Positions 1 through 64,000 of a DNA stretch of 64,000 bases are shown piece after piece. The DNA is taken from the NCBI GenBank assembly GCA_964580575.1, contig CAZOLJ010000006.1, positions 825 through 64,824 on the forward strand. The letters are read 5' to 3'. The translations under genes were made by a program, and so were the position numbers. The notes under the pieces were generated by a model. The model saw only the letters and a list, made by a program, of their open reading frames with translations. It was not told where the DNA came from and made no database searches. The number at the start of each line of letters is the position of its first letter. The first letter of the stretch is position 1. The DNA is from an uncultured Desulfobacteraceae bacterium. Its GTDB lineage: Bacteria; Desulfobacterota; DSM-4660; Desulfatiglandales; HGW-15.

Positions 1-520
1 AGACAGCGCAATGATTATCGATGCCATGGACCTCCTCTATACGAAGCGGTTTGACGGATTCTGTCTTGTCTCCAGTGACAGCGACTTCACTCGCCTCGCC
101 TCTCGAATCAGAGAGGAAGGTCTGCTCGTCTATGGCTTTGGAGAAAAGAAGACTCCAAAAGCCTTTGTATCCGCGTGTGACAAATTCATTTTCACTGAAG
201 TTCTCAGGTTCGAAGAGGATGTGGGGTCAGCCGTGAAACCCAAAACCACCCATGAGCTGAAAAAAGACGGCAAACTGGTCGCTCTTCTCAGAAGCGCTGT
301 TGAAGCGGCCTCCGACGATACCGGGTGGGCTCATTTGGGTGCTGTGGGCAGTAATATCGTCAAACAATCCTCGGAGTTCGACCCTCGGAACTATGGCTTC
401 GGCAAGCTCGGGGAATTCATCGCCGCCACTGATCTATTCGAAGTGGATGAGAGAGTCCAACGGGACGGTCATTCCAAAGCAATCTACATTCGCGACAAGC
501 GCAAGAAACATAAGAAATAG
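1..520 (+). CDS. NYN-domain protein with C-terminal OST-HTH/LOTUS domain (5' end outside window)
   Basis: ORF open to the window edge. 'LVSSDSDFTRLASRIREEG..VYGFG' is typical of the NYN nuclease fold; the C-terminal 'GWAHLGAVGSNI..FDPRNYGFGKL' is LOTUS-like. Confidence 0.7.
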   Translation, partial: DSAMIIDAMDLLYTKRFDGFCLVSSDSDFTRLASRIREEGLLVYGFGEKKTPKAFVSACDKFIFTEVLRFEEDVGSAVKPKTTHELKKDGKLVALLRSAVEAASDDTGWAHLGAVGSNIVKQSSEFDPRNYGFGKLGEFIAATDLFEVDERVQRDGHSKAIYIRDKRKKHKK

Positions 521-620
521 ACCTACAACGTCGAGCTGCGGGCCAGACCCAGTGCACTGCGCTCGTCATCTCCATGGGCGCATCATGGGAGGAGTCGTTG
601 CGCGCACTCATCTTTTCTTG

Positions 621-673
621 TTGACAGGAGAGAAAAGTATATTTATTCTCTTTTGAAAATAATTCTTTATTTT
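621..673 (+). promoter_or_regulatory. Candidate sigma-70 promoter with Fur/PerR-box-like AT-rich motif upstream of the Fur-family gene
   Basis: TTGACA (621-626), 17 nt spacer, TATTCT (644-649). The motif AAAATAATTCTTTATTTT (656-673) shares ATTCTTTATT with the catalase upstream region. Confidence 0.35.
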
Positions 674-697
674 GCTCGCTGCGTTGATCCATAAGGA

Positions 698-1141
698 ATG
701 ACCCGACAACAATCCCGTTTCGACAAGATGCTGGAAGCGCTCAAGAGGCACGATTCCCGAATCACGCCTCAGCGTATGGCTGTGCTCAAGATCCTGGCCT
801 CCAGCGAGGGGCACCCGAGTGTTGAGAACATCTACGAGCAGGTGAAAAAGCGTTTTCCCACGACGAGCCTGGCCACGGTTTACAAGACCGTGACCCTTCT
901 CAAAGAACTGAACGAGGTGCTGGAAATTGGGTTTCCGGAGGGGAGCAATCGCTATGACGGCCATAGACCTTACCCTCATCCGCATCTCATCTGCACCAAA
1001 TGCAAAAAGATTATTGACCCGGATCTGGAGAGCCTCGAGGGCGTGACCCGCGAACTGGTTGCAGATACAGGTTTTCAGATCACCAGTCATCGTCTGGATT
1101 TTTTCGGGCTCTGCCCCGACTGTCAGGCAGGAGGGCATTGA
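698..1141 (+). CDS. Fur-family metalloregulator, PerR-like by context
   Basis: 147 aa with a winged-helix N-terminus, 'HPHLICTKCKK' and a C-terminal 'CPDC' (two CxxC pairs). It lies directly upstream of catalase and peroxidase genes. Confidence 0.85.
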   Translation: MTRQQSRFDKMLEALKRHDSRITPQRMAVLKILASSEGHPSVENIYEQVKKRFPTTSLATVYKTVTLLKELNEVLEIGFPEGSNRYDGHRPYPHPHLICTKCKKIIDPDLESLEGVTRELVADTGFQITSHRLDFFGLCPDCQAGGH

Positions 1142-1170
1142 GCAGCACCTATTTTTTTGGTCGAATTTGG

Positions 1171-1185
1171 AGAATCATTCTTTAT
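1171..1185 (+). promoter_or_regulatory. Candidate PerR/Fur operator upstream of catalase
   Basis: 11-bp palindrome AGAATcATTCT (1171-1181) followed by TTATT. It shares ATTCTTTATT with 663-672. Confidence 0.35.
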
Positions 1186-1281
1186 TAATATTGATACCAC
1201 GATTTGCAGTCCTTGGTCGCGATGCGGTTGAGCGACATCGCCTTATCAAGCAATCTTAAAAATTCAGAAAGGAGAAATGAA

Positions 1282-2730
1282 ATGGCAGAAAAGAAAAAAC
1301 TAACCACCAGGAACGGCGCCCCGGTCGTGGATAACCAAAACACCATGACCGCCGGACCCCGCGGCCCGGTATTGCTCCAAGATGTGTGGTACCTGGAGAA
1401 GCTCGCACACTTCGACCGGGAAGTGATCCCGGAGCGCCGCATGCACGCCAAAGGATCGGGCGCCTACGGTACCTTCACTGTCACCCACGACATCACTCGC
1501 TACACCCGGGCAAAAATCTTCTCTAAGATTGGGAAGAAAACCTATCTGTTCGTCCGCTTTTCCACGGTAGCCGGCGAACGCGGCGCCGCTGACGCTGAGC
1601 GGGATATCCGCGGCTTCGCGATGAAGTTCTATACCGAAGAAGGAAACTGGGACCTGGTGGGGAATAACACGCCGGTATTCTTCCTGCGCGACCCCCTCAA
1701 GTTCCCCGACCTGAACCACGCCGTGAAAAGGGATCCCCGCACCAACCTGCGCAGCGCCCTGAACAACTGGGACTTCTGGACTTCGCTCCCCGAAGCCCTG
1801 CACCAGGTCACCATCGTCATGAGCGACCGGGGCATTCCTGCCTCCTACCGCCACATGCACGGTTTCGGCAGCCACACCTTCAGCTTCATCAATGCCAAGA
1901 AGGAGCGCTGCTGGGTCAAGTTCCATTTCCGCACACAGCAGGGTATCAAGAATCTCACTGATGAAGAAGCCGAGAAAGCCATCGGCAAATGCCGGGAGAG
2001 CCACCAGCGTGACCTGTACGGGAGTATCGAAAAGGGCGATTTCCCCCGCTGGACCCTGTTTGTTCAGATCATGCCGGAAAGGGACGCGGCAAAATACCGA
2101 TTCCATCCCTTCGATCTCACCAAAGTATGGCTGAAAAAGGATTATCCGCTGATTGAAGTGGGGGTTCTCGAACTAAACCGCAACCCGGAGAACTATTTCG
2201 CCGAGGTGGAGCAGTCGGCCTTCAACCCGGCCAACGTGGTGCCCGGCATCGGTTTCTCCCCGGACAAGATGCTTCAGGGACGGCTGTTCTCCTATAGCGA
2301 CGCCCAGCGGTATCGTCTCGGAGTCAACCACCACCAGATCCCGGTCAATGCGCCCCGCTGCCCGTACCACAGCTTCCACCGCGACGGATCCATGCGCGTT
2401 GACGGCAATTACGGAAGTACCCTCGGCTATGAACCTAACAGTTTCGGTGAGTGGCAACAGCAGCCCGAGTTTGCCGAGCCGCCCCTGGCACTGGAGGGAG
2501 CTGCGGATCACTGGGACTTCCGCAAGGACGATGACGACTATTACACCCAGCCCGGTTTGCTGTTTCGCCTCATGAGCGCCAAGCAAAAGAAGGCCCTGTT
2601 CGAGAACACCGCCCGCTCCATTGCCGAGGCGACAGAGGAAATCAAGCTCCGCCATATTGGCAACTGCCTGAAGGCTGACCCCGCCTACGGCGAAGGCGTT
2701 CGCGCCGCGCTCAAGAGACTTGGCGGGTAG
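1282..2730 (+). CDS. katA: Monofunctional haem catalase
   Basis: Catalase signatures '[14 protein letters not shown]', 'RFSTV.GE.G' and 'R.FSY.D.QRYRLG'. ATG at 1282 follows RBS AGGAG (1270-1275); the longer track ORF from 1204 is probably upstream read-in. Confidence 0.95.
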
Positions 2731-2755
2731 GCCGCATCGTGATAGAGTCGCAGGA

Positions 2756-2805
2756 AATCCCCCCAACCCCCCCTTCAGTAAAGGGGGAGGAGGGGGGATT
2801 TTTTG
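2756..2805 (+). terminator. Rho-independent terminator after catalase
   Basis: C-rich arm AATCCCCCCAACCCCCCCTT pairs with G-rich arm AAGGGGGAGGAGGGGGGATT, followed by TTTTTT. Confidence 0.75.
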
Positions 2806-2878
2806 CAGGAGTTTCGTGTAGCACACTGACCAATTTGTTATCGCCTTTGTATTCGACCAAGGAAAGGAGGGGAGAACT

Positions 2879-3994
2879 TTGAACCGAACAGAGCGTTACA
2901 TCAAAGCATTGCTGATGACCGGAGCGGTCGCGGCGGCGCTGGTGACTTGTTTTGCTTTCGCCGGACCGCTAGGGCTGCCGCCGATGCCGGTTCCGGCCGA
3001 TAACCCCATCACGCCCGAAAAAGCGAAGCTTGGCGACAAGCTGTTTCATGACCAGCGCTTCAGCACCACAGGAGAGGTCAGTTGCTCCACCTGTCATGAC
3101 AAGGACAAGGGGTTTACCGATGAGCTTCCTGTGTCGGAGGGCATTAACAAGCTCAAGGGCACCCGAAACGCACCGACCGTCATCAATGCAGCCTATCTGG
3201 AAACCCAGTTCTGGGACGGTCGTGAGCCCACCCTCGAGTCCCAGTCGGCCCAGCCTTTTGTGAACCCCGTGGAAATGGGCCTCAAAGACCATGATCCCAT
3301 TCTCAAGATCGTACGAACCGATCCGGAATACCAGGCCCTCTTCAAGAAAGCTTTCGACAAAAGCGGGGACCAGATTACCATGGTGGAGGTAGAGAAGGCC
3401 CTGGCCACCTTTCAGAGAACCCTCATCGCAGGGAACAGCCCCTTTGATCGCTATTACTTCGGAGAAGACAAGAAAGCCATGAGCCCTGCCGCGGTTCGGG
3501 GGCTGGACATTTTTGTCGAGCAGGGAAGGTGTGTCTCGTGCCACGTGATCGAGCAAACCCAGGCGCTTTTCACCGACAACCGTTTTCACATGATCGGGGT
3601 GGCGGCCCACCGGATGCCCAAAGATCTGGACGAACTGTCGGCCGCGGTCGAGGATGTCAAGAAAAAGGGAACGGACATTGCGGTGCTTAGCGACGCAAAA
3701 ACCTCGTCCCTCGGTCGGTACGCGGTGACGCGTGATCTCACGGACATCGGCGCCTTCAAGACGCCCACGCTCCGCAACATCGATCTCACGGCCCCTTACA
3801 TGCATGACGGGAGCCTCAAGACCCTGAAGGAAGTGGTGCAGTTCTACAACAACGGGGGACGGGTGAAGGAGAGCGATCCCCTCCCTGATCTCTTGAGCGG
3901 CGGTATCCGGCCCCTCGACCTCACCGAAGAGCAGGAGAACGACCTGGTGGAATTCATGAAGGCCCTGACGAGCCCAGAATTTGTCCGCAAGTAA
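2879..3994 (+). CDS. ccpA: Di-haem cytochrome c peroxidase
   Basis: Signal peptide, two CxxCH sites (CSTCH, CVSCH) and 'FKTPTLRN...APYMHDG' typical of bacterial CCP/MauG. TTG start. Confidence 0.9.
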   Translation: MNRTERYIKALLMTGAVAAALVTCFAFAGPLGLPPMPVPADNPITPEKAKLGDKLFHDQRFSTTGEVSCSTCHDKDKGFTDELPVSEGINKLKGTRNAPTVINAAYLETQFWDGREPTLESQSAQPFVNPVEMGLKDHDPILKIVRTDPEYQALFKKAFDKSGDQITMVEVEKALATFQRTLIAGNSPFDRYYFGEDKKAMSPAAVRGLDIFVEQGRCVSCHVIEQTQALFTDNRFHMIGVAAHRMPKDLDELSAAVEDVKKKGTDIAVLSDAKTSSLGRYAVTRDLTDIGAFKTPTLRNIDLTAPYMHDGSLKTLKEVVQFYNNGGRVKESDPLPDLLSGGIRPLDLTEEQENDLVEFMKALTSPEFVRK

Positions 3995-4031
3995 CGCACA
4001 AGAGCGAAAGACGATCAAGGAGGTCAATGCG

Positions 4032-5105
4032 ATGGAATTGAACCGACGTGCATTTCTCAAGACAACCGGTGCAGCCTTGATGGCGACCGCGCTTCCCATG
4101 AGCCTGGTGAAGATCGCTTTCGGCGGCCAGAGTCCCAGCCAGGACTTCACTTTTGGATACCTTTCCGACGCCCACATCCAGCTCATCAAAGGGACCAAAT
4201 TCGTGCGCAACTGGGACAGGGGACTGATCCGGAGCGTCCAAGAAGCCAATCTCCTGACTCCGCGACCGGACTTTTTCATGTTCGGCGGGGACTTGGCCCA
4301 GCTCGGCATGAAAGAGGAACTGGACCACGGCCTGGAGATCATGTCCAAGCTCAGAGGCAAGGTTCACTATGTCATCGGCGAGCACGACTTCTACCTCGAT
4401 CTCGGGGAGTACTGGCAGAAGAAGATAGGGCCCCTGTGGTACAGCTTTGATCACAAGGGCGTTCATTTCGTGGTGCTCAACAGCATCCTCACCTATGACC
4501 GCTGGACCCACAAGAAATGGGAGAGTCCCATGGAGCGGATGCTGGCCATGGCGAGGCTTGACAACCCCGAGGGGTCGCCGTTCATGGTGGGTGAGCAGCA
4601 GCTCGGATGGTTGAAGAAGGACCTGGCCAAGGTAAACGAGAACACGCCCGTAGTGGTCTTCTCACACTCGCCGATTCAGAAGATCTACCAGGGGTGGAAC
4701 TTCTGGACCGAAGATGCGGAAAAAGTGCAGGCCCTGCTGAAACCCTTCAAGAAGGTGACGGTGATCTACGGCCATGTGCACCAGATCCAGTACAATCAGA
4801 TCGGCAACATCAGCTTTCACGCGGTGATGGCCACAGCCTGGCCCTGGCCCTATCCCCAGTCCTACACCCAGGTGGCCAGTCGTCTTCCCAATCTGACCGC
4901 GCCCATGAACCGCGCCGATCCCTTCTTTGAAAGGGATGCCACGGGCTGGCAGTTCATCGATCTGAAGAAAGGCAACGTGGACATGCACTACCAGTTGCCC
5001 GACAACGAGAACCGAAGGGTTGGCTTCAGCGCCAAAACCGGTTCTCCGCAAGATGCGAAGTACCAGGCGCCCGGTAGCCGGATTCCGCCTCAAACCCACT
5101 TCTAG
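4032..5105 (+). CDS. Tat-exported metallophosphoesterase (calcineurin-like)
   Basis: ATG at 4032 after RBS AAGGAGG. Twin-arginine leader 'NRRAFLKTTGA'. Motifs 'SDAHI', 'GGDL', 'GEHD' and 'GHVH'. Confidence 0.8.
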   Translation: MELNRRAFLKTTGAALMATALPMSLVKIAFGGQSPSQDFTFGYLSDAHIQLIKGTKFVRNWDRGLIRSVQEANLLTPRPDFFMFGGDLAQLGMKEELDHGLEIMSKLRGKVHYVIGEHDFYLDLGEYWQKKIGPLWYSFDHKGVHFVVLNSILTYDRWTHKKWESPMERMLAMARLDNPEGSPFMVGEQQLGWLKKDLAKVNENTPVVVFSHSPIQKIYQGWNFWTEDAEKVQALLKPFKKVTVIYGHVHQIQYNQIGNISFHAVMATAWPWPYPQSYTQVASRLPNLTAPMNRADPFFERDATGWQFIDLKKGNVDMHYQLPDNENRRVGFSAKTGSPQDAKYQAPGSRIPPQTHF

Positions 5106-5125
5106 GCGTTGCAAGGAGGTATTCC

Positions 5126-5548
5126 ATGGGGAAGAAGAAAAGGTCCCTCACCTTGGCTATGGCGGGGGCATGTGTATCCATTGTCCTGATGATGTGTTTT
5201 CCGATTCAGGCGGACGAGTTCACCAAGAAAGATCTGGAGCGATGGCAGAAGGAGTTCATGACCGTTGTGGCGGAGGGCGACAAGCTCTTTCACAGCTCCA
5301 GTCTGGGGAAGAACAAAGTGTCCTGCGACCAGTGCCATCCGAACGGGGCCAACACGCACCCGGAGACTTATCCCAAGTTCCAGAAGCAGACCGGCAAAGT
5401 GATTTCGCTCTTCGAGATGGTCAACTGGTGTCTCCGGAACCCCTTGGAGGGGGAGTCCCTGGCTGCCGATGACCCGAAGATGGTCGCCCTTCTTGCCTAC
5501 ATCACCTATGAGCGGCGGGGTGTGCCTCTCGCACCGGGGAAGCACTGA
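5126..5548 (+). CDS. Periplasmic mono-haem c-type cytochrome
   Basis: Signal peptide and a single CDQCH haem-binding site; 140 aa. Confidence 0.75.
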   Translation: MGKKKRSLTLAMAGACVSIVLMMCFPIQADEFTKKDLERWQKEFMTVVAEGDKLFHSSSLGKNKVSCDQCHPNGANTHPETYPKFQKQTGKVISLFEMVNWCLRNPLEGESLAADDPKMVALLAYITYERRGVPLAPGKH

Positions 5549-5566
5549 TCTTCGCAGTAAAGAGAG

Positions 5567-5652
5567 AATCAGGAACACCTTAAGCTTTTGGGTACTGGAA
5601 CCGCCAACCTGGCATGAGGGTTGCCTTCATGGCGGGAAATTCCTGATTTTTT
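5567..5652 (+). terminator. Large nested stem-loop plus U-tract between the cytochrome c and peroxiredoxin genes (terminator or attenuator-like)
   Basis: Outer stem AATCAGGAA (5567-5575) with TTCCTGATT (5640-5648). Inner stem CCGCCA (5601-5606) with TGGCGG (5630-5635). T-run at 5647-5652. Confidence 0.45.
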
Positions 5653-5771
5653 GAAGAGGAGGTGAAAGGATGAAAGAACTCAAAGTCGGATGTGGCAAGC
5701 CGACCGGTTCGACGGTCGGCGGCTCTTCAGAGGAGAAGAAGACAGCGGTAGAAGAGAAAAAGGAGGTCGCC

Positions 5772-6383
5772 ATGGTAGTAGTGAGAGTTGGGGGCAAGGC
5801 GCCGGATTTTGAAGCTCCGGCTTATCAGAATGGGCAGTTCGGACAGATAAAGCTTTCGGACTATCTTGGGAAATGGGTAGCCTTGTGCTTTTATCCGGGA
5901 GATTTCACTTTTGTCTGAGCAACGGAATTGGCGGCAGTTGCCTCCAAATACAATGACTTTCAGGCCCTGGGCACGGAGATTCTCTCCGTGAGTGTGGACA
6001 GCCACTTCGTACACAAGATGTGGCAGGATAACGAGCTTTCCAAGATGGTCAAAGGCGGCGTGCCCTTCCCCATGCTGTCGGACCAGACCGGTAGAATCGG
6101 CACCGTGTACGGCGTTTATAACCAAGATGCAGGCGTCGAAATGAGAGGACGATTCCTCATTGATCCTGACGGCGTGGTGCAGGCCATCGAAATCCTGACC
6201 CCGCCGGTGGGCCGCAATGTACAAGAAATGCTCCGGCAGATCCAGGCCTTTCAGCATGTCCGAAACAGCAAGGGCACGGAAGCCACCCCATCGGGCTGGC
6301 AACCGGGAAGACCCGTTCTCAAACCGGGTCCGGATCTGGTCGGCAAAGTCTGGGAAGTGTGGAAAGTGGAAAACGCCTTTTAG
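5772..6383 (+). CDS. Peroxiredoxin (AhpC/Prx family) with selenocysteine at the peroxidatic position (UGA 5916-5918 recoded)
   Basis: Track ORFs 5670-5918 and 5928-6383 share a frame and are separated only by TGA. The joined sequence reads '[17 protein letters not shown]..', where the Prx consensus is FTFVCPTE. ATG at 5772 follows RBS AGGAGG. Hairpin at 5928-5947. Confidence 0.8.
5928..5947 (+). promoter_or_regulatory. Candidate bacterial SECIS hairpin for the Prx UGA
   Basis: TTGGCGGC-AGTT-GCCTCCAA forms an 8-bp stem with one mismatch, starting 9 nt after the UGA. Confidence 0.4.
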
Positions 6384-6491
6384 CACGCCGATTCAGCCCC
6401 AAGCGGGAAATACGATTGATCAAAAAGTCCAAACCGGTTGTTCCTGGGGCGGGGCCCATGGCGCCGCCCCTCTATTTTTTTGGATTTCAGA

Positions 6492-6920
6492 ATGCTCAGC
6501 TTTCTTGTTGGGATCGGGATTCTTACCGCCATCGTGCTTCTGTGGTTTTTGATCACCTACTGGCTGAACCCCCACGTGGAGTCTCCGGATGGAAAAGCGC
6601 GCATCACCGGATCGTGCGGAGATACCATGGAGATTTCTTTGAAGTTCCGCAACGAAAGGGTGACTGAAGCCGCCTATTGGACAAACGGCTGCGCTTACAG
6701 CTTGAATTGCATCTGTGCCGCTGCAGACCTGGCCAAAGGGAAGACTCCCGATGAGATCCTGGTGATCGATCCTGAACTCATCCAGCAGTCGGTAGGCGGT
6801 CTCCCTCAGGACCAGATGCATTGCGCCAGGTTGAGCGTGGAGACGCTCCACACCGCTTTGGAGGACTACATGCAAAACACGAGGGGAAGTGGGAAAAGGG
6901 CGAACGCCGGCAAGGCCTAG
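6492..6920 (+). CDS. Membrane-anchored NifU/IscU N-terminal-domain-like protein
   Basis: N-terminal TM helix, then 'GSCGDTMEISL...NGCAYS...HCARLSVETLHTALEDY', the three-Cys IscU-like pattern. Paralogue at 34758-35201. Start uncertain (6438 or 6492). Confidence 0.65.
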   Translation: MLSFLVGIGILTAIVLLWFLITYWLNPHVESPDGKARITGSCGDTMEISLKFRNERVTEAAYWTNGCAYSLNCICAAADLAKGKTPDEILVIDPELIQQSVGGLPQDQMHCARLSVETLHTALEDYMQNTRGSGKRANAGKA

Positions 6921-6921
6921 A

Positions 6922-8289
6922 TCATGACAGAACCTGTTTTTCGGGAGGCTCGATATTGAGACGCTTCATTTTGCGCCACAGGGTGGTCGGGTGGATGCCC
7001 ATTTCCGCAGCCGTGGCAGTTCTGTTCCACTGATTGCGTTTGAGGGCCTCTCGAATGTAACTTCTTTCCATCTCGCCCAAGGAGGACGGCCTAGTTTCCG
7101 GGGGTCTGTGCAACCTGCTCTCCTCCGAGTTCCTGAAAAAATCCGGCAGGTGTTCCACACCGATCGTGCCGTTCTTGCAAACGACCGTGGCGTACTCGAT
7201 GATGTTTTCCAGCTCCCGAACGTTCCCGGGAAAATCATGGGACATGAGGATGGGGAATGCTTCGGGGGAGAGGCCCTGGATCTCCTTGCCGCTCAGGCGG
7301 CAGAATTTCCGTATGAAGTGTTCCACCAGGATGGGGATGTCTTCTCTCCTGTCGCGCAGAGGAGGAAGAACGAGCTTGACCACGTTGATGCGATAGTAGA
7401 GGTCCTGTCTGAACTTTCCTTCTTCCACCAGGCTCTGGAGGTTTTTGTTTGTGGCGGCAACGATCCGGACATCCGTTTTCAGAGACTTCGTGCTTCCAAG
7501 AGGCTCATAGGTCTTGTCCTGGAGCACCCGGAGGAGACGGACCTGCATGGCAGGAGAAATGTCGCCGATTTCATCCAGGAAGAGGGTTCCGCCGTCGGCC
7601 ACAGCCAGTCGCCCGGGCTTGTCTTTGAACGCTGTACTGTGGGCGCCCTTCTCATAGCCGAAAAGCTCTGATTCCAAAAGCGCGTCAGGCAGAGACCCGC
7701 AGTTGATCGTGATCAGAGGCCCGGTCTTCCTCGGACTCAAGGCGTGAATCGCCTTGGCGAACAGCTCCTTGCCTGTGCCGCTTTCGCCTTCCAGAAGAAT
7801 TGTGGCGTCGCTTTCAGAGACCTGCTCCAGAATCCCGAAAAGACGCCTCATCTCTTTATTCTTGCTGGTGATGTCCTGAAACGAGTGGCGTTTTGTAAGC
7901 TCTTTACGGAGTTCCTCCACCACACTCAAGTCTCGAAAGGTCTCCACCCCCCCGATGACGTGATCCTGCTCATCCCTTAGAAGGGCCGTGGAAATGCTGA
8001 CAGGGAGTCTTTCCCCGTGAAGATTGACAATGTAGATGGACTGGTTCACCGCGGGCTGGCCCGTCTTCATAGTATGCTTAAGAGCGCACCGCTTTTCGCA
8101 AATGCTGGCCCTAAAGACCTCCCAGCATTGGCGGCCAATGGCTTCTTCTTTCTTGATGCCAGTAATCTTCTCAGCAGAGCGATTAAACGATGTGACTTTT
8201 AAATCGGAGTCCACCGTAAAAACGCCGTCTGCAATGCTGTCCAGAATGATCTTTGTCTGGTTTTCCGTTTGTCGACCCATGGGTTCCAA
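6922..8289 (-). CDS. Sigma-54-dependent transcriptional activator (PAS + AAA+ + Fis-type HTH, no receiver domain)
   Basis: 'GESGTGKE', 'ESELFGYEKGA' and 'GGTLFLDEIG' motifs and a C-terminal HTH. The N-terminal PAS carries a C-x8-C-x3-C motif. Confidence 0.9.
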   Translation of the reverse strand: MEPMGRQTENQTKIILDSIADGVFTVDSDLKVTSFNRSAEKITGIKKEEAIGRQCWEVFRASICEKRCALKHTMKTGQPAVNQSIYIVNLHGERLPVSISTALLRDEQDHVIGGVETFRDLSVVEELRKELTKRHSFQDITSKNKEMRRLFGILEQVSESDATILLEGESGTGKELFAKAIHALSPRKTGPLITINCGSLPDALLESELFGYEKGAHSTAFKDKPGRLAVADGGTLFLDEIGDISPAMQVRLLRVLQDKTYEPLGSTKSLKTDVRIVAATNKNLQSLVEEGKFRQDLYYRINVVKLVLPPLRDRREDIPILVEHFIRKFCRLSGKEIQGLSPEAFPILMSHDFPGNVRELENIIEYATVVCKNGTIGVEHLPDFFRNSEESRLHRPPETRPSSLGEMERSYIREALKRNQWNRTATAAEMGIHPTTLWRKMKRLNIEPPEKQVLS

Positions 8290-8629
8290 TAAAACCTCGT
8301 GTCCTCCTCAAAAAGGAGATTCATTCTAAATTCAAAAAAACAAATCCCTATTGATCTTTTACTTTCCTGCTGCTAGGGTACAAAAATTAAGCATATCCAA
8401 TTCTTGGATTCGCTTTTCCTGCCGGCTTTGGTATTACTGATGTCCCTTGCCGCCGGCAAAAAAACGTAAATAAATTGGATGGAGCTGATTTGCAAAGTCT
8501 GAGTGAAGGCGAAGGAGTCAATTAATCTGCCCTCGATCCCTGACGTTGCAGACCGCAAAAGCCCCTTAATTTTGAAAAACAACCAACATGTTGAGCTCAG
8601 TGCACTTCTGCAATAAACACTAATGCATG

Positions 8630-8647
8630 AATTGCTTATTTGCAATT
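8630..8647. promoter_or_regulatory. Inverted repeat, possible activator binding site (UAS)
   Basis: AATTGC-N6-GCAATT, a perfect 6-bp-arm palindrome about 100 bp upstream of the -24/-12 element at 8732. Confidence 0.3.
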
Positions 8648-8731
8648 TTTTTAAAGGAAGCTGAGGGTTTTAAATCTTCAAAAGGTAGGCTGCTCAAGGC
8701 TTACCAAGGAAGTTCGAAATACCGTTGTGCA

Positions 8732-8748
8732 TGGCATAGCCTGTGCAT
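8732..8748 (+). promoter_or_regulatory. Candidate sigma-54 (-24/-12) promoter for the metF-hdrA cluster
   Basis: TGGCAT-AGCCT-GTGCAT against consensus TGGCAC-N5-TTGCW, with correct GG/GC spacing. It lies 110 nt upstream of the 8859 start, divergent from the sigma-54 activator. Confidence 0.5.
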
Positions 8749-8858
8749 TGTAGTACCTTTTCAATTGGGCACCTACTCCGAGTAGGGTTATCTCGTTTTG
8801 TGCGATAAGGGAGCTTTCCACTCGGGATGTTTGAGGGGGAAAGGCGGAAAGGGGACTT

Positions 8859-9731
8859 ATGAGCTTTCAAAAGAGACTGTCGTCCGGTGAATTCGTGATT
8901 CTGGCCCAGATGAACACGCCCAAAGGCGTCAATATCTCCGAAATGGTCAACAACGCTCGTCGTATCAAAGAGCGCGTCCATGGGGTTGTCATCCCTGACA
9001 TGGACAACGGGGTCATGCGGATGAGTGCCATGGCCGGGGGAGCCCTCATGCGACAACAGGGGCTGGAACCCATCATGCACGTGTATGGCCGCGACAAGAA
9101 CAGGATGGCCCTCCAGGGAGATATTCTTGCAGCCTACGTGCTGGGCATCCAGACCCTGGTGGTCGTGAAGGGCGAAAACATGTCAGCCGGCGATCATGTC
9201 CAGGCCAAAACCGTAGACGATCTGGATGCGCTCAGCCTTCTGGAGGCTATCCGCTCCCTTAAGAAAGGCACAGACATGGCGGGTTTTGAACTCGACGGCA
9301 ACCCCGACTTCACGGTGGGCTGCACTCTGGGACCTTTTGTGGACGACCAAACGCTCGATCAGGAAATCGAGAAGGCGCAGATGAAGGTTGAAGCCGGCGC
9401 GCAATTCCTCCTGACTCCCGCCGTCTTCAACATCGATCGGTTCTCCTCCTTTCTGAATAAGGTAAAGGGGCTGGGAGTCCCCATTATCCCGACCGTATTC
9501 CTACTGAAGACGGTGGGCATTGCAAGGTACATGGCGACCTACGAGCCCGGCGCTTTCATTTCCGAGCCCCTGATCAAGCGCATGCGCCAGTCCAAAAATC
9601 GCGAAATGGAAGGCTTTATCATCGCAGGGGAAACCATTAAACAGCTCAAGGGTGTTGTGCAGGGGGTACAGATTGTCACCCTCGGATGGGAACACCGCCT
9701 GACGACGATACTGGACTACGCGGAACTCTAA
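8859..9731 (+). CDS. Methylenetetrahydrofolate reductase family protein (MetF paralogue)
   Basis: 290 aa. Sequence similarity to the MetF at 13985 in the 'RMSA/S..A...Q.GL.PI.H...RD.NR.ALQ.DILGA' block (seen in both ORFs). Confidence 0.8.
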   Translation: MSFQKRLSSGEFVILAQMNTPKGVNISEMVNNARRIKERVHGVVIPDMDNGVMRMSAMAGGALMRQQGLEPIMHVYGRDKNRMALQGDILAAYVLGIQTLVVVKGENMSAGDHVQAKTVDDLDALSLLEAIRSLKKGTDMAGFELDGNPDFTVGCTLGPFVDDQTLDQEIEKAQMKVEAGAQFLLTPAVFNIDRFSSFLNKVKGLGVPIIPTVFLLKTVGIARYMATYEPGAFISEPLIKRMRQSKNREMEGFIIAGETIKQLKGVVQGVQIVTLGWEHRLTTILDYAEL

Positions 9732-9803
9732 CCAGTGTCTCTTTCATTTCCTTTATCCCCATTCGTTGTTTGGGAGCGGCCATAGGCTTGCATTTGGATC
9801 GAT

Positions 9804-12800
9804 ATGAAAAACAATGAGATGATCAAGAACAGTAATAGAACCCTTGTGATCGGGGGCGGCGTAGGAGGAATCAAGACGGCGCTGGACCTTGCGGAGGCTG
9901 GCCGGGATGTCGTTCTCATCGACAAAGCCCCGGCGATCGGTGGTCTCATGACCCAATTGGACCGCACCTTCCCGACCAACAACTGTGACCTGTGCACCCT
10001 TTCTCCTCACCTGGCGGAAAGCGGCAGGCAGCTCCACATCGAGCTTCTCCCCTTGACTCAATTGGCCGCCGTGGAAGGGCAAGCCGGAGCGTTCAGGGTC
10101 ACCCTGAAGTCCGCTCCAAGGTTCCTTGACCTTTCGAAATGCACGGCTTGCGGGGAGTGCCTCAAAGAATGCCCCGAGTGTGTCCGCTTCACACCGGGCT
10201 TGGACCACCGGGCGCCCACCTGCATGCGCTATCCCAGAGCCACTCCCTATGCCTACTCCATTGACATCGAAAAGTGCACGGACCTGGACCGATTGGTTCA
10301 TGTCTGCCGAGCGGACGCGATCCTGCCCAAAGATTCGGAGACAATGCGGGAGATTACGGTGGGCTCGATCGTGCTCGCGGCCGGAGCCGGCGTGTTCGAT
10401 CCGGCAGCGCTGGAGGACTATGGGTACGGCACGCGGCCGAATGTGCTGACGGGCCTGGAATACGAGCGAATCCTCTCGGCTTCAGGGCCGACTTTGGGGC
10501 AATTGGTCCGGCCCTCGGACGGAAAACAACCCAAAAGGGTGGCCTGGATCCAGTGCGTGGGATCGCGAAGTGTGAAGGAAGGGTGTCTCCCCTATTGCTC
10601 CAGCGCCTGCTGCATGTATGCTCTGAAAGAGGCGATGGTGACCAAGGAGCGATTCCACGAAGACATAGAGACCGTGATCTTCTACATGGACATGCGCACG
10701 TCGGGGAAAGACTACGAGCTCTATTTGAACCGGGCTAAGGAACAGTTCGGCGTTCGCCTGGAACGAACCCGGCCTCACACCGTGGAGACCGTCCCCGGCT
10801 CCGATGACCTCTCCATCACCTATGTTTCTGCAGGTGCCAGCCTGCCCAAGAAGGAAGTTTTCGACATGGTGGTTCTTTCGACGGGATTTGTGATTCCCCC
10901 GGATGCGGTGGAACTGGCGGCCCGCCTGGGCATCAAGCTCAATGAACATGCTTTCGCTAAAACCGGAAGCTTCAGCCCTGTGGCGACCTCTCAACCGGGC
11001 ATCTACGTGGTCGGGCTCTCCGAAAGCCCCAAGGACATTCCCGAAACCATGGTGCAGGCAAGCGCCGCAGCGTGCATGGCCGCTCAGTACCTCACGAGCG
11101 CGGAGCCGACCGCCGAAGAAGAGGAAGAGGGGGACTTGCCGGCCGAGCGGGATGTGAGCTCTGAGGAGCCGAGGATCGGAGTCTTCATCTGCGACTGCGG
11201 GACCAACATCGGCGGTCTCCTGGACGTGTACCAGTTGGTGAAATATGCGGCTCGGCTGCCCCAGGTGGTTGTCTCTGAGATGACCGGGCGAGGATGTTCC
11301 AGGGAATCCCTGGAGGCGATTCAGCGTTCGATTCAGGAAAACTCTCTGAACCGCGTGGTGATTGGAGGATGCTCCCCAAGGACTCACGAAACCCTTTTTC
11401 AAGATACCGTGCGCACGGCCGGCCTCAACAAATACCTGGTCGAAATGGCTAACATCCGCGATCAGGACACCTGGGTGCACCTGGATCAGCCCGAGGAGGC
11501 CCTGAACAAGGGAAAAGACCTGACCCGTATGGCGGTGTCGGCGGTGGCCCTGGCCCACCCGCTCACGGAACACGTTCTCCCCATGAACAAGAACGCGCTG
11601 GTGGTGGGGGGAGGCGTTGCAGGAATGAACGCGGCCCTGGCCCTGGCCGACCAGGGCATGAGGGTCTACCTTGCGGAGAAAGCCGCAGCCCTTGGAGGCG
11701 TGGCCGTCGACATCCGCAGGACCCTGGAAGGAGAAGATGTTAAAGCCTATTTGACCAACCTCATCGATCGCACCCTGCACCACCCCAACATCCAGGTCCT
11801 GACGCGGTCCGTCATCGTGGATCACAGCGGCATGCCCGGCCTCTTTAAGACCGGCCTTCAGGTAGGTCCCCAGATGTTCTACCGGCAATTCACCCACGGC
11901 GTCACCATTCTGGCAACAGGCGCGGTGCCGAACCGGCCGCAGGAATACCTTCTGGACGACCACGACGCCGTTCTGACCCAGCTGGACCTGGACCGCCTCC
12001 TCGAAGAGCAGCCTGACAAAGCCAGGGGCTGGGAGAAGGTGGTCATGATCCAGTGCGTGGGCTCCCGGTGTCCTGAAAACCCCAACTGCTCGCGCATTTG
12101 TTGTCAGTCGGCCGTCAAGAACGCCTTGAGGCTGCTCGATCTCAACCCAGCCATTCAGATCTCCGTGCTCTACAGGGACATGCGGACCTACGGGTTCCAA
12201 GAAGACGCTTATCGAAAGGCCCGGGAGCGGGGTGTCCTTTTCTTCCGCTTCGAAGAGAAAGACAAACCCGTTGTCGAGGCGGACGGGGAAAGGGTAAAGG
12301 TCTCCTTTACGGATCCGATTCTAGAGAAAAAGATGACCGTATCCGCCGACAGCCTGGCCCTCAGCACCGGGCTCATTGCGGATGACGAAGGAACCGAAGA
12401 CCTGGCCATGGTGTTCCGCCTGGCCCGGACCCCGGACGGCTTTTTCCTGGAAGATCACGTCAAGCTCCGGCCTGTGGACCTGCCGGTTCCCGGGTTTTTT
12501 GTGGCCGGCACGGCCCATTCGCCCAAGACCATCCGGGAGAGCATTGCCCAGGCCCAGGCCGCGGCTGGCCGCGCGCAGACGCTTCTGGCGAGAAACGTGA
12601 TCAACCTGGGTGCGGCAGTCGCAAGGGTGGACGGCAAGAAATGCGCGGCCTGTCTCATTTGCGTCCGGGCCTGTCCGTTTGATGTTCCGTTTATCAACGC
12701 GGACGGCTATTCGGAAATCGATCCGGCCAAGTGCCACGGCTGCGGCGTGTGCGCTGCCGAATGCCCGGCCAAGGCCATCCAGCTCATGCAGTATGAAGAC

Positions 12801-12851
12801 GATCATCTCATGGCCAAACTCGACGGCCTGTTGGAAGGGGTGCTTCAGTGA
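9804..12851 (+). CDS. hdrA: Large HdrA-like flavoprotein (heterodisulfide reductase subunit A family, two FAD/Rossmann modules)
   Basis: 'VIGGGVGG' and 'VVGGGVAGM' dinucleotide folds, 'FPTNNCDLCTLSP', 'WIQCVGSR...YCSSACCMYA' and a C-terminal 2x[4Fe-4S] motif. Cys, not Sec, at the HdrA thiol position. Confidence 0.85.
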   Translation: MKNNEMIKNSNRTLVIGGGVGGIKTALDLAEAGRDVVLIDKAPAIGGLMTQLDRTFPTNNCDLCTLSPHLAESGRQLHIELLPLTQLAAVEGQAGAFRVTLKSAPRFLDLSKCTACGECLKECPECVRFTPGLDHRAPTCMRYPRATPYAYSIDIEKCTDLDRLVHVCRADAILPKDSETMREITVGSIVLAAGAGVFDPAALEDYGYGTRPNVLTGLEYERILSASGPTLGQLVRPSDGKQPKRVAWIQCVGSRSVKEGCLPYCSSACCMYALKEAMVTKERFHEDIETVIFYMDMRTSGKDYELYLNRAKEQFGVRLERTRPHTVETVPGSDDLSITYVSAGASLPKKEVFDMVVLSTGFVIPPDAVELAARLGIKLNEHAFAKTGSFSPVATSQPGIYVVGLSESPKDIPETMVQASAAACMAAQYLTSAEPTAEEEEEGDLPAERDVSSEEPRIGVFICDCGTNIGGLLDVYQLVKYAARLPQVVVSEMTGRGCSRESLEAIQRSIQENSLNRVVIGGCSPRTHETLFQDTVRTAGLNKYLVEMANIRDQDTWVHLDQPEEALNKGKDLTRMAVSAVALAHPLTEHVLPMNKNALVVGGGVAGMNAALALADQGMRVYLAEKAAALGGVAVDIRRTLEGEDVKAYLTNLIDRTLHHPNIQVLTRSVIVDHSGMPGLFKTGLQVGPQMFYRQFTHGVTILATGAVPNRPQEYLLDDHDAVLTQLDLDRLLEEQPDKARGWEKVVMIQCVGSRCPENPNCSRICCQSAVKNALRLLDLNPAIQISVLYRDMRTYGFQEDAYRKARERGVLFFRFEEKDKPVVEADGERVKVSFTDPILEKKMTVSADSLALSTGLIADDEGTEDLAMVFRLARTPDGFFLEDHVKLRPVDLPVPGFFVAGTAHSPKTIRESIAQAQAAAGRAQTLLARNVINLGAAVARVDGKKCAACLICVRACPFDVPFINADGYSEIDPAKCHGCGVCAAECPAKAIQLMQYEDDHLMAKLDGLLEGVLQ

Positions 12852-13291
12852 AATCCTTTGAACCCGTTATCGTGGCGTTCTGCTGCCATTACTGTGCCTA
12901 CACGGCGGCGGACATGGCAGGGAGTATGAGACGCTGCTATCCTCCTAACGTGCATATCCTCCGGGTCCCTTGCTCAGGGAAGGTGGACGCGATTCATATC
13001 ATGAAGGCTTTTCAAAAAGGCGCCGACGGCGTCTATGTGGCCGGTTGCCTGGAAGGGGACTGTCACTTCAAGGACGGGAACCTCAAGGCGGCCCGTCGGG
13101 TGGCCTATGTGAAGAAGCTCCTCGATGAGATCGGCGTGGGCGGGGAGCGACTTGAAATGATGACCCTGTCTGCGGGCATGGGCGAGCGTTTTGCGGTCAC
13201 GGCCTCCGAATTCACCGAGAAAATTCGGAGCCTGGGACCCAACCCGGTGAAAGGGGCGGCACAAGCCGGGCAAACGGCTGCGGCCGGTTGA
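12848..13291 (+). CDS. mvhD: MvhD-like protein (methyl-viologen-reducing hydrogenase delta subunit family), Cys form
   Basis: 'FCCHYCAY..AD.AG', 'RVPCSGKV' and 'GADGVYVAGCLEGDCHF'. GTG start overlaps the hdrA stop. Confidence 0.85.
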   Translation: MKSFEPVIVAFCCHYCAYTAADMAGSMRRCYPPNVHILRVPCSGKVDAIHIMKAFQKGADGVYVAGCLEGDCHFKDGNLKAARRVAYVKKLLDEIGVGGERLEMMTLSAGMGERFAVTASEFTEKIRSLGPNPVKGAAQAGQTAAAG

Positions 13292-13319
13292 TCGATGAGG
13301 TGAAGGAGAAGAGGAAACA

Positions 13320-13988
13320 ATGATCACTGCAGAGCGAAAACCGATTGAAGAAATCATGGAATTGATCCGGCCTTTCAACCGGATTCTTCTGGTGGGCTGC
13401 AACGAGTGTGTAACGGTTTGCGCTGCCGGAGGCCGCAAGGAGGTGGGCCTTTTGTCCTCCGCCCTTCAGATGGCTTGCATGAAGGAAGGCAAAGTCCTGG
13501 ATGTGAAGGAAATGACCCTGGAGCGGCAGTGCGACCCGGAATACGTTGAAGAGCTCGTGAGCGCGATCAACCAAGCGGATGCCGTGCTCTCCATGGCCTG
13601 TGGGTGCGGCGTTCAGGAAGTGGCGAGGCGCTTCAAGGAAAAACCGGTCCTTCCGGCCGTGAACACGAAATTCATGGGGGCTTCGGAGCGTCAGGGCGTG
13701 TGGGCCGAGCGATGCCAGGGATGTGGGGACTGTGTGCTCGGGCTGACCGGCGGGATCTGCCCTATCGCCCGGTGCTCCAAAAGGCTTCTCAATGGTCCCT
13801 GCGGAGGTTCGACGCGCGGGAAATGCGAAATCAACGCCGAGGTGGACTGTGCGTGGCAGTTGATCTGGGACCGGCTGAAAGCCCTTGGACTGGAAAAACG
13901 TTATGAGGACATCATGCCGGCAAAAGACTGGCGCACCAGCCGGGACGGCGGTCCCAGGCGAATCATCAGAGAGGATCTCGCATCATGA
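13320..13988 (+). CDS. metV: MetV-like Cys-rich small subunit of methylene-THF reductase
   Basis: Cys-rich 222 aa ('GCNECV', 'CQGCGDCVL..GICP.ARC.K...NGPCGG'). It lies immediately upstream of metF and overlaps it. Confidence 0.75.
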   Translation: MITAERKPIEEIMELIRPFNRILLVGCNECVTVCAAGGRKEVGLLSSALQMACMKEGKVLDVKEMTLERQCDPEYVEELVSAINQADAVLSMACGCGVQEVARRFKEKPVLPAVNTKFMGASERQGVWAERCQGCGDCVLGLTGGICPIARCSKRLLNGPCGGSTRGKCEINAEVDCAWQLIWDRLKALGLEKRYEDIMPAKDWRTSRDGGPRRIIREDLAS

Positions 13989-14908
13989 AAACGGAAAGCG
14001 TACTGGAAAGAATTCTGGCCGCCGGGCATCTGGCGGTGACTTCCGAGTGCGGCCCCCCCCGGGGCGCGGTGCCTGAAAAAGTCAGGGAAAAGGCCGAAAA
14101 ACTCAGGAGCTATGTGGATGCCATCAACGTGACGGACAACCAGACGGCCATGGTCCGCATGTCCAGTTTTGCCGCCTGTCTCATCATTCGACAGATGGGC
14201 CTGCATCCCATTCTACAAATGGTGACCAGGGATCGGAATCGACTGGCCATGCAAAGCGATATTCTCGGCGCCTACTCGCACGGAATCAACACCATGCTCT
14301 GCCTTTCCGGGGATCATCCCTGCTTCGGAGACCACCCCATGGCGGCGAATGTGTATGACCTGGACTCAATCCAGTTTATCCAGATGGTGAAAAACATGCG
14401 GGACAACGGAAAGTTCCAGGGAGGCGATGAGATCCTCAACCCTCCCAAGATGTTCATCGGCGCAGCCGCCAACCCCTTTGCCGACCCCTTTGAACTGCGC
14501 GTAGCCCGTTTGGCCAAGAAAGTCAAGGCCGGCGCGGACTTCATCCAGACCCAATGCATCTACGATCTGCCAAGGTTCGAGAAATGGATGGAGGGGGTTC
14601 GGGATCGAGGCCTTCATGAAAAGGTCGCCATTCTCGCGGGAGTGACGCCTTTCAAGTCCGTGGGCATGGCCAAATACATGAAAAACAAGGTCCCTGGCAT
14701 GAGCGTCCCGGACGAGATGATCAAGCGCCTATCCGGAGTCCCAAAGGACAAACAGGCCGAAGAGGGTCTCAACATTTGCGTGGAGACCATGCAACGCCTC
14801 AAAGAGGTGAAAGGCGTAGCCGGTTTCCACATCATGGCGATCGAATGGGAAGAAAAAGTGCCGGAGATCGTGAAAAAGGCGGGACTTCATCCGCGGCCGG
14901 GGGTGTGA
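13985..14908 (+). CDS. metF: Methylenetetrahydrofolate reductase
   Basis: 307 aa MTHFR fold motifs ('INVTDN', 'RDRNR.A.QSD.LGA', 'GADFIQTQ'), translationally coupled to metV. Confidence 0.85.
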   Translation: MKTESVLERILAAGHLAVTSECGPPRGAVPEKVREKAEKLRSYVDAINVTDNQTAMVRMSSFAACLIIRQMGLHPILQMVTRDRNRLAMQSDILGAYSHGINTMLCLSGDHPCFGDHPMAANVYDLDSIQFIQMVKNMRDNGKFQGGDEILNPPKMFIGAAANPFADPFELRVARLAKKVKAGADFIQTQCIYDLPRFEKWMEGVRDRGLHEKVAILAGVTPFKSVGMAKYMKNKVPGMSVPDEMIKRLSGVPKDKQAEEGLNICVETMQRLKEVKGVAGFHIMAIEWEEKVPEIVKKAGLHPRPGV

Positions 14909-15003
14909 GCACGAACAGAACGCAGTCGCCGAATTCCTTTTCATCGGAACGGGGAGCGGCGAAGAGAGAGGCAATGGGAGCAATCAAACAAGGAGGCAAA
15001 TCA

Positions 15004-15390
15004 ATGGACGATAAGAAACTTATCCTCGTGGTGGACGACGATCCGGATCTCGTGGAAGCCATCTCCATGAAGCTCGCGAGCGAGAACTATCGCGTGGCCA
15101 AGGCCTACGATGGAATCCAGGCCTGGGACAGGATCAGGGAGGAAAGGCCGCACCTGATCATCCTGGACGTGATGATGCCGAACAAAAACGGATACCAGGT
15201 CTGCAAGGAGCTGAAAAACGATCCCCAGTACAAGAACATCACCGTCGTCCTGCTGACGGCAGTGGGCGAGGCCGTGACCTCCACCAACTACACCCATATG
15301 GACGGAAAGACCGCCCTGGCTGATGAGTTTATTCCGAAACCAATCGACCTGGACAGCCTGATGGAGATCGTGAAAGACTACACCCGTTAA
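15004..15390 (+). CDS. Single-domain response regulator (CheY-like receiver)
   Basis: 'LVVDDDPD...ILDVMMP...K' receiver pattern. ATG at 15004 after RBS AGGAGG. Confidence 0.85.
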   Translation: MDDKKLILVVDDDPDLVEAISMKLASENYRVAKAYDGIQAWDRIREERPHLIILDVMMPNKNGYQVCKELKNDPQYKNITVVLLTAVGEAVTSTNYTHMDGKTALADEFIPKPIDLDSLMEIVKDYTR

Positions 15391-15399
15391 GAGGCAGCT

Positions 15400-15897
15400 G
15401 TGGTAGAGCACAAGGACTGTTCCACAACGGAAAAGTTCGCCATGGATGGGTTGAGGGTGAGCGGCAACCTGGCCCTCATGGAGGTCGCGGATCGATCTTA
15501 TGCAGGAAAGCGCCTCTCTCGTATGCTCGGTGAACTGGCTAAAGCAGGCGTCAACATGAACCTGTTCATCGGCGGGGAGACGCAGGAAGAGATCCGGTTC
15601 GTCTGCTGTGTGGCCGCTTCTGACGGAGCACAGATCAAAGCGCTGATGGACCCCAACCCTGAACTCAGGACAGGGGTGGAGCTCTCCGCGGCGGTGGATC
15701 TCCTGGCCCTTTTTCCGCACTGCTTTGATTTGAAGATGTTGGGTCTGGGAATCACCGCTTTGGCCAGAGCGGGGATTCCTTTGCACGGCTTCTGCTCTTC
15801 CTTGTCCGCGATCACGTTCATCACCGACCATACCGATTTGGATCAGGCCATTGCCGCGCTGAAGGGATGTTTCGAGCTTGGAGTAGAGACATCCTGA
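15400..15897 (+). CDS. Hypothetical protein, possibly ACT-like ligand-binding domains
   Basis: Codon-consistent ORF in an operon position. Weak resemblance to the tandem ACT repeats of aspartate-kinase C-termini; not secure. Confidence 0.35.
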   Translation: MVEHKDCSTTEKFAMDGLRVSGNLALMEVADRSYAGKRLSRMLGELAKAGVNMNLFIGGETQEEIRFVCCVAASDGAQIKALMDPNPELRTGVELSAAVDLLALFPHCFDLKMLGLGITALARAGIPLHGFCSSLSAITFITDHTDLDQAIAALKGCFELGVETS

Positions 15898-15928
15898 TCT
15901 CACTATAAACAGATGTTCCCTCGCCTTT

Positions 15929-16468
15929 TTGGATGATGCTTTGGAGACAAAGGCTGCATACCGGGAATCCCGGATCAAGACCTATGGCTTTCAGAGGATG
16001 GCGGGGCTTTCCCTGCTGAGGATGACGGTCCATAGCGAGAATATGGAGTCCCTGGGAGAAGCCTTTTGCCGTTTGGGAGAGACAGGCGCGGATTTCCTCC
16101 TGGTTTTCTCCCAGCGTCGCGGCCAGGCTTTGGAGGTCTGCCTCGTTGTGACGGCACAGTGGGCCAGATTGATTGAAGACCGTGTGGAGGAGTTCCTGCC
16201 AGGCACGGACAAGGCGGTCTGGCTCGGCGTGCCGGCGGAAATGGTGTTTTTCCAGGGCCCTCATTTCGGAGATCGTTACGGCATCCTGGAGGCTGCGGTG
16301 AGGGGATTGGCTGCAAGGAGGGTCAAGATGACGGCTGCCGCTTGCTCCGGATCCTGCATTTACATTGTGCTACCCGAGGGGAAATCAGAGGAAGCGGTTG
16401 CTGCTCTTTCAGAGGTGTTCGAAATACCCCGGGCTTCCACTCTAAAACAATCAACGACTTGCGGGTGA
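15929..16468 (+). CDS. Hypothetical protein, possibly ACT-like ligand-binding domains
   Basis: As for 15400-15897 ('FFQGPHFGDRYGI' resembles aspartate-kinase ACT regions). Start uncertain. Confidence 0.35.
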   Translation: MDDALETKAAYRESRIKTYGFQRMAGLSLLRMTVHSENMESLGEAFCRLGETGADFLLVFSQRRGQALEVCLVVTAQWARLIEDRVEEFLPGTDKAVWLGVPAEMVFFQGPHFGDRYGILEAAVRGLAARRVKMTAAACSGSCIYIVLPEGKSEEAVAALSEVFEIPRASTLKQSTTCG

Positions 16469-16474
16469 GAGCCG

Positions 16475-18025
16475 ATGATCGAAAAGGCCGTTGAGGCGGA
16501 GGATTGGCGGTTGAGGGTCTTTGACTCTCTTTCCTTTCCAACCCTCATCCTGAGACCGGACAAGGTCATTGTCACGGCCAATGAGAAGCTCTTGGACAAA
16601 TTCGGTGTCCGCATGGAAGACATCGTCGGCAAGACTTGTCACGAGGTCTTCTACAATTCGAAAGAACCCTGCTCCGCGTATCTTTGCCCCCTTCCTGGAG
16701 TCCTGGCCATAGGCGAAGGACATTCCATCCTGCGAGAGGTTACCCTCAGCACCGGCGAAAAGGCATGGGAGGACAGAGTCTTCTCTCCCATCAAGGACGA
16801 TGCCGGTAACATCATCTACATCATGGAGAGCCTCCGGGACGTGACCAGGATCAAGACCCTCGAGAGGACGCTCGAAGAGACCAGGGAATTCCTGGAAAAG
16901 GTCATCCAGAGTTCAGCGAGCGCTATTGTTGCAGCGGATATGGACGGAAATATCCTGATCATGAATCGAGCGGCTGAAACTCTCTTCGGATTTTCCGTCA
17001 GAGAAGCGAAAGGGAAAAAAAGTGTGATCGATCTGTACCCTCCCGGTAAGGCCAAAGAGCTTATGCGGGAGATGCGAAAGGGAAAGAGGGGTGGAAAAGG
17101 CAAACTCCCTCTCACGAAGGTCAACATTCTGAATATCAAAGGGGAAGTGATCCCTGTGGAAGTTACGGCATCCATCATTTACGAACAAAAAAAGGAAGTG
17201 GCCACCATGGGGATTTACAATGACCTCAGGGACAAACTCGCCGTAGAAAAAGCGCTAAAAGACACTCAGGCCCAGCTCTCCCAGTCGGAGAAAATGGCTT
17301 CCCTGGGCCAGTTGGCGGCAGGGGTGGCCCATGAAGTCAACAATCCCCTCACGGGAATCCTTCTCTATGCGAGCATGGCTCTGGAGCAAATGAATAAGGA
17401 TGATCCTATGCGGGAACACCTGGGATACATCGTGGAAGACGTCAATCGATGCAAAGGCATTGTGAAAAACCTGCTCGCCTACAGCAGACGATCGACAACC
17501 ACTAAAGAAATCATCCCGCTCAATGATCTGGTCCATCAGAGCCTGAACCTCATCCGCGACCAGAAGCTCTTTGGGAACATCGTGGTCGTCAAGGAACTGT
17601 CAGAAGAAATGATGATGGTTCACGCGGACAAAAACCAACTCGCCCAGGTGCTCATTAATCTCATCTTGAATGCCTGTGCAGCCATGAGCGGAGAGGGCGT
17701 GTTGACGTTTCGGACTTACCGGGACAAGCCGAACAAGCTGGCCTACCTGGAGGTTAAGGACAACGGTTGCGGCATCGCCGAAGAAAACCTGGCGAAGATA
17801 TTCGACCCTTTTTTTACCACCAAAGAACCGGGGAAGGGCACAGGGTTAGGGTTGAGCACTTCTCTCGGCATCATCCAGGAGAGCGGAGGCCGTCTTTCCG
17901 TCAGGGAAACGGGTCCCCAGGGGACCACGTTTGTTGTGGAACTGCCTCTTTTCGTTCCGGAAGAAGGCTCTGAAGACTTATTGCCACCGGATGGTTTGAA
18001 CGGCGAAAGGACTACCTACACATGA
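16475..18025 (+). CDS. PAS-PAS sensor histidine kinase
   Basis: HisKA H-box 'GVAHEVNNPL', N/G boxes 'DNGCGI' and 'GTGLGL'. The first PAS has 'CHEVF..(x10)C..(x4)CP'. Confidence 0.85.
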   Translation: MIEKAVEAEDWRLRVFDSLSFPTLILRPDKVIVTANEKLLDKFGVRMEDIVGKTCHEVFYNSKEPCSAYLCPLPGVLAIGEGHSILREVTLSTGEKAWEDRVFSPIKDDAGNIIYIMESLRDVTRIKTLERTLEETREFLEKVIQSSASAIVAADMDGNILIMNRAAETLFGFSVREAKGKKSVIDLYPPGKAKELMREMRKGKRGGKGKLPLTKVNILNIKGEVIPVEVTASIIYEQKKEVATMGIYNDLRDKLAVEKALKDTQAQLSQSEKMASLGQLAAGVAHEVNNPLTGILLYASMALEQMNKDDPMREHLGYIVEDVNRCKGIVKNLLAYSRRSTTTKEIIPLNDLVHQSLNLIRDQKLFGNIVVVKELSEEMMMVHADKNQLAQVLINLILNACAAMSGEGVLTFRTYRDKPNKLAYLEVKDNGCGIAEENLAKIFDPFFTTKEPGKGTGLGLSTSLGIIQESGGRLSVRETGPQGTTFVVELPLFVPEEGSEDLLPPDGLNGERTTYT

Positions 18026-19497
18026 AAGACGATACAAAATCCAAAACAGCCTATCGCGCCCGGGTTCTGGTTGTGGACGACGAGAAACGAATCCGAGACG
18101 GCTGCAACAGCATCCTTAACGCAGCAGGGTTCGAGGTTGGGCTGGCGGAGAACGGCTACGCAGGGCTGAAAAAGATCGGGGAAGAGCACTTTGACATCAT
18201 CCTGCTGGACTTGATGATGCCGGGTTTGCGGGGGATTGATTTGCTGGAACATGTGAAGGCTCGGCACCCCGATACGCTTGTCATCGTGATCACCGGCTAC
18301 GCCACGCTGGAGCACGCTGTGGAGGCCATGAAAAAGGGCGCTTTTGACTTTATTTCAAAGCCCTTTTCCCCGGAGGATTTGCGGACGGTGATTGGACGGG
18401 CCATCGAGTACATCCGAAGCCTCGAGGATATCGCCCACGAGAAATCGCGCATGGGCACGCTGATCAACCACCTCTTAGACGGGGTCATGGCCACAGACGG
18501 CGAGAAACAGGTGGCGCTGGCGAACCCGGCGTTTCTCAAGCTCACGGGGTATCGAGGGGAGAGCCCCATCGGCTTGCCGGTCAATAAACTGATCCAAAAC
18601 GAAAAACTGCTCCAGTTGATTGATGAAGCGCTCTCCATGCCTGCTGATCAGTTTACTGAACTGACGGACGAGTTTGATCAGGGGGCTCTCGCTGAAAACA
18701 AGGAGACTGTTCTGGCGGTGCGATGCGTGCCTTTCAGGGACAGACTTCACCGGAACCTGGGGACCGTGACGGTCGTCCATGATATCACCGCTCTGAAAAA
18801 GATGGACAAAATCAAATCGGATTTCGTTTCCATGGTGGCCCACGAGATCAAAAGCCCCATGAATTCGGTCCTGGCGCTTGTCAAAGTCGTTCAAGATCGT
18901 TTGGCGGGAGAGGTCACAGAGAAGCAGCAGGAGATCCTGGGCAGGGTGTCGGAAAAAATCAAGGGTCTTTCAGATCTCGCAGCCGATCTTCTGGATCTTT
19001 CCAGAATAGAATCCGGGTTGATCACGCTCGAAAAGGAAAGACTCCAGATTGCCTCTCTGCTCAACGAGCAGGTGGCTTTTCATCAGACCCGGGCCCAGGG
19101 CAAGCGCATTCAACTGAACCTGGAGTCTCTTTCGGAACTTGCCCCCATCCTGGCGAACAAAAGGGCCATCGAGGAGGTTTTCGCGAACCTACTGACCAAC
19201 GCCATCAAGTACACGCCGGAGGACGGGACGGTAAGCGTATCCGCTTTCGCTGAAAAGGACTATGTCCACATTGCGGTGAAGGACACGGGATTCGGCATTT
19301 CTCAGGAAAACCTGGGCAGGATCTTCGAACGCTTTTATCGGGTGAAGGACGACAAGACCCGAATGATTTCAGGAACAGGGCTCGGCCTGGCCATCGTGAA
19401 AAGCATTGTGGAGGCCCACAATGGGAGAATCGAAGCGGAAAGCGAACCGGACCGCGGTTCCACCTTCCACGTCTTTCTGCCCATCATGCAAAGTTAG
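18022..19497 (+). CDS. Hybrid receiver-PAS-histidine kinase
   Basis: N-terminal 'VLVVDDE...LLDLMMP' receiver, H-box 'MVAHEIKSP', 'DTGFGI' and 'GTGLGL'. Confidence 0.85.
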   Translation: MKDDTKSKTAYRARVLVVDDEKRIRDGCNSILNAAGFEVGLAENGYAGLKKIGEEHFDIILLDLMMPGLRGIDLLEHVKARHPDTLVIVITGYATLEHAVEAMKKGAFDFISKPFSPEDLRTVIGRAIEYIRSLEDIAHEKSRMGTLINHLLDGVMATDGEKQVALANPAFLKLTGYRGESPIGLPVNKLIQNEKLLQLIDEALSMPADQFTELTDEFDQGALAENKETVLAVRCVPFRDRLHRNLGTVTVVHDITALKKMDKIKSDFVSMVAHEIKSPMNSVLALVKVVQDRLAGEVTEKQQEILGRVSEKIKGLSDLAADLLDLSRIESGLITLEKERLQIASLLNEQVAFHQTRAQGKRIQLNLESLSELAPILANKRAIEEVFANLLTNAIKYTPEDGTVSVSAFAEKDYVHIAVKDTGFGISQENLGRIFERFYRVKDDKTRMISGTGLGLAIVKSIVEAHNGRIEAESEPDRGSTFHVFLPIMQS

Positions 19498-19505
19498 AGG
19501 CCAGG

Positions 19506-20282
19506 CTATTTCCCTTTCCACTGAGGCGCCCGTTTGTTCAGAAACGCGTCCACCCCCTCTTTCGCATCCTCCGTCATGCACAGAGCGGCAAAGACCTCAT
19601 TGGTGTAAGCGAGGGCTTTCCCAAATTCCAGGTCGGCCATGCCATAAAAAGCCTCTTTGCCCATTTGAAGGGCAAGAGGGCTCTTCTCCGCCAGCCTGTT
19701 CGCGAGCGCCATAGTCTCCTCTTCGAGTTTGTCCAGAGGGACCACCCTGTTCACCAGACCCCAACGCTCCGCCTCTCTCGCGTCGATCATTTCTCCGGTC
19801 ATCACCATCTCCAGGCATCGCTTCCTGCTTAGAGAGCGGGACATGGGAACGGCCGGACCCATACAGAAGAGCCCCACATTGACGGCGGTTGCCCCGAGCT
19901 TGGTCCCTTCTGCCACAATGGCGAGGTCGCAGGCTGCAATGAGCCCTACCCCGTTAGCCACCGCATAGCCGTGGGCCGAGGCGATCACCGGTTTTTTCAC
20001 GGAGGCGATGACGTGAAGGGCCTGCTCCATCCGGCTGATCCATTCGCGGTATCCCTGAAGGGTCTTCCCATGAAACTCAGAGATATCAATACCGGTGCAA
20101 AACGCTTTGCCTGCACCCCTGATGACGAAGACACGGACGGTCTTGTCCACCTCCAGTTCAATAAGGGCCTTGCAGAGTTCATCCGCAAGAGCGGTGTTGA
20201 AGGTGTTGAACTGATTCGGGCGATTGAGGGTGATCAGCCCTACATGATCTTTCCGTTCTACGATGATGCTCTCATACGGCAT
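19506..20282 (-). CDS. Enoyl-CoA hydratase/isomerase (crotonase) family protein
   Basis: 'ITLNRP...NT', 'GAGKAFCTGIDI' and 'A..HGYA.GG/NG' oxyanion-hole motifs. ATG at 20282 after RBS GGAGGAGG. Confidence 0.85.
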   Translation of the reverse strand: MPYESIIVERKDHVGLITLNRPNQFNTFNTALADELCKALIELEVDKTVRVFVIRGAGKAFCTGIDISEFHGKTLQGYREWISRMEQALHVIASVKKPVIASAHGYAVANGVGLIAACDLAIVAEGTKLGATAVNVGLFCMGPAVPMSRSLSRKRCLEMVMTGEMIDAREAERWGLVNRVVPLDKLEEETMALANRLAEKSPLALQMGKEAFYGMADLEFGKALAYTNEVFAALCMTEDAKEGVDAFLNKRAPQWKGK

Positions 20283-20330
20283 GGTGGACCTCCTCCAAAA
20301 TGGCATTAGGAATAAAAGGGATTCCCCGTG

Positions 20331-20726
20331 TCAACTTGCTGTGATGATGAATTCAGGCGGGTGGATAATGTGTTTCTTGACGCTGCAAAGGTCCATGACC
20401 CTCGTCACTGCCTTCTTGTACCGATCTGGAAAGTCGGCGGGCACCTTTAGATCGATGTGTAGTTTCTCTATCCTCTGTTTCTTCTCGTCCCAATCATAGC
20501 TCAGGGTCAGCCCCATGCCCTCGGAAGGGATCTCGCGCGCCTGGCAGAATTCCAGAGCATAAATCCCTGCACAGGTCGCGATCGATGCGAGAAAGATCTG
20601 AAAAGGCTCGGGAGCGGTCTCCCCTCCACCATTGACTAACGACTGATCCGTATGAACAACGAAATCTCCAACTTGGGCATCTATCTTTTTCCCGCCAGGG
20701 AAAGAAACTGTGATTTCCTTCAACAT
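20331..20726 (-). CDS. OsmC/Ohr-family protein
   Basis: About 130 aa with 'PEP.Q.FLAS.A.C' and a second conserved Cys near the C-terminus. ATG at 20726 after RBS AGGAGG. Confidence 0.8.
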   Translation of the reverse strand: MLKEITVSFPGGKKIDAQVGDFVVHTDQSLVNGGGETAPEPFQIFLASIATCAGIYALEFCQAREIPSEGMGLTLSYDWDEKKQRIEKLHIDLKVPADFPDRYKKAVTRVMDLCSVKKHIIHPPEFIITAS

Positions 20727-20989
20727 AGGCCTCCTTTGAGATCCTTTCTCAAGGGGCAACTCCGTCGGGCTAAAGCAAGGTCGGCCCCAAGAATTTCGTT
20801 TTCCTGAAAACTTATATGATGGGCCTTCCCATCTGTAAATAGGGAATCAATAGAGCGTTATCGTTTTGGCCCTGTGAGGCTCCTTTCCACATCTTGTCCT
20901 CAGGGCGCAGGAGCGTGGCCTATAGACGTTTTTCTCTTCCCCTGCTATAAAAGAAATGGTCCTTAGCGACCTCAACGGGGAGCGAAACC

Positions 20990-21481
20990 ATGCGGGAAAA
21001 GAACGGGGAACATCCTTGGGGTGATATGGGGCAATTAATTTTGTTCCTTTGCTTTATGGTCGTCTGGGTTGGTGACTCCTTTTTCCTGGGGGGATCCACG
21101 TTTCTTTCCGCTTCTGTCCCGCTCAGCGCCCGACTCCTTATTATGATCCTTGCCCTGGGAACAGCTGTTTGGCTGGCCAAAACAGGCCACGTGGTCGCGA
21201 GACATGAGCATCGTCCTGCAGGGGTTCTATCTTCCGGCGCTTTCCGGTACGTGAGGCATCCTTTGTATTTGGCGAGCCTCCTATTCTATTTCGGGCTCGC
21301 GGTTTCCACTGCTTGTCTCTTTTGTTTCGGCCTGCTGTTGGTCATCTTCTTCTTTTATAATTACATTGCAAGCTACGAAGAAAAGTTACTGGGGATGAAG
21401 CACCGTGAGAATTACCTTTCTTACCAAGAAAACACGGGAAAGTGGATACCGAACCTCAAGTCGATTAAAGACAGAACATAA
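20990..21481 (+). CDS. Isoprenylcysteine carboxyl methyltransferase (ICMT)-family membrane protein
   Basis: Multi-TM protein with 'G.FRYVRHP.YL' and a C-terminal 'EE..L' motif. Confidence 0.7.
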   Translation: MREKNGEHPWGDMGQLILFLCFMVVWVGDSFFLGGSTFLSASVPLSARLLIMILALGTAVWLAKTGHVVARHEHRPAGVLSSGAFRYVRHPLYLASLLFYFGLAVSTACLFCFGLLLVIFFFYNYIASYEEKLLGMKHRENYLSYQENTGKWIPNLKSIKDRT

Positions 21482-21497
21482 GGAGGTCTGCAGCAGC

Positions 21498-21880
21498 ATG
21501 CAGAAGCTAGAAAAACTCATCGAGCGCATCATACGGCGGGTCAACATCAACCTGAGAGGCCAGGAGTTCGATGCGAGCCCTTTCCTGAAACCCTGCGTAC
21601 CCCTGAAAAAGCTGTCCGAGTTTTACGCCTTTTACGGGATCACCGGCCACCATCCCCTGCATTTCCACTTCACCGGCTCCAACCTCGCCGGCAGCTATTT
21701 TCTGGGCAAGTGCCAGGTTGACGGATCGATCACATACTGGAAGCCAACGGCGCCTATTTCGACGGCAGAAAAAACAAAGGTCACGCCCAGAAGGGCCAGA
21801 ACATCGCTTTCAACATCATCCAACCCTACTCCATAGGCACGCAAAAGGGCATCTATCCCACCATCCACATCGAACCCTGA
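21498..21880 (+). pseudogene. Possible frameshifted or truncated gene abutting a palindromic repeat
   Basis: A good N-terminus (RBS AAGGAGG, 'MQKLEKLIERI...GSYFLGKCQVDGS') degrades to implausible sequence after about 21735. A protein-like reading ('LEANGAYFDGRKNKGHAQKGQNIAFNIIQPYSIGTQKGIY..') continues in a different forward reading frame (shifted 2 nt) to TGA at 21878. Confidence 0.35.
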
Positions 21881-21887
21881 TAACCTA

Positions 21888-22040
21888 GCAGGCTGCTGAA
21901 AAACGCCCATCTGCGGCGTTACCCTCATCCCTCGTCACTGCGACGTACTGGACTGTACGTCTCATCCCTCGGGATTTCGGGTGCCTTGCATCTGGCCGTT
22001 TTTGAGCAGCCTGCGTAGCCGGTGTTTTTCAGCAACCTGC
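21888..22040. repeat. MITE/REP-like palindromic element
   Basis: 27-nt imperfect inverted arms (21888-21914 and 21988-22014, 23/27 complementary). A third arm copy at about 22021-22040. Internal palindrome GACGTAC-N6-GTACGTC. Direct repeat CTCATCCCTCG x2. Confidence 0.5.
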
Positions 22041-22224
22041 CAGTGTCGTGTCTTGGCTATCCCCTGTGGTCGAAATGAAAGATTAACTCCCAGGCGCTCT
22101 TTACGAAGCCGTGAACCTTGAACCGTGCACCGTGCTTCTTTCTTTTTATGAGCCTATGCTCAAAATATTTCTTGACAGGCGTCTTTGCTGTTTTATATTA
22201 TGAGCGTAAGCTCATAATAGGAGG

Positions 22225-22569
22225 TTGGCCGTGCCCAGGCCGAGAAAGCTGAGATGGGTTCAAGGGCGTCCGGTGGTTGCCGCCTTTGTTCCAAACCAGA
22301 TGCCTCCATGGGGAAGAGAGGAAGCGGTTCTTCCCGTGGAAGGGCTGGAGGCGATCCGGCTCGTGGATTACCAGGGCTTGGACCAGGAAGCGGCAGCCGC
22401 CATGATGAACGTGTCCCGTCAGACCTTGGGCCGGATTCTGGCCGATGCGAGGGCCGTCGTGGCCGACGCTCTCATTATGGGCAAGATCCTTCGAATCGAG
22501 GGAGGTCACTTTGAATTGCCTCCTCGAGGAAGAGGGCGACGTGGCCGCGGTTGGCGCGGCGGATTCTAG
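22225..22569 (+). CDS. DUF134-family putative DNA-binding protein
   Basis: 'PRPRK.R.V...P....F.P' N-terminus, 'E..EA.RL.D..GL.QEEAA..M.VSR.T' HTH-like core and an R/G-rich tail. Start TTG 22225 or GTG 22231 after RBS AGGAGG. Confidence 0.75.
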   Translation: MAVPRPRKLRWVQGRPVVAAFVPNQMPPWGREEAVLPVEGLEAIRLVDYQGLDQEAAAAMMNVSRQTLGRILADARAVVADALIMGKILRIEGGHFELPPRGRGRRGRGWRGGF

Positions 22570-22588
22570 AGAAAGGGAGGTGTTTCTT

Positions 22589-22978
22589 ATGCCAGGATTT
22601 GATGGAACAGGACCCATGGGTGCCGGTCCTATGACCGGAGGAGCGCGAGGATTCTGCAACCCCGGCGGTGCGGGCTATGGGCGTGGCGGTCGATTCGGCT
22701 ACGGATTTGGCTATGGTCAAGGCATGGGCCGGGGCCTAGGGGCCAGACGAGGTTTCGGTCCGGGCCGTGGTATGGGCCGCGGGTATGGAAGAGGCTTCGG
22801 AGGCCGAGCATTTTATCCTGCATGGGGTGGAGGATATGTCCCGGCTTACGGGCCTTACCCCATGAACCCGCAGGATGAGGCCGGCATGCTGAGGGATGAG
22901 GCTGAGGCCATGAAACAGGAGCTTGAGGCCATCCAGAAGCGGCTGCAGGAGCTGGAAGCCAAGCCCCAGTCTTCCTAA
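22589..22978 (+). CDS. DUF5320-family Gly/Arg-rich protein with C-terminal coiled coil
   Basis: 'MPGFDGTGPMGAGPMTGGARGFC' N-terminus, GRG repeats and 'EAEAMKQELEAIQKRLQELE'. ATG at 22589 after RBS AGGGAGG. Confidence 0.7.
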   Translation: MPGFDGTGPMGAGPMTGGARGFCNPGGAGYGRGGRFGYGFGYGQGMGRGLGARRGFGPGRGMGRGYGRGFGGRAFYPAWGGGYVPAYGPYPMNPQDEAGMLRDEAEAMKQELEAIQKRLQELEAKPQSS

Positions 22979-23148
22979 AGAAGTGGAGGCTGGAGCACGG
23001 TTTCGTATCCCCCTCCTGTCACTCCCCTCCTCGGTCCTCCGTGCCGGCAGCGGCGGGAATGCGCAGCACGGGCGCCAAAGGAGGGGAGCTATAGTTGTCG
23101 GAGAAATGGTCACGGGTGAGGAGTGGGCCGGCGCAGAGCCTTTACGCT

Positions 23149-24294
23149 TTATGAAAGAGCGGCATTCTGAGGGAAGAATACAGGAAGGACGACGGTGAAA
23201 TTTGATCCCGTCCCTAGCTCACTCTCTACCATTACCCTGCCGCCATGGGCTTCCACAATCGCTTTGACGGCTGCCAGGCCCAGACCAAATCCCTTGACTT
23301 GTTCGCCGGCTTTTCCTCGATGGAAGGCGTCGAAAATATAGGGAAGCTCATCGGCGGGAATGCCCATCCCTTGATCCTTGACCGAGACGCGTATCCCGCT
23401 TGCATCCGTCGCGGTGGAAACGGTGATGTTGTCCCCCTTTGACGAGAACTTAACGGCATTATCCAAAAGATTTGTAAAGACCCTTCGAAGCTGTCGTGGA
23501 TCTCCGTTGATGGGCGGCAAGGCGTTTTCATTTTCAAGCTTCAGGGTAAGGCCAGCGCCGGAGATCTTTGGCTGGTAGGCCTCGCACAACTCCATAAGCT
23601 CCTTGTCCAGGGAGGTGGCGCTCAAATTGAGCTTTAATTTGCCTGTCTGGAGACGGGCGAATCCCAGAAAATCCGAGATGAGCATCTCCAGCTTGCCTGA
23701 CTCATCTCTGATAATCTCGAGATACCTGTGCTCCTTCTGATCATCGACCGTATCTGCCTTGTGCAAGAGGCGGAGCACGAATCCGCCGATGATGGTGAGG
23801 GAGGACTTCATGTCGTGGGCGAAGGTGGAGATCAGGTTGTTCCTCTCCCGTTCCAGCGATTTCAAAGCAGAAATATCCTGGAACGATTCGACCCCTCCGA
23901 TGAGGTCCCCGTTTTCGTCAAACAAGGCGGCAACATTCATTCTCACGGGGATGGTCTCCCCTCGCTTGGTCCCGACTGTGGATTCCACCAGAGACAAGGG
24001 TTGCTGGCTGGTCAGGGCTGTTCTTAGGGGACAGTGGGTATCGCACATGCCCCCATGAAGGATTTCACCGCAGAAACTTCCGAGCGCCTCCTCGGCTCTA
24101 TAGCCCGTCAATCTTTCGGCCCACGGGTTAAAACCGGTGATTCTGAGATGTCTGTCAACAGTAATCACGCCGGAGGGCACGCTGTCCACAACGAACTTAT
24201 AGAAAGCAAGATCCTTGGTATGAGCCTGAGTCTTTTGTGCGCTCTTCGTTCCCATTTTATCCGATTGGGTGGGCGCCGATCTTTTCGTCTCCAT
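23149..24294 (-). CDS. PAS sensor histidine kinase
   Basis: H-box 'FAHDMKSSL', 'DQGMGI' and 'GFGLGL'. PAS with 'CGEIL..(x8)C(x3)CP'. ATG at 24294 after RBS GAGGAGGG. Confidence 0.85.
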   Translation of the reverse strand: METKRSAPTQSDKMGTKSAQKTQAHTKDLAFYKFVVDSVPSGVITVDRHLRITGFNPWAERLTGYRAEEALGSFCGEILHGGMCDTHCPLRTALTSQQPLSLVESTVGTKRGETIPVRMNVAALFDENGDLIGGVESFQDISALKSLERERNNLISTFAHDMKSSLTIIGGFVLRLLHKADTVDDQKEHRYLEIIRDESGKLEMLISDFLGFARLQTGKLKLNLSATSLDKELMELCEAYQPKISGAGLTLKLENENALPPINGDPRQLRRVFTNLLDNAVKFSSKGDNITVSTATDASGIRVSVKDQGMGIPADELPYIFDAFHRGKAGEQVKGFGLGLAAVKAIVEAHGGRVMVESELGTGSNFTVVLPVFFPQNAALS

Positions 24295-25585
24295 TGGACC
24301 CTCCTCGAAGCCTATCCCCCGGACGCTGAGTGACGGCCTGCATCGCCTCTTCAACGGCCGCTTCCAGCCGGAGTGCCGTCGTGAGGCTCGGTCGGATGCC
24401 GGCATTGGCCAGGACATAGCCGGGCCCCTTCCGCGACAGATCTTCCTTCATCACCACCTGGTCCACGTTCTGCCCGACCAGCCATTCAGCCACCCTTATG
24501 CCCTTTGCCACATCCACCGCGCGATGGGGGTTGTCCATCACCTCCCGCTTCTCTACCGCACCGTCCTGCAGGCGCACCGTCACAAAGGCAAAATAGGGAG
24601 AATCGCCGAAATGATCGCTGATCGTTCCATCCCGATCCCCCAGAGGGACGGCGATTCGTGCATGGGTCCGGGACTGAGGCTCGTAATGGATCATCACTTT
24701 TTCTACATGCGGGACCTTTCGGCGAATCTCCTCTTCCAGCATTTGGCTGATCTGGTGCGCTCTCTCAAGATCGCCCGTCCTGAAGATCATGCTTGTCTGA
24801 AGAAACCGAAAACGCCCTGCGTTTCTTCCTATGAGGGAGGTCACCTTGACCACCATGGGGTGACCCTCCAGGATCCTTTTGACCTGGTCCAGGGTCTCGA
24901 AATCCATGGAGGCATCCAGCAGTACCCGCATGCCGTCCACAAGGAGTTCCCACCCTGCCCAAGCGACGAAAATCAGGACCACCGCCGCGGCGATCTGATC
25001 AATGGAGATCCCCAAGAAGATGTAGTTCCAGTGGAAATAACCCGTCACCACAGAGGCGACCACCACGATGGAAGAGAGCACATCCACCTGCCGATGACGC
25101 GCTTCAGCCATGAGAAATGGCGATTCCGTTCGCCGGCCTATCCGCATCGCGTAGCGGCCAAAAAAATAGGTGGCCACTACTCCGGCGGATAGCAGCAAGA
25201 CGGTGTGGATCGATATGGCAGGGCTTGCTGATGCGGGACGGATCACCTGCAGGGCGATTTCATAACCGGCAAAAAAGATGAAAAATGCCATGACCACGGA
25301 AATAAAGTTTTCGATCTTGTAAAGGCCGAGCGGGAAGGAAGGTGTTTTGTGGGACGAGAGTCTAAGCCCTACATACAGGATCAATGAGGCTACGGCATCG
25401 GTTCCCGAATCAATGGCGCCGGCAGTGACCGCGAGGCTGCTGGAATAAACGGCGAGGATCCCTTTCATCGCCACAAGCCCGAGGTTTAACAAAAAGGCGT
25501 ACAGGGCGATTTTCTTAATCAGCGCCGTCTCTTGATCCACACTGTGTGGAGAGATCTGAGGGGAGCCTGTTTCGGGTTGACTCAT
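24257..25585 (-). CDS. Cation diffusion facilitator (CDF) transporter fused to a NifX/NifB-type (dinitrogenase FeMo-cofactor family) C-terminal domain
   Basis: Six-TM CDF core with the cytoplasmic CDF domain. The tail 'RIAVPLGDRDGTISDHFGDSPYFAFVTV..DG......NPH' is typical of the Nitro_FeMo-Co fold. Confidence 0.8.
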   Translation of the reverse strand: MSQPETGSPQISPHSVDQETALIKKIALYAFLLNLGLVAMKGILAVYSSSLAVTAGAIDSGTDAVASLILYVGLRLSSHKTPSFPLGLYKIENFISVVMAFFIFFAGYEIALQVIRPASASPAISIHTVLLLSAGVVATYFFGRYAMRIGRRTESPFLMAEARHRQVDVLSSIVVVASVVTGYFHWNYIFLGISIDQIAAAVVLIFVAWAGWELLVDGMRVLLDASMDFETLDQVKRILEGHPMVVKVTSLIGRNAGRFRFLQTSMIFRTGDLERAHQISQMLEEEIRRKVPHVEKVMIHYEPQSRTHARIAVPLGDRDGTISDHFGDSPYFAFVTVRLQDGAVEKREVMDNPHRAVDVAKGIRVAEWLVGQNVDQVVMKEDLSRKGPGYVLANAGIRPSLTTALRLEAAVEEAMQAVTQRPGDRLRGGSNGDEKIGAHPIG

Positions 25586-25718
25586 CGATTCGCTCCATTG
25601 TCGGCGGTAGCTGCAATGTGTTTCAGATGGCTTCTGTCGTTTCCTCGAACCCCTTTCTCTCAAACCAGCGGGAGAGTAACCATCCTCCGATGCCCGCACT
25701 TCCGAGGATTCCCAGGAA

Positions 25719-26251
25719 TCACATTTTCTTTAACATATCCTCTGCCGCTGTAACGAGGAGATTGTTTGCAGGGAAAAAGGACTGGTAAGGCTGGGCCGAA
25801 TAACTGAACCGGGTTAGATCCTCTAGCGTGAGACCGTACTGAATGGCCATGGTGATCAGATCAACCTTGTCGGTTACGGGATTGCCGCTTGCAACCTGTC
25901 CCCCGAGGATTCGCCCTTTTTGTTTGTCCCCGATCAGTTTCATTCGTACCTTTTTGGCTTCCGGCATGATCGGAAAGATCGTTGTGAGTTCCGAGTGGCC
26001 CATGATAATCTCGTATTTACCCCGGGCCGTTTTCTCTGTCAGGCCCGTGCCGCCCCGGCGTCTGTTACCAGAGCGTCTTTCTTGTGCGTCTTTTCAATAG
26101 GCAGTATCTTTTCGATCACGTAAGGCATGGCGCAGTAAATCAAGGAGTGGTCTTCCGGTCGAATCACTCCCACCTTCTCCTTGTGTCCAAGTTCTTTGGC
26201 AAGTGTGATGCCTGCGGGACCTCCCCCGATAATGAGCAAATCAAATTTCAT
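25719..26251 (-). pseudogene. Pyridine nucleotide-disulfide oxidoreductase (NADH oxidase/CoA-disulfide reductase type) with a large internal deletion
   Basis: The N-terminal 70 aa ('DLLIIGGGPAG...IYCAMPY') and the C-terminal ~105 aa ('TGLTEK...L.G.Q..G....DK.DL...AI..G.T..DL') lie in different frames, joined at about 26040-26070. Roughly 280 aa are missing. Confidence 0.6.
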
Positions 26252-26285
26252 AGATTCTACTCCTTTTGTGCCACATCGGTTGTTT

Positions 26286-26657
26286 TCAATGAATGAGTTT
26301 GTCAAGGGCATCTGAAAGCGCCGCTTCTGACTGAAGCCCCACGAAACGCAAGACCTCTTTGCCGTTTCGGAAAAGGATCAGGGTCGGAACGCCCCGGATG
26401 CCCAAGTTTATTGCCGCTTCGCGATTCTCATCGATATTCACGGCTGCGAAGGAAGCCCTTCCATCAAATTGGGCCGCCAGTCGTCGCATGATCGGCTCTT
26501 GCAGGCGACAGGGTGCGCACCAGGGGGCACCGAAGTCAATGAGAGCTACACCCTTCTGTTTCGTCCTTTCCAATTCCTCACCGGATTTTATCTCTTCTAC
26601 CTCCAAGGCGTTTCCCCTCCTTCTACGGAAATAGACGCCGGATTCCCTTTGCCCCAC
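26286..26657 (-). CDS. Thioredoxin
   Basis: 'DFGAPWCAPCR' (WCxPC) and 'GIRGVPTLILF'. The true start may be internal to the 123-aa ORF. Confidence 0.8.
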   Translation of the reverse strand: MGQRESGVYFRRRRGNALEVEEIKSGEELERTKQKGVALIDFGAPWCAPCRLQEPIMRRLAAQFDGRASFAAVNIDENREAAINLGIRGVPTLILFRNGKEVLRFVGLQSEAALSDALDKLIH

Positions 26658-26821
26658 GAAGACTTTAAAAGTTAAGGGAATTCAAATATTGTGCCACTTG
26701 CTGAATTAATGGTCTCTGACCGTCATCCATAATGTAGGAAGGATAACCGTATGAAATCGCGGCTAATAATCGATTAAGAAACAGAGCAATAGGGAAAGAC
26801 TACAGAAAAAAATCAAATACC

Positions 26822-26873
26822 TTGACAAACAGAAGTAACGTTACCTAAGTTATTTCTGTTTGTATGTAACGTT
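26822..26873 (+). promoter_or_regulatory. Candidate sigma-70 promoter overlapped by GTAACGTTAC palindrome
   Basis: TTGACA (26822-26827), 18 nt spacer, TAAGTT (26846-26851). 10-bp perfect palindrome GTAACGTTAC (26835-26844) in the spacer, and a second GTAACGTT at 26866-26873. Confidence 0.35.
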
Positions 26874-26955
26874 CCGGGAATCATCGAAATAGCTTGCCCA
26901 GCCCTGTCCGCCCAAAACTGAGCAGCATAGAATCACAAAAGGACCGATTTCCATC

Positions 26956-27808
26956 ATGCAAGAAGACAAAACAAGAAGCATATTGGACCCGAGTTTTTCC
27001 AGTCTGCTGCTGGAGTCTATGGCTGACGGCGTTTTTACCCTTGATGAAAAGGGGAGAATAACTTCGTGGAACGCTTCTATAGAAAGGATCACAGGGTATA
27101 CCGCCAATGAGGCCATAGGTCAGCCATGCGCGATGCTGAATTTCACGCAGTGTTTTCAAAAAAGCTGCCCCGGGGGTATCGGGGACTGCGGGATTCTTCA
27201 GCACGACCGGCTGGACGGGAGAGAATGCTTTCTGCGCCACAAACAGGGCCATGATGTGCCCGTAATAAAAAGCGCGAGACTGGTCAAGGACGAAAAGGGT
27301 ACCGTCAAGGGTGTCATCGAAACCGTGACCGATCTTTCGGAACTGGAAAAAGCGCGGCGCAAAGCGGAAGAAGCCAGCCGCCTTCTAGGTGAAATTCACA
27401 GGTTCGACAAAATCATCGGTAAAAGCCACGCCATGCAGCAGGTCTTCTCATCCATCAAAGCCGCCGCTGCAAGCGAAGCAACTATTCTTATCCAGGGTGA
27501 AAGCGGTACGGGTAAAGAACTGGTTGCACGCGCCATTCACCATCATAGCGCTCGAAAGATGATGCCCTTTGTAACGGTGAGCTGCAGCGCTCTTTCGGAA
27601 TCCCTGCTGGAAAGCGAACTCTTCGGCCACGTCAGAGGCGCCTTTACCGGGGCCATTCGGGATCGTGAGGGGCGCTTCGAGGAAGCCGACGGTGGGACTA
27701 TTTTTCTGGACGAGATCGGGGAAATCAGTCCTTTCATCCAGGTCAAGCTCCTTCGCGTGGTGCAGGAACACGAGATCGAGCGGGTTGGCGAATCAAAGAA
27801 ACGCAAAA
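26956..27808 (+). pseudogene. 3'-truncated sigma-54 activator (PAS plus partial AAA+)
   Basis: Normal through 'GESGTGKE...ESELFGH..GAFTGA...[11 protein letters not shown]...[10 protein letters not shown]', then runs into the antisense of the opposing gene. The rest of the AAA+ domain and the HTH are absent. Confidence 0.65.
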
Positions 27809-28231
27809 AGGCTTCTTCATTTCCAGATAGACCTTTTGCGTTAAAGGCTCATAGAGACACATGGGGTCGGAGGGCAAGCGATGGAGAGTGATTTTTTCCG
27901 GGGCGCTATAATCGACCGAGCACTCCATGAGGATTTGTCCTTCTTCCAAACGGGACTCTGCAGGGATCAGAATCTCCGAATCTGCGTCCACTTTGGTCTG
28001 GCAGGCAAGGACGTAGCCCTCGAGGATTTCTTCTTTGGAAAGCAGGCTGATCGAGTGCTTGTCTGCGTGGATCTTGCCGTTGGTGACCTTGACCCGGCAC
28101 TTTCCGCAAACGCCTTTCCCGCCGCAGAGGTTGTTGATGTGGACTTTCGCTTGTTGGGCTGCCTCCATGAGGGTCGTTTCCCCCTGAACATCCATCTCTT
28201 TTTCGTCCGGCAAGAATTTGACTTTGAACAT
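27809..28231 (-). pseudogene. 3'-truncated RACo-like (corrinoid activation type) 2Fe-2S ferredoxin-domain protein, N-terminal fragment only
   Basis: 'MFKVKFLPDEKEMDV..GETTLMEAA....V.INNLCGGKGVCGKCRVKV..G......LS.EE...GYVLACQT' plus a linker to 'KVYLEMKKP'. The ASKHA-type body expected in ~600-aa homologues is missing. Confidence 0.55.
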
Positions 28232-28379
28232 GTCTTAGACGGCTCCTTTCTGAAACTTCAGTGAGTCCATCGGGAATAAAATGCGTTTTATCTCTAACAT
28301 TTTTTCACGCCCTTGTCTGTCCTGCACTGCCGTCTCTCCGAGCTGAAAGCAAGGGCACCACCATAAGAAATATATCATA

Positions 28380-28395
28380 AGCAATCCCCATGCCG
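28380..28395 (-). promoter_or_regulatory. Weak candidate sigma-54 promoter upstream of the RACo-like fragment
   Basis: Minus strand reads CGGCAT-GGGGA-TTGCT with correct GG/GC spacing, about 150 nt upstream of the start at 28231. Confidence 0.3.
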
Positions 28396-28537
28396 CGGTT
28401 GCAGACATCCTCTCTCGTTGTAAAGGCTGAAAAAATATGGTATCCGTTGGCTACAGATAGACGCCCGAGACGCTGAAAAATAAAAAGTGCGATGGAGATT
28501 CCGACCATTTAAGAGCGGCCCGATCTAAACCTCTGCG

Positions 28538-28581
28538 CGTTACATGCCGCATCTGTAACGGGTTGTAGCGTTACGGTAACG
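28538..28581. promoter_or_regulatory. Cluster of GTAACG/CGTTAC half-sites (possible operator)
   Basis: CGTTACA-N9-TGTAACG (28538-28560) and CGTTAC-g-GTAACG (28569-28581). Same hexamer as at 26835-26873. Confidence 0.3.
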
Positions 28582-28805
28582 AAGTTCTTTGAAAAACAAG
28601 ATCTATCCACTTGGACCCCGGTTGACGTTTGCGAGGAACCAGGGGAACGGTTTGACTGGGCGTTGTTTCCATATGATCCTGCGGTTTTACGGTCCGGATC
28701 GATTTTTGCAGCGGAGTATCCTCGATGAACAAGGCTCTGATACAGATCAGAGCGGCGGTGTGTGAATTTGAGCTGACCCGACTTAAGGAAAAGGAGAATT
28801 TGAAA

Positions 28806-29456
28806 ATGGCACAGGAACTTATCTACACGGAGACAAGAAATCATTGGGACGATGACATGACTTGGATTCCGGGGGAATCAGGGAAAGGCGTGGACACTCA
28901 TGCTTTCACTTTACCCGCAGGGATGAAATTCGCGAGATATTCAATCGATGTCGATGTGGCATCCCTGGCAAGCTACTACAAAGTCGAGTCTGCACCCAAG
29001 GCTGGAGCAACCGGCAAACAGCAGATCCAAGTGAGGTGGTGGTACAATCCCTTTGGCAAGATTCGGTATACCCTGAATGTTTACGGGGGAGAGCCTGAAA
29101 CCGTCACGGTTTGGTACGGAGAGAACAACTGGGTCGGCAAAACCCTGAACACCCTGGAACAGGATCTGAATCTCAGAATGCCGGGGCGGGGCAGCGTCGC
29201 CAGGAAGCTGTTCAGCCGTATGATGCGCATGGCAGACAAAGACCTTCAGCGCAACTTTATCACCCACCCAAAGTCCGGCTCGGTCGCTGGGACGCAGGAC
29301 ACGGCTCTTGGGCTGATCGCAACTGTCAAGTATGGCGCCATGGGAGGCCTGATTTTATATGCTCTCGACAAGGGCTATGAGGTCATGGGGCAGTTCGATG
29401 CCGGGGGCGCGCTTCCTTTTGATGATGAACTGGCCATCTCCTTTACAAAGCGCTGA
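28806..29456 (+). CDS. Hypothetical protein (no family recognised)
   Basis: 216-aa ORF from ATG 28806 after RBS AAGGAG. Composition looks like a globular protein. No motif I can name. Confidence 0.5.
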   Translation: MAQELIYTETRNHWDDDMTWIPGESGKGVDTHAFTLPAGMKFARYSIDVDVASLASYYKVESAPKAGATGKQQIQVRWWYNPFGKIRYTLNVYGGEPETVTVWYGENNWVGKTLNTLEQDLNLRMPGRGSVARKLFSRMMRMADKDLQRNFITHPKSGSVAGTQDTALGLIATVKYGAMGGLILYALDKGYEVMGQFDAGGALPFDDELAISFTKR

Positions 29457-29493
29457 GGCGCTGTGGCTGAATTCGTGATTGAGCCTGGTCCTT

Positions 29494-29841
29494 CTAAAAG
29501 GTAATCACCTCAAAGCCTTGTTCCTGGTAGCGGGCCATGCTGGGATGGCCGCTCATGTCGTCCAAGAGTTTTAGCCCTTCCTGCTTGGCGGCATCCAGAG
29601 TGCCCATCTTGTTGGAGCAGGCCTTGCAGACCCCGTCAATGAGATCTTGTTCTTTCGCCTTCATGTATAAGGAAGCCATGGGGTTCCCCTGCTTGGCCAG
29701 GTCCGGAATCAGTTTCGTTGCAGACCCTTCTATCACGATTTTCACATCAGTCCCTTTGGCTTTCATGTCCAGGGCATTCAAGAGCACATGAATGAAACAC
29801 ATAAACTCGCCATTGAAGGCGAAAAGCACCGTTTTTCCCAT
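29494..29841 (-). CDS. DsrE/DsrF-like family protein
   Basis: About 115 aa: 'VKIV.EG.ATKLIP.L......', 'GVCKAC..K.G', 'LLDDM.GHPSMA....QGFEVITF'. ATG at 29841 after RBS AAGGAG. Confidence 0.6.
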   Translation of the reverse strand: MGKTVLFAFNGEFMCFIHVLLNALDMKAKGTDVKIVIEGSATKLIPDLAKQGNPMASLYMKAKEQDLIDGVCKACSNKMGTLDAAKQEGLKLLDDMSGHPSMARYQEQGFEVITF

Positions 29842-30010
29842 CGCCGACTCCTTCATTCTCCCCTCCGTTCTCCTCTCACTCCGCCAACACACCGGCCCTG
29901 TCCTCGATGGTCTGTTCCGTCTCCTCTTGGCATGTTACGAGCCTCCTTTCAATGAGAACTATCCCAAAGTTCTTTGTCCGTAAGCTTTTTGTTTTCTTGG
30001 GCTTGAGGGT

Positions 30011-30718
30011 CTATTCCTCCGCACCGAGCTTTATGAGGTTTGAAACCTTCTCTTCCAGGGTTTTGACCTCTTCGAAAATAATTTTGAGGTATTCTCTATT
30101 GGAATCAGTGTCGCTCGACTTTCCATGGAGCCTCCGGGCGACACCGCCTACGACGGTGAGTGAATTCCTGAGTTCATGGGCTATCCTGTTTGACATTTCG
30201 CCCACTGTGGCCAACCTTTCGGCCTCTATGAGGCACTTCGTCTTTTCTTCGAGCTCTGCCGTTCGTTCCCTGACCTTTTGTTCCAGACCTTGATTCAAGC
30301 TGTGGACCTCCGCGTAGAGTTTCGAAATCCTTATGGCAATACCGATCTGGTTGGAGATGACGTAAATCACGTCGTTGAAGCGCTCATGGAAGTAATTCTT
30401 CTTCTTGGAAGACGTCACCAGGACTCCGATCGTTTCTCCTTCAAGCTTGATAGGCGTGACTGCAAAAGACTTGATATTCTCGCAGACAATGCGATTCGTT
30501 GAGATGGGTTTGTCTATTTGGTCCGCATCATTGATGATGACAATTCTGCCCGTAAGAAAACAGTCTCCAGAATAGCTGTCAATGGTGGGTTCTCTCGTCG
30601 TTTGTTCTATGAACGCCTGGCTCAGCCCCTTGTGACTCTTGATTCTGAGCTTCCCGTCCGGGTCCAGCAGGCGAATGGAACAGGCGTCCAGTTTGAACTC
30701 CTCCACCAACAGATGCAC
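30011..30718 (-). CDS. GAF + HisKA (dimerisation/phosphoacceptor) protein lacking an ATPase domain
   Basis: GAF-like core, then 'ERLATVGEMSNRIAHELRNSL' H-box, then stop with no HATPase_c. The frame is open upstream to about 30895 with no in-frame ATG (GTG at 30718 is the first canonical start). Confidence 0.55.
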   Translation of the reverse strand: MHLLVEEFKLDACSIRLLDPDGKLRIKSHKGLSQAFIEQTTREPTIDSYSGDCFLTGRIVIINDADQIDKPISTNRIVCENIKSFAVTPIKLEGETIGVLVTSSKKKNYFHERFNDVIYVISNQIGIAIRISKLYAEVHSLNQGLEQKVRERTAELEEKTKCLIEAERLATVGEMSNRIAHELRNSLTVVGGVARRLHGKSSDTDSNREYLKIIFEEVKTLEEKVSNLIKLGAEE

Positions 30719-31032
30719 GATCGCGTCGAGAACAGGCTGCAGGTCCAGAAGAGACGAGAGAACCCTCGTGATTTCATGGAGGATTCTGATCTTCTGTTCA
30801 GCCTCTTTCAGTCGTCTGGAGATCGTATCGACGTCTTGAGTGATTTCCTCTTCTCCTTTTAATGAAAAGCGTTCGAAGGCGAGATCAGGTCAGCAACCCC
30901 GTGGACCGGCCTGCATCGAGGACTCGCTGCCCCTTTTCTACACGATCTCTCCTTGTTTTCTGTTTCGACAGAGACCCCTATGACCTTATCCCATAACCCT
31001 TTCAAAAGACAAAATGTTACGAACCGCATGAT

Positions 31033-31251
31033 CTATTCTCGCGTCATCGCGGCCCCACATTTGGGGCATCGCTGCTCATAGCAAGGCGTTCCCATTTGGT
31101 GGGGCGCTTTTTCCCCGCACTTGGGACAAACGCAGTTGCCGCCAGGGCCTGCCGCAAAACCTCCGCCCTGACGTCCACCGCGACCTCGTCCCATGCCTCT
31201 GCCTGTTCCGGGACCTTGTCCTCTTGGTCCTGTTCCGTCTCCTCGTGGCAT
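31033..31251 (-). CDS. DUF5320-like protein with C-terminal zinc ribbon
   Basis: 'MPRGDGTGPRGQGPGTGRGMGRGRGG' then 'CVCPKCG...CPKCG' (two CxxC pairs). RBS AAGGAGG 8 nt upstream. Confidence 0.6.
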   Translation of the reverse strand: MPRGDGTGPRGQGPGTGRGMGRGRGGRQGGGFAAGPGGNCVCPKCGEKAPHQMGTPCYEQRCPKCGAAMTRE

Positions 31252-31358
31252 AGTCATTACCTCCTTTGCTTTTCTTTTTTTGCGAGAGTCCCCATGATTG
31301 GGGACGTCACCCATCCATTTCAAAAGGTTAAAAGATTAATGCAGCGGCCGACATGGGG

Positions 31359-32084
31359 TTATCCCTTCACCATGGTGAGTTTCTTCGTCCCTTTGATTTG
31401 CCGGAAGTTGGCTCCTTGGCTGACACACCGGAGTGCCAGGTCCGCATCCATCACTCTTGTCCCTGAAAGGGCGTGCACGCCGTAATCAAAGAGCACAGGG
31501 GAAAGAGGCACCGTATCGCCCAGCATGATGATGAAAGCCTTGGGGTCGCAAAGTTCAAGCAGATGGGGCAAGGTGTGGTTGGTCAAGGAAGTCCCTGTGA
31601 TGGCCACCACATCCGCCTGGGGGATGAAACGATCGGCTTCGGTTTCATTGAAATCCCCTTCCCTCGGATTTTTCTCAATCACCCAGAGGGCCTGGGCCTT
31701 TTCGCGAACTCTGGGCAAGAAAGGAAAATGCCCTACAATGGCCACTCTTTTGCCTTCACCCTTGTCCAGAATAACCTCTGCAGCGTTGATCTCCGTGCAG
31801 GCTTCAAGATCCACTTCGAGGAGCGAATTAATGGTAGCCATGCCGATGGCCGCCTCGAGGAGGCTATCCGAGTAAACCATCAGGGCAAGATCCCTGGAGG
31901 GTTTATCCAGCAGAAACCCGGGCTCCTTTACCAGAGGGCCTTCTTGCTTGAGCGCATCGCGCGGCAGGGTTGCGGCAAGGCCGCAATACCTTGTGAGAAC
32001 CCCGGTGTGAAAAACCCCCTGGCGGATGTCTTTGACAGGGGCGTCGAAATTGAGAGTCGAAATAATGTGGTCAATGATTTTCAT
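31359..32084 (-). CDS. DUF4213/DUF364 Rossmann-like protein (putative metal-chelation-type fold)
   Basis: 'G.....G.A......EAAIGMATINS' N-domain, then 'KRVAIVGHFP......VIE.NP..GD........IP.ADVV.ITG.SL.N.T'. Confidence 0.65.
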   Translation of the reverse strand: MKIIDHIISTLNFDAPVKDIRQGVFHTGVLTRYCGLAATLPRDALKQEGPLVKEPGFLLDKPSRDLALMVYSDSLLEAAIGMATINSLLEVDLEACTEINAAEVILDKGEGKRVAIVGHFPFLPRVREKAQALWVIEKNPREGDFNETEADRFIPQADVVAITGTSLTNHTLPHLLELCDPKAFIIMLGDTVPLSPVLFDYGVHALSGTRVMDADLALRCVSQGANFRQIKGTKKLTMVKG

Positions 32085-32195
32085 GGCCTCTGTCCTTCAT
32101 GTCGTTTGATAAGTCCCTTGCCTTTCCGCACCGATTACTCTATAAAAATCTCCGGAACAAAAGTTTTCTTTCACATCCTTGGCGCTGCGTGTCCG

Positions 32196-33203
32196 ATGAG
32201 AATTGAAGAGATCATCAAAAAATCCCATAAGGGAGCTCCTTTTTCAAAAGACGAACTGGTGCAGATGCTCAGTTATCCTCCGGGTTCGACGGAGTCCTAT
32301 CTGCTGATGGCCGAAGCAAACCGGATTTCCAAAGATCTCACCGCTAACCAGGCGGAAATCCACGCGCAGTTCGCATTGAACCTAGCCCCTTGTTCGCGCA
32401 ACTGTGCCTTCTGTTCGTTTGCACAAAAGAACAAAATCTTTAAGAAAGAAAGGCGGATCTCCGTGGAACAGGCCGTCCATCTCGCAAAGCAGTTCGAAAA
32501 GGATGGAGCCAATGCAGTCTATGTGATGACCACCGCCACCTATCCCTTTGAGCTCTTCTTGGACATGTCCCGCGAAATTCGCCGCAGTCTTCAGCCGGAG
32601 ACCACTCTTGTCGCCAATATCGGTGATCAATCCCACGTAAACGCCCAAAAGGTTAAAGACGCAGGATATGAGGGTGTCTACCATGCCTTGCGCCTGCGGG
32701 AGGGGACAGACACCTCGATTTCGCCGAAAACCCGAGAACGAAGCATCCGCAACTTCCTGGATGCCGGTTTGGGTGTGGGAACCTGCGTTGAACCCATAGG
32801 CCCGGAACACAGCAACGAGGAGATTGCTGAAAGGGTGCTGTTTACAGGCTCCTTCAATCCCTCTTACAGCGGCGCGGCAAGGCGAATTCCCATTCCGGGG
32901 ACAGAACTGGCCAGGCTCGGGATGATCAGCGAACTTCGAATGGCTCAAATCGTCGCAGTCACCCGGCTGGGTGTCCCCAGAACGGTTATCGGGAACTGTA
33001 CTCACGAACCTTGCACTCTCGGAGCCATGGCCGGAGCGAACCTCTTCTGGGCTGAAATGGGAGCCAACCCGAGAGACACCGCGGAAAAAACCGAAGAAGG
33101 CCGGGGCGAAAGCGTGAAGAGCTGCAAGGATCTGTTCTGGGAGGCCGGCTGGTCTAAGTGGGATGGGCCTTCCCGGTATTATCCCCCGCCGGTGGCATCT
33201 TAA
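32196..33203 (+). CDS. Radical SAM protein, BioB/HydE/PylB-like
   Basis: 'CSRNCAFCSF' CX3CX2C cluster motif about 60 aa from the ATG at 32196. TIM-barrel-length body. The track ORF from 31473 is antisense read-in. Confidence 0.7.
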   Translation: MRIEEIIKKSHKGAPFSKDELVQMLSYPPGSTESYLLMAEANRISKDLTANQAEIHAQFALNLAPCSRNCAFCSFAQKNKIFKKERRISVEQAVHLAKQFEKDGANAVYVMTTATYPFELFLDMSREIRRSLQPETTLVANIGDQSHVNAQKVKDAGYEGVYHALRLREGTDTSISPKTRERSIRNFLDAGLGVGTCVEPIGPEHSNEEIAERVLFTGSFNPSYSGAARRIPIPGTELARLGMISELRMAQIVAVTRLGVPRTVIGNCTHEPCTLGAMAGANLFWAEMGANPRDTAEKTEEGRGESVKSCKDLFWEAGWSKWDGPSRYYPPPVAS

Positions 33204-33646
33204 TCGTAACTCGCCCGGGTCGCTTCATCCGCCATGGTCGGTGCGATCAGTGGCTTCCACGTTGAGTTCTCCCACGTCCCAAGACGGGTGTGCAGATCCA
33301 GATATTTCTTGGGTATGGGATGCGTGCCCACAACGACCCTGATCCCATAGCGTTTTTCAAGAAAGGCTTTGAAGATATCGATATGGGGACAGGGGGGATA
33401 GCCGACGACCATGCCGGTGGCCAGGTGAATCACTTGCGCGCCGTTCTTCACCATTTCTTCGCCCGCATATTCTATGTTGCCGCCAGGACAACCATCGCAA
33501 GTTGTAAGACCGACCAACTCCACTTCGGTGTCCGAGTATATACTGAAAGCCCCTTCCTTGTTCTTCATCGCTCGGAGACACTTCCCGCCCGCACAGCGAC
33601 GGTATCGGTCGCAGATGATGATTCCAATCTTGGTCTTTGAATTCAT
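33200..33646 (-). CDS. CGGC-domain-like Cys-rich protein
   Basis: 'IGIIICDRYRRCAGGKC', 'TTCDGCPGG', 'GYPPCPH'. ATG at 33646 after RBS AAGGAG. Confidence 0.55.
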   Translation of the reverse strand: MNSKTKIGIIICDRYRRCAGGKCLRAMKNKEGAFSIYSDTEVELVGLTTCDGCPGGNIEYAGEEMVKNGAQVIHLATGMVVGYPPCPHIDIFKAFLEKRYGIRVVVGTHPIPKKYLDLHTRLGTWENSTWKPLIAPTMADEATRASYD

Positions 33647-33795
33647 TTCAACTCCTTTCAATTCTTGGTGGATCCATGGTGACGGCAATCCGAACAGCCC
33701 ATACGTCTGACTTTTCCCTTGTTTGTCCTCTTCGCCACCGCCAGGCCAAGCGCAGACAGACCCTCCTGCCCTGTCTGACGATTTGACGAAGGACG

Positions 33796-34743
33796 CTATT
33801 GCAGAGGGCCCGCTTCGCTGTCGGCGACGTAGTAGAGCAGAGTGTTCCGCACTTGTGCCCGGATTCGTTTCTCCCTCAGGAGTTTCCCGAGATACTTGGA
33901 GACCTCGTTGGGGTGCATGTTGAAGGTCTCGGCAATCTCATGGTCGGTACACGGGCGCCGCTGCAACATGGAATAAATCTCTTCCTGCGCGGCGTACATC
34001 TCCACTCTCTGTTTCGCTTTAAAGTCTGCAATCACCTCCGCTTGAGGGGCAAAAAGAGAGCACAGGGACTCCAGGCGTTCTCTGGAAACGGGCACTGCAA
34101 AATCCTCGGAGGGAGGTCGTACCGCGGTATTGAGATGAATGCGGTGCGGCCCGATCTCTTTGGCCAAAGCCGCGATTTTCGCGACATCCGGAGGGAGTGA
34201 GTTCATGCCCGCAACCAGAAAAACCTCCAACCACAACTGTCCCTTGAAGTGGGCTCGAAATGCTTTCTGGCCTTCAACCACCTGATGGAAGGAAAGCTCC
34301 GGGTGGGGCCGGTTCATCCACCCAAAAGAGGCCTGGTCCCAAGCGCTCAGGGAAGTCTTGACGATATGGGCGTGAGAGGCGGCCTCTTGAACCTCCGGTA
34401 GATGAAGCAGGGTGCCATTGGTCAAAAGCACTGCCGGAATAGAGCTGTGCGATCGGACGAACCGGAGCACTTCCCCGAAACCCGAATGAAGGGTCGGCTC
34501 TCCTGAACCTGAAAGAGTGATGTAATCGGCCTTGCCGTTCTCTTTGATCCACGCCTCAAGCTCGGCGATCACTGCCTCCACAGGCACGTATTCCTCGCGC
34601 GCCAGGGTTTTATGGGTGGTCTGTCCAAGCTGGCAGAACACGCAGTCCAGGGTGCATGTCTTGCGAGGTGTAAGATCGACTCCCAGGGATCGTCCAAAAC
34701 GACGGGACGCCACAGGTCCGAAGAGATAACGGAACGTTTGCAT
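33796..34743 (-). CDS. Radical SAM protein with C-terminal winged-helix-like domain
   Basis: 'GPVASRRFGRSLGVDL.P.K.CTLDCVFCQ' (CX3CX2C) and 'SGSGEPTL'. The C-terminal ~70 aa is HTH-like. Confidence 0.75.
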   Translation of the reverse strand: MQTFRYLFGPVASRRFGRSLGVDLTPRKTCTLDCVFCQLGQTTHKTLAREEYVPVEAVIAELEAWIKENGKADYITLSGSGEPTLHSGFGEVLRFVRSHSSIPAVLLTNGTLLHLPEVQEAASHAHIVKTSLSAWDQASFGWMNRPHPELSFHQVVEGQKAFRAHFKGQLWLEVFLVAGMNSLPPDVAKIAALAKEIGPHRIHLNTAVRPPSEDFAVPVSRERLESLCSLFAPQAEVIADFKAKQRVEMYAAQEEIYSMLQRRPCTDHEIAETFNMHPNEVSKYLGKLLREKRIRAQVRNTLLYYVADSEAGPLQ

Positions 34744-34757
34744 AGGGGGTAAGTCCT

Positions 34758-35201
34758 CTACTCTTTCTTCCTGCGTTGTTTCCTCATGTAGTCATCAAGG
34801 GCTGCCTGAAGCGTATCCGCAGCGAGGAAGGCGCAGTGCCGATCTTCCTCAGGAAGGCCGCCCAGGGTTTCGAGAATGGTTTCGCCCGAAATCTCAGCCA
34901 CTTCATCCGGGGTTTTTCCGAGCGCAAGCTCAGCTGCAAAAGAACCGCAGACCATACTGGACCCGCAGCCGTCTGTCCGGAAGGTGGCTTCTTTGACTCT
35001 GTCCTGTTCAAACCTCAAGAAAATCTCCATCCTGTCCCCGCAAGAACCGGCGACATGGCCGTATCCATCGGGATTGTCCATGGCCCCCATGTACTGAGAT
35101 CTGAGCCATCTCTCAAAGGCCAGCTGCCCGTAGGCCTCCCTGGTCTCCTCATGAATCTGGTGCTGTATTTCCTGGATGAAATCGTCGATCGACTCGGTCA
35201 T
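34758..35201 (-). CDS. NifU/IscU N-terminal-domain-like Fe-S scaffold protein
   Basis: 'GSCGDRMEIFL....V.EA.F.TDGCGSS...........GKT..E.......L...GGLPE...HCA.LA..TL.AAL.DY'. Paralogue of 6492-6920. Confidence 0.7.
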   Translation of the reverse strand: MTESIDDFIQEIQHQIHEETREAYGQLAFERWLRSQYMGAMDNPDGYGHVAGSCGDRMEIFLRFEQDRVKEATFRTDGCGSSMVCGSFAAELALGKTPDEVAEISGETILETLGGLPEEDRHCAFLAADTLQAALDDYMRKQRRKKE

Positions 35202-35551
35202 GCCTTCTCCCCTCAATTCCCGTTTTCACACCGCTGATATCGGTCCCCAGGAGGATAGTGAAGCAAGGGGTATGCCATGGTGATGATTTAGTCCCATCGG
35301 AGATCCCAAAGGCTTGAGTTATCGGGTAGTTGGTATGGAAACCCCATCAGCGAATTTGTTCTCAAGCCGCTCGGGATCTATGCAGGTTTGCAATGGTTTG
35401 CGGCAGTCCTGCAAAACTGAAAACCGGCGGAAAGAAGCCCCTGTCCGCCAAGGTGAATCCAAGGCAGATCAGAGATGGCAGGACACTGATAATGCAGAAG
35501 TCCGAGCCCTCTCCAGGCCGAACACATTTTGTACAGAAAATCTTTAAGAAC

Positions 35552-35596
35552 TTGACAAAGTTTGGAGAGACACATAAAGTTAGTTTCAGCTAACTT
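35552..35596 (+). promoter_or_regulatory. Candidate sigma-70 promoter with overlapping palindromic operator upstream of dtxR-feoAB
   Basis: TTGACA (35552-35557), 17 nt spacer, TAAAGT (35575-35580). Palindrome AAGTTAG-N6-CTAACTT (35577-35596) contains the GTTAG/CTAAC half-sites of DtxR/IdeR-type boxes but with a wider spacer. Confidence 0.4.
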
Positions 35597-35599
35597 GAG

Positions 35600-36067
35600 A
35601 TGGAGAGTGCGATGAGTATGAATACAAAGCTCAGTTCACAGATGGAAGATTATCTGGAAGCCATCTACCATCTGTGCAGAGATGAGGGGGTTGCTCGAGT
35701 CAAAGCCATTGCAGATCGACTTGAAGTGTCGAATCCGAGCGTCGTCGGCGCGATTAGAAAACTCAAATACCGGAATCTCGTGATTCAGGAGCCTTACGGT
35801 TACGTTCGTCTCACTATGGAAGGTGAGGAAATCGCAGGCGCGATCACCCACAGACATGAGGTGTTAAGCGATTTCTTAAAAGATATTCTGGGATTGGACC
35901 ATGAGACGGCGTCAGTGGATGCCTGCAAGATTGAACATGCCGTAAGTCCCGAAACGGTAAGACGTCTGCGTGCGGTTGCGGAGTTTATCAAGCAAGAGCC
36001 TCAAATCAATGTGGACTGGGAAAAGGAGTTCAAGCGCTTTTACGGCGAGTACCTGAGGAGGCTCTAG
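35600..36067 (+). CDS. DtxR/MntR-family metal-dependent transcriptional regulator
   Basis: 'EDYLE.IY.L.......RV..IA..L.VS.PSV......L......V..EPYG...LT..G' and 'HRHEVL..FL...LG'. Confidence 0.85.
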   Translation: MESAMSMNTKLSSQMEDYLEAIYHLCRDEGVARVKAIADRLEVSNPSVVGAIRKLKYRNLVIQEPYGYVRLTMEGEEIAGAITHRHEVLSDFLKDILGLDHETASVDACKIEHAVSPETVRRLRAVAEFIKQEPQINVDWEKEFKRFYGEYLRRL

Positions 36068-36069
36068 AG

Positions 36070-36309
36070 TTGATCACGACGCTGGAAAAAGCCAAAGAGG
36101 GAATGTCTGCAGTGGTGAAGCAGATCCAGGGGGGCCACAAGATCCGCCAGAGGCTTGGCGGCCTGGGGATACACATAGACGACAGTCTGAAGGTGATCCG
36201 CACCGGGTTTCTGGGAGGACCTGTCTTGATTGAGATTCATGGGACTGAGGTTGGGATCGGTCACGGCATGGCTGAGAAGATCGAAGTGGAAGTAATGGAA
36301 GAAGAATGA
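36070..36309 (+). CDS. feoA: FeoA-family protein
   Basis: 79 aa SH3-like, 'L....G....V..I.GG...R.RL..LGI..G..L.V'. TTG start, immediately upstream of feoB. Confidence 0.8.
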   Translation: MITTLEKAKEGMSAVVKQIQGGHKIRQRLGGLGIHIDDSLKVIRTGFLGGPVLIEIHGTEVGIGHGMAEKIEVEVMEEE

Positions 36310-38228
36310 GAATCGCTCTTGTTGGACAACCGAATTGCGGAAAAAGCGCTCTCTTCAACAGCGTGGCCGGATACAAGACCATCGCCTCCAACTTTCCGGG
36401 CACCACAGTGGATTGTGTTACAAGCCCGGTCAAATTGAACGGGGACAGCTTCACGCTAGTCGATTTGCCTGGGATTTATTCTGTTTCCTCTTCAGAAAGA
36501 GAGGAGATCTTGGCTCGCCGGTACCTCATCAAGGAGAGACCGGACTTGGTGATCAATATCCTGGATGCGTCCGTGCTGTCCAGGAGCCTCGAACTGACCC
36601 TTGAGCTTCTGGAGCTCAATTTCCCTCTGGTCATCTGCCTGAATATGATCGACGAAGCAGAAAAGAAGGGCGTGGAGATCGACGTGGGCCACCTGTCCCA
36701 GGAGTTAGGAGTCCCTGTGATTCCCACCATCGCGATTCGAGGGCAAGGAGTTCCGGAGCTCTTCCAGTCAGCCCTGGAGACGGCGAAAAGAGGAACTGCA
36801 GGCACGATTCATTTTCTGTCCCTGGATGTGGAGCGCGTGATTTCGGAACTCGCGGATCTTCTTGGGGTTGCCACAGCAAGGAGGCTGGGAGTGCCCCAGA
36901 GGTTCCTGGCCATTCGGTTGCTTGAACAGGACGAGGAGTTCGAGCAAGCCGTGCGAGTAATCAACCCCGGTATCATGGGCGACGTCGAACGCTTACGAAG
37001 CATGCTATCCGAGTGCCACGGAAGGCCTTCGGACATGGTGGTGTCGTCGGAACGGCATTCCCTGGCCATGAACCTTTTTGAGCACGTGGCCAAAGTCAAA
37101 CCACGAGGTGCAAAGCCTTTCAGGGAGCAAATCGACAAATACCTCATGCATCCTTACCTGGGGTATGCGCTTCTAGGGGCAATCCTCTTCTCCTTTTTCT
37201 GGATGGTTTTCAGTCTTGGCAAGCACATCGAAGAACCGATCCTCTCCTTGTTTGAGCAATTCGCAGCTTACCTGGGGGTGCACCTCAGCAAGGAGTCCCT
37301 TCTGTTCACCGTCCTCAATGGGTTGATCCAGGGCTTTTCGGGGGGCATTGGAATCGTCTTGCCTTACCTGATCCCCTTTCTCTTTGGACTTTCCCTGCTG
37401 GAAGACATTGGATACCTTCCAAGGGCCGCTTTCCTCATGGATTCCATTATGCACAGCATCGGGCTCCACGGGAAATCCATCATTCCCTTTGTACTGAGCT
37501 ACGGCTGCAATGTTCCTGCGATCATGGGCGTGAGAATCATGGAAAGGGCCAGGGACCGTTTTATCACTGCCGTTCTCGTCACCCTCATTCCCTGCGCTGC
37601 GCGGACGACCGTCATCTTCGCCCTGGTGGCTTTTTATCTCGGACCTCTTAAGGCGCTCTTGCTTTATGTTCTCAACGTCGTGGTCATCGCAGCGTCAGGC
37701 AAGATCCTTTCACGCTTCATGCCCGAGGTCTCCCCAGGGATGATCCTCGAAATGCCGAGCTACAGGTTACCGCAGTTCTCAGCCGTGATGCGGAAGGTTT
37801 GGTTCCGCCTCCGGGAATTTATCCTGATCGCCTGGCCTATTCTGATTGCGGGAAGCGTCATTCTCAGTCTCCTAGAGTACTTCCAGCTCGCTGAGCGCAT
37901 CAACGGGGTCCTCTCTTTTTTCACCAGCGGGCTGCTGGGCCTTCCTTCGGCAGTGGGCATCACCCTTATCTTCGGCATTTTGAGAAAGGAGCTGGCGATT
38001 ATCATGCTTGTCCAGGCTCTTGGAACAAGCACCTTTTCCTCCGTCATGACAGAGGAACAAATGATGGTTTTCACGGTCTTCAGTCTATTCTACATCCCCT
38101 GTCTTGCAACACTGGGCATGTTGCGCTCCACCATCGGTAACCGGGGCATGCTTTTTACCCTGTTTTTTACCACCGCCATCGGCACCCTGATGGCCCTCGG
38201 CTTCCGGGCTCTTTACTGGGCCTCCTGA
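36306..38228 (+). CDS. feoB: Ferrous iron transporter FeoB
   Basis: N-terminal G-domain 'ALVGQPNCGKSALFN', 'DLPG.YS' and 'NM.DEA', followed by a polytopic membrane domain; 640 aa. Confidence 0.95.
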   Translation: MRIALVGQPNCGKSALFNSVAGYKTIASNFPGTTVDCVTSPVKLNGDSFTLVDLPGIYSVSSSEREEILARRYLIKERPDLVINILDASVLSRSLELTLELLELNFPLVICLNMIDEAEKKGVEIDVGHLSQELGVPVIPTIAIRGQGVPELFQSALETAKRGTAGTIHFLSLDVERVISELADLLGVATARRLGVPQRFLAIRLLEQDEEFEQAVRVINPGIMGDVERLRSMLSECHGRPSDMVVSSERHSLAMNLFEHVAKVKPRGAKPFREQIDKYLMHPYLGYALLGAILFSFFWMVFSLGKHIEEPILSLFEQFAAYLGVHLSKESLLFTVLNGLIQGFSGGIGIVLPYLIPFLFGLSLLEDIGYLPRAAFLMDSIMHSIGLHGKSIIPFVLSYGCNVPAIMGVRIMERARDRFITAVLVTLIPCAARTTVIFALVAFYLGPLKALLLYVLNVVVIAASGKILSRFMPEVSPGMILEMPSYRLPQFSAVMRKVWFRLREFILIAWPILIAGSVILSLLEYFQLAERINGVLSFFTSGLLGLPSAVGITLIFGILRKELAIIMLVQALGTSTFSSVMTEEQMMVFTVFSLFYIPCLATLGMLRSTIGNRGMLFTLFFTTAIGTLMALGFRALYWAS

Positions 38229-38236
38229 GAAACAGA

Positions 38237-38256
38237 AAGGCCCCTTTCGGGGCCTT
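38237..38256. terminator. Hairpin terminator shared by convergent feoB and the hdrD-like gene
   Basis: AAGGCCCC-TTTC-GGGGCCTT, a perfect 8-bp stem between convergent stops. Weak T-runs on both sides. Confidence 0.65.
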
Positions 38257-38290
38257 ATGCTTCTTTGGAATTTGAAGAGAAGTCTTGCGG

Positions 38291-39604
38291 CTATTCTTCT
38301 TCCTCCTCTTCCCCCTCCTCGTCAAAAACGATCTCATCCCTTTCGTACTGGGCATCCCTCAGGGCATGAGCTTTTTCCACTTCCTCTTGGCTCCAGGGCT
38401 CCACGATGAGCGAGTCGGCCACGAGCTCCCACAGGTATTTGGTCTCGATGTCCAGGCCGAATTCCTTGGTTAGGCCTTTCATGATCTGGTCGCGACAGTT
38501 GTGGCAGGGCGCAATGACCAGTTTCGCTCCTGTGTCCTTGATCTGTTGGGCCTTAACCCTTCCGTAGTAAATCCTCTCGTCCGAATAGGGCATGGCCCAT
38601 GCTCCGCCGCCGGCTCCGCAGCAGTAGTTGTTCATCCGGTTGGGGTCCATGTCGACAAAACGCTCGCAGCACTGCTGGGTGATCCACCTCGGCTCTTCAA
38701 AGTAGCCGTGACCGAAAGCTTTCTGACTCTTCCTGCCATAGTTGCAGGGATCATGCACGGTCGCGAGTTCCTCATGGATCGTTTTATCCAATTTGATTCT
38801 TCCCGTCTCGATGTATTCTTTGAGAAGATCGTGAACGGAGACGACCTTGTATTTCTTGAAAACTTCGGGATACCAGTTTTGCAGACCAAGCCTGGTCGCA
38901 TAGTAGGCGTGCCCTCACTCCGGCAAAAGGAGCGTCTTGCACTCCAGCCTTTCCATGTGTTCGACGATGCGGCCCACGAGCGTCTTCATGGACTCGTCAT
39001 CGCCCGAGAAGAGGCCCCAGTTCACTCCCTCCCAGTTGTAGGAGGGCACGGTCCAGTCCTCCTTGGCCGCATAAAAAATGCGCCACCAGAATTTCATGTC
39101 ATCGGGCTCGCCGAAAGGCTCCTTGGAATTGACGGTGATCAGCACATTGGCACCCTTTTTGTCCACAGGCACATAGAACCCTGGGAAACCATCCGCTTCA
39201 AGCTCTTTGCCCAGGTCGGCGAGAAGAAAAAGGAAATCCGCCTTGGGAATCCCAAGGTTGTTCCCCCTGTTCAGATCCATGACCACGCCCTTGTGGATAG
39301 GGCCGGGGACCTTGTCTCTCGCGCGAAGGGTCCTGGCCCTTCGCATCATCTTGAGGATTTCCACGCCCTGGGGACAGGCGTATTCGCAACGGCCGCACAG
39401 GGTGCAGATCCAGGGGAACCTCGAATCAATGAGCTCCTGGTCCAATCCCAGGGCAGCCATACGCACGGCCTTACGCGGGTCCATGTTGTCGACGCCGGTA
39501 ACCGGGCAACCGCTGGCGCAGGTGCCGCAGGTGAAACAGACATCCGCCCACTCGGGAGACACTCTCAGTTTGCTTTCTTTACGGTTAATCACAACGGGTT
39601 CCAT
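38291..39604 (-). CDS. HdrD/DsrK/GlpC-like Fe-S (CCG-domain) oxidoreductase with selenocysteine (UGA at 38915-38917 recoded)
   Basis: Track ORFs 38915-39604 and 38291-38791 are in one frame. Translating through gives '...KTLLLPE-U-GHAYYATRLGLQNWYPEVF...'. The N-terminus has 2x[4Fe-4S] (CxxCxxCxxxCP); the C-terminus has 'NYCCGAGGG' and 'PCHNC' (CCG domain). Hairpin GACCA-GGCU-UGGUC lies 17 nt after the UGA (plus coordinates 38884-38897). Acidic poly-E tail. Confidence 0.8.
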
Positions 39605-39701
39605 TCAGTTCCTCCTTTTCCTAATAACATCCCAGCCCTGCAAACACCCTACGCCTTCATTGCGCGGTGTCTCTTGAGGGCGCGGAGCAAAAAACAGCAT
39701 G

Positions 39702-40091
39702 CTAACGGCTCAGGAATTTCTTGATCTGCGCAAGAAGTTTTTCTTTGTCCACGGGTTTGTCAAAAAAGGCGTCAGGGCTGAAGTACTCGTCGTCCCTCTC
39801 CTTTTCATATCGGACCCCCAACTCGTCCGCCATGCCTGAAATCCCGATGACGGGGGTGTTCTTGAGATCAGGGTCTGTTTTGATCCGCTTGCAGACTTCA
39901 AAACCCGAATACAAGGTCTCCATCATCACATCGAGCAGGACGAGGTCCGGATGCTCTTTTTGAGCCAATTCGACACCCTTCTTCCCGTCTTGTGCGGTCA
40001 GTGTTGCGAAACCATTGCGTTTCAAAAATGTTTCGGTGGTGAAAAGGAAATCGGGGTTGTCATCGATGATTAAAATCTTTTTAGATCCCAT
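39702..40091 (-). CDS. Single-domain response regulator (receiver)
   Basis: 'ILIIDDNPD...LLDVMME...K' receiver; 129 aa. Confidence 0.85.
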   Translation of the reverse strand: MGSKKILIIDDNPDFLFTTETFLKRNGFATLTAQDGKKGVELAQKEHPDLVLLDVMMETLYSGFEVCKRIKTDPDLKNTPVIGISGMADELGVRYEKERDDEYFSPDAFFDKPVDKEKLLAQIKKFLSR

Positions 40092-40130
40092 ATTCCTTCC
40101 TCTCTTTTTTCGACACAGACGACCAACGTC

Positions 40131-40982
40131 CTAGTATTCGGAGGGCATTTGTTTGAGCTGCGCCAGAGAAAAGACCGGTCCGTCCTTGCACACGTACTGG
40201 TCTCCAATGTTGCAGCGACCGCAAATGCCGACGCCGCATTTCATGCGCATTTCCAGAGAGAGAATAATCCGCTCCGGGGGAAACCCCAGTTTCTCCAACA
40301 CGGGTTGAGTGAACTTGATCATGACCGGCGGTCCGCACACAATGGCAATGGCGTTTTCCGCGTTCTTAATTTTTCGCTCCGTAATGGTGGGCACAAATCC
40401 CACGTTGTATTTCCAATTCGGATCATTCGTGCTGTCCACGGTGATGTGCATGTGAATGTCGTCCCTCTGCTCCCAGACAGCGAGTTCCTCCTTGTAAAGG
40501 AGCATTCCCGGGCTTCGGGCTCCGTACACCACCATGATGTCCTTGAATCGCGACCGGTTGTCCGGATGAAGCATGTAGACAATGCTGGAGCGAAGGGTGG
40601 TGAAAGCGAAACCGCCGCCCACGATGACCACATTCCTTCCCTCCATCTCCTCCCAGGGGTACCAGTTTCCCAGAGGGCCACGGATCCCCATCACTTCGCC
40701 CTCTTTCATGTTGTGAAGGTAGGTGGTCACCTGGCCGACCTTGTTCACGGTAAAGGCGACAAATCCCTTTTCCGTCGGGGAGGAGGCGATGCCGATCGGG
40801 ATCTCCCCTTTCCCTGCGATGGAGAGCTCTGCAAACTGACCCGGAGTATAGGCGAACTTCCTTTCGTCCTCAGGATCAAGGAAAACGAACCTGAAAGTCT
40901 TCAGGTTCTTGTCTTCGGTCTCCGTGACGATCTTGTCGATTCGGACCGGGTAAGGAAGATAGGGATTTTGCATCAGACTCAT
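40131..40982 (-). CDS. FAD/NAD(P)-binding oxidoreductase with C-terminal 2Fe-2S (PyrK/AsrB/FlxA-like)
   Basis: Ferredoxin-reductase fold ('PGQF..L', 'GPLG', 'V.GGGFA') and C-terminal 'MKCGVGICGRCN'. The start may be the internal Met at 40973. Confidence 0.8.
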   Translation of the reverse strand: MSLMQNPYLPYPVRIDKIVTETEDKNLKTFRFVFLDPEDERKFAYTPGQFAELSIAGKGEIPIGIASSPTEKGFVAFTVNKVGQVTTYLHNMKEGEVMGIRGPLGNWYPWEEMEGRNVVIVGGGFAFTTLRSSIVYMLHPDNRSRFKDIMVVYGARSPGMLLYKEELAVWEQRDDIHMHITVDSTNDPNWKYNVGFVPTITERKIKNAENAIAIVCGPPVMIKFTQPVLEKLGFPPERIILSLEMRMKCGVGICGRCNIGDQYVCKDGPVFSLAQLKQMPSEY

Positions 40983-40996
40983 ACTCCTTCTTCAAT

Positions 40997-41100
40997 CTGG
41001 AGTGATGGAGTGATGGAGTAGTGGAGTGTTGGGTTGAACAATTCAAGAAACCATCGATGACCTTCCATCACTCCAGTGCTCCAATACTCCAGTGCTCCAT
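40997..41100. repeat. Intercistronic hairpin element A built from degenerate 8-nt tandem repeats (TGGAGYRN)
   Basis: Left arm 40997-41033 is CTGGAGTGATGGAGTGATGGAGTAGTGGAGTGTTGGG. Right arm 41065-41100 is CCATCACTCCAGTGCTCCAATACTCCAGTGCTCCAT (inverted copies). 31-nt spacer. Confidence 0.6.
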
Positions 41101-41102
41101 TC

Positions 41103-42140
41103 TTAGTATCCATTCATCAATTCAAACACTTTTCGAATATCGATGTTGACAGGACAAAACTGAACACATCGCCCGCACCCGACGCATGCCGGCCCGTTCC
41201 TATACTTGTCTGCGTAATACTTCAGCTTGTGCATAAACCGCTGCCGGACCCGTTGGAGCTTTTTGTCCCGGGGATTGTGGCCGGACCCGTGCAGGGTGAA
41301 GAGCGGAAACATGCAGGCGTCCCAATTCCGGATCCTGTCCCCTTCTTTTCGGTAGACTTCGTCCTGGATGTCAAAGCACCAGCAGGTGGGACAAAGAAAC
41401 GTGCAGGTTCCGCAGTTGATGCACGCAAAAGAGACCCTCTCCCAGAAAGGGGCATTGAAAAGCTCATTGACCACTTTTCCCCGAAGCTGCTCCGTGGGCA
41501 CCTTGGAGGAGATTTTTTTCTCCGCCGCTCGGGGAAGGCTTAACGCCTTCTTGAGGAGAGCATCGTCGGCCTCTGTTCCGAAATCGACCTTTTCCAGGAA
41601 AGCCTCGCCCTTGGGCGTGAGGCTTCTCACCAGGTAACGGTCGCCCAGGTCGACCATGAGCGCATCCAGGCCTTTCTCGCTGAAGGGGCCGTTTCCCACA
41701 GAGGTGCAAAAGCAGGAGGCACAGGGGTCGTTGCAGCTGAAGCCGACAAGGGTGGTGGACTCCATGCGGCGGACCCACCACGGGTCTTGGAACTGAGGAT
41801 TGTCGAAATTGATCCTCACCAATTCAAAAGCAAAAGCGTCACAAGGCCTTATTCCCACGATCACCTGGGGAGAGAAGTCCTTCGCCGCTTCCTTGACGAC
41901 GTGCGCGTCCTCTTTGCTCTCGTCCAGAGTGTACTCGAACATCCGCTCTGACTGCGGAAGGATAACCGACTTCGGGGAAAGCCTGGTGTTCTGGAACTCA
42001 AAATTGGGCTTTCGACCGTTTTCCAGAAGCCTGAAGTTGTGGAAGTCCCCTTCCTTCACGGGGACAAACACCTTGTAAGCGCTTTGCAACCCTCTCAGTG
42101 CCTCAGTCCACTTTTCCTTGCTAAATGACTTTTTAAGCAT
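41103..42140 (-). CDS. 4Fe-4S dicluster protein (AsrA/FlxB-like)
   Basis: 'CINCGTCTFLCPTCWC' and 'CVGCGRCVQFCPVNI'. ATG at 42140; the track ORF start at 42254 reads through repeat element B. Confidence 0.7.
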   Translation of the reverse strand: MLKKSFSKEKWTEALRGLQSAYKVFVPVKEGDFHNFRLLENGRKPNFEFQNTRLSPKSVILPQSERMFEYTLDESKEDAHVVKEAAKDFSPQVIVGIRPCDAFAFELVRINFDNPQFQDPWWVRRMESTTLVGFSCNDPCASCFCTSVGNGPFSEKGLDALMVDLGDRYLVRSLTPKGEAFLEKVDFGTEADDALLKKALSLPRAAEKKISSKVPTEQLRGKVVNELFNAPFWERVSFACINCGTCTFLCPTCWCFDIQDEVYRKEGDRIRNWDACMFPLFTLHGSGHNPRDKKLQRVRQRFMHKLKYYADKYRNGPACVGCGRCVQFCPVNIDIRKVFELMNGY

Positions 42141-42152
42141 AACGCGAATCCT

Positions 42153-42254
42153 TAGGAGTATTGAATGCTGGAGTATTGGAGTCCTGGAGTGCTGGAGTAG
42201 TGGTGGAATAAAGAAAAAGAGAATATCCAGTACTCCAAGACTCCAGCAATCCAA
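42153..42254. repeat. Intercistronic hairpin element B (TGGAGYRN tandem repeats plus inverted copies)
   Basis: Left 42153-42206: TAGGAGTATTGAATGCTGGAGTATTGGAGTCCTGGAGTGCTGGAGTAGTGGTGG. Right 42227-42257: CCAGTACTCCAAGACTCCAGCAATCCAATCA. Confidence 0.6.
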
Positions 42255-43205
42255 TCATTTGACAAAGTCGTTATAGTCGTCCACTCGGTAAACATCCAGA
42301 GGCGGCCGCTGATCCATGCGGGTTCCGGCCTCCCAGCCGAAGAGCTCAAAAGCATCCTTGTTCAGCTTTTTGGTGAACGGCCTCATGGAGATCCCCACGG
42401 GGCAAACCCGTTCGCAAGCCCCGCAGTCCGTGCACCTTCCGGCACAATGGTAGGCTCGCAAAAAATGAAAGGTCATGGTGTCTACAGGGTCCGTGCTCTT
42501 CCCCACCCACTGGGGCCGCGACTCATCAACAAAGCAGGTCGGACAGTAGCAGAGAGGGCAGGCGTTCCGGCACGCGTAGCATCTGAGGCAGGATGAAATG
42601 AGCTGAGTGAAAAACTTCCGTTTTTCCTCGGGGCTCTTTCTCTCCAACACGTCAACGTCTTTGAAGGCGTTGACGCCCTCTTGTTCCGGCACCGGGTCGG
42701 CGACCATCTCGTCGTATTCCACAGGGTTCCGATGAAGGCAAGTGGAGCAATTGGTCCTCAAGAAATCTTTTTTCTTGAAGGTCTCCTGAAAACCGTTTCC
42801 GCTCACCGTGAAGGAGTCCTTGCTTTCAGTGACCTCCAAAATTTCTTTATTCCCCATCGTCCTCTTCACGGCTCGGTGGTCGATCATGCCGGTGCAGGGA
42901 ACGCCCACGATGTAAAGCTGTTCCCGCTTAATCTGGTTTTCGATGATGTGGGTCACGATGCTTCTGGAATTGCATCCATTGGCCACAATTCCGACGCGGT
43001 CGGTGCGCTTAGTCAGATAATTGCAGAGGTTCAGACCACAGTGGCTGTCCCAGTGAAGCAGGTCCACCTCCGCAGGATGCTTGATCAGCACCGGTTCATT
43101 CATCATGGGCACTGAGCCCTTCTGGTAGCCGATGAAAACGTCGACGGTTCCCTTCTCCAGGAGCTTTCGAGCGATGTCTCTGATTTTCTGAGTATACTCA
43201 AGCAT
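42255..43205 (-). CDS. FrhB/FdhB-N-terminal-like Fe-S protein (FlxC-like)
   Basis: 'CLRCYACRNACPLCYCPTCF' and 'CTDCGACERVCPVGI' with an N-terminal FrhB-like region. ATG overlaps the mvhD stop (TGATG). Confidence 0.7.
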   Translation of the reverse strand: MLEYTQKIRDIARKLLEKGTVDVFIGYQKGSVPMMNEPVLIKHPAEVDLLHWDSHCGLNLCNYLTKRTDRVGIVANGCNSRSIVTHIIENQIKREQLYIVGVPCTGMIDHRAVKRTMGNKEILEVTESKDSFTVSGNGFQETFKKKDFLRTNCSTCLHRNPVEYDEMVADPVPEQEGVNAFKDVDVLERKSPEEKRKFFTQLISSCLRCYACRNACPLCYCPTCFVDESRPQWVGKSTDPVDTMTFHFLRAYHCAGRCTDCGACERVCPVGISMRPFTKKLNKDAFELFGWEAGTRMDQRPPLDVYRVDDYNDFVK

Positions 43206-43636
43206 CAAACCACCTCAGCTCTTTTCTTAACAAGATAAGTTGCCTGACCGGTCTCCTTAACCGCCTTGATGACTTCGGTGGCAACCTCCACGAACTTCGT
43301 TGCTTCGGCAGAGGAAATCCACGAAAAGTGCAGCCTTCCCGGTTCCATCCCCACATGCTCGATCAGATTCTTGAACAGAGCGAACTTGCGTCTTGCGAAG
43401 TAATTACCTTCCAGGTAATGGCAGTCGCCCGGGTGTCACCCGGAAACCCAGACGCCGTCGGCGCCGTGCCGGAAGGCGGCGAGGATGAATTTGGGGCTCA
43501 CCCGGGCAGAGCAGGGCACCCGAATGACCCGGATATTGGATGGGTACTGGAAGCGGCTGACCCCTGCCAGGTCTGCCGCGCCATAGCTGCACCAGTTGCA
43601 CAAGAATGCAGTTATCTTAGGTTGCCAATCGTTCAT
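43205..43636 (-). CDS. mvhD: MvhD/FlxD-like protein with selenocysteine (UGA at 43436-43438 recoded)
   Basis: The track ORF ends at '...[10 protein letters not shown]'. Read-through gives '[23 protein letters not shown]...' to TGA at 43205. The Cys paralogue at 12848 has 'GVYVAGCLEGDCHF'. Hairpin AUUACCU-GGA-AGGUAAU lies 16 nt after the UGA (plus 43403-43419). Confidence 0.8.
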
Positions 43637-43654
43637 AGATAGCTCCTCAGCTCA

Positions 43655-43749
43655 AGAGTGACAAGTGACGAGTGACAAGTGACAAGTGACAAGCAACGAA
43701 GGCCAAAATCAAGATCCACAGACTCTCGTGACTTGTGACTTGTCACTCT
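43655..43749. repeat. Intercistronic hairpin element C built from 7-nt tandem repeats (GTGACRA)
   Basis: Left 43655-43694: AGAGTGACAAGTGACGAGTGACAAGTGACAAGTGACAAGC. Right 43725-43749: CTCGTGACTTGTGACTTGTCACTCT. The outer 12 bp (43655-43666 with 43738-43749) are perfectly complementary. Confidence 0.6.
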
Positions 43750-43753
43750 CTTC

Positions 43754-46700
43754 TCACATTTCATTGATCATGGCCATGATCTGCCCTTCCTCAAATCCCT
43801 TGAGGTTGAGCGCTCCCGAGCGGCAGGACGCCACGCACAGCCCACAGCCCTTGCAGAGCACCGGATTGACCTCCGCCTTTCCCGTGAAAGGGCCCTTCTG
43901 GATAAAGGAGGTCGCCGAATAAGGGCAGATCTCCACACAGACCCCGCAGCTGCTGCAGACGACAGGGGTCGCATAGGCGACCATACCGCTCACCGCGATG
44001 GTCTTTCTGGCCAGCAGGGTGACCGCTCTGGAGGCGGCCGCCTGGGCCTGGGCCACCGACTCATCAATGGGCTTCGGATAGTGGGCCATACCGCAAAGGA
44101 AGACGCCGTCCGTGGCAAACTGGGACGGACCGAGCTTGGCATGAGCCTCCACAAAAAAGCCGTCCTCGCTCAAAGGAACCTTGAAAAACTGGGCAAGCTT
44201 TTCGTCCTTGTAGGGAACAATGGCAGAGGCCAGGGCAAGCAAATCCGCCTTGATCAGGATGGGCCGTTGGAGGACGTGATCCATCACCTCGATCTCAAGG
44301 CCCTCTTTGCCGGCAGAGACTTTCGGTTTCTGTGAAATGGAGAACCGAATGAAGAGGATCCCCGCTTCTCGCGCCTCCCTGTAAAGGAGTTCCCGCTCCC
44401 CGTAGGTTCGGATATCCCGGTTGAGAATGTAAACATCCATGGCTGGGTTCAGTTCTTTGAGGTGGAGGGCGCTCTCGATGGAGTGGGTGCAGCAGACCCT
44501 CGAACAATAAGGCCTTTGGGGTTCGCGCGAACCCACGCATTGGATGAACACGGCTGTTTGAATCTTCTTGATCGACGGATCGCGATCGATGAACCTGCGG
44601 TCGAGCTCCTGGTGAGTCACCACGAGGGGGTGCTTCCCGTAAAGGTATTCCTCGGGCTTGTATTCATAGCATCCCGTGGCGAGCACGGCGATTCCATGTT
44701 CAAGGGTCCCCTGGAGGGTGCTGGACTGAAACGTGGTCTTGAAGCTTCCCACAAAACCTTCGACCTGGGTCAACTCGGCTCCGAGGTGGACCCGGATGTT
44801 TTTATCCCCTTGGACCGATTGCACAAGGCCCCCAAGATTTTTCTGGATATCTTCCCCCTGCCATGTCCTGTAAAGGTTCAGAGCCTGACCGCCCAGTACG
44901 GGAGCTTTCTCGACGATGTCCACCTCATAGCCCTGGTCGCTTAGGGTTTTTGCCGCCACCATACCGGAGATGCCGCCGCCGATCACGAGGGCCCGCTGGT
45001 TGATATCCAGCACGGCCTCTGGGAGGGATTCCATAAGAGCGACCTTGGCCACGGCCATGCGCACGAGGTCCTTGGCTTTGTCCGTCGCCTCCTGAGGATT
45101 GTCTTTGTGAACCCAGGAGTCCTGGTTGCGGATGTTGGTCATCTCGAAGAGATATTTGTTGAGGCCTGCGGTGACCAACGTCTCCTGGAACAGGGCTTCG
45201 TGGGTCTTGGGCGTGCATGCGGCCACCACGATCCGGTTGAGGGTGTTCGCCTTGATCACCTGGGCCATGGTGTCCTGAGTGTCCTGCGAGCAGGAGTAGA
45301 GGTTATCCGCCACGTACTCAACGTAGGGGAGGGTCTTCGCGTAGTCACGCACCGCCGGGACATTCACCACGCTGCCGATGTTGATGCCGCAATTGCAGAC
45401 AAACACTCCGATGCGAGGCCGCTCCCCCCGAATGTCCTTCTGCTCGGGCACTTCTTTCGCCTTGGTCAAGGTATTGCGAGCGCCGCTCAAAAGGGCTCCT
45501 GCCCGGGCAGCGGCCGAACTCGCTTCGATTACGGACTGGGGGATGTCCTTGGGCCCCTGGAAAGCGCCGCACACATAGATGCCTTCCCTGGATGTGGCCA
45601 CCGGAGCGAAGGAACTTGTCCTGCAGAACTGCGACCCTGTGAGGTCGATGCCGAGCTTGTCGGCCAATTCCATGACCTGCGGGGAGGTCTCGAGCCCCAC
45701 GGAGAGGACGACCATGTCAAAAGCCTCCTGGCGAAATTCACCGTCTTCAGTGGCATACTTGACACTGAGATCCTCGGTCAGCGGCATGGCCTCAACGGAG
45801 TGAACGCGGGACCGGATGAACCGAACCCCGTGTTTTTCCCGAGCGGCGTCGTAGTACCTTTCGAACTCCTTCCCGTGGGTCCGCATGTCCATATAGAAGA
45901 TGGCGCAATCGAGATTAGATCCTGAATGCTCCTTGGCGATCACCGCCTCTTTGATGGCATACATGCAGCAGACAGAGGAGCAGTAGGGATGGTCGCATTG
46001 GTGCATGTCCCTGGACCCGACGCACTGGAGCCAAGCGATCTTCTTGGGTTCCTTGTGATCGGACATGCGGGCGAGATGCCCCAGGGTAGGACCGGACGCT
46101 GAAAGGATCCTCTCGAACTCCATGGAAGTGACCACGTTCGGGAGCTTGGCGTAGCTGTAAGTATCGTACTTGGAGGGGTCAAAGGGTTGAAAACCTGGTG
46201 CAAGGATGATCGCTCCCACATCCAGTTCAATGATTTCATCCTTTTGAGAATGATCGATCGCCCCGACACCGCAAAATTCCGCACAGATCTTGCAGCCGCC
46301 GGTCTTGAAATGGATGCACATGCTCCTGTCTATGGCCGGCGTGTTGGGAATAGCCTGAGCGTAGGGAACGTAGATAGGCTTCCGGCCCTTGAGGCCCATA
46401 TCGTATTCGGAAGGAATGGGCTTCACCGAATGTTTGGTGATGTCTTCCAGTCTGATGTGCCCGGTCGGACAGACCGATGCACAGGCCCCGCACCCCATGC
46501 AGAATTCGGTCTGGATGTGAAACGGCGTATCGACCTTCATCTCGGTGCCGCGACCGGTCAGGCTGATGGCGGCATTTCCCATCCTCTCGCAGATCCTGGT
46601 GCAAAGTCCGCAAAGGATACAATCATCGTTCTCTTTCTTGAATCGGGGTTCTTCAAGGTCGTATTTTTTTGCCAGTTCCCTTAGAACGGGGACCTCCGGG

Positions 46701-46987
46701 CAACGGGCCAGAAGCAGCTCCACGAGCAACTTTCGACCCTTGTGAACGGCCTCCGTGTCCGTCTTGACCTCCATGCCTTCCCATATGGGGTAATTGCAGG
46801 ACGTGACAAAACGGGTCCGCCGTCCGTCGAAGACCTCCACAGTGCATAACCGGCACATTCCTGCAGGCTCCAGGGCCTTGTGGTGGCACAAAGTCGGGAT
46901 CTCGATCCCATATTTTTGTGCAATCTGGAGGATGTATTGTCCCTCTTCTCCTTGGACCGTTTTTCCGTTCATCTTGAAAGTAATCAT
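43754..46987 (-). CDS. Fusion protein: NuoG-N-terminal-like (2Fe-2S plus Fe-S) and HdrA-like flavoprotein lacking the first HdrA N-terminal module
   Basis: N-terminal 'MITFKMNGK......CHH....P.G.CR.C.VEV' (Fer2_4/NuoG type). Then HdrA body 'FERILSASGPTLGH...WLQCVGSRD...YCSSVCCMYAIKEA', a second Rossmann 'VIGGGISGM' and C-terminal 2x[4Fe-4S]. Confidence 0.85.
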   Translation of the reverse strand: MITFKMNGKTVQGEEGQYILQIAQKYGIEIPTLCHHKALEPAGMCRLCTVEVFDGRRTRFVTSCNYPIWEGMEVKTDTEAVHKGRKLLVELLLARCPEVPVLRELAKKYDLEEPRFKKENDDCILCGLCTRICERMGNAAISLTGRGTEMKVDTPFHIQTEFCMGCGACASVCPTGHIRLEDITKHSVKPIPSEYDMGLKGRKPIYVPYAQAIPNTPAIDRSMCIHFKTGGCKICAEFCGVGAIDHSQKDEIIELDVGAIILAPGFQPFDPSKYDTYSYAKLPNVVTSMEFERILSASGPTLGHLARMSDHKEPKKIAWLQCVGSRDMHQCDHPYCSSVCCMYAIKEAVIAKEHSGSNLDCAIFYMDMRTHGKEFERYYDAAREKHGVRFIRSRVHSVEAMPLTEDLSVKYATEDGEFRQEAFDMVVLSVGLETSPQVMELADKLGIDLTGSQFCRTSSFAPVATSREGIYVCGAFQGPKDIPQSVIEASSAAARAGALLSGARNTLTKAKEVPEQKDIRGERPRIGVFVCNCGINIGSVVNVPAVRDYAKTLPYVEYVADNLYSCSQDTQDTMAQVIKANTLNRIVVAACTPKTHEALFQETLVTAGLNKYLFEMTNIRNQDSWVHKDNPQEATDKAKDLVRMAVAKVALMESLPEAVLDINQRALVIGGGISGMVAAKTLSDQGYEVDIVEKAPVLGGQALNLYRTWQGEDIQKNLGGLVQSVQGDKNIRVHLGAELTQVEGFVGSFKTTFQSSTLQGTLEHGIAVLATGCYEYKPEEYLYGKHPLVVTHQELDRRFIDRDPSIKKIQTAVFIQCVGSREPQRPYCSRVCCTHSIESALHLKELNPAMDVYILNRDIRTYGERELLYREAREAGILFIRFSISQKPKVSAGKEGLEIEVMDHVLQRPILIKADLLALASAIVPYKDEKLAQFFKVPLSEDGFFVEAHAKLGPSQFATDGVFLCGMAHYPKPIDESVAQAQAAASRAVTLLARKTIAVSGMVAYATPVVCSSCGVCVEICPYSATSFIQKGPFTGKAEVNPVLCKGCGLCVASCRSGALNLKGFEEGQIMAMINEM

Positions 46988-47009
46988 CGGTCAAATCCTT
47001 TTTTCCGCA

Positions 47010-48911
47010 CTATCCCACGACAATGGCATCGAACTTACAGGCGTCGTAGCAGATCCCGCACTTGACGCACTTTCCTTGGTCCAGTTGATGAACCTTTTTC
47101 TTGTCCCCCGCGATGGCTTCCTGGGGACACTTGAGAGCACACACGTGACACCCTGTGCAGGCCTGCTCGTCCACCTCATAGTGAAAGAGGGGTTTGCAGA
47201 CCCCAGCAAAGCATTTTTTGTCCTTAATGTGGGCCTCGTACTCATCACGAAAGTAGAGAATGGTGGTGAGAACCGGATTGGGAGCCGAGGTGCCCAGCCC
47301 GCAGAGGGAAAACTTCTGGATCATGCTCCCCAACTCTTCGAGCAGCTCGATGTCGCCTTCTTTACCCCTGCCCTCACAGATGCCCGTGAGCACATCGAGC
47401 ATTTGCTTGATTCCCTCCCGACAAGGGGTGCACTGGCCGCAGGATTCGCCGTTGAGAAAGTCAAGAAAGTAACGGGCCAGATCCACCATGCAAGTGTCCT
47501 GATCCATGACGATCATGCCGCCGGAGCCCATCATGGAACCTACCTTGGTCAGTTCATCAAAATCGACTTGAAGATCCAGGAACGCCTCCGGGATACAGCC
47601 CCCAGAAGGCCCTCCGGTCTGAACAGCCTTGAATTTTCGCTTTTTGGGAATCCCCCCTCCCATGTCGAAAATGATCTCCCGCAGAGGAGTGCCCATCGGC
47701 ACTTCAACCAGGCCGGTATTCTTCACTTTTCCAACGAGGCTGAACACCTTGGTGCCTTTGCTGTATTTCGTTCCCATGCCGGCGTACCATTCGGCCCCTT
47801 TGAGCATGATGACGGGAACGTTTGCGTAGGTTTCGACGTTGTTGAGATTGGAGGGACCGTCCCTGAATCCCTTTTCCACCGTGTGAACATACTTGGCCCT
47901 CGGTCTCCCAACCTTCCCCTGCAGCGAGGCCATGAGGGCTGTGGATTCTCCGCAAACGAATGCGCCAGCCCCGGTGGAGATCTTGATGCTGAAGCTGAAC
48001 CCGGAACCTGCGATGTTGTCCCCGAGCAACCCGAGATCCTCCGCTTGCCGGATGGCGTTGACGAGACGCTTCACCGCCAGTGGATACTCATTGCGCACAT
48101 AGATGTAGCCCTGAGCCGATCCAATGGCGTAGGCCGCTATCAGCATTCCTTCCAGGACGCTGTGGGGATCTCCCTCCAGCACACTCCTGTCCATATAAGC
48201 CCCTGGGTCGCCCTCATCGGCATTACAGATGACATACCGCTCTCCGCGGTGTTTGCGACAGCTCTCCCATTTTATTCCCGTAGGAAATCCGCCGCCGCCC
48301 CGACCCCTCAGACCGGACTTCTTGATGCTTGTGATGATATCCTCAGGTTTCATTTCAGCGAGGACACGGGTGAAAGCGAAATAGCCTCCTCTCCCAATAT
48401 ATTCCTGGACGCTCTGAGGATCGATGTAGCCGCAATTGCGCAAGGCGACCTTGACTTGCCGAGAATAAAACGGGATTTCTTCCAAGAAGGGGATCGCTTT
48501 GAGGGGTTTCACCTTTTCGAGGGGGTTCCGGATGTCTTCCTCAAGGACGGATCGGGGGTCTCGCATCTGGCCAAGGATCAACTTCTTGCTGAACTTCTCT
48601 TCCGTGTAGTCTTGAACAACATCCAAGACCCTATCCTCGGTCACCCGTTTGTACACGACCCTCGGTCGCCCCTTTGCCACTATCTCCACCAGAGGCTCTT
48701 CTTCGCAAAAGCCGAGACAACCGGTTTGCCGAACTTGAAAAGAGTGAGCTTCAGGATACTCTTTCAGCGCTTTTTCGAAGGTCGCTTTGGCTCCGGCAGC
48801 GATCCCGCAGGACGCCATTCCCACATTGAGCATCATGGTCTCTGGGTAGTAGAGTTTCTGACTATACTCTGAAGTGATCTTTTCCAGATCTTTCACCGAG
48901 TGGATTTTCAT
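47010..48911 (-). CDS. NuoF/HydB-like NADH-binding FMN Fe-S flavoprotein
   Basis: 'GRGGGGFPTG.KW' (FMN), 'CNADEGDPGA', 'ESCGQCTPCREG' and C-terminal 2x[4Fe-4S] ferredoxin motifs; 633 aa. Confidence 0.9.
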   Translation of the reverse strand: MKIHSVKDLEKITSEYSQKLYYPETMMLNVGMASCGIAAGAKATFEKALKEYPEAHSFQVRQTGCLGFCEEEPLVEIVAKGRPRVVYKRVTEDRVLDVVQDYTEEKFSKKLILGQMRDPRSVLEEDIRNPLEKVKPLKAIPFLEEIPFYSRQVKVALRNCGYIDPQSVQEYIGRGGYFAFTRVLAEMKPEDIITSIKKSGLRGRGGGGFPTGIKWESCRKHRGERYVICNADEGDPGAYMDRSVLEGDPHSVLEGMLIAAYAIGSAQGYIYVRNEYPLAVKRLVNAIRQAEDLGLLGDNIAGSGFSFSIKISTGAGAFVCGESTALMASLQGKVGRPRAKYVHTVEKGFRDGPSNLNNVETYANVPVIMLKGAEWYAGMGTKYSKGTKVFSLVGKVKNTGLVEVPMGTPLREIIFDMGGGIPKKRKFKAVQTGGPSGGCIPEAFLDLQVDFDELTKVGSMMGSGGMIVMDQDTCMVDLARYFLDFLNGESCGQCTPCREGIKQMLDVLTGICEGRGKEGDIELLEELGSMIQKFSLCGLGTSAPNPVLTTILYFRDEYEAHIKDKKCFAGVCKPLFHYEVDEQACTGCHVCALKCPQEAIAGDKKKVHQLDQGKCVKCGICYDACKFDAIVVG

Positions 48912-48932
48912 GTTTCAGCCTCTTGTTGGATC

Positions 48933-49430
48933 CTATTCGTATCCGCCCAGGATTTTCGTGGCTTCATCAGGGGACAGCCGGGCGTGAACAGCCTCATTAA
49001 TTTTGACTACAGGTCCGAGACTGCAGCAGCCGATGCAGCGCACGGATTCAAGGGTGAAGCGTCCGTCTCCCGTGGTCTGCCCATCATGGATATGCAACTG
49101 TTCTTGTATCTGCTCATGAACCCGCTTGGCCCCTCTGACATGGCACGCTGTCCCCAGGCAAACCGTAATCAGATTGCGTCCGCGCGGCTCCAGGCTGAAG
49201 GTAGCGTAGAACGTCGCAATTCCATAGATCTGACTCAGGGGAACACCGACTTTTTCCGCAAGATAGGTGAGGCTTGGTCTAGGGAGGTAATTGTAGCGCC
49301 TCTGTATGGCCTGAAGCATCATGATCAGATTTTCTTTGTCATTGCCAAATTGGGATTCGATCAAATTGTCCAGTTCAAAGTAATCCAATTCATCGGCAGA
49401 AGCAGTCTGCACCGGACGCACCTCATTCAT
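48933..49430 (-). CDS. NuoE/HoxE-like 2Fe-2S thioredoxin-fold subunit
   Basis: 'VCLGTACHVRGA' and 'CIGCCSLGPV'; 165 aa. Confidence 0.9.
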   Translation of the reverse strand: MNEVRPVQTASADELDYFELDNLIESQFGNDKENLIMMLQAIQRRYNYLPRPSLTYLAEKVGVPLSQIYGIATFYATFSLEPRGRNLITVCLGTACHVRGAKRVHEQIQEQLHIHDGQTTGDGRFTLESVRCIGCCSLGPVVKINEAVHARLSPDEATKILGGYE

Positions 49431-49454
49431 TCCCCAGTCCTCCTCTCCTGCAAT

Positions 49455-49868
49455 CTACGCCCTGGTTGTCTGATCCGTACGGGGAACACCAACCGCTTGA
49501 TTGACGACAGGGCAGTTTTCAACGCACACGCCGCAGCCTGTGCACAGATCCATGTTGATGCTCCGGGCCCGTTTTCTTATTTTCACTTTGAAATCTCCAG
49601 GGCTTCCTTCTACGGACTCAAGATCAGAGTAAGTGATGAGCTCGATATTAAGATGCCGGCCGACCTCGACCAGTTTGGGGGAGATGATTCACATGGCGCA
49701 GTCGTTGGTGGGAAAGGTCTTGTCCAATTGAGCCATGGCCCCGCCGATGGCAGGGGATTTCTCAAGAAGGTAGACATAATACCCGGAATCCGCCAAATCA
49801 AGGGCGGACTGCATCCCTGCGATACCCCCGCCCACAACCAGAACCGATCCTTTCACGCTGCTGGACAT
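49455..49868 (-). CDS. Stand-alone HdrA N-terminal module with selenocysteine (UGA at 49689-49691 recoded)
   Basis: '[47 protein letters not shown]...' continues to '[12 protein letters not shown]' and TAG at 49455. It aligns to residues ~10-120 of the HdrA at 9804 ('FPTNNCDLCTLSP'). Hairpin CUGGUCG-AGGU-CGGCCGG lies 15 nt after the UGA (plus 49656-49673). Confidence 0.75.
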
Positions 49869-50168
49869 ATCCTTATTCTCCTTGGATTCCAAACAATAAT
49901 CAGAGTTCCGAGCCTTTCCGGTGTGAAGAACACAATTCGCCTCCCCGACCTGAGCCATCACGACATGTGAATTTCAGGCCTACCAAAACCCTGGACACCC
50001 TAGAGTGATGCCGGATCAATACTCATGAGTGACAAAAGGCCAGGCTTAATGAGGAAGACATTTAAAGTGTATAGGAACCAGATACACTATGAGATGAACA
50101 TAGCCATGACCGAGGGAATCTGTCAATGGTTTTTTGTTCTCACTATGGGGAAAAAAGGCATGGAACCC

Positions 50169-50198
50169 CCCCCGGCTTCTGCTTCAGGAAGCCGGGGG
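50169..50198 (-). terminator. Stem-loop after the dual-receiver gene (possible terminator)
   Basis: CCCCCGGCTTC-N8-GAAGCCGGGGG, an 11-bp perfect stem just after the stop. The T-run on the transcribed strand is about 12 nt away, so this is not a textbook intrinsic terminator. Confidence 0.4.
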
Positions 50199-50209
50199 AG
50201 TGGAGGTAT

Positions 50210-51886
50210 CTAGGCCGCCAAGCGAATGGCGTTCTCGGTCACCTTTCTGATCTCATCGGGAGTAAAGGGCTTTGGTAGATAGTCGACCGCCCCCAGCCGG
50301 GCGCTTTCCTTGGCTGTTTCGATACTGGCATAGCCGGTGATGATGATGACGAGCGTCTCCGGGCTTTTCTCACGGATGGCATGAAGGAGTTCCAGTCCCT
50401 GCACACCGGGGATTTTGAGATCGAGCAGGATGAGTTTGTAGGCCTTCTCCTCGATTTTCTGCAGTGCTTCTTCTTTGGTCATCGCCTGATCGACGGAGAA
50501 TCCTTTCTTTGACAAGATCTTGCGGATATTGTTGTTCACCGCCGCTTCGTCATCAATCACCAGAACGTCTTGCTCGTTTGCTTTCCTGGGCAATTCATGG
50601 ACCACGGCCTTGCGGGGGGCTTCTTTCTTCAGGAGGCCGGAAACCCTTTGCTTCAACTCCTCGTAGGGCATGAGAGAGACCCCCTCATGTTCGAGGTATT
50701 TCACGAAATCCGGTCCGGTCAGCGCAACCACCTCTTCGTGGCTGAAGGGCATGTCCGGGCCCACCCATTTCCTCACATCCGGAACTTCTCCTTTTGTCCC
50801 CGCCGTCTTCTTCCCTTTCATTTGGGGGCACAGGTTGCTCTTGAGGCCTGCCTTGCAGGTGTTCCCGATCTTTTTGTAGATGTCACAGATTTTCACGCCG
50901 ACTTTGCAATAGTGCTCCAGAGTCTCAGGAGACGGGGCACTAAGGGACGGCATGTCCGAAGGGCCGAGGGTGTCTGCATAGGATTCGCCTGCTTGCATCG
51001 CCACTTCGTCTCTTGCAAAAGGAATATCCACGTCAATGACCTGTTTCCTTTTAGCCATCACGGCCGTCATCTTCTTCTTGAGTTCTTCATAGGGCACAAA
51101 GGCAATGCCGTCGCTCTGAAGATTCATGAGGTACTCAGGTCCGGTGATTGAAGCGATCTCCTCGTAGCTGAAAGGCTGATCAATGCCGACAAGCTTCTTG
51201 GGGTCTAAAGCCTTTTCACTCTTCCCTTCTTTTTTCGCCTTCGTCCCTTTTTTGGCCTGTGGGCACGCCTCGGTCTTGAGACCTGCTTTGCAGGTGTTCC
51301 CAAGCTTCTTGAAAATGTCGCACACCTTTTGCCCTACCTTGCAATAGTACTCCAGGGTCTCGATCGATGGCATCTCCACAACAGGCATATCCGAGGGGCC
51401 CAGCGTATCCGCGTATCCTTCCCCCGCGACCTTTGCCACTTCTTGCCTGTCAAAGGGGATGTCGAGATCAATGACTTTGATCGCCTTTCTCTCCTTTTCA
51501 GAGACCGGCGCCTCGCGCAATTCCCCTGAAAGAGCCTTTTCCACCGTATCCCTTACTTCTTTCGGGGTGAAAGGCTTGGGAATGTAATCCAGAGCACCGA
51601 GCCGGATAGCTTTCATGGCGGTATCGGTAGAGGCATAAGCCGTCATAATGATCACTTTGGTGAGGGGCCACTGCTCTTTCACGAGCTTCAAGAGCTCCAG
51701 CCCGTTCTTTTCAGGCATCACAATGTCGGAGATCAGCAGGGAATAAGAATCCTTGGCCATCTTCTCAAGGGCCTCCTGGGCGCTCAAGGCCTGAGTCACT
51801 TCATAATTCTTTTTTGCCAGGATTTTGTGCACATTCTCACAGATTCCTTTTTCATCGTCCACGACCAGAATCTTCTTTGTCTCCAT
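50210..51886 (-). CDS. Dual-receiver response regulator with a duplicated central four-Cys domain (REC - X - X - REC)
   Basis: N- and C-terminal CheY-like receivers ('ILVVDDE...SDIVMP', 'VLVIDDE...LLDLKIP'). Between them are two ~135-aa repeats, each with 'IDxDIPF...YADTLGPSDMP...ETLE.YCKVG.K.CDI.KK.GNTCKAGLK...CPQ' (C-x6-C-x9-C-x8-C). Confidence 0.8.
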   Translation of the reverse strand: METKKILVVDDEKGICENVHKILAKKNYEVTQALSAQEALEKMAKDSYSLLISDIVMPEKNGLELLKLVKEQWPLTKVIIMTAYASTDTAMKAIRLGALDYIPKPFTPKEVRDTVEKALSGELREAPVSEKERKAIKVIDLDIPFDRQEVAKVAGEGYADTLGPSDMPVVEMPSIETLEYYCKVGQKVCDIFKKLGNTCKAGLKTEACPQAKKGTKAKKEGKSEKALDPKKLVGIDQPFSYEEIASITGPEYLMNLQSDGIAFVPYEELKKKMTAVMAKRKQVIDVDIPFARDEVAMQAGESYADTLGPSDMPSLSAPSPETLEHYCKVGVKICDIYKKIGNTCKAGLKSNLCPQMKGKKTAGTKGEVPDVRKWVGPDMPFSHEEVVALTGPDFVKYLEHEGVSLMPYEELKQRVSGLLKKEAPRKAVVHELPRKANEQDVLVIDDEAAVNNNIRKILSKKGFSVDQAMTKEEALQKIEEKAYKLILLDLKIPGVQGLELLHAIREKSPETLVIIITGYASIETAKESARLGAVDYLPKPFTPDEIRKVTENAIRLAA

Positions 51887-51955
51887 GTCTTCTTCCCCTT
51901 TTATGATCAGAGTTTTAAAACTTTCACCCATGGTAAACAGTCTGCCTTTACACGA

Positions 51956-51971
51956 AGCATATGTCGTGCCA
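51956..51971 (-). promoter_or_regulatory. Candidate sigma-54 promoter upstream of the dual-receiver gene
   Basis: Minus strand reads TGGCAC-GACAT-ATGCT (perfect -24, one mismatch at -12), about 70 nt upstream of the ATG at 51886 and directly downstream of an NtrC-family gene. Confidence 0.55.
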
Positions 51972-52297
51972 GGTCTTTGTGCTGCATATAACCAATTGAT
52001 AATAGGCCACTTTGTTTAATAATCCCTTTTGAGAACCTTGTCGGTGTATAGAATAAATATTCAGGCTGAAAAGGTAGAGTGCGAAAGGTACGAATGGTTT
52101 GTCATCTTTCGAGTGAGCAGGGAGAAGCGTTCTTCCATAAACATTCCAAGAAATTGGCTTGACTCCGTAGGAACATAAGCGTGGAGGGGAAAGACTGGAA
52201 AACCAAAATGAGAATCTCTAAAATGATGTATATGTTCGCTATACAGGGTATGATTTCTTCAAAAGGATCCTGCTCTGAGAAAAACTCTCGTGCTCTT

Positions 52298-53716
52298 CTA
52301 TCTGGATGAGGCTGGCCGAGTTGGAAGGGAAATACCGTGCTTCTTCATCAGATTTTGGAAATTCGGCCGCTGCAGTCCCACTTTTTTTGCAGCCCGGGTG
52401 ACATTCCAGTCGTTTTGCATCAGGGCCTGGATAATGAAGTTCCTCTCTACCTCTCTCACGGCATTTTCTCTTATCTCTTTTTTGACTCTTTTGAGAGCTT
52501 CGTTGTTTTCCGGTACTTGGACAACCAGCCCTCCAAGATCGTCCAAGGCAGGTAGTTCCCTGGGGGTGATTTCTTTCCCTTCACAGAGAATCACTGCGCG
52601 CTCAATGACATTCTTGAGCTGCCGCACATTGCCGGGCCAATCGTAAGTCGTCAGTCTGACCGAAGCCTCCTTGGTAAGACCGCTGATGTGCTTGCCGGTC
52701 AGGTCGCTGAACTGCCTCAGAAAGTGATAAGAGATCGGGAGAATGTCGCTTTTCCGGTCCCTGAGGGGTGGAGTAAAAATAGGATACACGAAAATGCGGT
52801 AGTAGAAGTCCTGCCGGAAGGACCCTTCTTTGACCATCTCCATGAGATCTCTGTTGGTCGCCAGGATGAGGCGCACGTCCACTTTTTGGGTCGATGTGGT
52901 GCCTAGGGCAAGGTATTCCCGGGTTTCCAGAAAGCGGAGGAGCATAGCCTGGACCTCCGGACTGATGTTGCTGATTTCGTCCAGAAAGACGGTGCCCCCG
53001 TCCGCCGAATGAAAGATGCCTTCCTTATTCTTGTAAGCCCCCGTGAAGGCGCCTTTGGCATAGCCGAACAGCTCGCTTTCCAGAAGGTTCCCGGACAAGG
53101 TGCCGCAATCAACGGCAAAGAAAACCTTTTCGCTTCGACGGCTGTTCGCATGGATGGCCCGGGCGATCAATTCTTTGCCCGTGCCGCTCTCCCCACAAAT
53201 GAGAACGGTTGAATCCGTGGGAGCCACTTTGGCGATCATCTTGATGACCGCCTGATTCTTCGGGCTTTCCCCGATGAGCCGGTGGGAGATAGTCCTTGAT
53301 TCCCCCTCCTGCAGACTCATTTGCCGATTCTGTGCGCGGATCTCCCAGTCCGAAAGGGCGCGTCGAACAATAGCCCGTAATTCCTCGGGCGTAAACGGTT
53401 TGGGAAGGTAGTCATAGGCCCCTGTTCTCATGACCTCCACGGCGGACGAGACCGTGGCATAGCCGGTAATCACGATCACCATGGAGTCGGGATAGGATTC
53501 TTTTACGCGCCTCAGAACCTCCAGCCCCCCCATGCTGCTCATTTTCAGATCCGTGATGATGACCTCAAAGGGTTTCTGTTCCATCCTCTTCAGCGCATCG
53601 TATCCGTTGAGCACGTAATCGACTTGAAGGCCCTCCTTGGAGAGTATCTTGACACAGCTCTGGCAAATCCCCAGCTCATCATCCACCACAAGGACTCGTC
53701 TGCTCTGATCAGGCAT
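52298..53716 (-). CDS. NtrC-family sigma-54-dependent response regulator (REC + AAA+ + HTH)
   Basis: 'VLVVDDE...ITDLKM', 'GESGTGKE', 'ESELFGYAKGAFTGA', 'GGTVFLDEI' and a C-terminal Fis-type HTH. ATG overlaps the upstream kinase stop (ATGCCTGA). Confidence 0.9.
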   Translation of the reverse strand: MPDQSRRVLVVDDELGICQSCVKILSKEGLQVDYVLNGYDALKRMEQKPFEVIITDLKMSSMGGLEVLRRVKESYPDSMVIVITGYATVSSAVEVMRTGAYDYLPKPFTPEELRAIVRRALSDWEIRAQNRQMSLQEGESRTISHRLIGESPKNQAVIKMIAKVAPTDSTVLICGESGTGKELIARAIHANSRRSEKVFFAVDCGTLSGNLLESELFGYAKGAFTGAYKNKEGIFHSADGGTVFLDEISNISPEVQAMLLRFLETREYLALGTTSTQKVDVRLILATNRDLMEMVKEGSFRQDFYYRIFVYPIFTPPLRDRKSDILPISYHFLRQFSDLTGKHISGLTKEASVRLTTYDWPGNVRQLKNVIERAVILCEGKEITPRELPALDDLGGLVVQVPENNEALKRVKKEIRENAVREVERNFIIQALMQNDWNVTRAAKKVGLQRPNFQNLMKKHGISLPTRPASSR

Positions 53717-55157
53717 TCTGCTCTCCTCTGGGGATGGGGAGATGAATCCTGAACGTCGTTCCTTCACCTACCTTGCTCTCCACGTCTATGGAACCGTCAT
53801 GTTGCTCAATGATTCCGTGCGTAATGGCAAGACCAAGGCCTGTCCCGGTCTCCTTGGATGTGAAGAAGGGATCGAAGATCCTGTCCAAAGCCCGCTCCGG
53901 TATGCCGCCGCCCGTGTCGCTGACCGTGATTTCTACCACCTGTTTTTCGGGAACCAGACGGCTGGCAAAGCGAATCTTTCCTCCAGGATCGGTCGCGTCG
54001 ATGCCGTTGATGGCGAGATTGATGAGGCATTGCTGGATCTGATCCTTGTCGATGTCCACCAAAGGCAGTGGCTCAGAGAGAACGGCCTCAAAAGCGACGT
54101 CCTTGAAAGCGGCTTGCTTTCTGGTGAGGGCCATGGAGTCACGAACAACCTGGTTGATGTCATGACGCGCCTTTGCCGGTTTGCTCTGACGCGCAAAATC
54201 GAGGAGGCTGGTCACGATTTTGCGACACCGCAGAGTCTCATTGGCAATCGTCTCAAGCTCGCGATAGTTGGGATCTTCAATGTCCATTTCCTCCTGAATC
54301 AGCAGGGCCGTGGTGAGAATAGTGGTCAGAGGGTTATTGATCTCATGGGCCACGCCTGCGGCCAATTGGCCCACGGAGGCGAGTTTCTGCTGCTCCACGA
54401 GTTTCTTTTGAAGGAGAATGTCCCTGGTAATGTCCTTTGAAATCTCTATGACACCCTGCACCGCATGGTCGCTGAAGATAGGATAACAGGAAATCGAATA
54501 GTAGCGTGGGTTGTCTTCTTTGTCCCGATGGACGTGAGTGGCTTGTGAGGCTCTGCCGGTGCCGAGGCATTCTATGAGAGGGCAGGGGTGTTCTTTCCCA
54601 TCGCAGGGTTTATTCCGGTCGTGGGAAAGCTCGTAACAGTGCATGCCCAAGGCGGAAGCCCTGTTTAGCCCCATCTTCTTGAGCAATGTGTCATTGATGT
54701 CGAGAATGCCGTAGTCCCTTCCGATGAGCATCACGTCTTCGTGAAAAAAAGCATTGATGACCGCCTCGTACAGAGTCGTCATTCTCGCAAGCTCCTGTCG
54801 GGTCCTGTCCAGGACTCTGTCCCCGGCAACAAGCTCGCCCAAGAGTTCCGCCGCTCCATCGTCAAGAAAAATAACCTGTTTCCCTTTTTCTTGAAGCACC
54901 GTCTTGGATACACCCGTATCGTCGGTCAGGCTGACCACCAGGTCAATGTCCTTTCGCTGGAGTACCTTGTGCAGATCCCGCGTCACGGATACGCTCCGGT
55001 CCCCTGCATGGGTCACGGCCGATGCCTCTTCTCCCGAGTCTACGATCGCGACGATGGCGGGATCAAGTGTCTCGAAAACGCGTTTTTGAAAGCGATCCAG
55101 AAAATCCATGCATTTCTGCCCGCTACCAATCACGACAATCTTCAGCTTCTTCCTCAC
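53709..55157 (-). CDS. Sensor histidine kinase (N-terminal Rossmann-like or unknown domain + PAS + HisKA/HATPase)
   Basis: H-box 'GVAHEINNPL', 'DTGGGI' and 'GTGLGL'. PAS with 'CYEL..(x10)C(x6)CP'. Confidence 0.85.
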   Translation of the reverse strand: MRKKLKIVVIGSGQKCMDFLDRFQKRVFETLDPAIVAIVDSGEEASAVTHAGDRSVSVTRDLHKVLQRKDIDLVVSLTDDTGVSKTVLQEKGKQVIFLDDGAAELLGELVAGDRVLDRTRQELARMTTLYEAVINAFFHEDVMLIGRDYGILDINDTLLKKMGLNRASALGMHCYELSHDRNKPCDGKEHPCPLIECLGTGRASQATHVHRDKEDNPRYYSISCYPIFSDHAVQGVIEISKDITRDILLQKKLVEQQKLASVGQLAAGVAHEINNPLTTILTTALLIQEEMDIEDPNYRELETIANETLRCRKIVTSLLDFARQSKPAKARHDINQVVRDSMALTRKQAAFKDVAFEAVLSEPLPLVDIDKDQIQQCLINLAINGIDATDPGGKIRFASRLVPEKQVVEITVSDTGGGIPERALDRIFDPFFTSKETGTGLGLAITHGIIEQHDGSIDVESKVGEGTTFRIHLPIPRGEQNA

Positions 55158-55364
55158 CCTTTTTGTGGCTCCTTAAAGGTCCCTGTTAAGCGAATACGCA
55201 TCTCCGAGAGCGCGCTGAGAAGCCCCTTTGTACAGGCCCCTCTACAAAATCATGGTAGGCCAGTGAGGATCTAAAATCAAGAAGGAACAGGCTCGGGAGG
55301 TTGGGAAGGCTCCGGATGGTCTCGGGGCCTGGCGAAGGACCACAGAGGCCCTCCGAGGGCGTCC

Positions 55365-56441
55365 TCATCCGGAGATCTGCGAGGTGAACGGCAAAATGAT
55401 TCTGAAAGTGCTTCCTTTGCCGGGGCTGCTGAGGACCTCGATTCTGCCGTCGTGCTCCTTCACGATTTCATGAACTACCATCAGTCCGAGGCCGGTGCCG
55501 TCCGTTCCCTTTGTGGAGAAGAAGTGGGTGAAGATTTTCTCAGAGGTGGCGTGGTCCATCCCAATCCCGTCATCCTCCACCTCGATGACGAAATGACGGC
55601 GGTCATAGAAATCGGCTTTCACAGCGATGGCGTGAGAGTCTTTTCCTTTATCCCTGCGGCACGCTTCCATGGCATTGGAAAGAAGATTGATCAACATCCG
55701 GCGCATGGCGCCGGGATCCATATGAACCACAGGAAGACGAGGGTTCGTGTTCGCTCTCAGTTTGCACTCGATCGACTGAGCTTTTTCGTAAAAGAATGCG
55801 ATGGACTCCATGAGCATTTTATCAAGGGCAATCGCCTCATAGACAGGCTTCCTTTTCTTGGTGGAATACAGGATATTCTGGACCAGGCCGGAAATCTCCT
55901 GGATGTTTTTTTTGACCACAGACCATCCTTTTTTCATCAGTTCCTGATCTTGGTCCTTCAGCGCTTCATCCACCACATAGGCGCCTCCTTGGAGACCCTC
56001 CAAAATGTTCTTGATATCATGGGAAAGGATCGCCACAGACTGACCGAGGAGAGTGAGTCCCTTCTGGGTCTCTTTCACCTTGCTGATGTTGGACGACAGC
56101 TCCAGAACCGCAACGACATTGCCCAGGGCATCCGTAATGGGGGAAGAGTAAATCACCACGTGGACGGGGCCGCTGCCCCCCAGTTGCACGACCTCTTCGC
56201 TGACGTGGGCCTTCTTGTCCTGAAAGGTCTCCCAGACAGGGCAGGAAGAGCATCGGGCGGAACTCCTTAAATAGACTTCATGGCACTTCTTGCCGATCGC
56301 ATCGCCGAAGTCATTTCGGAAGGTCTGGTTGGTTTGCAGGATGGTGAAAGATCGGTCTTGAATGGAGACATAGCAAGGAAGCAGATCGACAATCGCCTTG
56401 TACCCAAGGTCAATGAGGGTGGGATGAGTTTTTTCTTCCAT
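55365..56441 (-). CDS. PAS sensor histidine kinase
   Basis: 'LSHDIKN' H-box, 'DDGIGM' and 'GTGLGL'. PAS with 'CHEVY..(x10)C(x2)CP'. Confidence 0.85.
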   Translation of the reverse strand: MEEKTHPTLIDLGYKAIVDLLPCYVSIQDRSFTILQTNQTFRNDFGDAIGKKCHEVYLRSSARCSSCPVWETFQDKKAHVSEEVVQLGGSGPVHVVIYSSPITDALGNVVAVLELSSNISKVKETQKGLTLLGQSVAILSHDIKNILEGLQGGAYVVDEALKDQDQELMKKGWSVVKKNIQEISGLVQNILYSTKKRKPVYEAIALDKMLMESIAFFYEKAQSIECKLRANTNPRLPVVHMDPGAMRRMLINLLSNAMEACRRDKGKDSHAIAVKADFYDRRHFVIEVEDDGIGMDHATSEKIFTHFFSTKGTDGTGLGLMVVHEIVKEHDGRIEVLSSPGKGSTFRIILPFTSQISG

Positions 56442-56488
56442 GGTCCTGAACTCTCCGGCTGGTGCGAACCCTCAAGGTCCGGTTGGCC

Positions 56489-56881
56489 TTATTTCAGGCA
56501 GTTCCGAACGGCATCCAGGATTTCATCAGGCTCAGGCGGCTTCTCGATGTAAGCTGCAGGTTCAGGGATTTTCTCTCCCTTGTATTCATCCAGCACTTTC
56601 TGGGAATGAAAAAAGGTTTTTTTGGACAGCGCTGACAACATGATCACAGGAATATCCTTCAGTTCAGGGTCGTTCCTTAACTCGCGATAGAGGTTGATCC
56701 CGCTCTCTTTGGGCATCATGATGTCCAGGATAATGAGAGCCGGCCTGCTCTTGCGGGCCACCTCCAGCCCCTGGAAACCGTCCTGAGCCGTGAGAGGCTT
56801 AAAGCCGTTGGTTTCCAGCAGGGTGGTGATAAAGGTTCTCATGTCCAATTCGTCGTCAACTACAAGGACTTTCTTCGCCAT
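56489..56881 (-). CDS. Single-domain response regulator
   Basis: 'VLVVDDE...ILDIMMP...K'. ATG at 56881 after RBS GGAGGG. Confidence 0.85.
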   Translation of the reverse strand: MAKKVLVVDDELDMRTFITTLLETNGFKPLTAQDGFQGLEVARKSRPALIILDIMMPKESGINLYRELRNDPELKDIPVIMLSALSKKTFFHSQKVLDEYKGEKIPEPAAYIEKPPEPDEILDAVRNCLK

Positions 56882-57022
56882 CTGCGTTTCCCTCCATGAA
56901 ATCATGTTGCTTCGCTCGATGATTTCATCATGCGCGACTACGTCGCTTGTTAATTTGGATAAACGCCTGTGCCTTTGTGAAGCGGCGCAGCCGCGTTTCA
57001 TGAAATCGCGTGAGCGATTTTA

Positions 57023-57526
57023 TCAATACATGCTTCCAGGCAGAGTGAATTGTTTTGCCGGATTGCGAATTGCGATGACATGGCAATGGGCGTATTTGGA
57101 TACATTGGCCACCGTGCTTCCGTGAATCATGCGATCCTGTTCCGCCTTGCCTAGGGCCCCCATGACGATCACATCAATGGCGTTTTTCTTCGCATAACGG
57201 ATGATTTCCACATCGGGCGACCCGCTCTTGACGACGAACAAGTAGTTCTTGAAATCCCCGAGCTTCTTCTCGTACTCCTCCTTGAGCGCCTCCCTGGCCC
57301 GCTTCTCCAAGTCTTCGTCATAGAAGGCCTCACCGCCGGGAGACCCTGAAGGAACATGTTCGTCAACCACATTCCTCAGATAGGAATAGGAAGAGTGGGG
57401 GACATGAAAAATGTGGAGCTTTGCACCATGCTTCTTCGCAAGGTCGAAGGCGTGAAGGAAGGCGATGTTGGCGTCCTCTGAAAAATCCGTGCAGAAAAGG
57501 ATGTTCTTATATTCTATCATGATCAA
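57023..57526 (-). CDS. Universal stress protein (UspA family)
   Basis: 'ILFCTDFSE.A..A...A..LA...GA.L...HV' and 'VMGA.G......GS.A..V......CHV..I'. Confidence 0.85.
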   Translation of the reverse strand: MIMIEYKNILFCTDFSEDANIAFLHAFDLAKKHGAKLHIFHVPHSSYSYLRNVVDEHVPSGSPGGEAFYDEDLEKRAREALKEEYEKKLGDFKNYLFVVKSGSPDVEIIRYAKKNAIDVIVMGALGKAEQDRMIHGSTVANVSKYAHCHVIAIRNPAKQFTLPGSMY

Positions 57527-57550
57527 CCCCTCTCAAAAGAAATGATGTTT

Positions 57551-58696
57551 TCATGCGGATGGCTTCTTTTCGGGAAGCCTCACCCTGAAGACCGTGCCGC
57601 TCCCTTTCTCGGACGAGAGATCCATGACCCCTCCGTGCTCGTCAACGATCTTCTTGGCGATCATCAAACCAAGACCCGTGCCCCTCGAGCCCTTTGTGCT
57701 GAAAAAAATCTGAAAAACCTTCTTTCTCGTCTCTTCATCCATGCCGCAGCCATTGTCAATCACCTGATATTCCACGGCCCACCCCTGAGGCTTCGACGTG
57801 CGAAGGGACACCTCGCATGTTCTTGCAGCGCAGGAAATGTCTGTGCATGCATCAATCGCGTTGGTCAACAGATTGAGGAGAACCCGGTGAATCCCTTCGC
57901 GGTCAAACCACACGTGTGGCAAACCCAGAGCTGGAGCAATCTTCAGGGCTAGCCCTAACTCTGTGGCCCGGGGAAGCATCAGATCATAAACCTCCTTGGC
58001 AGGGCCATTAGGATCGCACAGCTCATACTCGGGCTCCCTCTCCTTGGCGTAGTTCAGGAGATCCACCGCCATGCCTTTGATCTTCTGAACGTTTCCCTTG
58101 ATCATTTGCCAGCCTTGGCTCAGATAGGTTCTGTTCTCCAGGTCAATGCCTTTTTCAAGGACGTACATCCCGCCTGTCAGGCCGGCCGTGATATTCTTGA
58201 TGGCGTGGGCCAGCGCTGCCACGGTCTGGCCCACAGCCGCAAGCCTTTCCGCTTCCACAAGCTTCCGGCTCTTCTCCTCAACCAGCTTCTCCAGGTTTTC
58301 CGTGTACTCCCTGAGCGTCTTTTTGTAGGAAATCCTCTCCAGGGCCCTTCGGAGGGCAATGTCGAGCGTTTCATCGTGGATGGGCTTTGTGATGAAATCA
58401 GACGCATCGTACTTGAGACTCTGTATGGCAAGCTCCATTTCGCCGTGGCCCGTGATCATGATCACTTCGGTGTTGGGGCTTTCTTCCTTAACGCGCTTGA
58501 GCAGTTCGATCCCATCCATCCCGGGCATCTTGATGTCGGTGAGGATGACCTCGGGATCCGCTTCATGGAAAACCCGAAGCGCCTCTTCACCGTTTTGAGC
58601 GGTCAGTACCCGGTAGCCTCGGTCGGCCAGAGAGATGCCCAGGACTTTGAGAATGCCCGGTTCGTCATCAACAAGGAGCACTTGTTTTTCCATCAA
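57551..58696 (-). CDS. Hybrid receiver-histidine kinase
   Basis: N-terminal 'VLLVDDEP...LTDIKMPGMDG', then H-box 'LAHAIKN', 'DNGCGM' and 'GTGLGL'. Confidence 0.85.
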   Translation of the reverse strand: MMEKQVLLVDDEPGILKVLGISLADRGYRVLTAQNGEEALRVFHEADPEVILTDIKMPGMDGIELLKRVKEESPNTEVIMITGHGEMELAIQSLKYDASDFITKPIHDETLDIALRRALERISYKKTLREYTENLEKLVEEKSRKLVEAERLAAVGQTVAALAHAIKNITAGLTGGMYVLEKGIDLENRTYLSQGWQMIKGNVQKIKGMAVDLLNYAKEREPEYELCDPNGPAKEVYDLMLPRATELGLALKIAPALGLPHVWFDREGIHRVLLNLLTNAIDACTDISCAARTCEVSLRTSKPQGWAVEYQVIDNGCGMDEETRKKVFQIFFSTKGSRGTGLGLMIAKKIVDEHGGVMDLSSEKGSGTVFRVRLPEKKPSA

Positions 58697-60180
58697 GCCT
58701 CGTTAATCCGGGGAAACCTGATGATAAAGGTCGCCCCTTCCCCTTCGTTGCTTTCCACATGGATGGTGCCGTCATAATCCTGCACAATGCCATAGCTGAT
58801 GGAAAGACCGAGTCCTGTTCCCTTGCCCACCTTTTTGGTCGTGAAGAAAGGTTCGAATATTCTGTGGAGAATGGCTTCAGGAATTCCTGTTCCGGTATCG
58901 CTCACTTCAATGGTGACCATCGCATCTTCGGCCTTGGTTCTCAAGGTGATGCGTTTTGCTTCTTCTTTGTGGTCGCCTTGCTCCCATTTCTTCTCGATCG
59001 CATCTCGGGCGTTGATCAGAAGGTTAACGAAAACCTGCTCCAGCCGATTAGGATCGGCCAGAATCGGGGGAAGATCCTCACAAAAACCCTCCACCACCTC
59101 GATTTCTCGCAACTTCAATTGCTGCTTGAAAAAGTCAACCGCCCGTCTGAGGACATCGTTGACCTGAACCTTTTCTCTTGCCACGTCTGATTTTCGGCCG
59201 AAGTCTCTCATGTGGCCGATGATTTTCGAGGCCCTGTCCACATGGGTGTCAATCTCTTCGGCCATGGTTCCGAGAATGCCTGCCTTGATCTGCTCCCCGC
59301 CGCCGGCCTTCCTTCGCAAGAAACTGCTCGCTGTCTTGATGACGGAAAGAGGCTGATTGAGTTCGTGGGCGATGCCTGTCGCCATTTCCCCAAGAGTGGT
59401 CATTTTGCCGGCCTGGATCAACTGCTGCTCGGCCATCAAGCGCACCGTGATGTCACTGGTGGTGACAAGAAAGACCTTCCAGCCATTGAATTCAGAGGAA
59501 GAAATGTGAATGCTCACATAGATGACCTTCCCGTCCTTGCGCACCTGTCTCGCCCGGTCGATGATGTTTGTGGATTTGAGACTGACCTCATAGCTCTTCC
59601 GATCATTGCCCTCAAATAGATCAAGGAAGGAGGTCATATAAATCTCGTCTTTGGAGAACCCATAGACAGCGGCGACGCTTTCATTACAGTCGAGAATCTT
59701 GAGGTTCTGCGCGTTCAAAACAAAAACCGGATTGGGAATCGTGTTGAAGATGATGCGGTATTTTTCTTCCGACTTCCTGGCCTCTTTTTCCAGCAATCTC
59801 AGATGGGTCAAGTCCAAACTCATTTCCATGACCGCGGTGACTTCCCCTTTTGAATTCTTGATGGGTGAGGTCTTCACCAGCCAGTAGGTCTCGGTGCCGT
59901 CCTTGGTCACGGCCTGTTCTTCGCTCACATGGGGTCGTCCGTCTTCAAAGGTCTTGAGGACAGGGCAGTCAGGGCATTTTTCAGAACGGCCTTTGTAAGC
60001 CTTGAAGCAGAAATCTCCCGGTTCCGGAGAGAACATCTTTTCGAACTCCCGGTTGTATCGCAGGAGCTTCAGATCCCGATCCTGGACAGTAATGTAGCAG
60101 GGAGACTCCTCAAAGAGCGTCTGGTATTCGTTCTGGTGGCGATTGGATGGTTCTTGTTTAGCCTTGATCAAAGGGTCCAT
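58693..60180 (-). CDS. PAS-PAS sensor histidine kinase
   Basis: H-box '[10 protein letters not shown]', 'DTGTGI' and 'GTGLGL'. The first PAS has 'CFKAY..(x10)C(x2)CP'. Confidence 0.85.
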
Positions 60181-60245
60181 CGAATTGATCGCATCCTTTT
60201 TTTCGATTCCGCTCTCCCCTGGGGTAACGCTCTCCGGTCGCCGGC

Positions 60246-61529
60246 CTACTCCTCCTCTTCTTCCTCCTTGGGAATCATGTGTTCCGGGATCTCCATGTGC
60301 TCGGCGATCACTTCCTTGAAGTGGACGGCCTTGATGTCGAGCTTGTGCTCCTTGGCCAGGTCCCGGATCTGGTCGATGCAGTTGTGGCAGGGCACCAGAA
60401 CGATCTTGGCGCCTGTTTCGCGGATCTGCTCGGCCTTGATCTTTCCCGAAGCCAGGCGGTACTTTTTCATTTCACCGCCCATGGGCATGGCCCCGCCGCC
60501 GCCCCCGCAACAGTAGTTGTAGTTGCCCTGGTACTTCATGGGGCGGAAATCCTCCGACACCATTTCAGCCAGATGCCGGTTTTTCTCTGCGAGTCCTCCG
60601 CTCCGGATGACATTGCAGGGGTCCTGGACCGTGGTGGGCACTTTGATCTTCTCTTTGAGCTTGATCCGGCCGTCCCTGAGGTAATCGTGGAAGAGTTCCA
60701 CCGAGTGAATCACTTCCTGCTTTGGCTCGTATCCCAACCAGGTGGGCGCTTCGTACCGAAGCGCACGATACGCGTGTCCTCACTCGGTTATGGCGACTTG
60801 TTTCACCTCCAGTTCCTCGGCGCGCTTGAAGGTGTTTTCAACGATCATGCGAGCGGTAGGCGCATCATTGATGAACATGGCCAGGTTCGTACCGTCCCAT
60901 CCTTTCTCGCTCGGGACAGTCCAGTCCTCCCCGGCGACCGTAAAGATTTTGGCCACCTCCATGATGTCCTGAGGGTAGAACTTGGGCTCCCTGGCATTCA
61001 CCGTGTACATGATTTTGGCGCCCTTCTTGTCGATGGGGATCTTGACGCCCACGACTTCCGCCGCGGCCTCCTCCTCGCACCACTGGATGGTCTCGACCCA
61101 GTCTTCCTTGGACACGGCCATCTGATTGCCGGTGAGCTTGTAGTTTTCGACGGCTTTCTTGAGACCTTCAGGCGCGATTCCCAAGGAGGTCAGCAGGCCC
61201 CGGAGGGTGGAGATGAGAAAGCCGATGTCAATGCCGAAGGGACAGTAGAGGGTGCAGCGCCTGCACATGTTGCACTCATAGTAAATGGTTTTGTAGATCT
61301 CCTGGAGGTACTCCTTGTCCACCCGGCCTTTTTTCTTGAGCAGGTCTCTCAAGAATCTCACTTTGTAGGCGGGGATCATTTTGGGATCTTTCCCGCTCGC
61401 CAGATAGAAGTGGCAGGTGTCGGCGCACATGCTGCAGTGGGTGCAGGTTTCAATCCACGTCTTCAAACGGGCACCCAATCGGGGTTTGAGGAAATCCATG
61501 ATCGCTTTCGGGTTCACGTCTTCAGTCAT
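60246..61529 (-). CDS. DsrK/HdrD-like Fe-S (CCG-domain) protein with selenocysteine (UGA at 60780-60782 recoded)
   Basis: Track ORFs 60780-61529 and 60246-60737 are in frame. Read-through gives '...KQVAITE-U-GHAYRALRYEAPTWLGYEPK...'. 'CTHCSMCADTC' and 'CNMCRRCTLYCP' are N-terminal; 'NYCCGGGGG' and 'PCHNC' are C-terminal. Perfect 8-bp hairpin GCGCUUCG-GUA-CGAAGCGC lies 15 nt after the UGA (plus 60746-60764). Poly-E tail, as in 38291-39604. Confidence 0.8.
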
Positions 61530-61575
61530 AGGGCAACTCCTTTAGCCAGGAAAATCTCTTTCAAAACCCACCAGG

Positions 61576-62241
61576 CTATATTGAGTATCCTCTTCTTCCG
61601 AATTCGATGCCGCTGGCTGCCCGGGAGAAGAAGAAAAGCACGGAGTGGGAGAGTCTTGTAAAAGGGATCAGGATGAGCATGAGCTCTGCAGAGAGAACAT
61701 GGAAGAGCCTCATGTTGTCACCGAGAAACTTGATGCTGTCCAAGGTGCCGTGAGTGAGGAAATAACCGGTCAGAAAGGGGAGAACCGTCACCACGATGAG
61801 GAGGTAATCGCCAGCCGTGGTGAGGAGGCGGAGATCAGGCAACAGTGCCCTTCTCAGGATGAAAAAAATAGCGATCGCAAGAAGGAGCAGCGTCATCCAG
61901 TCCGCCCATTTGTCGGGGATAGAGGACCAGGACCACCCGAAGCGTGACTCCTCCCACAGCGAGACGTGGCCTGCCAGCCAGATGGGCACCACAATGAGGC
62001 AGATGTGAAAGAGGTAGACACAGATAATGAAAACAGGGTTTTTTTTCACCGTCACATTGAGGGGCAGCAGCCACCGGCCCAAGGTGGCGAGAATGTATTT
62101 CACGCTGAAATAATTGTAGAGGGGCTTATCCTTTGTCCTGGCGACAAAGATGAACTGGGCCATGCGGATCAGCGTTCCGATGATGAAAACAAGAAAAGCG
62201 ATCCACAGTAGGGGTCCTTCGGCAAATGAGCTAAAGTCCAT
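61576..62241 (-). CDS. DsrM/HmeC/NarI-like membrane cytochrome b-type subunit
   Basis: Five or six predicted TM helices with conserved His residues ('FHICLI', 'GHVSLW', 'FHVLS', 'LSH'). Immediately upstream of the DsrK-like gene. Confidence 0.7.
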   Translation of the reverse strand: MDFSSFAEGPLLWIAFLVFIIGTLIRMAQFIFVARTKDKPLYNYFSVKYILATLGRWLLPLNVTVKKNPVFIICVYLFHICLIVVPIWLAGHVSLWEESRFGWSWSSIPDKWADWMTLLLLAIAIFFILRRALLPDLRLLTTAGDYLLIVVTVLPFLTGYFLTHGTLDSIKFLGDNMRLFHVLSAELMLILIPFTRLSHSVLFFFSRAASGIEFGRRGYSI

Positions 62242-62538
62242 AATCTTGTCACTCTCCTTCTTTCAATCGGCTTGTCGTTGCAATCTTTCCATTTCGTGGG
62301 AGCAAAAAACCCTTGGTTAGACGGGCAAGGGATAGGTAAAGCTCAACGACTAACAAACTTCATTACCAAAACGGTATATTTATATATCATTCCTAGGCGG
62401 AGTCAAACCAAAAAAGGGGGCAACGCTCTGGGAATGGCGAGGGAGCCAGGAGTCATCTTTCCAGGGGGTCGCAAGGGATGGGTTGCAGTGGGTGGAAGGA
62501 AATGGTAAAGCTCGAAGTGGAACAACCAACCGAGGAGG

Positions 62539-62943
62539 ATGGATATGAACAGACAGGAAGTGATGGAGCTCTTCAACAAAAGACCGCGAATCGGGGCCCT
62601 GAGCACCGCCAACCAAAAAGGAGAGGTGAACACGGCAGTGTTCGGGTCTCCTCAAATGATCGACGAGAACACCGTGATCATGGGGATCGGGAGGAACCGA
62701 ACCTTCCGCAATCTTCAGGAAAACCCCAAGGCGGTTTTCATCGTGGTGGAGCCGGGCAAAACGGTGATGGACTGGAAAGGCGCAAGGGTCTATCTCGAAG
62801 TGCTGGAGCTGGAGAGCGGCGGAGGCTTCTTTGAAGAGGTCAAGGCTGGGATCGCCAAGGCGGCAGGGAAGCAGGCCGCGGACATGATCCACGCTGCGGT
62901 TCGCTTCAAGATCACGGAAGTCCGGCCCATCGTGGAGTTCTAA
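62539..62943 (+). CDS. Pyridoxamine 5'-phosphate oxidase-like FMN-binding split-barrel protein
   Basis: 134 aa, 'IGALSTAN..G..N.AVF......DE.T......R..T..NL..NP.AVF.V'. Confidence 0.7.
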   Translation: MDMNRQEVMELFNKRPRIGALSTANQKGEVNTAVFGSPQMIDENTVIMGIGRNRTFRNLQENPKAVFIVVEPGKTVMDWKGARVYLEVLELESGGGFFEEVKAGIAKAAGKQAADMIHAAVRFKITEVRPIVEF

Positions 62944-62982
62944 AAAACTCTCGCGGAGCACGCGGAGAGACAAGAGGAATTT

Positions 62983-63076
62983 GGGCACAAAGTCACAAAG
63001 GCACAGAGGCACAAAGCAGAGAGCTAACGGGATCCTGAATTGACTTTGTGCCTTTGCCGCTCTGTCGCTTTGTCCC
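62983..63076. repeat. Hairpin element D built from 8-nt tandem repeats (GNCACARA)
   Basis: Left 62983-63023: GGGCACAAAGTCACAAAGGCACAGAGGCACAAAGCAGAGAG. Right 63041-63076: TGACTTTGTGCCTTTGCCGCTCTGTCGCTTTGTCCC. 62984-62995 is the exact reverse complement of 63041-63052. Confidence 0.55.
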
Positions 63077-63229
63077 TGAAGCTGTTGGCTTCAGCCGACA
63101 GCGGTTGAGTCCGTGTTCATCGGTGTTCATCCGTGTCCTCTTTCTCCGAAAGAAGGCTTTGGTCTTCGGCTGCCTACCCTTCGACGTCGCTCAGGGCCTT
63201 CGGCTGCCTACTGCTTACTACTTACTTCT

Positions 63230-64000
63230 TCACTCTCCATTGGCGTCCGGGTAACGCTTGGCAATGGCCTTAAGCGTGTCCAGACAGTCGAAGAAAGCAT
63301 TGATCACCTCAGGGTCGAAACTTTTCCCGGAAAGGCGGCGCATCTCCTCCATCACCCTGTCTTCATCCCAGGGATCCTTGTATGACCTTCTGGAGCTCAG
63401 GGCGTCATAGACATCCGCAACAGAGACGATCCGGCCGTAGAGAGGAATCTCTTCTCCCCTCTTGGGAGGAACGGGATGGTGCGGCGCCTCATGTCCCGCC
63501 GGTGCTTCTGTCAAGAAGGGATCCAGATGGCCCGGGTAGCCGGTGCCGTCCCATTTCTCGTGATGGTTCAGAGCCACCTGGGCAGCCACTTCCTCGAAAT
63601 CCGACTGCATGTTCTTGAAGAGCCGGGCGCCGAGGTAAGTGTGGCTTTTCATGATTGCAAACTCTTCCGGAGACAGACGGTCCGCCTTCTTGAGGATGAG
63701 GTCACTGATCGCCACCTTGCCCACGTCATGAAGCATGGCGGCCATTCTCAAAGAGTCCTTTTTCCGTTCGATTTCTTCGTCAGGCAACCCTTTGGTTGCG
63801 GCCCATGTTTCATAGATTTCAACGGCGTACGCCCCCACCCTGTTGACGTGAGGTCCGGTCTCCTTGGGGTCCCGCAGCTCGGCCATGCTGATCATCCGCA
63901 GAATGATGTTACGGGTCATCTGGGCCCGGGCAAGGGCAAGGGCCGCGGTTGTGGCAAAGTGGCTGATGAGGGATTCATCGGAGGGAGAAAAAGGATTGAC
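63230..64000 (-). CDS. HD-GYP domain protein (cyclic-di-GMP phosphodiesterase family), 5' end outside window
   Basis: 'HV.RV..Y', 'AAMLHDVGKVAI', 'HHEKWDGTGYPG' and 'IVSVADVYDALSS.R.YK'. The frame is open to the window edge. Confidence 0.75.
   Translation of the reverse strand, partial: VNPFSPSDESLISHFATTAALALARAQMTRNIILRMISMAELRDPKETGPHVNRVGAYAVEIYETWAATKGLPDEEIERKKDSLRMAAMLHDVGKVAISDLILKKADRLSPEEFAIMKSHTYLGARLFKNMQSDFEEVAAQVALNHHEKWDGTGYPGHLDPFLTEAPAGHEAPHHPVPPKRGEEIPLYGRIVSVADVYDALSSRRSYKDPWDEDRVMEEMRRLSGKSFDPEVINAFFDCLDTLKAIAKRYPDANGE

Follow-up and report, generated by a model that had tools for sequence, protein, structure and literature searches.

A prxU gene interrupted by an in-frame UGA in an uncultured Desulfobacterota-like bacterium very likely encodes a peroxiredoxin with selenocysteine at the peroxidatic position

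The gene at positions 5670 to 6383 (+ strand) of the window, by which we mean the whole 64,000-nucleotide stretch of DNA analysed here, very likely encodes a peroxiredoxin of the Prx1/AhpC type in which selenocysteine (Sec) replaces the peroxidatic cysteine and whose UGA codon is read through by means of a downstream SECIS hairpin. The locus is an ordinary further copy of PrxU, a family known since 2001, and its correct annotation is a single selenoprotein gene with Sec at codon 83, neither a pair of fragments nor a pseudogene. Only the family-wide evidence for an invariant N-terminal cysteine tail and for two conserved translation starts goes beyond the textbook picture.

Structure of the gene and identity of its product

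The features referred to below are the following (window positions, all on the + strand):

5633-5655, +: terminator-like hairpin and T-run, 3' of a cytochrome c gene and 5' of prxU (from a consensus scan only)
5656-5664, +: Shine-Dalgarno 1, GAGGAGGTG, read from the sequence, 7 nt before the ATG at 5670
5670-6383, +: full prxU coding sequence, long isoform, 237 residues with Sec as residue 83, stop codon TAG at 6381-6383
5688-5723, +: conserved N-terminal motif, family consensus GCARPTGGPVGE, with the invariant Cys8 (TGT, 5691-5693)
5760-5767, +: internal Shine-Dalgarno 2, AAGGAGGT, encoding Lys-Glu-Val within a variable linker
5772-5774, +: internal ATG, probable start of a 203-residue short isoform (ATG here in 78 of 79 loci)
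5886-5888, +: Cys73 codon (TGC), 10 residues before Sec and in a strand, from homologue alignments
5916-5918, +: predicted UGA Sec codon, residue 83, motif PGDFTFVU (PxxxTxxU), aligned with the peroxidatic Cys of PRDX2 and TGA in orthologues
5928-5947, +: predicted bacterial SECIS hairpin, conserved stem 5929-5935/5940-5946, tetraloop AGUU at 5936-5939
6285-6287, +: Thr206 codon, at the site of the canonical C-terminal resolving Cys (EATPSGW aligned with EVCPAGW of PRDX2)
6446-6482, +: probable intrinsic terminator from its fold energy, a GC-rich stem (6446-6470) followed by a U-run

The TGA at 5916-5918 lies in frame between an open reading frame that begins at 5670 or 5772 and ends at 5918 and another that occupies 5928-6383 (+). 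An earlier, sequence-only reading of this DNA had taken the two to be halves of one gene, and translation and Pfam searches bear this out: the joined halves form a complete peroxiredoxin with matches to AhpC-TSA (2e-39) and 1-cysPrx_C. The same reading had placed the gene start at 5772, and this needs correction; the start is most likely the ATG at 5670, 34 codons upstream, given the conserved N-terminal motif and a match to the NCBIfam PrxU equivalog model NF040737 (peroxi_PrxU) that runs from position 2 to position 232 of the 233-position profile at 404.9 bits (cutoff 270). The short form from the ATG at 5772 scores 388.1 bits against this model and matches only from profile position 34. The next family for the joined product is the AhpC model TIGR03137, at 193.8 bits, below its cutoff of 272. 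The calculated duplex between Shine-Dalgarno 1 and the anti-Shine-Dalgarno sequence has an energy of -13.2 kcal/mol here; the mean over 78 relatives is -11.1 kcal/mol. The terminator-like hairpin upstream suggests that prxU may be a transcription unit of its own, and the putative terminator downstream folds at -25.7 kcal/mol (z = -2.43; 3 of 200 shuffles fold equally well).

The closest relatives of solved structure found by a PDB sequence search are PRDX2 and AhpC (E about 1e-49 to 1e-42). A residue-by-residue alignment with human PRDX2 sets the UGA opposite the peroxidatic Cys (DFTFVCPTE), and Cys also occupies this column in 17 of the 120 best database homologues, as had been predicted for the UGA position. 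The active site reads P76-G-D-F-T80-F-V-U83, and the arginines of RGRF(I/L)IDPD are invariant. An AF2 model of a natural Cys-form homologue (P0017) superposes on decameric 2-Cys peroxiredoxin structures with TM values of 0.86-0.93 (Foldseek).

The UGA codon in orthologous genomes and in database entries

TGA is present at the Sec column in all 80 of the best orthologous genome loci, which come from several phyla, and the sequence on both sides of it is intact and conserved among the orthologues (57-92% identity). The closest genome copy (L007) is 92% identical but shows no synteny with the window; only prxU matches, at 86% nucleotide identity. The family had been called known but uncommon; known it is, and uncommon can be said only in a relative sense, as relatives can be found in at least 597 species-representative genomes.

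Protein databases give a different picture of the same column. Among the 120 best database homologues, 99 are deposited with Trp at the Sec position, which could be taken to mean that a standard amino acid is inserted at the UGA. Metagenome gene callers assumed a reassigned codon, with UGA as Trp or Gly (genetic code 4 or 25); alternatively, near-cognate decoding that needs no SECIS might insert Trp or Cys. The Trp-bearing entries that were checked at the DNA level (five loci, L001-L005) have TGA each time, and translation of the loci with table 11 does not give the deposited protein; the deposited Trp is thus an artefact of contigs having been translated with a code in which UGA is Trp. In addition, TGA terminates 16 of the 40 Pfam-supported genes in the window and is its commonest stop codon, natural homologues without TGA have Cys and never Trp at this position, and the conserved N-G-U-N loop of the downstream hairpin (below) is a signal of the SelB type. 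From what is known of peroxiredoxin chemistry, an enzyme with Trp in place of the peroxidatic residue would be catalytically inactive. We regard insertion of a standard amino acid as extremely improbable. This amounts to a systematic database error, in which the majority of public metagenomic PrxU entries (99 among the best 120) show a false Trp at the catalytic residue. Automatic annotation had been expected to yield two fragments or a pseudogene; such calls do exist, in the form of 151-aa fragments among other metagenome entries (P0034, P0079), but the prediction missed both the 99 of 120 entries that carry the TGA as Trp and the existence of a dedicated NCBI model.

The hairpin downstream of the UGA

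The hairpin at 5928-5947 is, on comparative evidence, a bacterial SECIS element, and it is predicted to bind SelB and to direct Sec insertion. It had been described from the sequence as a hairpin of 8 bp that starts 9 nt after the UGA; its location and distance stand, and its stem is not perfect but has 7 pairs and one C.U mismatch (5932/5943), a mismatch also found among 12 of 81 sequences. The window sequence has an extra U-A pair (5928/5947) outside the conserved stem. Folded alone, the window hairpin does not stand out from shuffled controls (z = +0.7 and -0.67), so its non-randomness is shown only by its relatives; single-sequence folding is uninformative for a 20-nt hairpin within coding sequence, and comparative analysis was used instead.

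In an alignment of 81 sequences the covariation score of the hairpin is 0.457, compared with 0.125 for shuffles (none of 500 reaches the observed value) and at most 0.161 for slid registers. Kinship among sequences can inflate such a statistic, but the slid-register control speaks against this. Three of the covarying pairs fall on third codon positions and are synonymous, and RNAalifold independently predicts the same helix. All 81 sequences have the loop G and U, and the loop bases that flank them covary as A..U (50 sequences) or G..C (31 sequences). The GGUC form, one of these two prxU loop variants, is presumably identical to the fdhF loop. In a control of five natural Cys-form homologues the stem and the loop are not retained together. 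A lower helix that includes the UGA is present in the minimum free energy fold of the window but absent from the RNAalifold prediction, and we do not claim it. A search of the window with all Rfam families at gathering thresholds gave no match, for SECIS or any other family.

The hairpin agrees with all four parts of the published bSECIS consensus (PMC13188914 Fig. 2A). This consensus allows 3-9 nt in the apical loop and 4-16 bp in the upper stem beneath it, and the hairpin has a 4-nt loop (5936-5939) on a conserved 7-bp stem. It also calls for a G within the first two loop nucleotides, mostly with G or U after it, between flanks N1/N2 that pair; here the loop is A-G-U-U with G in the second position and covarying flanks. 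The consensus places the apical loop 16-37 nt from the UGA (17 nt here, 5919-5935) and caps the minimum free energy at -7.5 kcal/mol (the hairpin alone folds at -8.4 to -9.2 kcal/mol, and the limit is also respected by 91% of the orthologous hairpins).

Selenocysteine decoding in the source organism

No selA, selB, selD or tRNA-Sec gene was found in the 64-kb window (ARAGORN finds no tRNA, and SelA, SelB and SelD domains are absent from the approximately 50 ORFs scanned), so the Sec machinery is inferred rather than seen. A second gene with an in-frame UGA, at 61529->60246 (- strand), encodes an HmcF/TmcB-like Fe-S protein; all 118 homologues have Cys at the column of its UGA, a hairpin follows the UGA, and both TGA and hairpin are kept in two relatives. 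The use of TGA as the commonest stop codon (above), together with this second UGA-at-Cys gene and its hairpin, favours a Sec-decoding organism. Selenoproteins are enriched in Deltaproteobacteria, and prxU here fits that distribution.

An unguided scan of this window (54% GC) for pairs of ORFs in one frame with a TGA between them gave 139 candidates, which was too noisy, so only pairs with Pfam support in both halves were inspected. Another selenoprotein candidate, 43208->41103 (TGA 42257-42255), was rejected; the stretch after its TGA looks non-coding and is followed by a new start, that is, two genes.

The lack of Sec machinery genes in the window and the insignificance of the hairpin when it is folded alone are what a pseudogene reading could draw on, in which the TGA is a nonsense mutation or a sequencing error and an 82-residue fragment or nothing is made. 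Such a reading is opposed by the TGA at the same column in 80 of 80 best orthologous loci across phyla with flanks conserved at 57-92% identity, by hairpin covariation at synonymous sites and by a full-length product that passes the equivalog model NF040737. The comparative data effectively refute it, and we consider its chance of being right negligible.

Cysteines and the catalytic cycle

On the preferred reading, Sec insertion and catalysis would proceed as follows. The hairpin would present G-U in its 4-nt loop 17 nt after the UGA, and, by analogy with the established bacterial Sec pathway, this SECIS would recruit SelB.GTP.Sec-tRNA(Sec), such that the UGA at 5916-5918 would be read as Sec83 and not as a stop. 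The selenolate of Sec83, in the PxxxTxxU...R site, would attack the peroxide O-O bond and become a selenenic acid, which would then be reduced back by thiols.

Which thiols these are depends on the remaining cysteines. The residue aligned with the usual resolving Cys is Thr206 in the PRDX2 alignment, as had been noted from the motif ATPSGW, and at this position the best 120 homologues have Thr in 102 cases, Ala in 12 and Cys in 3. The product has the fold and sequence of the Prx1/AhpC proteins, as typical 2-Cys enzymes do, but lacks their C-terminal resolving Cys (VCP motif). By sequence it does not match the definition of the 1-Cys or "one-Sec" class either, which has no second conserved redox Cys, since Cys8 and Cys73 are conserved, with a putative catalytic role. 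Cys8 is present in 81 of 81 loci, within the N-terminal tail motif GCxRPTGGPVGE. The entropy of this motif is 0.48, 0.59 and 1.72 bits at codon positions 1, 2 and 3, respectively, a pattern that indicates protein-level selection, and the AF2 model of a homologue shows the stretch around Cys8 as disordered (pLDDT 38-56). Cys73 is Cys in 115 of the 120 best database homologues and invariant in alignments A1 and A3; canonical Prx1/AhpC proteins have Phe at this position. The sequence-only reading had called the enzyme a one-Sec type; it was right that the canonical resolving Cys is absent, but the type is not established because two further cysteines are invariant or nearly so.

A redox role is the simplest explanation for the conservation of Cys8 and Cys73. 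Cys8, on a flexible tail of approximately 30 residues, or possibly Cys73, could form a selenenylsulfide with Sec83 that thioredoxin would reduce; we infer both this dependence on thioredoxin and the resolving function of either Cys. Searching the literature for Prx1-type enzymes whose resolving Cys is N-terminal gave nothing relevant. The enzyme might alternatively be a true one-Sec (1-Cys-type) peroxiredoxin, in which an external thiol or thioredoxin reduces the selenenic acid directly and the protein itself supplies no resolving residue; Cys8 and Cys73 would then have other roles, such as structure, regulation or partner docking. Thr in place of the canonical resolving Cys in 102 of 120 homologues fits this, as does the conserved internal start (below), which would give a tail-less isoform obliged to work without Cys8, and the founding PrxU of E. 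acidaminophilum is reportedly a 203-residue protein without a second Cys. On the other hand, the presence of Cys8 in 81 of 81 loci, in a selected motif on a tether, disordered in the model, that is long enough to reach an active site, argues against it, and so does the invariance of Cys73 where other Prx1/AhpC proteins have Phe. We judge a true one-Sec mechanism to be quite possible but hold it with less than even confidence.

Two candidate translation starts

The internal ATG at 5772 and the Shine-Dalgarno sequence before it are conserved in nearly all loci, which suggests that long and short isoforms are made. The duplex energy of Shine-Dalgarno 2 with the anti-Shine-Dalgarno sequence averages -11.55 kcal/mol, compared with -3.56 kcal/mol at other in-frame positions, and is in the top 2% of the gene for 90% of 78 loci. 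Glu codons at this site are GAG in 104 cases and GAA in 28, against 407 and 551 elsewhere in the gene, and 58 of 78 loci have 6 or 9 nt between Shine-Dalgarno 2 and the ATG. About 25 of the 120 database gene calls choose this start. Judging from these patterns, prxU probably has two conserved Shine-Dalgarno-ATG starts (5670 and 5772) that give a long, tailed isoform and a short, tail-less one.

Could the internal Shine-Dalgarno sequence be something other than a start? Translation from upstream certainly runs through the ORF that contains it, and the internal Met aligns with the initiator Met of canonical peroxiredoxins; the internal Shine-Dalgarno sequence might thus be a relic of the ancestral start, or else a pause site that spaces ribosomes before the UGA and SECIS, with only the long isoform made. 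A relic would be expected to decay over such divergence, yet the ATG is kept in 78 of 79 loci together with the strongest Shine-Dalgarno sequence of the gene, codons that favour it and the 6-9 nt spacing, and a pause site would not need the ATG; the approximately 25 of 120 database calls that begin there also speak against this explanation, which we consider less likely than not.

Taking the two starts as used, we tentatively propose that the Cys tail of the long isoform might be a tethered resolving thiol for Sec, that the short isoform is tail-less and that the two could co-assemble; if they do, the isoform ratio would tune the recycling of Sec active sites. If true, this would be a new placement of the resolving residue in the Prx1/AhpC subfamily, with isoform control by internal initiation. 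Neither the N-terminal Cys tail nor the internal start is described in the literature searched, which did not cover the founding 2001 paper.

Genomic neighbourhood

The gene is located in a peroxide-defence cluster: directly upstream of it are the genes for a catalase, a di-haem cytochrome c peroxidase and a cytochrome c, and oxidative-stress genes recur next to prxU in other genomes. PrxU adds a selenium-dependent peroxidase to the catalase/cytochrome c peroxidase cluster of an anaerobe. A neighbour survey of 80 genomes revealed no conserved dedicated reductase beside prxU.

Comparison with known systems

The hairpin resembles the E. coli fdhF-type SECIS and the bSECISearch consensus in that it lies within the coding sequence just after the UGA and exposes G-U in a small apical loop with covarying flanks. 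It differs from the fdhF type in its short 7-bp stem, and neither a conserved bulged U nor a conserved lower helix was detected in it.

The protein shares with typical 2-Cys peroxiredoxins (human PRDX2, Salmonella AhpC) the same fold, approximately 40-44% identity and the PxxxTxxC/U...R active site. Unlike them it is predicted to have Sec for the peroxidatic Cys, and it has Thr at the resolving Cys of the VCP motif, Cys for Phe at position -10 and an added N-terminal tail that bears a Cys. Other Sec-containing families of the AhpC-TSA group are the Prx-like thiol:disulfide oxidoreductases (UxxC/UxxU), Prx-SUH (CxxU) and the UGC-containing Prx-like proteins (PMC13188914); the motif of the window protein is TxxU, and its match is to the PrxU model instead.

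PrxU itself is the Sec-containing peroxiredoxin of Eubacterium (Peptoclostridium) acidaminophilum (Sohling et al. 2001, cited in PMC13188914 and PMC9312934). The two share a Prx1/AhpC-type sequence, a TxxU motif whose UGA takes the peroxidatic position, and the lack of a canonical C-terminal resolving Cys. The window protein differs in coming from an uncultured, Desulfobacterota-like deltaproteobacterium rather than a clostridium. It is also extended at the N terminus by 34 residues, which include an invariant Cys and lie within the NF040737 profile, and this extension is said to be missing from the description of the founding 203-residue protein.

prxU encodes a peroxiredoxin of the PrxU family

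The TGA at 5916-5918 is in frame and separates an upstream ORF (ATG 5670 or 5772 to 5918) from a downstream ORF (5928-6383), and the product of reading through it matches Pfam AhpC-TSA (2e-39), Redoxin and 1-cysPrx_C. Residue-by-residue alignment with human PRDX2 (E = 2e-49) places the UGA opposite the peroxidatic Cys of DFTFVCPTE, and EATPSGW opposite the resolving-Cys motif EVCPAGW. The sequence-only reading was therefore right that the two ORFs share one frame and together make a peroxiredoxin, that the UGA stands at the catalytic Cys, and that the usual C-terminal resolving Cys is absent. Its assignment to a known bacterial selenoprotein family also holds: against NF040737 (peroxi_PrxU, a dedicated NCBIfam equivalog model with a cutoff of 270 bits) the product from ATG 5670 scores 404.9 bits over profile positions 2-232 of 233, the product from 5772 scores 388 bits with a match that begins only at profile position 34, and the remaining peroxiredoxin models all score under their own cutoffs. 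Decameric typical 2-Cys peroxiredoxins superpose with the AlphaFold2 model of a natural Cys-form homologue (TM 0.86-0.93, 40-44% identity), and these two results together identify the protein as a Prx1/AhpC-fold enzyme of the PrxU family. The nearest genome copy, in a scan of one genome per species, has 92% protein identity and no flanking synteny.

The UGA codon is conserved, and is mistranslated in databases

At the Sec column (residue 83) the best 120 database homologues (57-76% identity) have Trp in 99, Cys in 17, Gly in one and Ser in one, the other two being fragments that do not extend to it; homologues with Cys aligned to the UGA thus exist, as had been anticipated. P0034 and P0079, two of these database proteins, are deposited as 151-residue fragments. 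Is the Trp genuine? In all five loci fetched (L001-L005) the codon is TGA and table 11 does not reproduce the deposited protein, which rules this out; the catalytic Trp of 99 of the 120 comes from translation of short metagenome contigs under a UGA=Trp/Gly code. The false catalytic Trp is widespread in public metagenomic protein sets, an annotation artefact that affects selenoproteins there systematically.

The genome scan found at least 597 relatives with the patterns CFYPGDFT and RGRF[IL]IDPD, and since the Sec codon lies outside both, the count of TGA among them is not circular. In the best 80 loci the codon at the Sec column is TGA in 80 of 80 cases, which rules out a pseudogene or sequencing error; most of these loci come from Desulfobacterota MAGs, and the others include Spirochaetota, Caldithrix, Chitinispirillaceae, Anaerolineae, Acidobacteriota, Coriobacteriia and Thermodesulfovibrio. 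General reassignment of UGA is rejected because the 40 Pfam-supported window genes end in TGA more often than in any other stop (TGA 16, TAG 15, TAA 9).

The SECIS hairpin

A hairpin is present at 5928-5947, where 8 bp had been reported, but it has 7 pairs and one C.U mismatch below an AGUU loop and is not a perfect 8-bp helix. Folded alone it is not more stable than shuffled sequence, so the window sequence by itself cannot show that it is meaningful. In a gap-free alignment of 72 nt around the UGA (81 distinct sequences) RNAalifold predicts the hairpin independently, and the specified helix has standard pairs in 87.5% of cells. Its covariation score is 0.457 versus 0.125 for shuffled alignments (0 of 500 shuffles reach 0.457), and registers slid by 1-3 columns give at most 0.161. 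Pair 21-36, for example, is UA in 41 sequences, GC in 17, CG in 15 and AU in 5, and pair 24-33 is GC in 44, AU in 23, CG in 7 and UA in 6. Third codon positions fall at columns 21, 24, 27, 30, 33 and 36, which places the selection on RNA and not on protein. The loop is N-G-U-N', with G and U invariant (81/81) and N/N' being A..U in 50 sequences and G..C in 31.

The published bSECIS model (PMC13188914) has a loop of 3-9 nt on a stem of 4-16 bp, a G at loop position 1 or 2 with G or U after it and pairing flanks, a UGA-to-loop distance of 16-37 nt, and an energy no higher than -7.5 kcal/mol. The window element (4-nt loop A-G-U-U, 7-bp stem, 17 nt spacing, -8.4 to -9.2 kcal/mol) agrees with it on 4 of 4 criteria. 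An AGUU/GGUC loop with at least 5 of 7 stem pairs is found in 84/84 TGA copies (the window and 83 fetched loci), and an intact stem together with such a loop in 0/5 Cys-form homologues (TGC or TGT), a small negative control.

N-terminal extension, extra cysteines and a conserved internal start

The gene most likely starts at ATG 5670 and not at 5772, the start first proposed; the 34 codons before 5772 belong to prxU (5670-6383, plus strand) and carry a conserved motif with an invariant Cys. The family consensus is M-x-E-x-K-x-G-C-A-R-P-T-G-G-P-V-G-E (window 5688-5723), and Cys8 (5691-5693), within GCxRPTGGPVGE, is present in 81/81 loci. Codon entropy in the motif is 0.48, 0.59 and 1.72 bits at positions 1, 2 and 3, the last nearly saturated, so the motif is translated and under protein-level selection; a strong Shine-Dalgarno and ATG precede it by 6-7 codons in nearly all loci. 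Residues 1-40 are disordered in the AF2 model of a Cys-form homologue (pLDDT 38-56), which puts Cys8 on a flexible tether 27-52 residues long. A second extra cysteine, Cys73 (5886-5888), lies ten residues before the Sec at a position that is Phe in other Prx1/AhpC proteins; 115 of the 120 best database homologues have it. The description "one-Sec type" is correct in that the canonical resolving Cys is missing, but the type itself is a hypothesis and not a finding because Cys8 and Cys73 are conserved; from the alignments, either could be the missing resolving residue. No description of the Cys8 tail motif or of Cys73 was found in the searchable literature.

In addition to the conserved upstream start, positions 5760-5774 and the same place in the fetched prxU loci (L005-L086) have a near-perfect Shine-Dalgarno, AAGGAGGT, and ATG inside the prxU frame. 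The ATG is at the place of 5772 in 78/79 loci, and the AAGGAGG(T) before it encodes Lys-Glu-Val in an otherwise variable linker, at a spacing of chiefly 6 or 9 nt. Mean anti-SD duplex energy is -11.55 kcal/mol here versus -3.56 at other in-frame positions, and the site is within the gene's top 2% in 90% of loci. Glu codons at the site are GAG 104 and GAA 28, and in the rest of the gene GAG 407 and GAA 551. The conservation of the internal SD and ATG suggests that translation of prxU begins at both starts and yields isoforms of 237 residues (long, with the tail) and 203 residues (short); alternatively, ribosomes could pause at the internal site, or it could be an ancestral start that has been retained.

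Genomic context

The genes around prxU are:

1204-2730, upstream: catalase
2879-3994, upstream: di-haem cytochrome c peroxidase
3981-5105, upstream: Tat-signal metallophosphoesterase
5126-5548, upstream: SoxA/TsdA-type cytochrome c
about 6492-6920, after prxU: NifU_N-like protein with hydrophobic N-terminus
6922-8289, minus strand, divergent, after the NifU_N-like gene: sigma-54 activator with PAS domains

A terminator-like site precedes prxU and a good terminator (6446-6482) follows it. The interval 1204-6920 is a peroxide-defence cluster. In other genomes prxU repeatedly lies near genes for a Fur/PerR-like regulator, the NifU-like protein seen here, catalase, a flavodiiron protein, an NADH-oxidase-like flavoprotein and cytochrome bd; none of the repeated neighbours is a dedicated reductase. 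These neighbours and the lack of a recurring reductase fit peroxide defence via the general thioredoxin system.

Sec decoding and a second candidate selenoprotein

No tRNA-Sec was found within the 64-kb window, and no SelA, SelB or SelD domain in about 50 of its ORFs. A second gene with an in-frame TGA lies near its end:

61529-60246, minus strand: HmcF/TmcB/DsrK-like Fe-S (CCG-domain) protein, 427 codons, in-frame TGA 60782-60780 (codon 250)
60764-60746, minus strand: its 8-bp hairpin with GUA in the loop

The product scores under the NCBIfam HmcF and TmcB cutoffs, and its UGA column is Cys in 118/118 full-length homologues (ITE-C-GHAY). The deposited proteins of the two closest relatives (96% and 91% identity) are truncated 249-residue calls; at the DNA level (L092 and L093) the TGA is kept and the frame continues past it, through the whole C-terminal domain in L093 and for 44 nt, to the end of a short contig, in L092. 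Both have the window's 8-bp hairpin, GCGCUUCG-GUA-CGAAGCGC, and differ at nearby synonymous sites. On these sequence comparisons it is probably a second selenoprotein gene, and the presence within 64 kb of two independent genes with UGA at a Cys column and a hairpin supports a genome that decodes Sec.

The cultured relative Desulfoferula mesophila (AP028679.1, L087 9061-10107) has a PrxU homologue with Cys (TGC) and a degraded hairpin, and a SelD-like gene (AIRS/AIRS_C) about 2.3 kb downstream. Its copy looks like a Sec-to-Cys (or Cys-retaining) form, and the genome may still use selenium.

Other genes in the window

8859-9731: methylene-tetrahydrofolate reductase (MTHFR)
9804-12851: HdrA-like double flavoprotein, 1015 residues, 4Fe-4S domains; no in-frame UGA
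13320-13988: MTHFR C-terminal-domain protein, just before the second MTHFR gene
13985-14908: second MTHFR, across the HdrA-like gene from the first
40131-40982, minus strand: ferredoxin-NAD(P) reductase-like protein
41103-42254 and 42255-43208, minus strand: two Fe-S proteins
43754-46987, minus strand: HdrL-like 2Fe-2S/4Fe-4S/flavin protein, 1077 residues
47010-48911, minus strand: NuoF-like FMN/Fe-S subunit

The first four (8859-14908) resemble an electron-bifurcating MetFV-HdrA-type arrangement, and the last five form a redox gene cluster (40131-48911), in which the same-frame TGA at 42257-42255 between the two Fe-S genes was rejected as Sec and is an ordinary stop. PAS-domain histidine kinases, response regulators and sigma-54 activators are unusually dense (at least 10 genes in 64 kb, at 16475-19497, 23149-24417, 26956-27891 and 50210-60180).

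Comparison with known Sec peroxiredoxins

Sec-Prx (TxxU motif; Sohling et al. 2001, cited in PMC13188914 and PMC9312934) is in the reviews' list of experimentally verified prokaryotic selenoproteins, with records from Syntrophobacter, Syntrophus, Geobacter metallireducens and others, and prxU genes are also noted in Desulfotignum and Desulfobacterium. The window prxU is a genuine selenoprotein gene of this established family, from an uncultured deltaproteobacterium. What goes beyond expectation is the family-wide invariant N-terminal Cys tail with two conserved starts, the second candidate selenoprotein, and the false Trp in databases.

Follow-up and report, generated by a model that had tools for sequence, protein, structure and literature searches.

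Five reading frames in this DNA are interrupted by TGA, and the question raised is whether these codons end translation or specify selenocysteine. The window, that is, the whole 64-kb stretch analyzed, comes from an uncultured member of the Desulfobacterota (Desulfobacterales/Desulfatiglandaceae-like). Judged from its sequence, the window very probably carries five bona fide selenoprotein genes, and for each of them the reading with the best support is recoding of UGA to selenocysteine in conjunction with a SECIS hairpin downstream. A preliminary description had placed the in-frame TGAs at 5916, 38915, 43436, 49689 and 60780, and each of these codons was verified as TGA, the first on the forward strand and the other four on the reverse strand. 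Its further claims, that each TGA interrupts a continuous, family-typical frame and does so where paralogues or the family carry Cys, also hold. When read through, each gene yields one protein, with Pfam domains crossing the TGA in the peroxiredoxin and MvhD, and Cys is found at the TGA site in paralogues within the window, in solved structures and in homologues. The in-frame UGA aligns with a homologue Cys in all five genes. TGA-containing orthologues occur in other organisms for each gene, although for the TmcB-like gene as two further sequences only.

Reading frames that continue across UGA

The gene on the forward strand (5670..6383) encodes a PrxU-type peroxiredoxin of 237 aa with its UGA at 5916..5918. 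The NCBIfam PrxU equivalog model NF040737 is passed with 404.9 bits against a cut-off of 270, and the AhpC-TSA domain (residues 40-172) spans U83. In the alignment with the solved structure of human Prx2, the predicted Sec83 falls on the peroxidatic Cys, which it replaces in the motif 'FTFV-U-xTE'. A resolving Cys is absent ('GTEATPSGW'), with Ala or Val at that position in 116 of 120 relatives. TGA is also present in the orthologues L037 and L169-L179. Selenocysteine-containing PrxU was reportedly first described in Eubacterium (Peptoclostridium) acidaminophilum. Compared to known PrxU, the copy described here belongs to the Desulfobacterota, has a Lys/Glu-rich N-terminal extension of 35 residues, and lies in an oxidative-stress island. 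Fur/PerR, catalase and cytochrome c peroxidase are encoded in its neighborhood.

The hdrA N-module gene (49455..49868, reverse strand) encodes 137 aa, has its UGA at 49689..49691 and ends in TAG. The predicted Sec60, within 'DCAM-U', maps to residue 197 of 5odc_A and thus corresponds to Cys197 of methanogen HdrA, the CxxU site of the thioredoxin-reductase-like FAD domain. The HdrA paralogue in the window (9804-12851) has 'NNCDLC' where the N-module has 'NDCAMU'. TGA is retained in 62 of 64 orthologues, with TGT or TGC in L073 and L040. The protein does not have the architecture of full-length HdrA; on its own, the N-module reaches 161 bits where the cut-off is 1100. Instead, hdrA is split. Downstream of the 137-aa N-module come nuoE and nuoF and then a nuoG'-hdrA fusion, in which the remainder is joined to a NuoG-like N-terminus; this gene order is the same in 37 species genomes. 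The stop of the N-module is real, since orthologues terminate in TAA, TAG or TGA.

The MvhD/FlxD-like gene (43205..43636, reverse strand; 143 aa) has its UGA at 43436..43438, corresponding to a predicted Sec67 in 'SG-U-HPGDCHY'. FlpD (PF02662) matches with 178.2 bits against a gathering threshold of 22.3, covers the profile from 1 to 123 of 123, and extends over residues 8-130, spanning U67. At the Sec position every solved MvhD structure has a conserved Cys, and the MvhD paralogue in the window (12848-13291) has 'AGC' in place of 'SGU'. Among 60 orthologous loci, 56 have TGA and four have Cys codons. The gene's own terminator is also TGA.

The remaining two genes, both on the reverse strand, encode Fe-S oxidoreductases of the same broad family. 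The HdrD/TmcB-like gene (38291..39604; 437 aa) has its UGA at 38915..38917, with a predicted Sec230 in 'PE-U-GHA', and its product combines an HdrC-like N-terminal half for two [4Fe-4S] clusters with one intact CCG domain. All 80 orthologues, metagenome sequences of 81-96% identity, have TGA at this codon; more distant homologues have TGC or TGT. The TmcB/HmcF-like gene (60246..61529; 427 aa) has its UGA at 60780..60782 and a predicted Sec250 in 'TE-U-GHA'; TGA is also present in L163 and L164, two independent assemblies. In 9ojn_A, the residue aligned with Sec is the Cys that opens the 'CPHC' of the first CCG domain, and Cys occupies the site in 118 of the 120 nearest clusters. The partner of this predicted selenoprotein is a TmcC/HmcE-like membrane anchor (61576..62241, reverse strand), which scores 212 bits with the TmcC model (cut-off 240) and 158 bits with HmcE; the 221-aa upstream anchor gene is also found in the relatives L165, L166, L180, L181 and L183.

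The gene at 60780 had been called DsrK-like, a label that model scores do not bear out. Its product scores 450 bits with HmcF (NF045711, cut-off 750), 433 bits with TmcB (NF045724, cut-off 735) and 192.5 bits with DsrK (NF045796, cut-off 400). By these sequence models the gene is closer to TmcB/HmcF than to DsrK, but it is not an equivalog of either. The HdrD-like protein is likewise below all curated cut-offs (HmcF 213, TmcB 190 and DsrK 165.6 bits).

Hairpins downstream of the UGA codons

Each UGA is followed by a stem-loop within the coding sequence. The PrxU hairpin (5928..5947, forward strand; UUGGCGGC-AGUU-GCCUCCAA) folds at -8.4 kcal/mol. On the reverse strand are those of the HdrD-like gene (38881..38899; GCGACCA-GGCU-UGGU(C)UGC; -8.5 kcal/mol), HdrA-N (49656..49673; CUGGUCG-AGGU-CGGCCGG; -9.1 kcal/mol) and the TmcB-like gene (60746..60764; GCGCUUCG-GUA-CGAAGCGC; -11.6 kcal/mol), and the MvhD/FlxD core (43403..43420; C-AUUACCU-GGA-AGGUAAU). 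The preliminary description had reported stable stem-loops at a similar distance from each TGA. The stem-loops start 9 nt after the TGA in Prx and 15-16 nt after it in the other four, and the folding energies are individually unexceptional. In the order Prx, HdrD-like, MvhD, HdrA-N and TmcB-like, the apical loops (AGUU, GGCU, GGA, AGGU and GUA) begin 17, 22, 23, 22 and 23 nt after the UGA, and in each a G precedes G or U. In their geometry all five conform to the published bSECIS model, which specifies a loop of 3-9 nt, a G within the first two loop positions with G or U next, and a spacing of 16-37 nt (PMC13188914). The MvhD core alone (-4.5 kcal/mol) misses the bSECIS energy criterion of -7.5 kcal/mol, while the downstream 42 nt fold at -10.5 kcal/mol. 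Like the E. coli fdhF SECIS, whose mechanism with SelB is summarized elsewhere (PMC13188914), the hairpins lie in the coding sequence directly 3' of the UGA and have a small apical loop with G then G or U; unlike it, their stems are short (7-8 bp), and they have no sequence similarity to it. No match to the hairpins was obtained with the Rfam SECIS families, even at E values up to 10.

The hairpins alone are weak evidence, because their energies are ordinary (percentiles 0.02-0.39 among 4068 in-gene control positions, joint P of about 0.02) and because 3-13% of control in-frame positions and two of 26 true TGA stops also have a bSECIS-like hairpin. The significance of the hairpins comes from conservation, not from folding energy. 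Selection on the RNA structure is seen as covariation or as frozen synonymous sites. In the HdrD-like gene, 99.1% of cells are paired across 67 distinct sequences; a compensatory change of C-G to U-A occurs in 20 sequences, the 3' change costing a Gly to Ser substitution, and G-C to A-U occurs in one. Among four PrxU sequences, the AGUU loop is invariant and three of eight pairs have compensatory changes, by which the stem in the window differs from that of its relatives. In HdrA-N, codons +6 to +11 have an entropy of at most 0.12 bits in 59 distinct sequences, compared to 0.7-2.5 bits in the flanks. Synonymous variation in the same codons of MvhD is nil in 52 distinct Sec-form sequences; codon +9 encodes Asp for Glu in five, with changes to loop bases alone.

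The hairpin also tracks the TGA. The preliminary description had proposed a comparison with Cys-containing orthologues, and these have TGC, TGT or Cys at the same sites, most with the hairpin broken. It is altered, often synonymously, in five close Cys-form orthologues of HdrA and MvhD: both HdrA-N Cys-forms, in L040 by synonymous changes only, and three MvhD Cys-forms (L027, L040 and L075), each with a change in the hairpin 18-mer. The TmcB-like hairpin is identical across the three Sec-forms (only two were recovered besides that in the window), with variable flanks, and is broken in three of four Cys-form lineages. The closest Cys-form relative (L165) keeps an intact SECIS-like hairpin.

From the established bacterial pathway, we infer that the stem-loop, with its G(G/U) apical loop 17-23 nt after the UGA, would recruit SelB-GTP-Sec-tRNA(Sec), so that the ribosome would insert selenocysteine rather than terminate. 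A UGA with no SECIS element, such as the terminator of MvhD itself, would act as a stop. The selenol would stand in for a functionally critical thiol in each protein. In PrxU it would be the peroxidatic residue. In HdrA-N it would occupy the equivalent of Cys197, which in the methanogen enzymes serves as a cluster ligand or in a Cys-Sec redox relay by the bifurcating flavin. In MvhD/FlxD it would replace a conserved Cys of a [2Fe-2S] protein. In the HdrD-like and TmcB-like proteins, it would take the lone surviving Cys position of a degenerate first CCG domain and presumably acts together with the CCG-bound catalytic Fe-S cluster to reduce disulfides. The 64-kb window encodes none of selA, selB, selC and selD, and tRNA-Sec was found neither in the window nor in 55 related loci.

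Alternative readings of the UGA codons

The alternatives that survive best involve cysteine. A selC* tRNA(Cys) with an opal anticodon, together with selB* and cysS*, has been reported in Desulfobacterales and, when tested in E. coli, inserted Cys at a Sec-UGA; such decoding occurs in subgroups of Desulfobacterales and Syntrophobacterales (PMC5389517). The organism may have two decoding systems, the Sec pathway and selC* tRNA(Cys)UCA/SelB*, such that the same five genes would give Sec- or Cys-enzymes depending on selenium supply, but this is unlikely. On that unlikely reading, the TmcB-like gene could have switched between Sec and Cys only recently, given the hairpin that L165 retains. Slightly less likely still is that the UGA/hairpin sites are read wholly or partly as Cys by selC* tRNA(Cys)UCA and selB*. 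In favor of Cys decoding, the relatives of the window are Desulfobacterales/Desulfatiglandaceae and homologues have a functional Cys at all five sites. However, the window has neither a tRNA nor a selB-like gene, and all genomes of the selC* type had a complete Sec apparatus (PMC5389517), indicating a supplement and not a replacement. Moreover, TGA rather than TGC is kept near-universally across 60-80 lineages, which argues that selenium is selected.

Recoding to selenocysteine is also to be preferred over three readings with a negligible probability each. Sequencing error, assembly error or gene decay might be suspected, given the gene decay seen in other parts of the window (a CoADR-like remnant, 25719-26250, and a truncated sigma-54 activator, 26956-27891). 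The preliminary description had named sequencing or assembly error as one finding that would overturn it. This is excluded, because for each gene 56-80 independent genomes or metagenomes share the TGA at that codon, the coding sequence is intact to either side of it, and the hairpin is conserved. UGA as a sense codon for Trp or Gly (tables 4/25) could draw on the PrxU clusters, of which 99 among the nearest 120 have 'W' at the site (Cys in 17), but in the DNA this 'W' is a TGA at the position of the peroxidatic Cys, where Trp would kill catalysis. Homologues carry Cys at the sites, never a standard-codon Trp or Gly, TGA terminates 26 other predicted genes in the window, and orthologous stops, such as that of flxC, interchange TGA, TAA and TAG. 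Finally, the TGAs as true stops, each gene encoding two separately translated polypeptides, would have a precedent in the truly split hdrA of this cluster, in which nuoE and nuoF intervene after a real stop; but single Pfam domains cross the TGA, the motif continues directly after it (U-GHA, U-HPGDC, U-ATE), it is not followed by a conserved start codon or ribosome-binding site, and orthologues never have TAA or TAG there, unlike at real stops. The other two in-frame TGAs, at 42255 and 20331, are genuine stops.

Known families, gene density and annotation

The four enzyme families to which the five genes belong are on record as selenoproteins of sulfate-reducing Deltaproteobacteria, and the finding is ordinary for the lineage. 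The selenoprotein status of the Prx, HdrA 'CxxU', FrhD/MvhD and Fe-S oxidoreductase 'UGH' families is known, and Deltaproteobacteria are the richest carriers (PMC1794560, PMC13188914, PMC13326102). The window MvhD shares with FrhD/MvhD/VhuD selenoproteins (PF02662) the full-length FlpD domain and Sec at the conserved Cys, but has one Sec only, scores 125 bits with the VhuD model (cut-off 215), and lies in a flx-type context (flxD-C-B-A order) in place of hydrogenase. Archaeal SECIS elements are located in the 3'-UTR; in contrast to Methanococcales HdrA, the SECIS of the window HdrA-N is bacterial and within the ORF. In M. maripaludis, the selenocysteine of Methanococcales HdrA is Sec197 (PMC13518236); among bacteria, Sec-HdrA has been described in Syntrophobacter/Syntrophus (PMC1794560), and the selenoprotein motif is given as CxxU (PMC13188914). 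HdrA-N shares with these the Sec at CxxU/Cys197, and it is clustered with Sec-MvhD as in hdrA-frhD operons described before, but the gene is split, the N-terminal Fe-S domain is absent, and the cluster lacks hydrogenase and hdrBC genes. Both Fe-S oxidoreductases share E-U-G-H, the HdrC-like di-cluster N-terminal half and the CCG domain with the GlpC-like 'UGH' family (PMC1794560, PMC13188914), an assignment by motif (PMC13188914) and domains. They differ from that family in that one, a subunit of TmcB/HmcF-like type, pairs with a TmcC-like membrane protein and has mostly Cys-containing near relatives, and the other is of a soluble type with Sec in every orthologue found (80/80).

The main value of the finding is for annotation. 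It had been predicted that naive gene callers would mis-annotate the five genes, and public calls do truncate or mistranslate them. JGI calls on the same contig divide MvhD into 66+47 aa and the HdrD-like protein into 229+166 aa and give HdrA-N as 59 aa; PrxU relatives either stop short as 151-aa stubs or have the TGA rendered as 'W', and TmcB-like relatives are stored as 249-aa stubs. Five genes of energy metabolism and stress, plus hundreds of public relatives, are thus stored as stubs or with a false Trp as catalytic residue, so that metabolic reconstructions from homology count too few Hdr/Flx/Tmc-type modules in Desulfobacterota and understate selenium dependence. The locus is a further example of the heavy use that sulfate reducers make of selenium in electron bifurcation and peroxide defense, as is already established, and alone raises no new question.

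The density of selenoprotein genes had been called unusual. Five in 64 kb is high, about ten times the mean density of the richest known genomes, which have 56-63 selenoprotein genes each (PMC13326102), when a genome size of about 6 Mb is assumed. It is not surprising for Desulfobacterota, however, as the families are classic and the clustering of all four in this phylum is known (PMC1794560, PMC13188914). Three of the five genes are within an 11.6-kb stretch of Hdr/Flx genes, a form of clustering described earlier for selenoprotein genes (PMC1794560), and the HdrD-like gene is flx-linked in close relatives only (6/47).

UGA codons in five redox genes

Five redox genes of the window had been read in the preliminary description as carrying an in-frame TGA recoded to selenocysteine (Sec). 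This reading of the five codons as UGA recoding is supported by conservation of the TGAs and their hairpins among orthologues and by cysteine at homologous sites; gene names and the weight placed on hairpins and gene density are corrected below. The TGAs are present at 5916 on the plus strand and at 38915, 43436, 49689 and 60780 on the minus strand, and translation through each yields an uninterrupted protein in all five cases, as predicted. The products are a 237-aa peroxiredoxin (Sec as U83), a 437-aa HdrD-like protein (U230), a 143-aa MvhD/FlxD (U67), a 137-aa HdrA N-module (HdrA-N; U60) and a 427-aa TmcB/HmcF-like protein (U250), respectively. The Pfam domains AhpC-TSA (residues 40-172) and FlpD (residues 8-130) span the TGA of the peroxiredoxin and MvhD/FlxD, respectively.

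Cysteine occupies the TGA-aligned position in paralogues within the window, solved structures and homologues. The all-Cys HdrA paralogue (9804-12851) has NNCDLC where HdrA-N has NDCAMU, and the MvhD paralogue (12848-13291) also has Cys at the site. In solved structures, the peroxiredoxin TGA aligns with the peroxidatic Cys of human Prx2, HdrA-N residue 60 with residue 197 of 5odc_A (Cys197 of HdrA), the MvhD TGA with a Cys in GGCHLGDCHY, and the TmcB-like TGA with the first Cys of CPHC in the first CCG domain of 9ojn_A. The TmcB-like site reads TECGHA, with Cys, in 118 of 120 clusters, and homologues of the HdrD-like gene have TGC or TGT.

A systematic scan rejected all other in-frame TGA candidates, leaving the count at five. 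The TGA at 42255 lies in one frame between 319 aa upstream and 383 aa downstream, but is a true stop, since TAA or TAG replaces it in 50 of 56 orthologous loci and the frames differ. The TGA at 20331 terminates a complete OsmC gene and is followed by a separate enoyl-CoA hydratase gene; the other candidates are shadow ORFs opposite confirmed genes. Read-through of UAG as pyrrolysine at 49455, where hdrA-N, nuoE and nuoF share a frame with TAG between them, was also rejected, as the orthologues end in TAA, TAG or TGA and the stop of the HdrA N-module is thus real.

Hairpins and their conservation among orthologues

A stem-loop follows every TGA at a similar distance, as had been described, with stems beginning 9, 15, 16, 15 and 15 nt downstream. 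The peroxiredoxin hairpin is UUGGCGGC-AGUU-GCCUCCAA (5928-5947; loop 17 nt after the TGA), the HdrD-like hairpin GCGACCA-GGCU-UGGU(C)UGC (38899-38881; 22 nt), the MvhD hairpin AUUACCU-GGA-AGGUAAU (43419-43403; 23 nt), the HdrA-N hairpin CUGGUCG-AGGU-CGGCCGG (49673-49656; 22 nt) and the TmcB-like hairpin GCGCUUCG-GUA-CGAAGCGC (60764-60746; 23 nt). All five conform to the geometry of the consensus bacterial SECIS (bSECIS) model, which has a spacing of 16-37 nt and a loop of 3-9 nt with a G at one of its first two positions and G or U next to it (PMC13188914). The hairpins are therefore present, but their stability carries little weight as evidence. Against 4068 in-gene control positions, the folding energies fall at percentiles 0.39, 0.13, 0.26, 0.28 and 0.02 (joint P ~0.02), the core of the MvhD hairpin reaching only -4.5 kcal/mol, and in pattern scans bSECIS-like hairpins also turn up at 3-13% of control positions and at 2 of the 26 genuine TGA stops. 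Stability was dropped as the main test in favor of conservation. An Rfam search of the window returned neither SECIS nor any other family, whether at the gathering cut-off or with E relaxed to 10.

At the level of sequence, the comparative evidence is decisive. A scan centred on the 1077-aa HdrA-like gene, with a single genome for each GTDB species, yielded 80 loci. At the HdrA-N site, 62 of 64 orthologues have TGA and the remaining two have TGT or TGC; at the MvhD site, 56 of 60 have TGA and four have Cys codons. In both genes the 18-nt hairpin coincides exactly with codons +6 to +11 downstream of the TGA. Among 59 HdrA-N and 52 MvhD distinct Sec-forms, these codons have an entropy of at most 0.12 bits, essentially without synonymous variation, whereas flanking codons for the same amino acids reach 0.7-2.5 bits. 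The 18-mer is altered in the Cys-forms of HdrA (loci L073 and L040) and of MvhD (L027, L040 and L075); HdrA of L040 retains the peptide LVEVGR, but with the codons CTC GTT GAG GTA.

In a metagenome scan, the HdrD-like site is TGA in 80 of 80 orthologues (81-96% identity), and the hairpin is 99.1% paired across 67 distinct sequences; a compensatory C-G to U-A change occurs in 20 sequences, its 3' half costing a Gly to Ser substitution, and one sequence has A-U in place of G-C. Among the 120 protein clusters nearest to the peroxiredoxin, 99 have W at the site, 17 have Cys and two start beyond it; the W is TGA in the DNA of eleven such loci and of a further locus, L037. Four distinct peroxiredoxin sequences share an invariant AGUU loop, with compensatory changes in three of eight stem pairs. 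Only two other TmcB-like Sec-forms were recovered (249-aa stubs P0040 and P0061; loci L163 and L164); these and the gene of the window do not differ in the 19-nt hairpin, whereas they do at synonymous sites on either side. In four Cys-form lineages (76-80% identity) the hairpin is destroyed in three, though they encode ALRFEA or similar, and is intact in the closest, L165 (80% identity). The comparison with Cys-containing orthologues thus found TGA widely kept, with hairpins conserved in Sec-forms and broken in most Cys-forms.

Among loci L165-L168, a perfect 8-bp SECIS-like hairpin (GCGCTTCGGTTCGAAGCGC) follows the TGC of the closest Cys-form; the other three lineages have lost it. This hairpin may be left over from a recent Sec-to-Cys change, or it may have existed beforehand and eased a Cys-to-Sec change. 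The pattern matches the remnant SECIS described after Sec/Cys conversion (PMC1794560).

Less probably, cysteine could be inserted at the UGA sites: some Desulfobacterales have a tRNA(Cys)UCA that resembles tRNA(Sec) and is served by a SelB copy of its own (PMC5389517). No tRNA genes were found in the 64-kb window, and tRNA-Sec was not found in the window or 55 related loci searched. Synthesis of two separate polypeptides from each gene, with the TGA as a true stop, is contradicted by domains and motifs that continue across the TGA. A genetic code in which UGA is a sense codon is excluded: TGA terminates 26 other predicted genes, mvhD itself has TGA as its terminator, and orthologous stops swap among TGA, TAA and TAG, whereas neither TAA nor TAG ever occurs at the five recoded sites. 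Sequencing or assembly errors and pseudogenes are likewise excluded by the conservation of TGA and hairpin across orthologues.

The closest genomes are from uncultured Desulfobacterota; on the 1077-aa marker, MAG MFD02416.bin.2.150 has 86% amino-acid identity, and Desulfatiglandaceae/Desulfobacteraceae MAGs ~76%. The window has a G+C content of 52-58% and is part of contig Ga0207193_1000534 of JGI metagenome 3300020048.

Gene identities and putative roles of selenocysteine

The peroxiredoxin scores 405 bits against a cut-off of 270 for the NCBIfam PrxU equivalog and is without the resolving Cys. Its neighbors form an oxidative-stress island of a Fur-family regulator, catalase, di-haem cytochrome c peroxidase and NifU-like protein. 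The gene previously named DsrK-like scores 450 bits for HmcF, 433 for TmcB and 192 for DsrK, all below cut-offs; TmcB/HmcF-like is the better name, and a TmcC/HmcE-like membrane-anchor gene precedes it. The HdrD-like gene (HmcF 213, TmcB 190, DsrK 166 bits) belongs to this family too, but more distantly. Both proteins contain E-U-G-H, as in the Fe-S oxidoreductase (GlpC-like) selenoprotein family with its UGH motif (PMC13188914). In the first CCG domain of both, the other cysteines are lost, and Sec/Cys is the invariant survivor.

We infer the chemical roles of the Sec residues by analogy with homologues. The Sec of HdrA-N occupies the position of methanogen HdrA Cys197, which ligates the N-terminal cluster of the partner subunit (PMC9012536); in HdrA of M. 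maripaludis the residue is Sec197, which may form a Cys-Sec relay close to the bifurcating FAD (PMC13518236). A profile of the TmcB-like family matched only 9ojn_A and HdrC in the PDB and did not reach HdrB, so a structural role for this Sec stays inferential.

Gene arrangements, precedents and annotation

The minus-strand array runs hdrA_N (Sec), nuoE-like, nuoF-like, nuoG'-hdrA fusion, flxD (Sec), flxC, flxB, flxA, response regulator and HdrD-like (Sec). Within it, hdrA is split (43754-49868) into the 137-aa N-module and, beyond nuoE-like and nuoF-like genes, a 1077-aa fusion protein gene, in which a NuoG-like N-terminus (2Fe-2S/4Fe-4S) is joined to the remainder of HdrA with its two FAD-type modules. 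This gene order recurs in 37 GTDB species genomes; Sec-HdrA is contiguous in 13, and a further 12 show different arrangements of 1.7 or 3.2 kb. For the HdrD-like gene, a functional link to the flx genes was rejected: of the metagenome loci (L083-L162), 47 extend far enough upstream, and the two adjoin in only 6 of these. In L125 (2000-10600), the Sec HdrD-like gene is isolated, and a response regulator-MetF-MetV cluster converges on it.

Selenoprotein families and arrangements of this kind are already known. A 2006 table of 25 bacterial selenoprotein families already includes four found here, Prx, HdrA, FrhD/MvhD and Fe-S oxidoreductase (GlpC). Deltaproteobacteria are the group richest in them; of the 31 selenoprotein genes in Syntrophobacter fumaroxidans, seven are HdrA, eight FrhD, three GlpC and one Prx, and glpC-hdrA-frhD operons and even hdrA_N-unknown-hdrA_C arrangements were described (PMC1794560). 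Current catalogues include Desulfobacterota genomes with 56-63 selenoprotein genes (PMC13326102). The density had been called unusual; the five genes stand, but their density deserves less weight. Because families, clusters and rich genomes were already published, the find is a correct recognition of known biology on an unannotated contig.

Mis-annotation was correctly anticipated: public gene calls truncate these genes or place Trp at the catalytic residue, and the practical value of the analysis is in flagging such genes. Among PrxU clusters (P0121-P0240; loci L169-L179), Trp is written at the catalytic position in 99 of the 120 nearest. The DNA beneath is TGA; callers therefore used a UGA=Trp table on these mostly short contigs, giving full-length but wrong proteins.

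An all-cysteine module on the plus strand (8859-14908) encodes MTHFR-like, double HdrA (1015 aa), MvhD, MetV-like and MetF-like proteins, resembles MetFV-HdrA-MvhD methylene-tetrahydrofolate reductase clusters and is where two of the selenoproteins have their Cys paralogues. The gap that separates the flxC stop from the flxB start (42160-42260) holds a ~100-nt near-perfect hairpin of GGAGU/ACUCC-type repeats (-42 kcal/mol, z = -5.6), which matches one Rfam model equally on either strand because it is palindromic. PAS histidine kinases, response regulators and sigma-54 activators are unusually dense near the redox clusters (16475-19497, 23149-24417 and 50210-60180), and a DVU0259-family response regulator adjoins the HdrD-like gene. 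Signs of gene decay occur at 25719-26657 (minus) and 26956-28264 (plus). A CoA-disulfide-reductase/NADH-oxidase-like remnant retains ~70 N-terminal residues (MKFDLLIIGGGPAG...YCAMPY) and a C-terminal dimerisation piece in another frame, adjoining an intact thioredoxin (WCAPC, 26286-26657), and a sigma-54 activator ends at position 132 of 168 in its ATPase domain.

What the first reader, a model, noticed from the sequence alone, without database searches (positions are those of the whole stretch)
38291..49868. Nine-gene operon combining NuoE/F(G)-like NADH module, HdrA, MvhD, FlxCBA-like and HdrD-like subunits, three of them selenoproteins
The minus-strand gene order is: Sec-HdrA-N, nuoE-like, nuoF-like, nuoG/hdrA fusion, Sec-mvhD (flxD-like), flxC-like, flxB-like, flxA-like, a receiver-only response regulator, Sec-HdrD-like. 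Gaps are short or the genes overlap. Flx(Flox)ABCD-HdrABC clusters are known NADH-linked heterodisulfide-reductase systems in sulfate reducers. This version differs in three ways. It carries two independent NAD(H)-binding entry modules (NuoEF and FlxA). It uses an HdrD/DsrK-type catalytic subunit instead of HdrBC. It has Sec at three thiol positions. It looks like a flavin-based electron-bifurcating or confurcating complex with an unknown disulfide substrate (a DsrC-like protein?).
Basis: partly seen in the sequence, partly recalled or inferred. Interest (0 to 1): 0.7.

Follow-up and report, generated by a model that had tools for sequence, protein, structure and literature searches.

The report
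Split HdrA–NuoEFG–Flx selenoprotein redox cluster
A ten-gene cluster from an uncultured sulfate-reducer-like bacterium most likely encodes a large soluble electron-bifurcating enzyme that joins two different bifurcation modules and three selenoproteins; it is an uncharacterised relative of the Flx-Hdr and class II benzoyl-CoA reductase systems, and it may link NAD(P)H and ferredoxin to DsrC.

Summary
Window 38291-49868 (minus strand) holds ten co-directional genes, not nine. They are hdrA-N (Sec), nuoE, nuoF, a nuoG-N::tandem-hdrA fusion, mvhD (Sec), flxC, flxB, flxA, a receiver-only regulator, and a DsrK-type hdrD (Sec).

All three UGA codons align with Cys in homologues. They are conserved in 63/65, 58/61 and 80/80 orthologues. 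Each is followed by a hairpin whose synonymous sites are frozen.

New findings:
- HdrA-N is the detached N-terminus of unit 1 of a BamE-like tandem HdrA.
- nuoE, nuoF and nuoG-N lie inside that gene, exactly within the "inserted ferredoxin" domain. This domain is the low-potential port in solved Hdr and BCRII structures.
- In other genomes the same site carries a GltD-like NADPH domain or a formate dehydrogenase.
- The eight-gene core is conserved in at least 26 Desulfobacterales/Desulfatiglandales genomes.
- There it is usually followed by dsrC (28 loci) or hdrCB (4 loci).
- The RR–Sec-HdrD tail is specific to this clade.
- The HdrD Sec sits at the proposed catalytic Cys of the DsrK E-C-G-H motif.

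The best reading is a Flx-Hdr/BCRII-like multi-flavin bifurcating complex that connects NAD(P)H, ferredoxin and a DsrC-type (tri)sulfide. Direction and stoichiometry are unknown. It is a new variant of a known kind.

The parts
50097..50126 (-). sigma-70-like promoter candidate (TTGACA-18-TATGTT) upstream of hdrA-N
   Evidence: It matches 10 of 12 consensus positions. It lies downstream of a terminator-like hairpin that follows the upstream multi-receiver gene. It is a consensus match only; function is not shown.
49458..49868 (-). hdrA-N: 136-aa selenoprotein, the detached N-terminal part of HdrA unit 1. It carries the GxGxxG FAD fold, C57-x-x-U60, and the first CxxCxxCxxxCP motif of the inserted ferredoxin domain. 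The UGA is at 49689-49691.
   Evidence: It matches NCBIfam HdrA2 model positions 137-257, E=2.7e-47. It is collinear with residues 1-124 of the unsplit 1007-aa orthologue. TGA is present in 63/65 orthologues. The median dN/dS is about 0.05. It has its own RBS and a TAG stop.
49656..49673 (-). SECIS-type hairpin of hdrA-N (CUGGUCG-AGGU-CGGCCGG), 16-33 nt after the UGA
   Evidence: Fold. Synonymous positions are 0.95-1.00 conserved over this block in 61 distinct sequences, against 0.38-0.75 in the flanks.
48933..49430 (-). nuoE/hydC/bfuC-like [2Fe-2S] thioredoxin-like subunit (165 aa)
   Evidence: PF01257, E=3.4e-47. NuoE and HoxE models give E~1e-40.
47010..48911 (-). nuoF/hydB/bfuB-like FMN/NAD(H) subunit (633 aa) with an N-terminal Trx-like extension and a C-terminal 2x[4Fe-4S] domain
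   Evidence: Pfam domains. It aligns over its full length to the bifurcating HydB, StnB, NfnB and NiFe-Bfu B subunits (residues 27-632, E about 1e-203 to 1e-211). It aligns to complex I NuoF only over residues 164-566.
43754..46987 (-). Fusion protein (1077 aa). Residues 1-~185 form a NuoG/BamI-like domain with a [2Fe-2S] site (C34/45/48/64) and two [4Fe-4S] sites (C123-133, C163-173). Residues ~191-510 are the remainder of HdrA unit 1, with motif 2 of the inserted Fd domain (C224-C239), CSSVCC and K346. Residues ~515-1077 form a complete second HdrA unit, which has E838 in place of Lys.
   Evidence: Domain hits. More than 120 full-length homologue clusters share at least 70% identity. The alignment to the unsplit orthologue shows a single ~204-residue insertion directly after motif 1. 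The Cys ligands and K346 are invariant in 43 homologues.
43655..43749 (-). Intergenic hairpin built from tandem GTGACAA(G) repeats, between the fusion gene and mvhD
   Evidence: Inverted repeats I2-I4. The fold energy is -39.8 kcal/mol. There is no T-run, so it is not a canonical terminator.
43205..43636 (-). mvhD/flxD (143 aa) selenoprotein. The UGA at 43436-43438 replaces the first Cys of the G-C-H-x-G-D-C-H motif.
   Evidence: PF02662, E=7.6e-53. It matches MvhD chains of the Hdr structures, E=1e-44, and the Sec aligns to Cys in GGCHLGDCHY. TGA is present in 58/61 orthologues.
43403..43419 (-). SECIS-type hairpin of mvhD (AUUACCU-GGA-AGGUAAU)
   Evidence: Fold. Synonymous positions are 0.84-1.00 conserved, against 0.39-0.70 outside.
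42255..43205 (-). flxC-like Fe-S subunit (316 aa). Its start codon overlaps the mvhD stop codon by 1 nt.
   Evidence: Fer4_8. Its C-terminal half matches FdhB of the Fdh-MvhD-Hdr complexes (7bkb_E, E=3.7e-22). It has no NCBIfam family.
42163..42251 (-). Intergenic hairpin built from tandem CTCCAGNA repeats, between flxC and flxB
   Evidence: Inverted repeats I1 and I6. The fold energy is -36.9 kcal/mol, z=-6.1.
41103..42140 (-). flxB-like Fe-S subunit (345 aa), sulfhydrogenase-beta/AsrA type
   Evidence: Fer4_22, E=1e-33. HydB, ShyB and AsrA models give E~1e-44 to 1e-49. PDB 9nez_B aligns over its full length, E=2e-44.
40998..41083 (-). Intergenic hairpin built from tandem repeats, between flxB and flxA
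   Evidence: Inverted repeat I5. The fold energy is -39.1 kcal/mol.
40131..40982 (-). flxA-like FAD/NAD(P)H/[2Fe-2S] subunit (283 aa), sulfhydrogenase-gamma/AsrB type
   Evidence: FAD_binding_6 + NAD_binding_1 + DHODB_Fe-S_bind. PRK08345 gives E=1e-73.
39702..40091 (-). Receiver-only response regulator (129 aa) with a complete acidic pocket (D10, D11, D54, S84, K112)
   Evidence: PF00072, E=8.7e-20. The residues were read from the sequence. It is present between flxA and hdrD in L083, L091-L097, L100 and L101, and absent in L098.
38291..39604 (-). hdrD-like, DsrK/HmcF/TmcB-type soluble selenoprotein (437 aa). It has two cubane motifs, one complete CCG motif (C287...CC328/329G...C367xxC370), and P-E-U230-G-H. 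The UGA is at 38915-38917. The C-terminal tail is acidic.
   Evidence: HmcF, TmcB and DsrK models give E=6e-63, 5e-56 and 1.5e-48, all below their curated cutoffs. Alignment A1. TGA is present in 80/80 orthologues. The meaning of the motif comes from PMC10861901.
38880..38900 (-). SECIS-type hairpin of hdrD (GCGACCAG-GCUU-GGUCUGC)
   Evidence: Fold. Synonymous positions are 0.75-1.00 conserved, against 0.38-0.83 outside.
38237..38256 (-). Intrinsic-terminator-like hairpin (AAGGCCCCGAAAGGGGCCTT plus a T-rich tail) 35 nt after the hdrD stop
   Evidence: The next gene, feoB, is convergent.

Best explanation
The cluster encodes the subunits of one large soluble multi-flavin electron-bifurcating/confurcating complex. 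It is built from the same parts as FlxABCD-HdrABC and as the BamDEFGHI part of class II benzoyl-CoA reductase.

**Core.** The core is a BamE-like tandem HdrA. Its first unit carries the bifurcating FAD and is assembled from two polypeptides, HdrA-N and the fusion protein.

**Three arms meet at that flavin.**
1. FlxA (FAD, NAD(P)H), FlxB, FlxC and Sec-MvhD form the canonical entry arm for mid-potential electrons.
2. The Sec-containing DsrK-type HdrD forms the high-potential arm. It reduces a protein (tri/di)sulfide, most likely DsrC.
3. A HydBC/Bfu-type NuoE-NuoF module occupies the low-potential arm, which in other Hdr enzymes reduces free ferredoxin. It is tethered covalently through the NuoG-like domain spliced into the inserted ferredoxin domain. 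This module exchanges electrons with ferredoxin and NAD(H).

**Net function.** The complex couples NAD(P)H oxidation to reduction of a DsrC-type disulfide and to ferredoxin reduction. The second module sets the gearing between ferredoxin and NAD+. The reaction may also run in reverse.

**Shown.**
- Gene content, cofactor motifs, the split/insertion point and the three Sec codons.
- Conservation of the core and its neighbourhood.

**Inferred.**
- That the products form one complex.
- Which arm is input and which is output.
- The identity of the disulfide.
- Direction and stoichiometry.
For: - **Family assignments:**
- **Core conservation:** the eight genes hdrA-N to flxA keep their order in at least 26 genome loci across Desulfobacterales and Desulfatiglandales. 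The fusion protein has more than 120 full-length homologue clusters.
- **Split site:** the split concatenate aligns to an unsplit 1007-aa orthologue at 73% identity. There is one ~204-residue insertion, right after motif 1 of the inserted Fd domain.
- **Collinearity with BamE:** that orthologue has C57/U60, K278 and E768. BamE has C59/C62, K280 (bifurcating FAD) and Q768 (non-bifurcating FAD).
- **K346** is invariant in 43 homologues.
- **hdrA-N** is under strong purifying selection, dN/dS ~0.05.
- **Role of the port:** in the Hdr and BCRII structures the inserted Fd domain is the low-potential output, and MvhD/BamF is the entry adaptor.
- **A module port:** the same site carries a GltD/NfnB-like NADPH domain (L047) or a Sec-FdhA (L055) in paralogous clusters.
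- **NuoF** aligns over its full length with bifurcating HydB-type subunits.
- **FlxC** resembles the FdhB region of Fdh-MvhD-Hdr complexes.
- **After flxA:** dsrC follows in 28 loci and hdrC-hdrB in 4 loci. NuoEF-HdrAA'-HdrCB clusters without Flx also exist.
- **HdrD:** it has the single CCG motif and the E-[C/U]-G-H motif of DsrK/HmcF/TmcB. In 4 of the 5 contexts examined its homologues lie next to tandem HdrA + MvhD.
- **Transcription signals:** one promoter-like site upstream and one terminator downstream.
Against: - There is no expression, protein or activity data.
- dsrC is not in this window.
- In this clade the tail is RR-HdrD, whereas most relatives encode neither HdrD nor HdrBC beside the cluster.
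- The same Sec-HdrD orthologue (81-98% identity) lies next to MetFV-HdrAA'-MvhD or other HdrAA' clusters in other genomes. It may therefore be a shared or free-standing enzyme.
- In BCRII the homologous BamD has lost disulfide chemistry and passes electrons to ETF.
- Two NAD(P)H sites in one bifurcating enzyme have no simple thermodynamic rationale unless their nucleotide specificities differ.
- Three 114-120-nt intergenic hairpins could split the transcript.
- The AF2 model of the fusion alone is uninformative across the junction, with pLDDT 25-34 over residues 117-259.
Confidence: 0.55

Rival explanations
1. The complex is a transhydrogenase or redox-balancing hub without disulfide chemistry. 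It interconverts NADH, NADPH and ferredoxin in an Nfn/Stn-like way. NuoF would bind NAD(H) and ferredoxin, and FlxA would bind NADP(H). HdrD would be only an electron-transfer outlet to another carrier such as ETF, as BamD is in BCRII.
For: - BamD, the HdrD homologue in BCRII, no longer binds a heterodisulfide and reduces ETF.
- Most orthologous clusters encode no HdrBC or HdrD in cis.
- The insertion site carries a GltD/NfnB-like NADPH domain in the HdrL-type paralogue.
- FlxBA resemble the NADPH-linked sulfhydrogenase beta and gamma subunits.
- Stn/Nfn-Bfu enzymes show that a HydBC-type core can serve transhydrogenation.
Against: - HdrD keeps a complete CCG motif and a Sec at the E-C-G-H position in 80/80 orthologues. 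That is costly to maintain for simple electron transfer.
- dsrC or hdrCB directly follow flxA in 32 of 43 informative loci.
- No etf genes were found among the window ORFs that were scanned.
Confidence: 0.2
2. The cluster encodes two or three separate enzymes that are merely co-located. These would be a NuoEF-HdrAA' enzyme, an MvhD-FlxCBA NAD(P)H:acceptor oxidoreductase, and an independent RR plus Sec-DsrK-like disulfide reductase that serves several HdrA systems or works alone.
For: - NuoEF-HdrAA'-HdrCB clusters exist without MvhD or Flx (L031, L032, L043), and HdrAA'-MvhD-FlxCBA clusters exist without NuoEF (L050, L060, L067).
- Sec-HdrD changes neighbourhood between genomes.
- Long hairpins separate fusion|mvhD, flxC|flxB and flxB|flxA.
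Against: - In every solved system MvhD works only as an adaptor bound to HdrA.
- mvhD always directly follows the tandem hdrA, and flxC is translationally coupled to it.
- The modular variants look like one scaffold with exchangeable arms rather than unrelated enzymes.
- No promoter-like site was found inside the cluster on the coding strand, apart from a weak one within nuoE.
Confidence: 0.18
3. This is the electron-supply module of a BCRII-like low-potential reductase, for example for aromatic or other difficult substrates. Its catalytic subunits would be encoded elsewhere.
For: The subunit set NuoE, NuoF, NuoG-N, tandem HdrA, MvhD and HdrD equals BamG, H, I, E, F and D. The key residues are collinear with BamE.
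Against: - No AOR/BamB or BamC-like gene was found among the window ORFs scanned or in the related loci examined.
- The port that binds BamBC in BCRII is here occupied by the fused NuoG-like domain.
- Flx genes replace the Bam catalytic genes.
Confidence: 0.05

Closest known systems
BamDEFGHI module of class II benzoyl-CoA reductase, Bam[(BC)2DEFGHI]2, of Geobacter metallireducens (Appel et al., bioRxiv 2026, doi 10.64898/2026.04.10.717634)
   Same: The same six protein kinds are present: a HydBC-type NuoE/NuoF pair (BamG/H); a NuoG-N domain with one [2Fe-2S] and two [4Fe-4S] sites (BamI); a tandem-fused HdrA with one bifurcating and one non-bifurcating FAD (BamE); an MvhD-type adaptor with Sec (BamF); and an HdrD-like subunit (BamD). 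The key residues are collinear: C57/U60, K278 and E768 against C59/C62, K280 and Q768.
   Different: There is no BamBC tungsten module. The NuoG-like domain is fused into the inserted ferredoxin domain of HdrA, where BamBC docks in BCRII, instead of feeding the C-terminal ferredoxin domain and MvhD. hdrA is split into two genes. MvhD has the normal 143-aa size, and its Sec is in the GCHxGDCH motif rather than at the BamF Sec19 position. An additional FlxCBA NAD(P)H module is present. HdrD keeps a Sec in the E-C-G-H motif.
FlxABCD-HdrABC NADH dehydrogenase/heterodisulfide reductase of Desulfovibrio vulgaris (Ramos et al. 2015, cited; properties from established knowledge)
   Same: It has a FlxA-type FAD/NAD(P)H/[2Fe-2S] protein, two FlxB/C-type Fe-S proteins, an MvhD (FlxD) and HdrA, and a proposed link to DsrC. 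Related loci end in hdrC-hdrB as Flx-Hdr does.
   Different: The gene order is reversed (hdrA...mvhD-flxC-flxB-flxA). HdrA is a tandem, split, Sec-containing BamE-like protein. A Bfu-type NuoEFG module is inserted. In this contig a DsrK-type Sec-HdrD replaces HdrBC. Orthology to the D. vulgaris Flx proteins was not tested.
MvhAGD-HdrABC and Fdh-MvhD-HdrABC complexes of methanogens (PDB 5odc, 7bkb, 8rvu)
   Same: The HdrA fold and cofactor motifs match (E~1e-150). MvhD matches at E~1e-44. The C-terminal half of FlxC resembles FdhB, the subunit that feeds MvhD.
   Different: The donor is not a hydrogenase or F420-Fdh. HdrA is tandem and split. The inserted ferredoxin domain is not free to reduce ferredoxin because it is fused to a NuoG-like domain. 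The disulfide subunit is of DsrK type, with one CCG motif.
HdrL of Desulfobacterium autotrophicum HRM2 (Strittmatter et al. 2009, PMC2702500)
   Same: It is a large Sec-containing HdrA-type protein followed by mvhD, with an NAD(P)H-binding glutamate-synthase-like domain. The paper reports dsrA, dsrB and dsrC genes following hdrL1 and mvhD. A protein of this build (L047) is a paralogue that carries its extra domain at the same insertion point.
   Different: In HdrL the inserted module is a single GltD/NfnB-like domain within one polypeptide. Here it is a three-protein Bfu module, and the gene is split.
Bfu family (HydABC, NiFe-HydABCSL, Stn/Nfn-Bfu; Schut et al. 2022, PMC9304861)
   Same: NuoF and NuoE have the full BfuB/BfuC architecture. 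The N-terminus of the fusion is a BfuA-like Fe-S domain.
   Different: The 'third substrate' domain fused to BfuA is itself a bifurcating HdrA. Within the main text of that catalogue and the one supplementary file held, Bam-Bfu is the only HdrA-containing type and no BfuA::HdrA fusion is named.
DsrK of DsrMKJOP, plus HmcF and TmcB (Barbosa et al. 2024, PMC10861901)
   Same: It has two cubane motifs, one CCG motif, and the conserved (T/G)-E-C-G-H motif with the proposed catalytic Cys, which is Sec here.
   Different: It is soluble, with no DsrM-like partner in the cluster. The motif reads P-E-U-G-H. It has an acidic C-terminal tail. Its scores are far below the equivalog cutoffs (213 against 750 bits for HmcF). 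It is associated with HdrA/MvhD rather than with a membrane cytochrome b.

Membership tests
HdrA-type bifurcating flavoprotein | TrxR-like FAD fold with an N-terminal GxGxxG motif and a CxxC(U) pair next to the flavin | tested here: met
   HdrA-N has VVGGGIAG and C57-A-M-U60, aligned to HdrA2 model positions 137-257. The fold is supplied in trans to the fusion, which lacks it for unit 1.
HdrA-type bifurcating flavoprotein | Conserved Lys at the flavin N5 (BamE Lys280) in the bifurcating unit | tested here: inconclusive
   K346 in CCMYAIK is invariant in 43 homologues. It falls at position 278 of the unsplit orthologue, against 280 in BamE. No direct alignment to BamE and no structure were available.
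HdrA-type bifurcating flavoprotein | Inserted 2x[4Fe-4S] ferredoxin domain and C-terminal ferredoxin domain | tested here: met
   Motif 1 is on HdrA-N (C106-C116) and motif 2 is on the fusion (C224-C239). The C-terminal Fer4 pair is at residues 1011-1059. The inserted domain is split between two polypeptides.
Class II benzoyl-CoA reductase (BamBCDEFGHI) | Tungsten AOR-type BamB with BamC as the catalytic module | tested here: not met
   No AOR-like ORF was found among the window ORFs scanned or next to the 80 related loci.
Class II benzoyl-CoA reductase (BamBCDEFGHI) | BamDEFGHI subunit set (HdrD-like, tandem HdrA, MvhD-like, NuoE, NuoF, NuoG-N) | tested here: met
   All six kinds are present. 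The wiring implied by the fusion differs.
Bfu / HydBC-type bifurcating NADH-ferredoxin module | BfuB with an N-terminal Trx-like [2Fe-2S] domain, an FMN/NADH core and a C-terminal 2x[4Fe-4S] domain; BfuC with a [2Fe-2S] site | tested here: met
   End-to-end alignments to 7t2r_B, 8oh5_B, 7q4v_B, 9n5u_B and 8a6t_B, with E about 1e-203 to 1e-211. PF01257 for NuoE.
Bfu / HydBC-type bifurcating NADH-ferredoxin module | Zn-stabilised hinge and the Asp near FMN N5 (BamH Asp219) | not tested
   Residue-level comparison with solved HydB/BamH was not done.
FlxABCD | FlxA = FAD/NAD(P)H/[2Fe-2S]; FlxB and FlxC = Fe-S proteins of the sulfhydrogenase-beta kind; FlxD = MvhD | tested here: met
   FlxC matches only generic Fer4 models plus the FdhB C-terminus.
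FlxABCD | Operon order flxABCD-hdrABC and orthology to the D. vulgaris proteins | tested here: not met
   The order here is hdrA...mvhD-flxC-flxB-flxA.
DsrK/HmcF/TmcB-type disulfide (DsrC-trisulfide) reductase subunit | Two cubane [4Fe-4S] motifs, a single CXnCCGXnCxxC motif, and a conserved Cys in (T/G)ECGH | tested here: met
   C23-C33 and C67-C77; C287, C328, C329, C367 and C370; P-E-U230-G-H, with Cys in 8 of 9 distant homologues. The criteria come from PMC10861901.
DsrK/HmcF/TmcB-type disulfide (DsrC-trisulfide) reductase subunit | Membrane partner (DsrM, HmcE or TmcC) and curated equivalog score | tested here: not met
   There is no membrane protein in the cluster. Scores are HmcF 213 bits (cutoff 750), TmcB 190 (735) and DsrK 166 (400). 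A second Sec-DsrK-like gene at 60246-61529 does have an adjacent membrane protein.
Bacterial selenoprotein genes | In-frame UGA aligned with Cys in homologues, followed by a SECIS hairpin about 15-35 nt downstream | tested here: met
   for all three genes. No Rfam SECIS model matched.
Bacterial selenoprotein genes | selA, selB, selC and selD present in the genome | not testable with these tools
   Only a 64-kb metagenome window is available.
Operon (single transcription unit) | One transcript spanning all ten genes | not testable with these tools
   Only sequence signals are available: one sigma-70-like site upstream, one terminator downstream, and three internal hairpins without T-runs.

The most novel reading that the evidence does not exclude
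The complex is a two-stage bifurcation machine of a kind not yet described. A HydBC/Bfu module is hard-wired onto the low-potential output of an HdrA flavin, rather than feeding it as in BCRII. Electrons from NAD(P)H that enter through Flx-MvhD are therefore split once at HdrA. The high-potential electron goes through a soluble selenocysteine DsrK-type subunit to DsrC-trisulfide. The low-potential electron is split again at the Bfu FMN between ferredoxin and NAD+. This would give complete-oxidising sulfate reducers a soluble, energy-conserving route for the last step of sulfate respiration, with adjustable gearing. The inserted ferredoxin domain of HdrA would act as a general plug-in port, since the same site carries NuoEFG, a GltD-like domain or FdhA.
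Probability: 0.25. Interest if true: 0.85.

Novelty: new variant of a known kind. Interest (0 to 1): 0.62.

Why it matters
How cytoplasmic NADH and reduced ferredoxin reach DsrC, and how much energy is conserved on the way, is still unresolved for the abundant complete-oxidising marine sulfate reducers.

This cluster is widespread in those lineages and in most of them sits directly upstream of dsrC. It combines two mechanistically different bifurcation modules. Such a combination has so far been demonstrated only in class II benzoyl-CoA reductase.

The hdrA gene is split by an inserted NuoEFG module at the same point where paralogues carry an NADPH domain or a formate dehydrogenase. This suggests a general design rule for building HdrA-based redox machines, with one scaffold and exchangeable arms. 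It also gives concrete targets for biochemistry and cryo-EM.

The Sec at the proposed catalytic Cys of a DsrK-type protein is present in 80 of 80 orthologues. This independently supports the proposed role of that residue.

Tried and rejected
1. **Sigma-54 promoter upstream of hdrA-N.** A sigma-54 activator and histidine kinases lie upstream, so I looked for one. No TGG-N9-TGC site occurs in this or 13 orthologous upstream regions, apart from one unrelated hit. The only good site in the area (TGGCACGACATATGCT, 51956-51971) precedes the multi-receiver gene, not the cluster.
2. **Rfam search for SECIS or other RNAs in 38000-50300.** It returned only sub-threshold miRNA-like hits on the three intergenic hairpins.
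3. **Whole-segment folding energies.** The 65 nt after each UGA fold no better than shuffles (z between -0.2 and +0.2). The SECIS evidence therefore rests on hairpin position and on synonymous-site conservation.
4. **dsrC in the window.** It is absent.
5. **hdrA-N as a pseudogene remnant.** Rejected, because dN/dS is ~0.05, Sec is conserved in 63/65 orthologues, and the gene has its own RBS.
6. **RR-HdrD as a regulatory pair.** The closest full-length HdrD homologues carry an N-terminal HTH_17 domain. I judged this unlikely, because those HTH-HdrD genes sit directly upstream of tandem-hdrA-mvhD-mvhGA hydrogenase clusters.
7. **AlphaFold2 model of the fusion.** Mean pLDDT is 68 and the junction region 117-259 scores below 35, so it gives no information on wiring. 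No fold search was run on it.
8. **Literature.** I found no paper that names or characterises this architecture. Genome papers only mention nuoEFG-mvhD-hdrA units. Appel et al. 2021 (BBA) and Pereira et al. 2011 are not held and could not be checked.

Full report
**Source and gene calls.** The window is part of a 68.9-kb contig from JGI metagenome 3300020048. The organism is uncultured. The nearest genome loci are 'uncultured delta proteobacterium' MAGs (86%) and Desulfatiglandaceae (77%). Reading the minus strand with TGA marked separately gives ten co-directional genes between 49868 and 38291. These are hdrA-N, nuoE, nuoF, a 1077-aa fusion, mvhD, flxC, flxB, flxA, a 129-aa receiver-only response regulator, and an hdrD-like gene.

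The title's 'nine' is a miscount.

The spacing is tight in most places. Four gaps are 21-39 nt, and mvhD and flxC overlap by 1 nt. Three gaps of 114-120 nt (fusion|mvhD, flxC|flxB, flxB|flxA) each hold a long hairpin made of short tandem repeats, at -37 to -40 kcal/mol and without a T-run. A sigma-70-like site (TTGACA-18-TATGTT) lies upstream at 50097-50126. A terminator-like hairpin lies 35 nt after hdrD.

**Selenocysteine.**
- Codon 60 of hdrA-N, in the context C-A-M-U: TGA in 63/65 orthologous loci, Cys codons in the other two.
- Codon 67 of mvhD, in the context G-U-H-P-G-D-C-H: TGA in 58/61, Cys in three.
- Codon 230 of hdrD, in the context P-E-U-G-H: TGA in 80/80 orthologues of 81-98% identity recovered from metagenomes.
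- More distant HdrD homologues (51-67% identity) carry Cys at that position in 8 of 9 cases.
- Each UGA is followed 16-34 nt downstream by a small hairpin with G in the first or second loop position.
- The folding energy of the whole segments is unremarkable. However, third-codon positions are 0.75-1.0 conserved across the hairpins and 0.38-0.83 outside them. That is the expected signature of a SECIS element.
- Sec in HdrA, MvhD and an HdrD paralogue of Desulfobacteraceae has been known since the D. autotrophicum genome paper. These are therefore new members of known selenoprotein families.

**The split hdrA.** HdrA-N matches HdrA model positions 137-257, and the fusion continues from position 257. 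An unsplit orthologue (L050, 1007 aa) aligns collinearly with HdrA-N plus the fusion at 73% identity. The single insertion is about 204 residues: the 12-residue tail of HdrA-N plus fusion residues 1-192. It lies immediately after the first CxxCxxCxxxCP motif of the 'inserted ferredoxin' domain.

So nuoE, nuoF and a NuoG/BamI-like domain (one [2Fe-2S] site and two [4Fe-4S] sites) have been inserted into the hdrA gene. The two halves of the inserted ferredoxin domain now sit on different polypeptides. HdrA-N is not a decaying fragment. Its dN/dS against 36 orthologues is about 0.05, and it has its own RBS and stop codon.

The rest of the fusion is a tandem HdrA. Unit 1 carries CSSVCC and an invariant Lys (K346). 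Unit 2 has Glu at the equivalent position. In the unsplit orthologue the landmarks fall at C57/U60, K278 and E768. In BamE of class II benzoyl-CoA reductase they fall at C59/C62, K280 (bifurcating FAD) and Q768 (non-bifurcating FAD). I could not align BamE directly, so this equivalence is an inference from collinearity.

**Comparative genomics.** The fusion protein has more than 120 full-length homologue clusters at 70% identity or more. A scan of one genome per species returned 80 loci, and tblastn synteny analysis followed.
- The eight-gene core hdrA-N to flxA is complete and in the same order in at least 26 loci. Named examples are Desulfobacterium sp. N47, Desulfonema limicola, Desulfatitalea alkaliphila, Desulfotignum, Desulfobacula and Desulfosarcinaceae. 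Many other loci are truncated by contig ends.
- Variants show that the scaffold is modular.
  - The unsplit tandem HdrA occurs with MvhD-FlxCBA and no NuoEF (L050, L060, L067).
  - The split/NuoEF form occurs followed directly by hdrC-hdrB, without MvhD or Flx (L031, L032, L043).
  - A single giant protein carries a GltD/NfnB-like NADPH domain at the same insertion point (L047). This is the HdrL build of Strittmatter et al..
  - Another form carries a Sec-formate dehydrogenase plus extra Fe-S proteins at that point (L055).
- Downstream of flxA, 28 of 43 informative loci have a 105-aa DsrC with the C-terminal CKMAGLPKPTGCV signature. Four have hdrC-hdrB and eleven have neither.
- The RR-hdrD tail seen in the window occurs only in its own clade: L083, L091-L097, L100 and L101. 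L098 has hdrD without the RR.

**The HdrD-like protein.** Its best curated matches are HmcF, TmcB and DsrK, all far below the equivalog cutoffs. It has two cubane motifs and one complete CCG motif. The first CCG domain is degenerate and retains only E-U-G-H. This is the pattern described for DsrK, HmcF and TmcB, where the Cys of (T/G)ECGH is proposed to be essential for DsrC-trisulfide reduction.

A second paralogue in the window (60246-61529, T-E-U-G-H) also has Sec at this position and sits next to a membrane protein.

Genomic contexts of homologues:
- HTH-tagged homologues of 54-63% identity directly precede tandem-hdrA-mvhD-mvhGA clusters in three genomes.
- A tail-sharing homologue follows an FdhA-NfnAB-like-tandem-hdrA-mvhD cluster.
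- The true orthologues lie next to MetF-HdrAA'-MvhD-MetV-MetF-RR clusters or other HdrAA'(-HdrCB) clusters in many contigs.

The protein is therefore a habitual neighbour of tandem-HdrA modules, but not exclusively of this one.

**Mechanism.** In the solved Hdr complexes and in BCRII, MvhD/BamF is the adaptor through which electrons enter the bifurcating FAD. HdrBC/BamD takes the high-potential electron. The inserted ferredoxin domain carries the low-potential electron, to ferredoxin or to BamBC.

Mapping the window's proteins onto that scheme gives three arms:
- FlxA-FlxB-FlxC-MvhD is the NAD(P)H-linked entry arm. FlxC resembles the FdhB region of Fdh-MvhD-Hdr complexes, and FlxB resembles sulfhydrogenase beta.
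- Sec-HdrD is the thiol/disulfide arm.
- The HydBC/Bfu-type NuoEF is tethered through the NuoG-like domain on the low-potential arm. NuoF aligns end to end with bifurcating HydB-type subunits, whereas complex I NuoF covers only the core.

Compared with BCRII, the Bfu module has moved from the input port to the port that binds BamBC, and Flx has taken the input port.

I commit to the following model. It is a soluble NAD(P)H/ferredoxin:DsrC-type (tri)sulfide oxidoreductase in which two bifurcation modules act in series. The Bfu module distributes low-potential electrons between ferredoxin and NAD+, or in reverse supplies confurcated electrons. Complex formation, direction, nucleotide specificity and substrate are inferred, not shown. 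My confidence is about 0.55.

The rivals are an Nfn/Stn-like transhydrogenase hub with HdrD as a mere outlet (as BamD is), several independent enzymes, and a BCRII-like supply module for an unlinked reductase. They are listed separately with their evidence.

**Comparison with the literature.**
- Genome papers have noted nuoEFG genes next to hdrA and mvhD in Desulfotignum phosphitoxidans and stand-alone NuoEFG in Desulfatiglans.
- The Bfu catalogue lists Bam-Bfu as the only HdrA-containing member in its main text and in the one supplementary file held.
- The 2026 BCRII preprint states that coexistence of two distinct bifurcation modules in one complex had not been reported before.
- I found no characterisation of the present architecture. 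Two key reviews (Appel 2021, Pereira 2011) are not held, so prior cataloguing cannot be excluded.

**Verdict.**
- This is a new variant of a known kind, widespread rather than unique to this contig.
- The split gene and plug-in port, the dsrC linkage and the Sec in the DsrK motif are the points of real interest.

Noticed in passing
window 8859-15390 (+), with 6922-8289 (-) and 8732-8747 (+): A second HdrA system is present: metF - unsplit tandem hdrA (1015 aa, 41% identical to the fusion, Cys instead of Sec) - mvhD - metV (DUF5981) - metF - receiver protein. A divergent PAS/sigma-54 activator lies upstream, with a sigma-54-like site (TGGCATAGCCTGTGCA). In other genomes the Sec-HdrD orthologue lies convergent to this cluster.
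   Followed up: partly
window 60246-61529 (-) and 61576-62241 (-): A second DsrK-like selenoprotein (427 aa) has an in-frame TGA at 60780-60782 in the motif T-E-U-G-H, plus an acidic C-terminal tail. It is preceded by a 221-aa hydrophobic protein with no Pfam hit, which may be a DsrM-like partner.
   Followed up: partly
window 43655-43749, 42163-42251, 40998-41083: Three intra-cluster intergenic hairpins have arms made of tandem 7-8-nt repeats (GTGACAAG; CTCCAGNA). They fold at -37 to -40 kcal/mol and lack a T-run. They give spurious miRNA-precursor hits in Rfam. They may be mRNA processing or stability elements. I did not check whether they are conserved in related loci.
   Followed up: partly
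window 50210-60180 (-), site at 51956-51971 (-): A block of signalling genes lies upstream of the cluster: PAS histidine kinases, a sigma-54 activator with a receiver domain, and a 573-aa multi-receiver protein. The multi-receiver gene has a good sigma-54-type site (TGGCACGACATATGCT) 25 nt before its ATG. It is conserved directly upstream of hdrA-N in at least 14 related loci.
   Followed up: partly
L084 17643-23234: In an 82%-identical relative, flxA is followed by a second, paralogous copy of the split module: hdrA-N with Sec, nuoE fused to a Fer4 domain, nuoF, and a 1082-aa nuoG::hdrA fusion. The locus ends before the downstream genes.
   Followed up: no
L047 9974-14416; L055 6545-12787: Paralogous tandem-HdrA genes carry other modules at the same point of the inserted ferredoxin domain. 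One is a GltD/NfnB-like NADPH domain within a single ~1480-aa Sec protein (HdrL type). The other is a Sec-formate dehydrogenase plus Fe-S proteins that split the gene.
   Followed up: partly
L085-L087 (genes at 8001-9480): HdrD homologues of 54-63% identity carry an N-terminal HTH_17 (excisionase/MerR-like) domain. They lie between a HycI-type protease gene and tandem-hdrA-mvhD(-mvhG-mvhA) genes. The role of a DNA-binding-type domain on an Fe-S/CCG protein is unexplained.
   Followed up: no
window 1204-3994 (+) and 35600-38228 (+): A catalase gene and a di-haem cytochrome c peroxidase gene are present in an apparently strictly anaerobic genome. A DtxR-type repressor with feoA/feoB lies immediately downstream of the cluster, convergent to it.
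   Followed up: no
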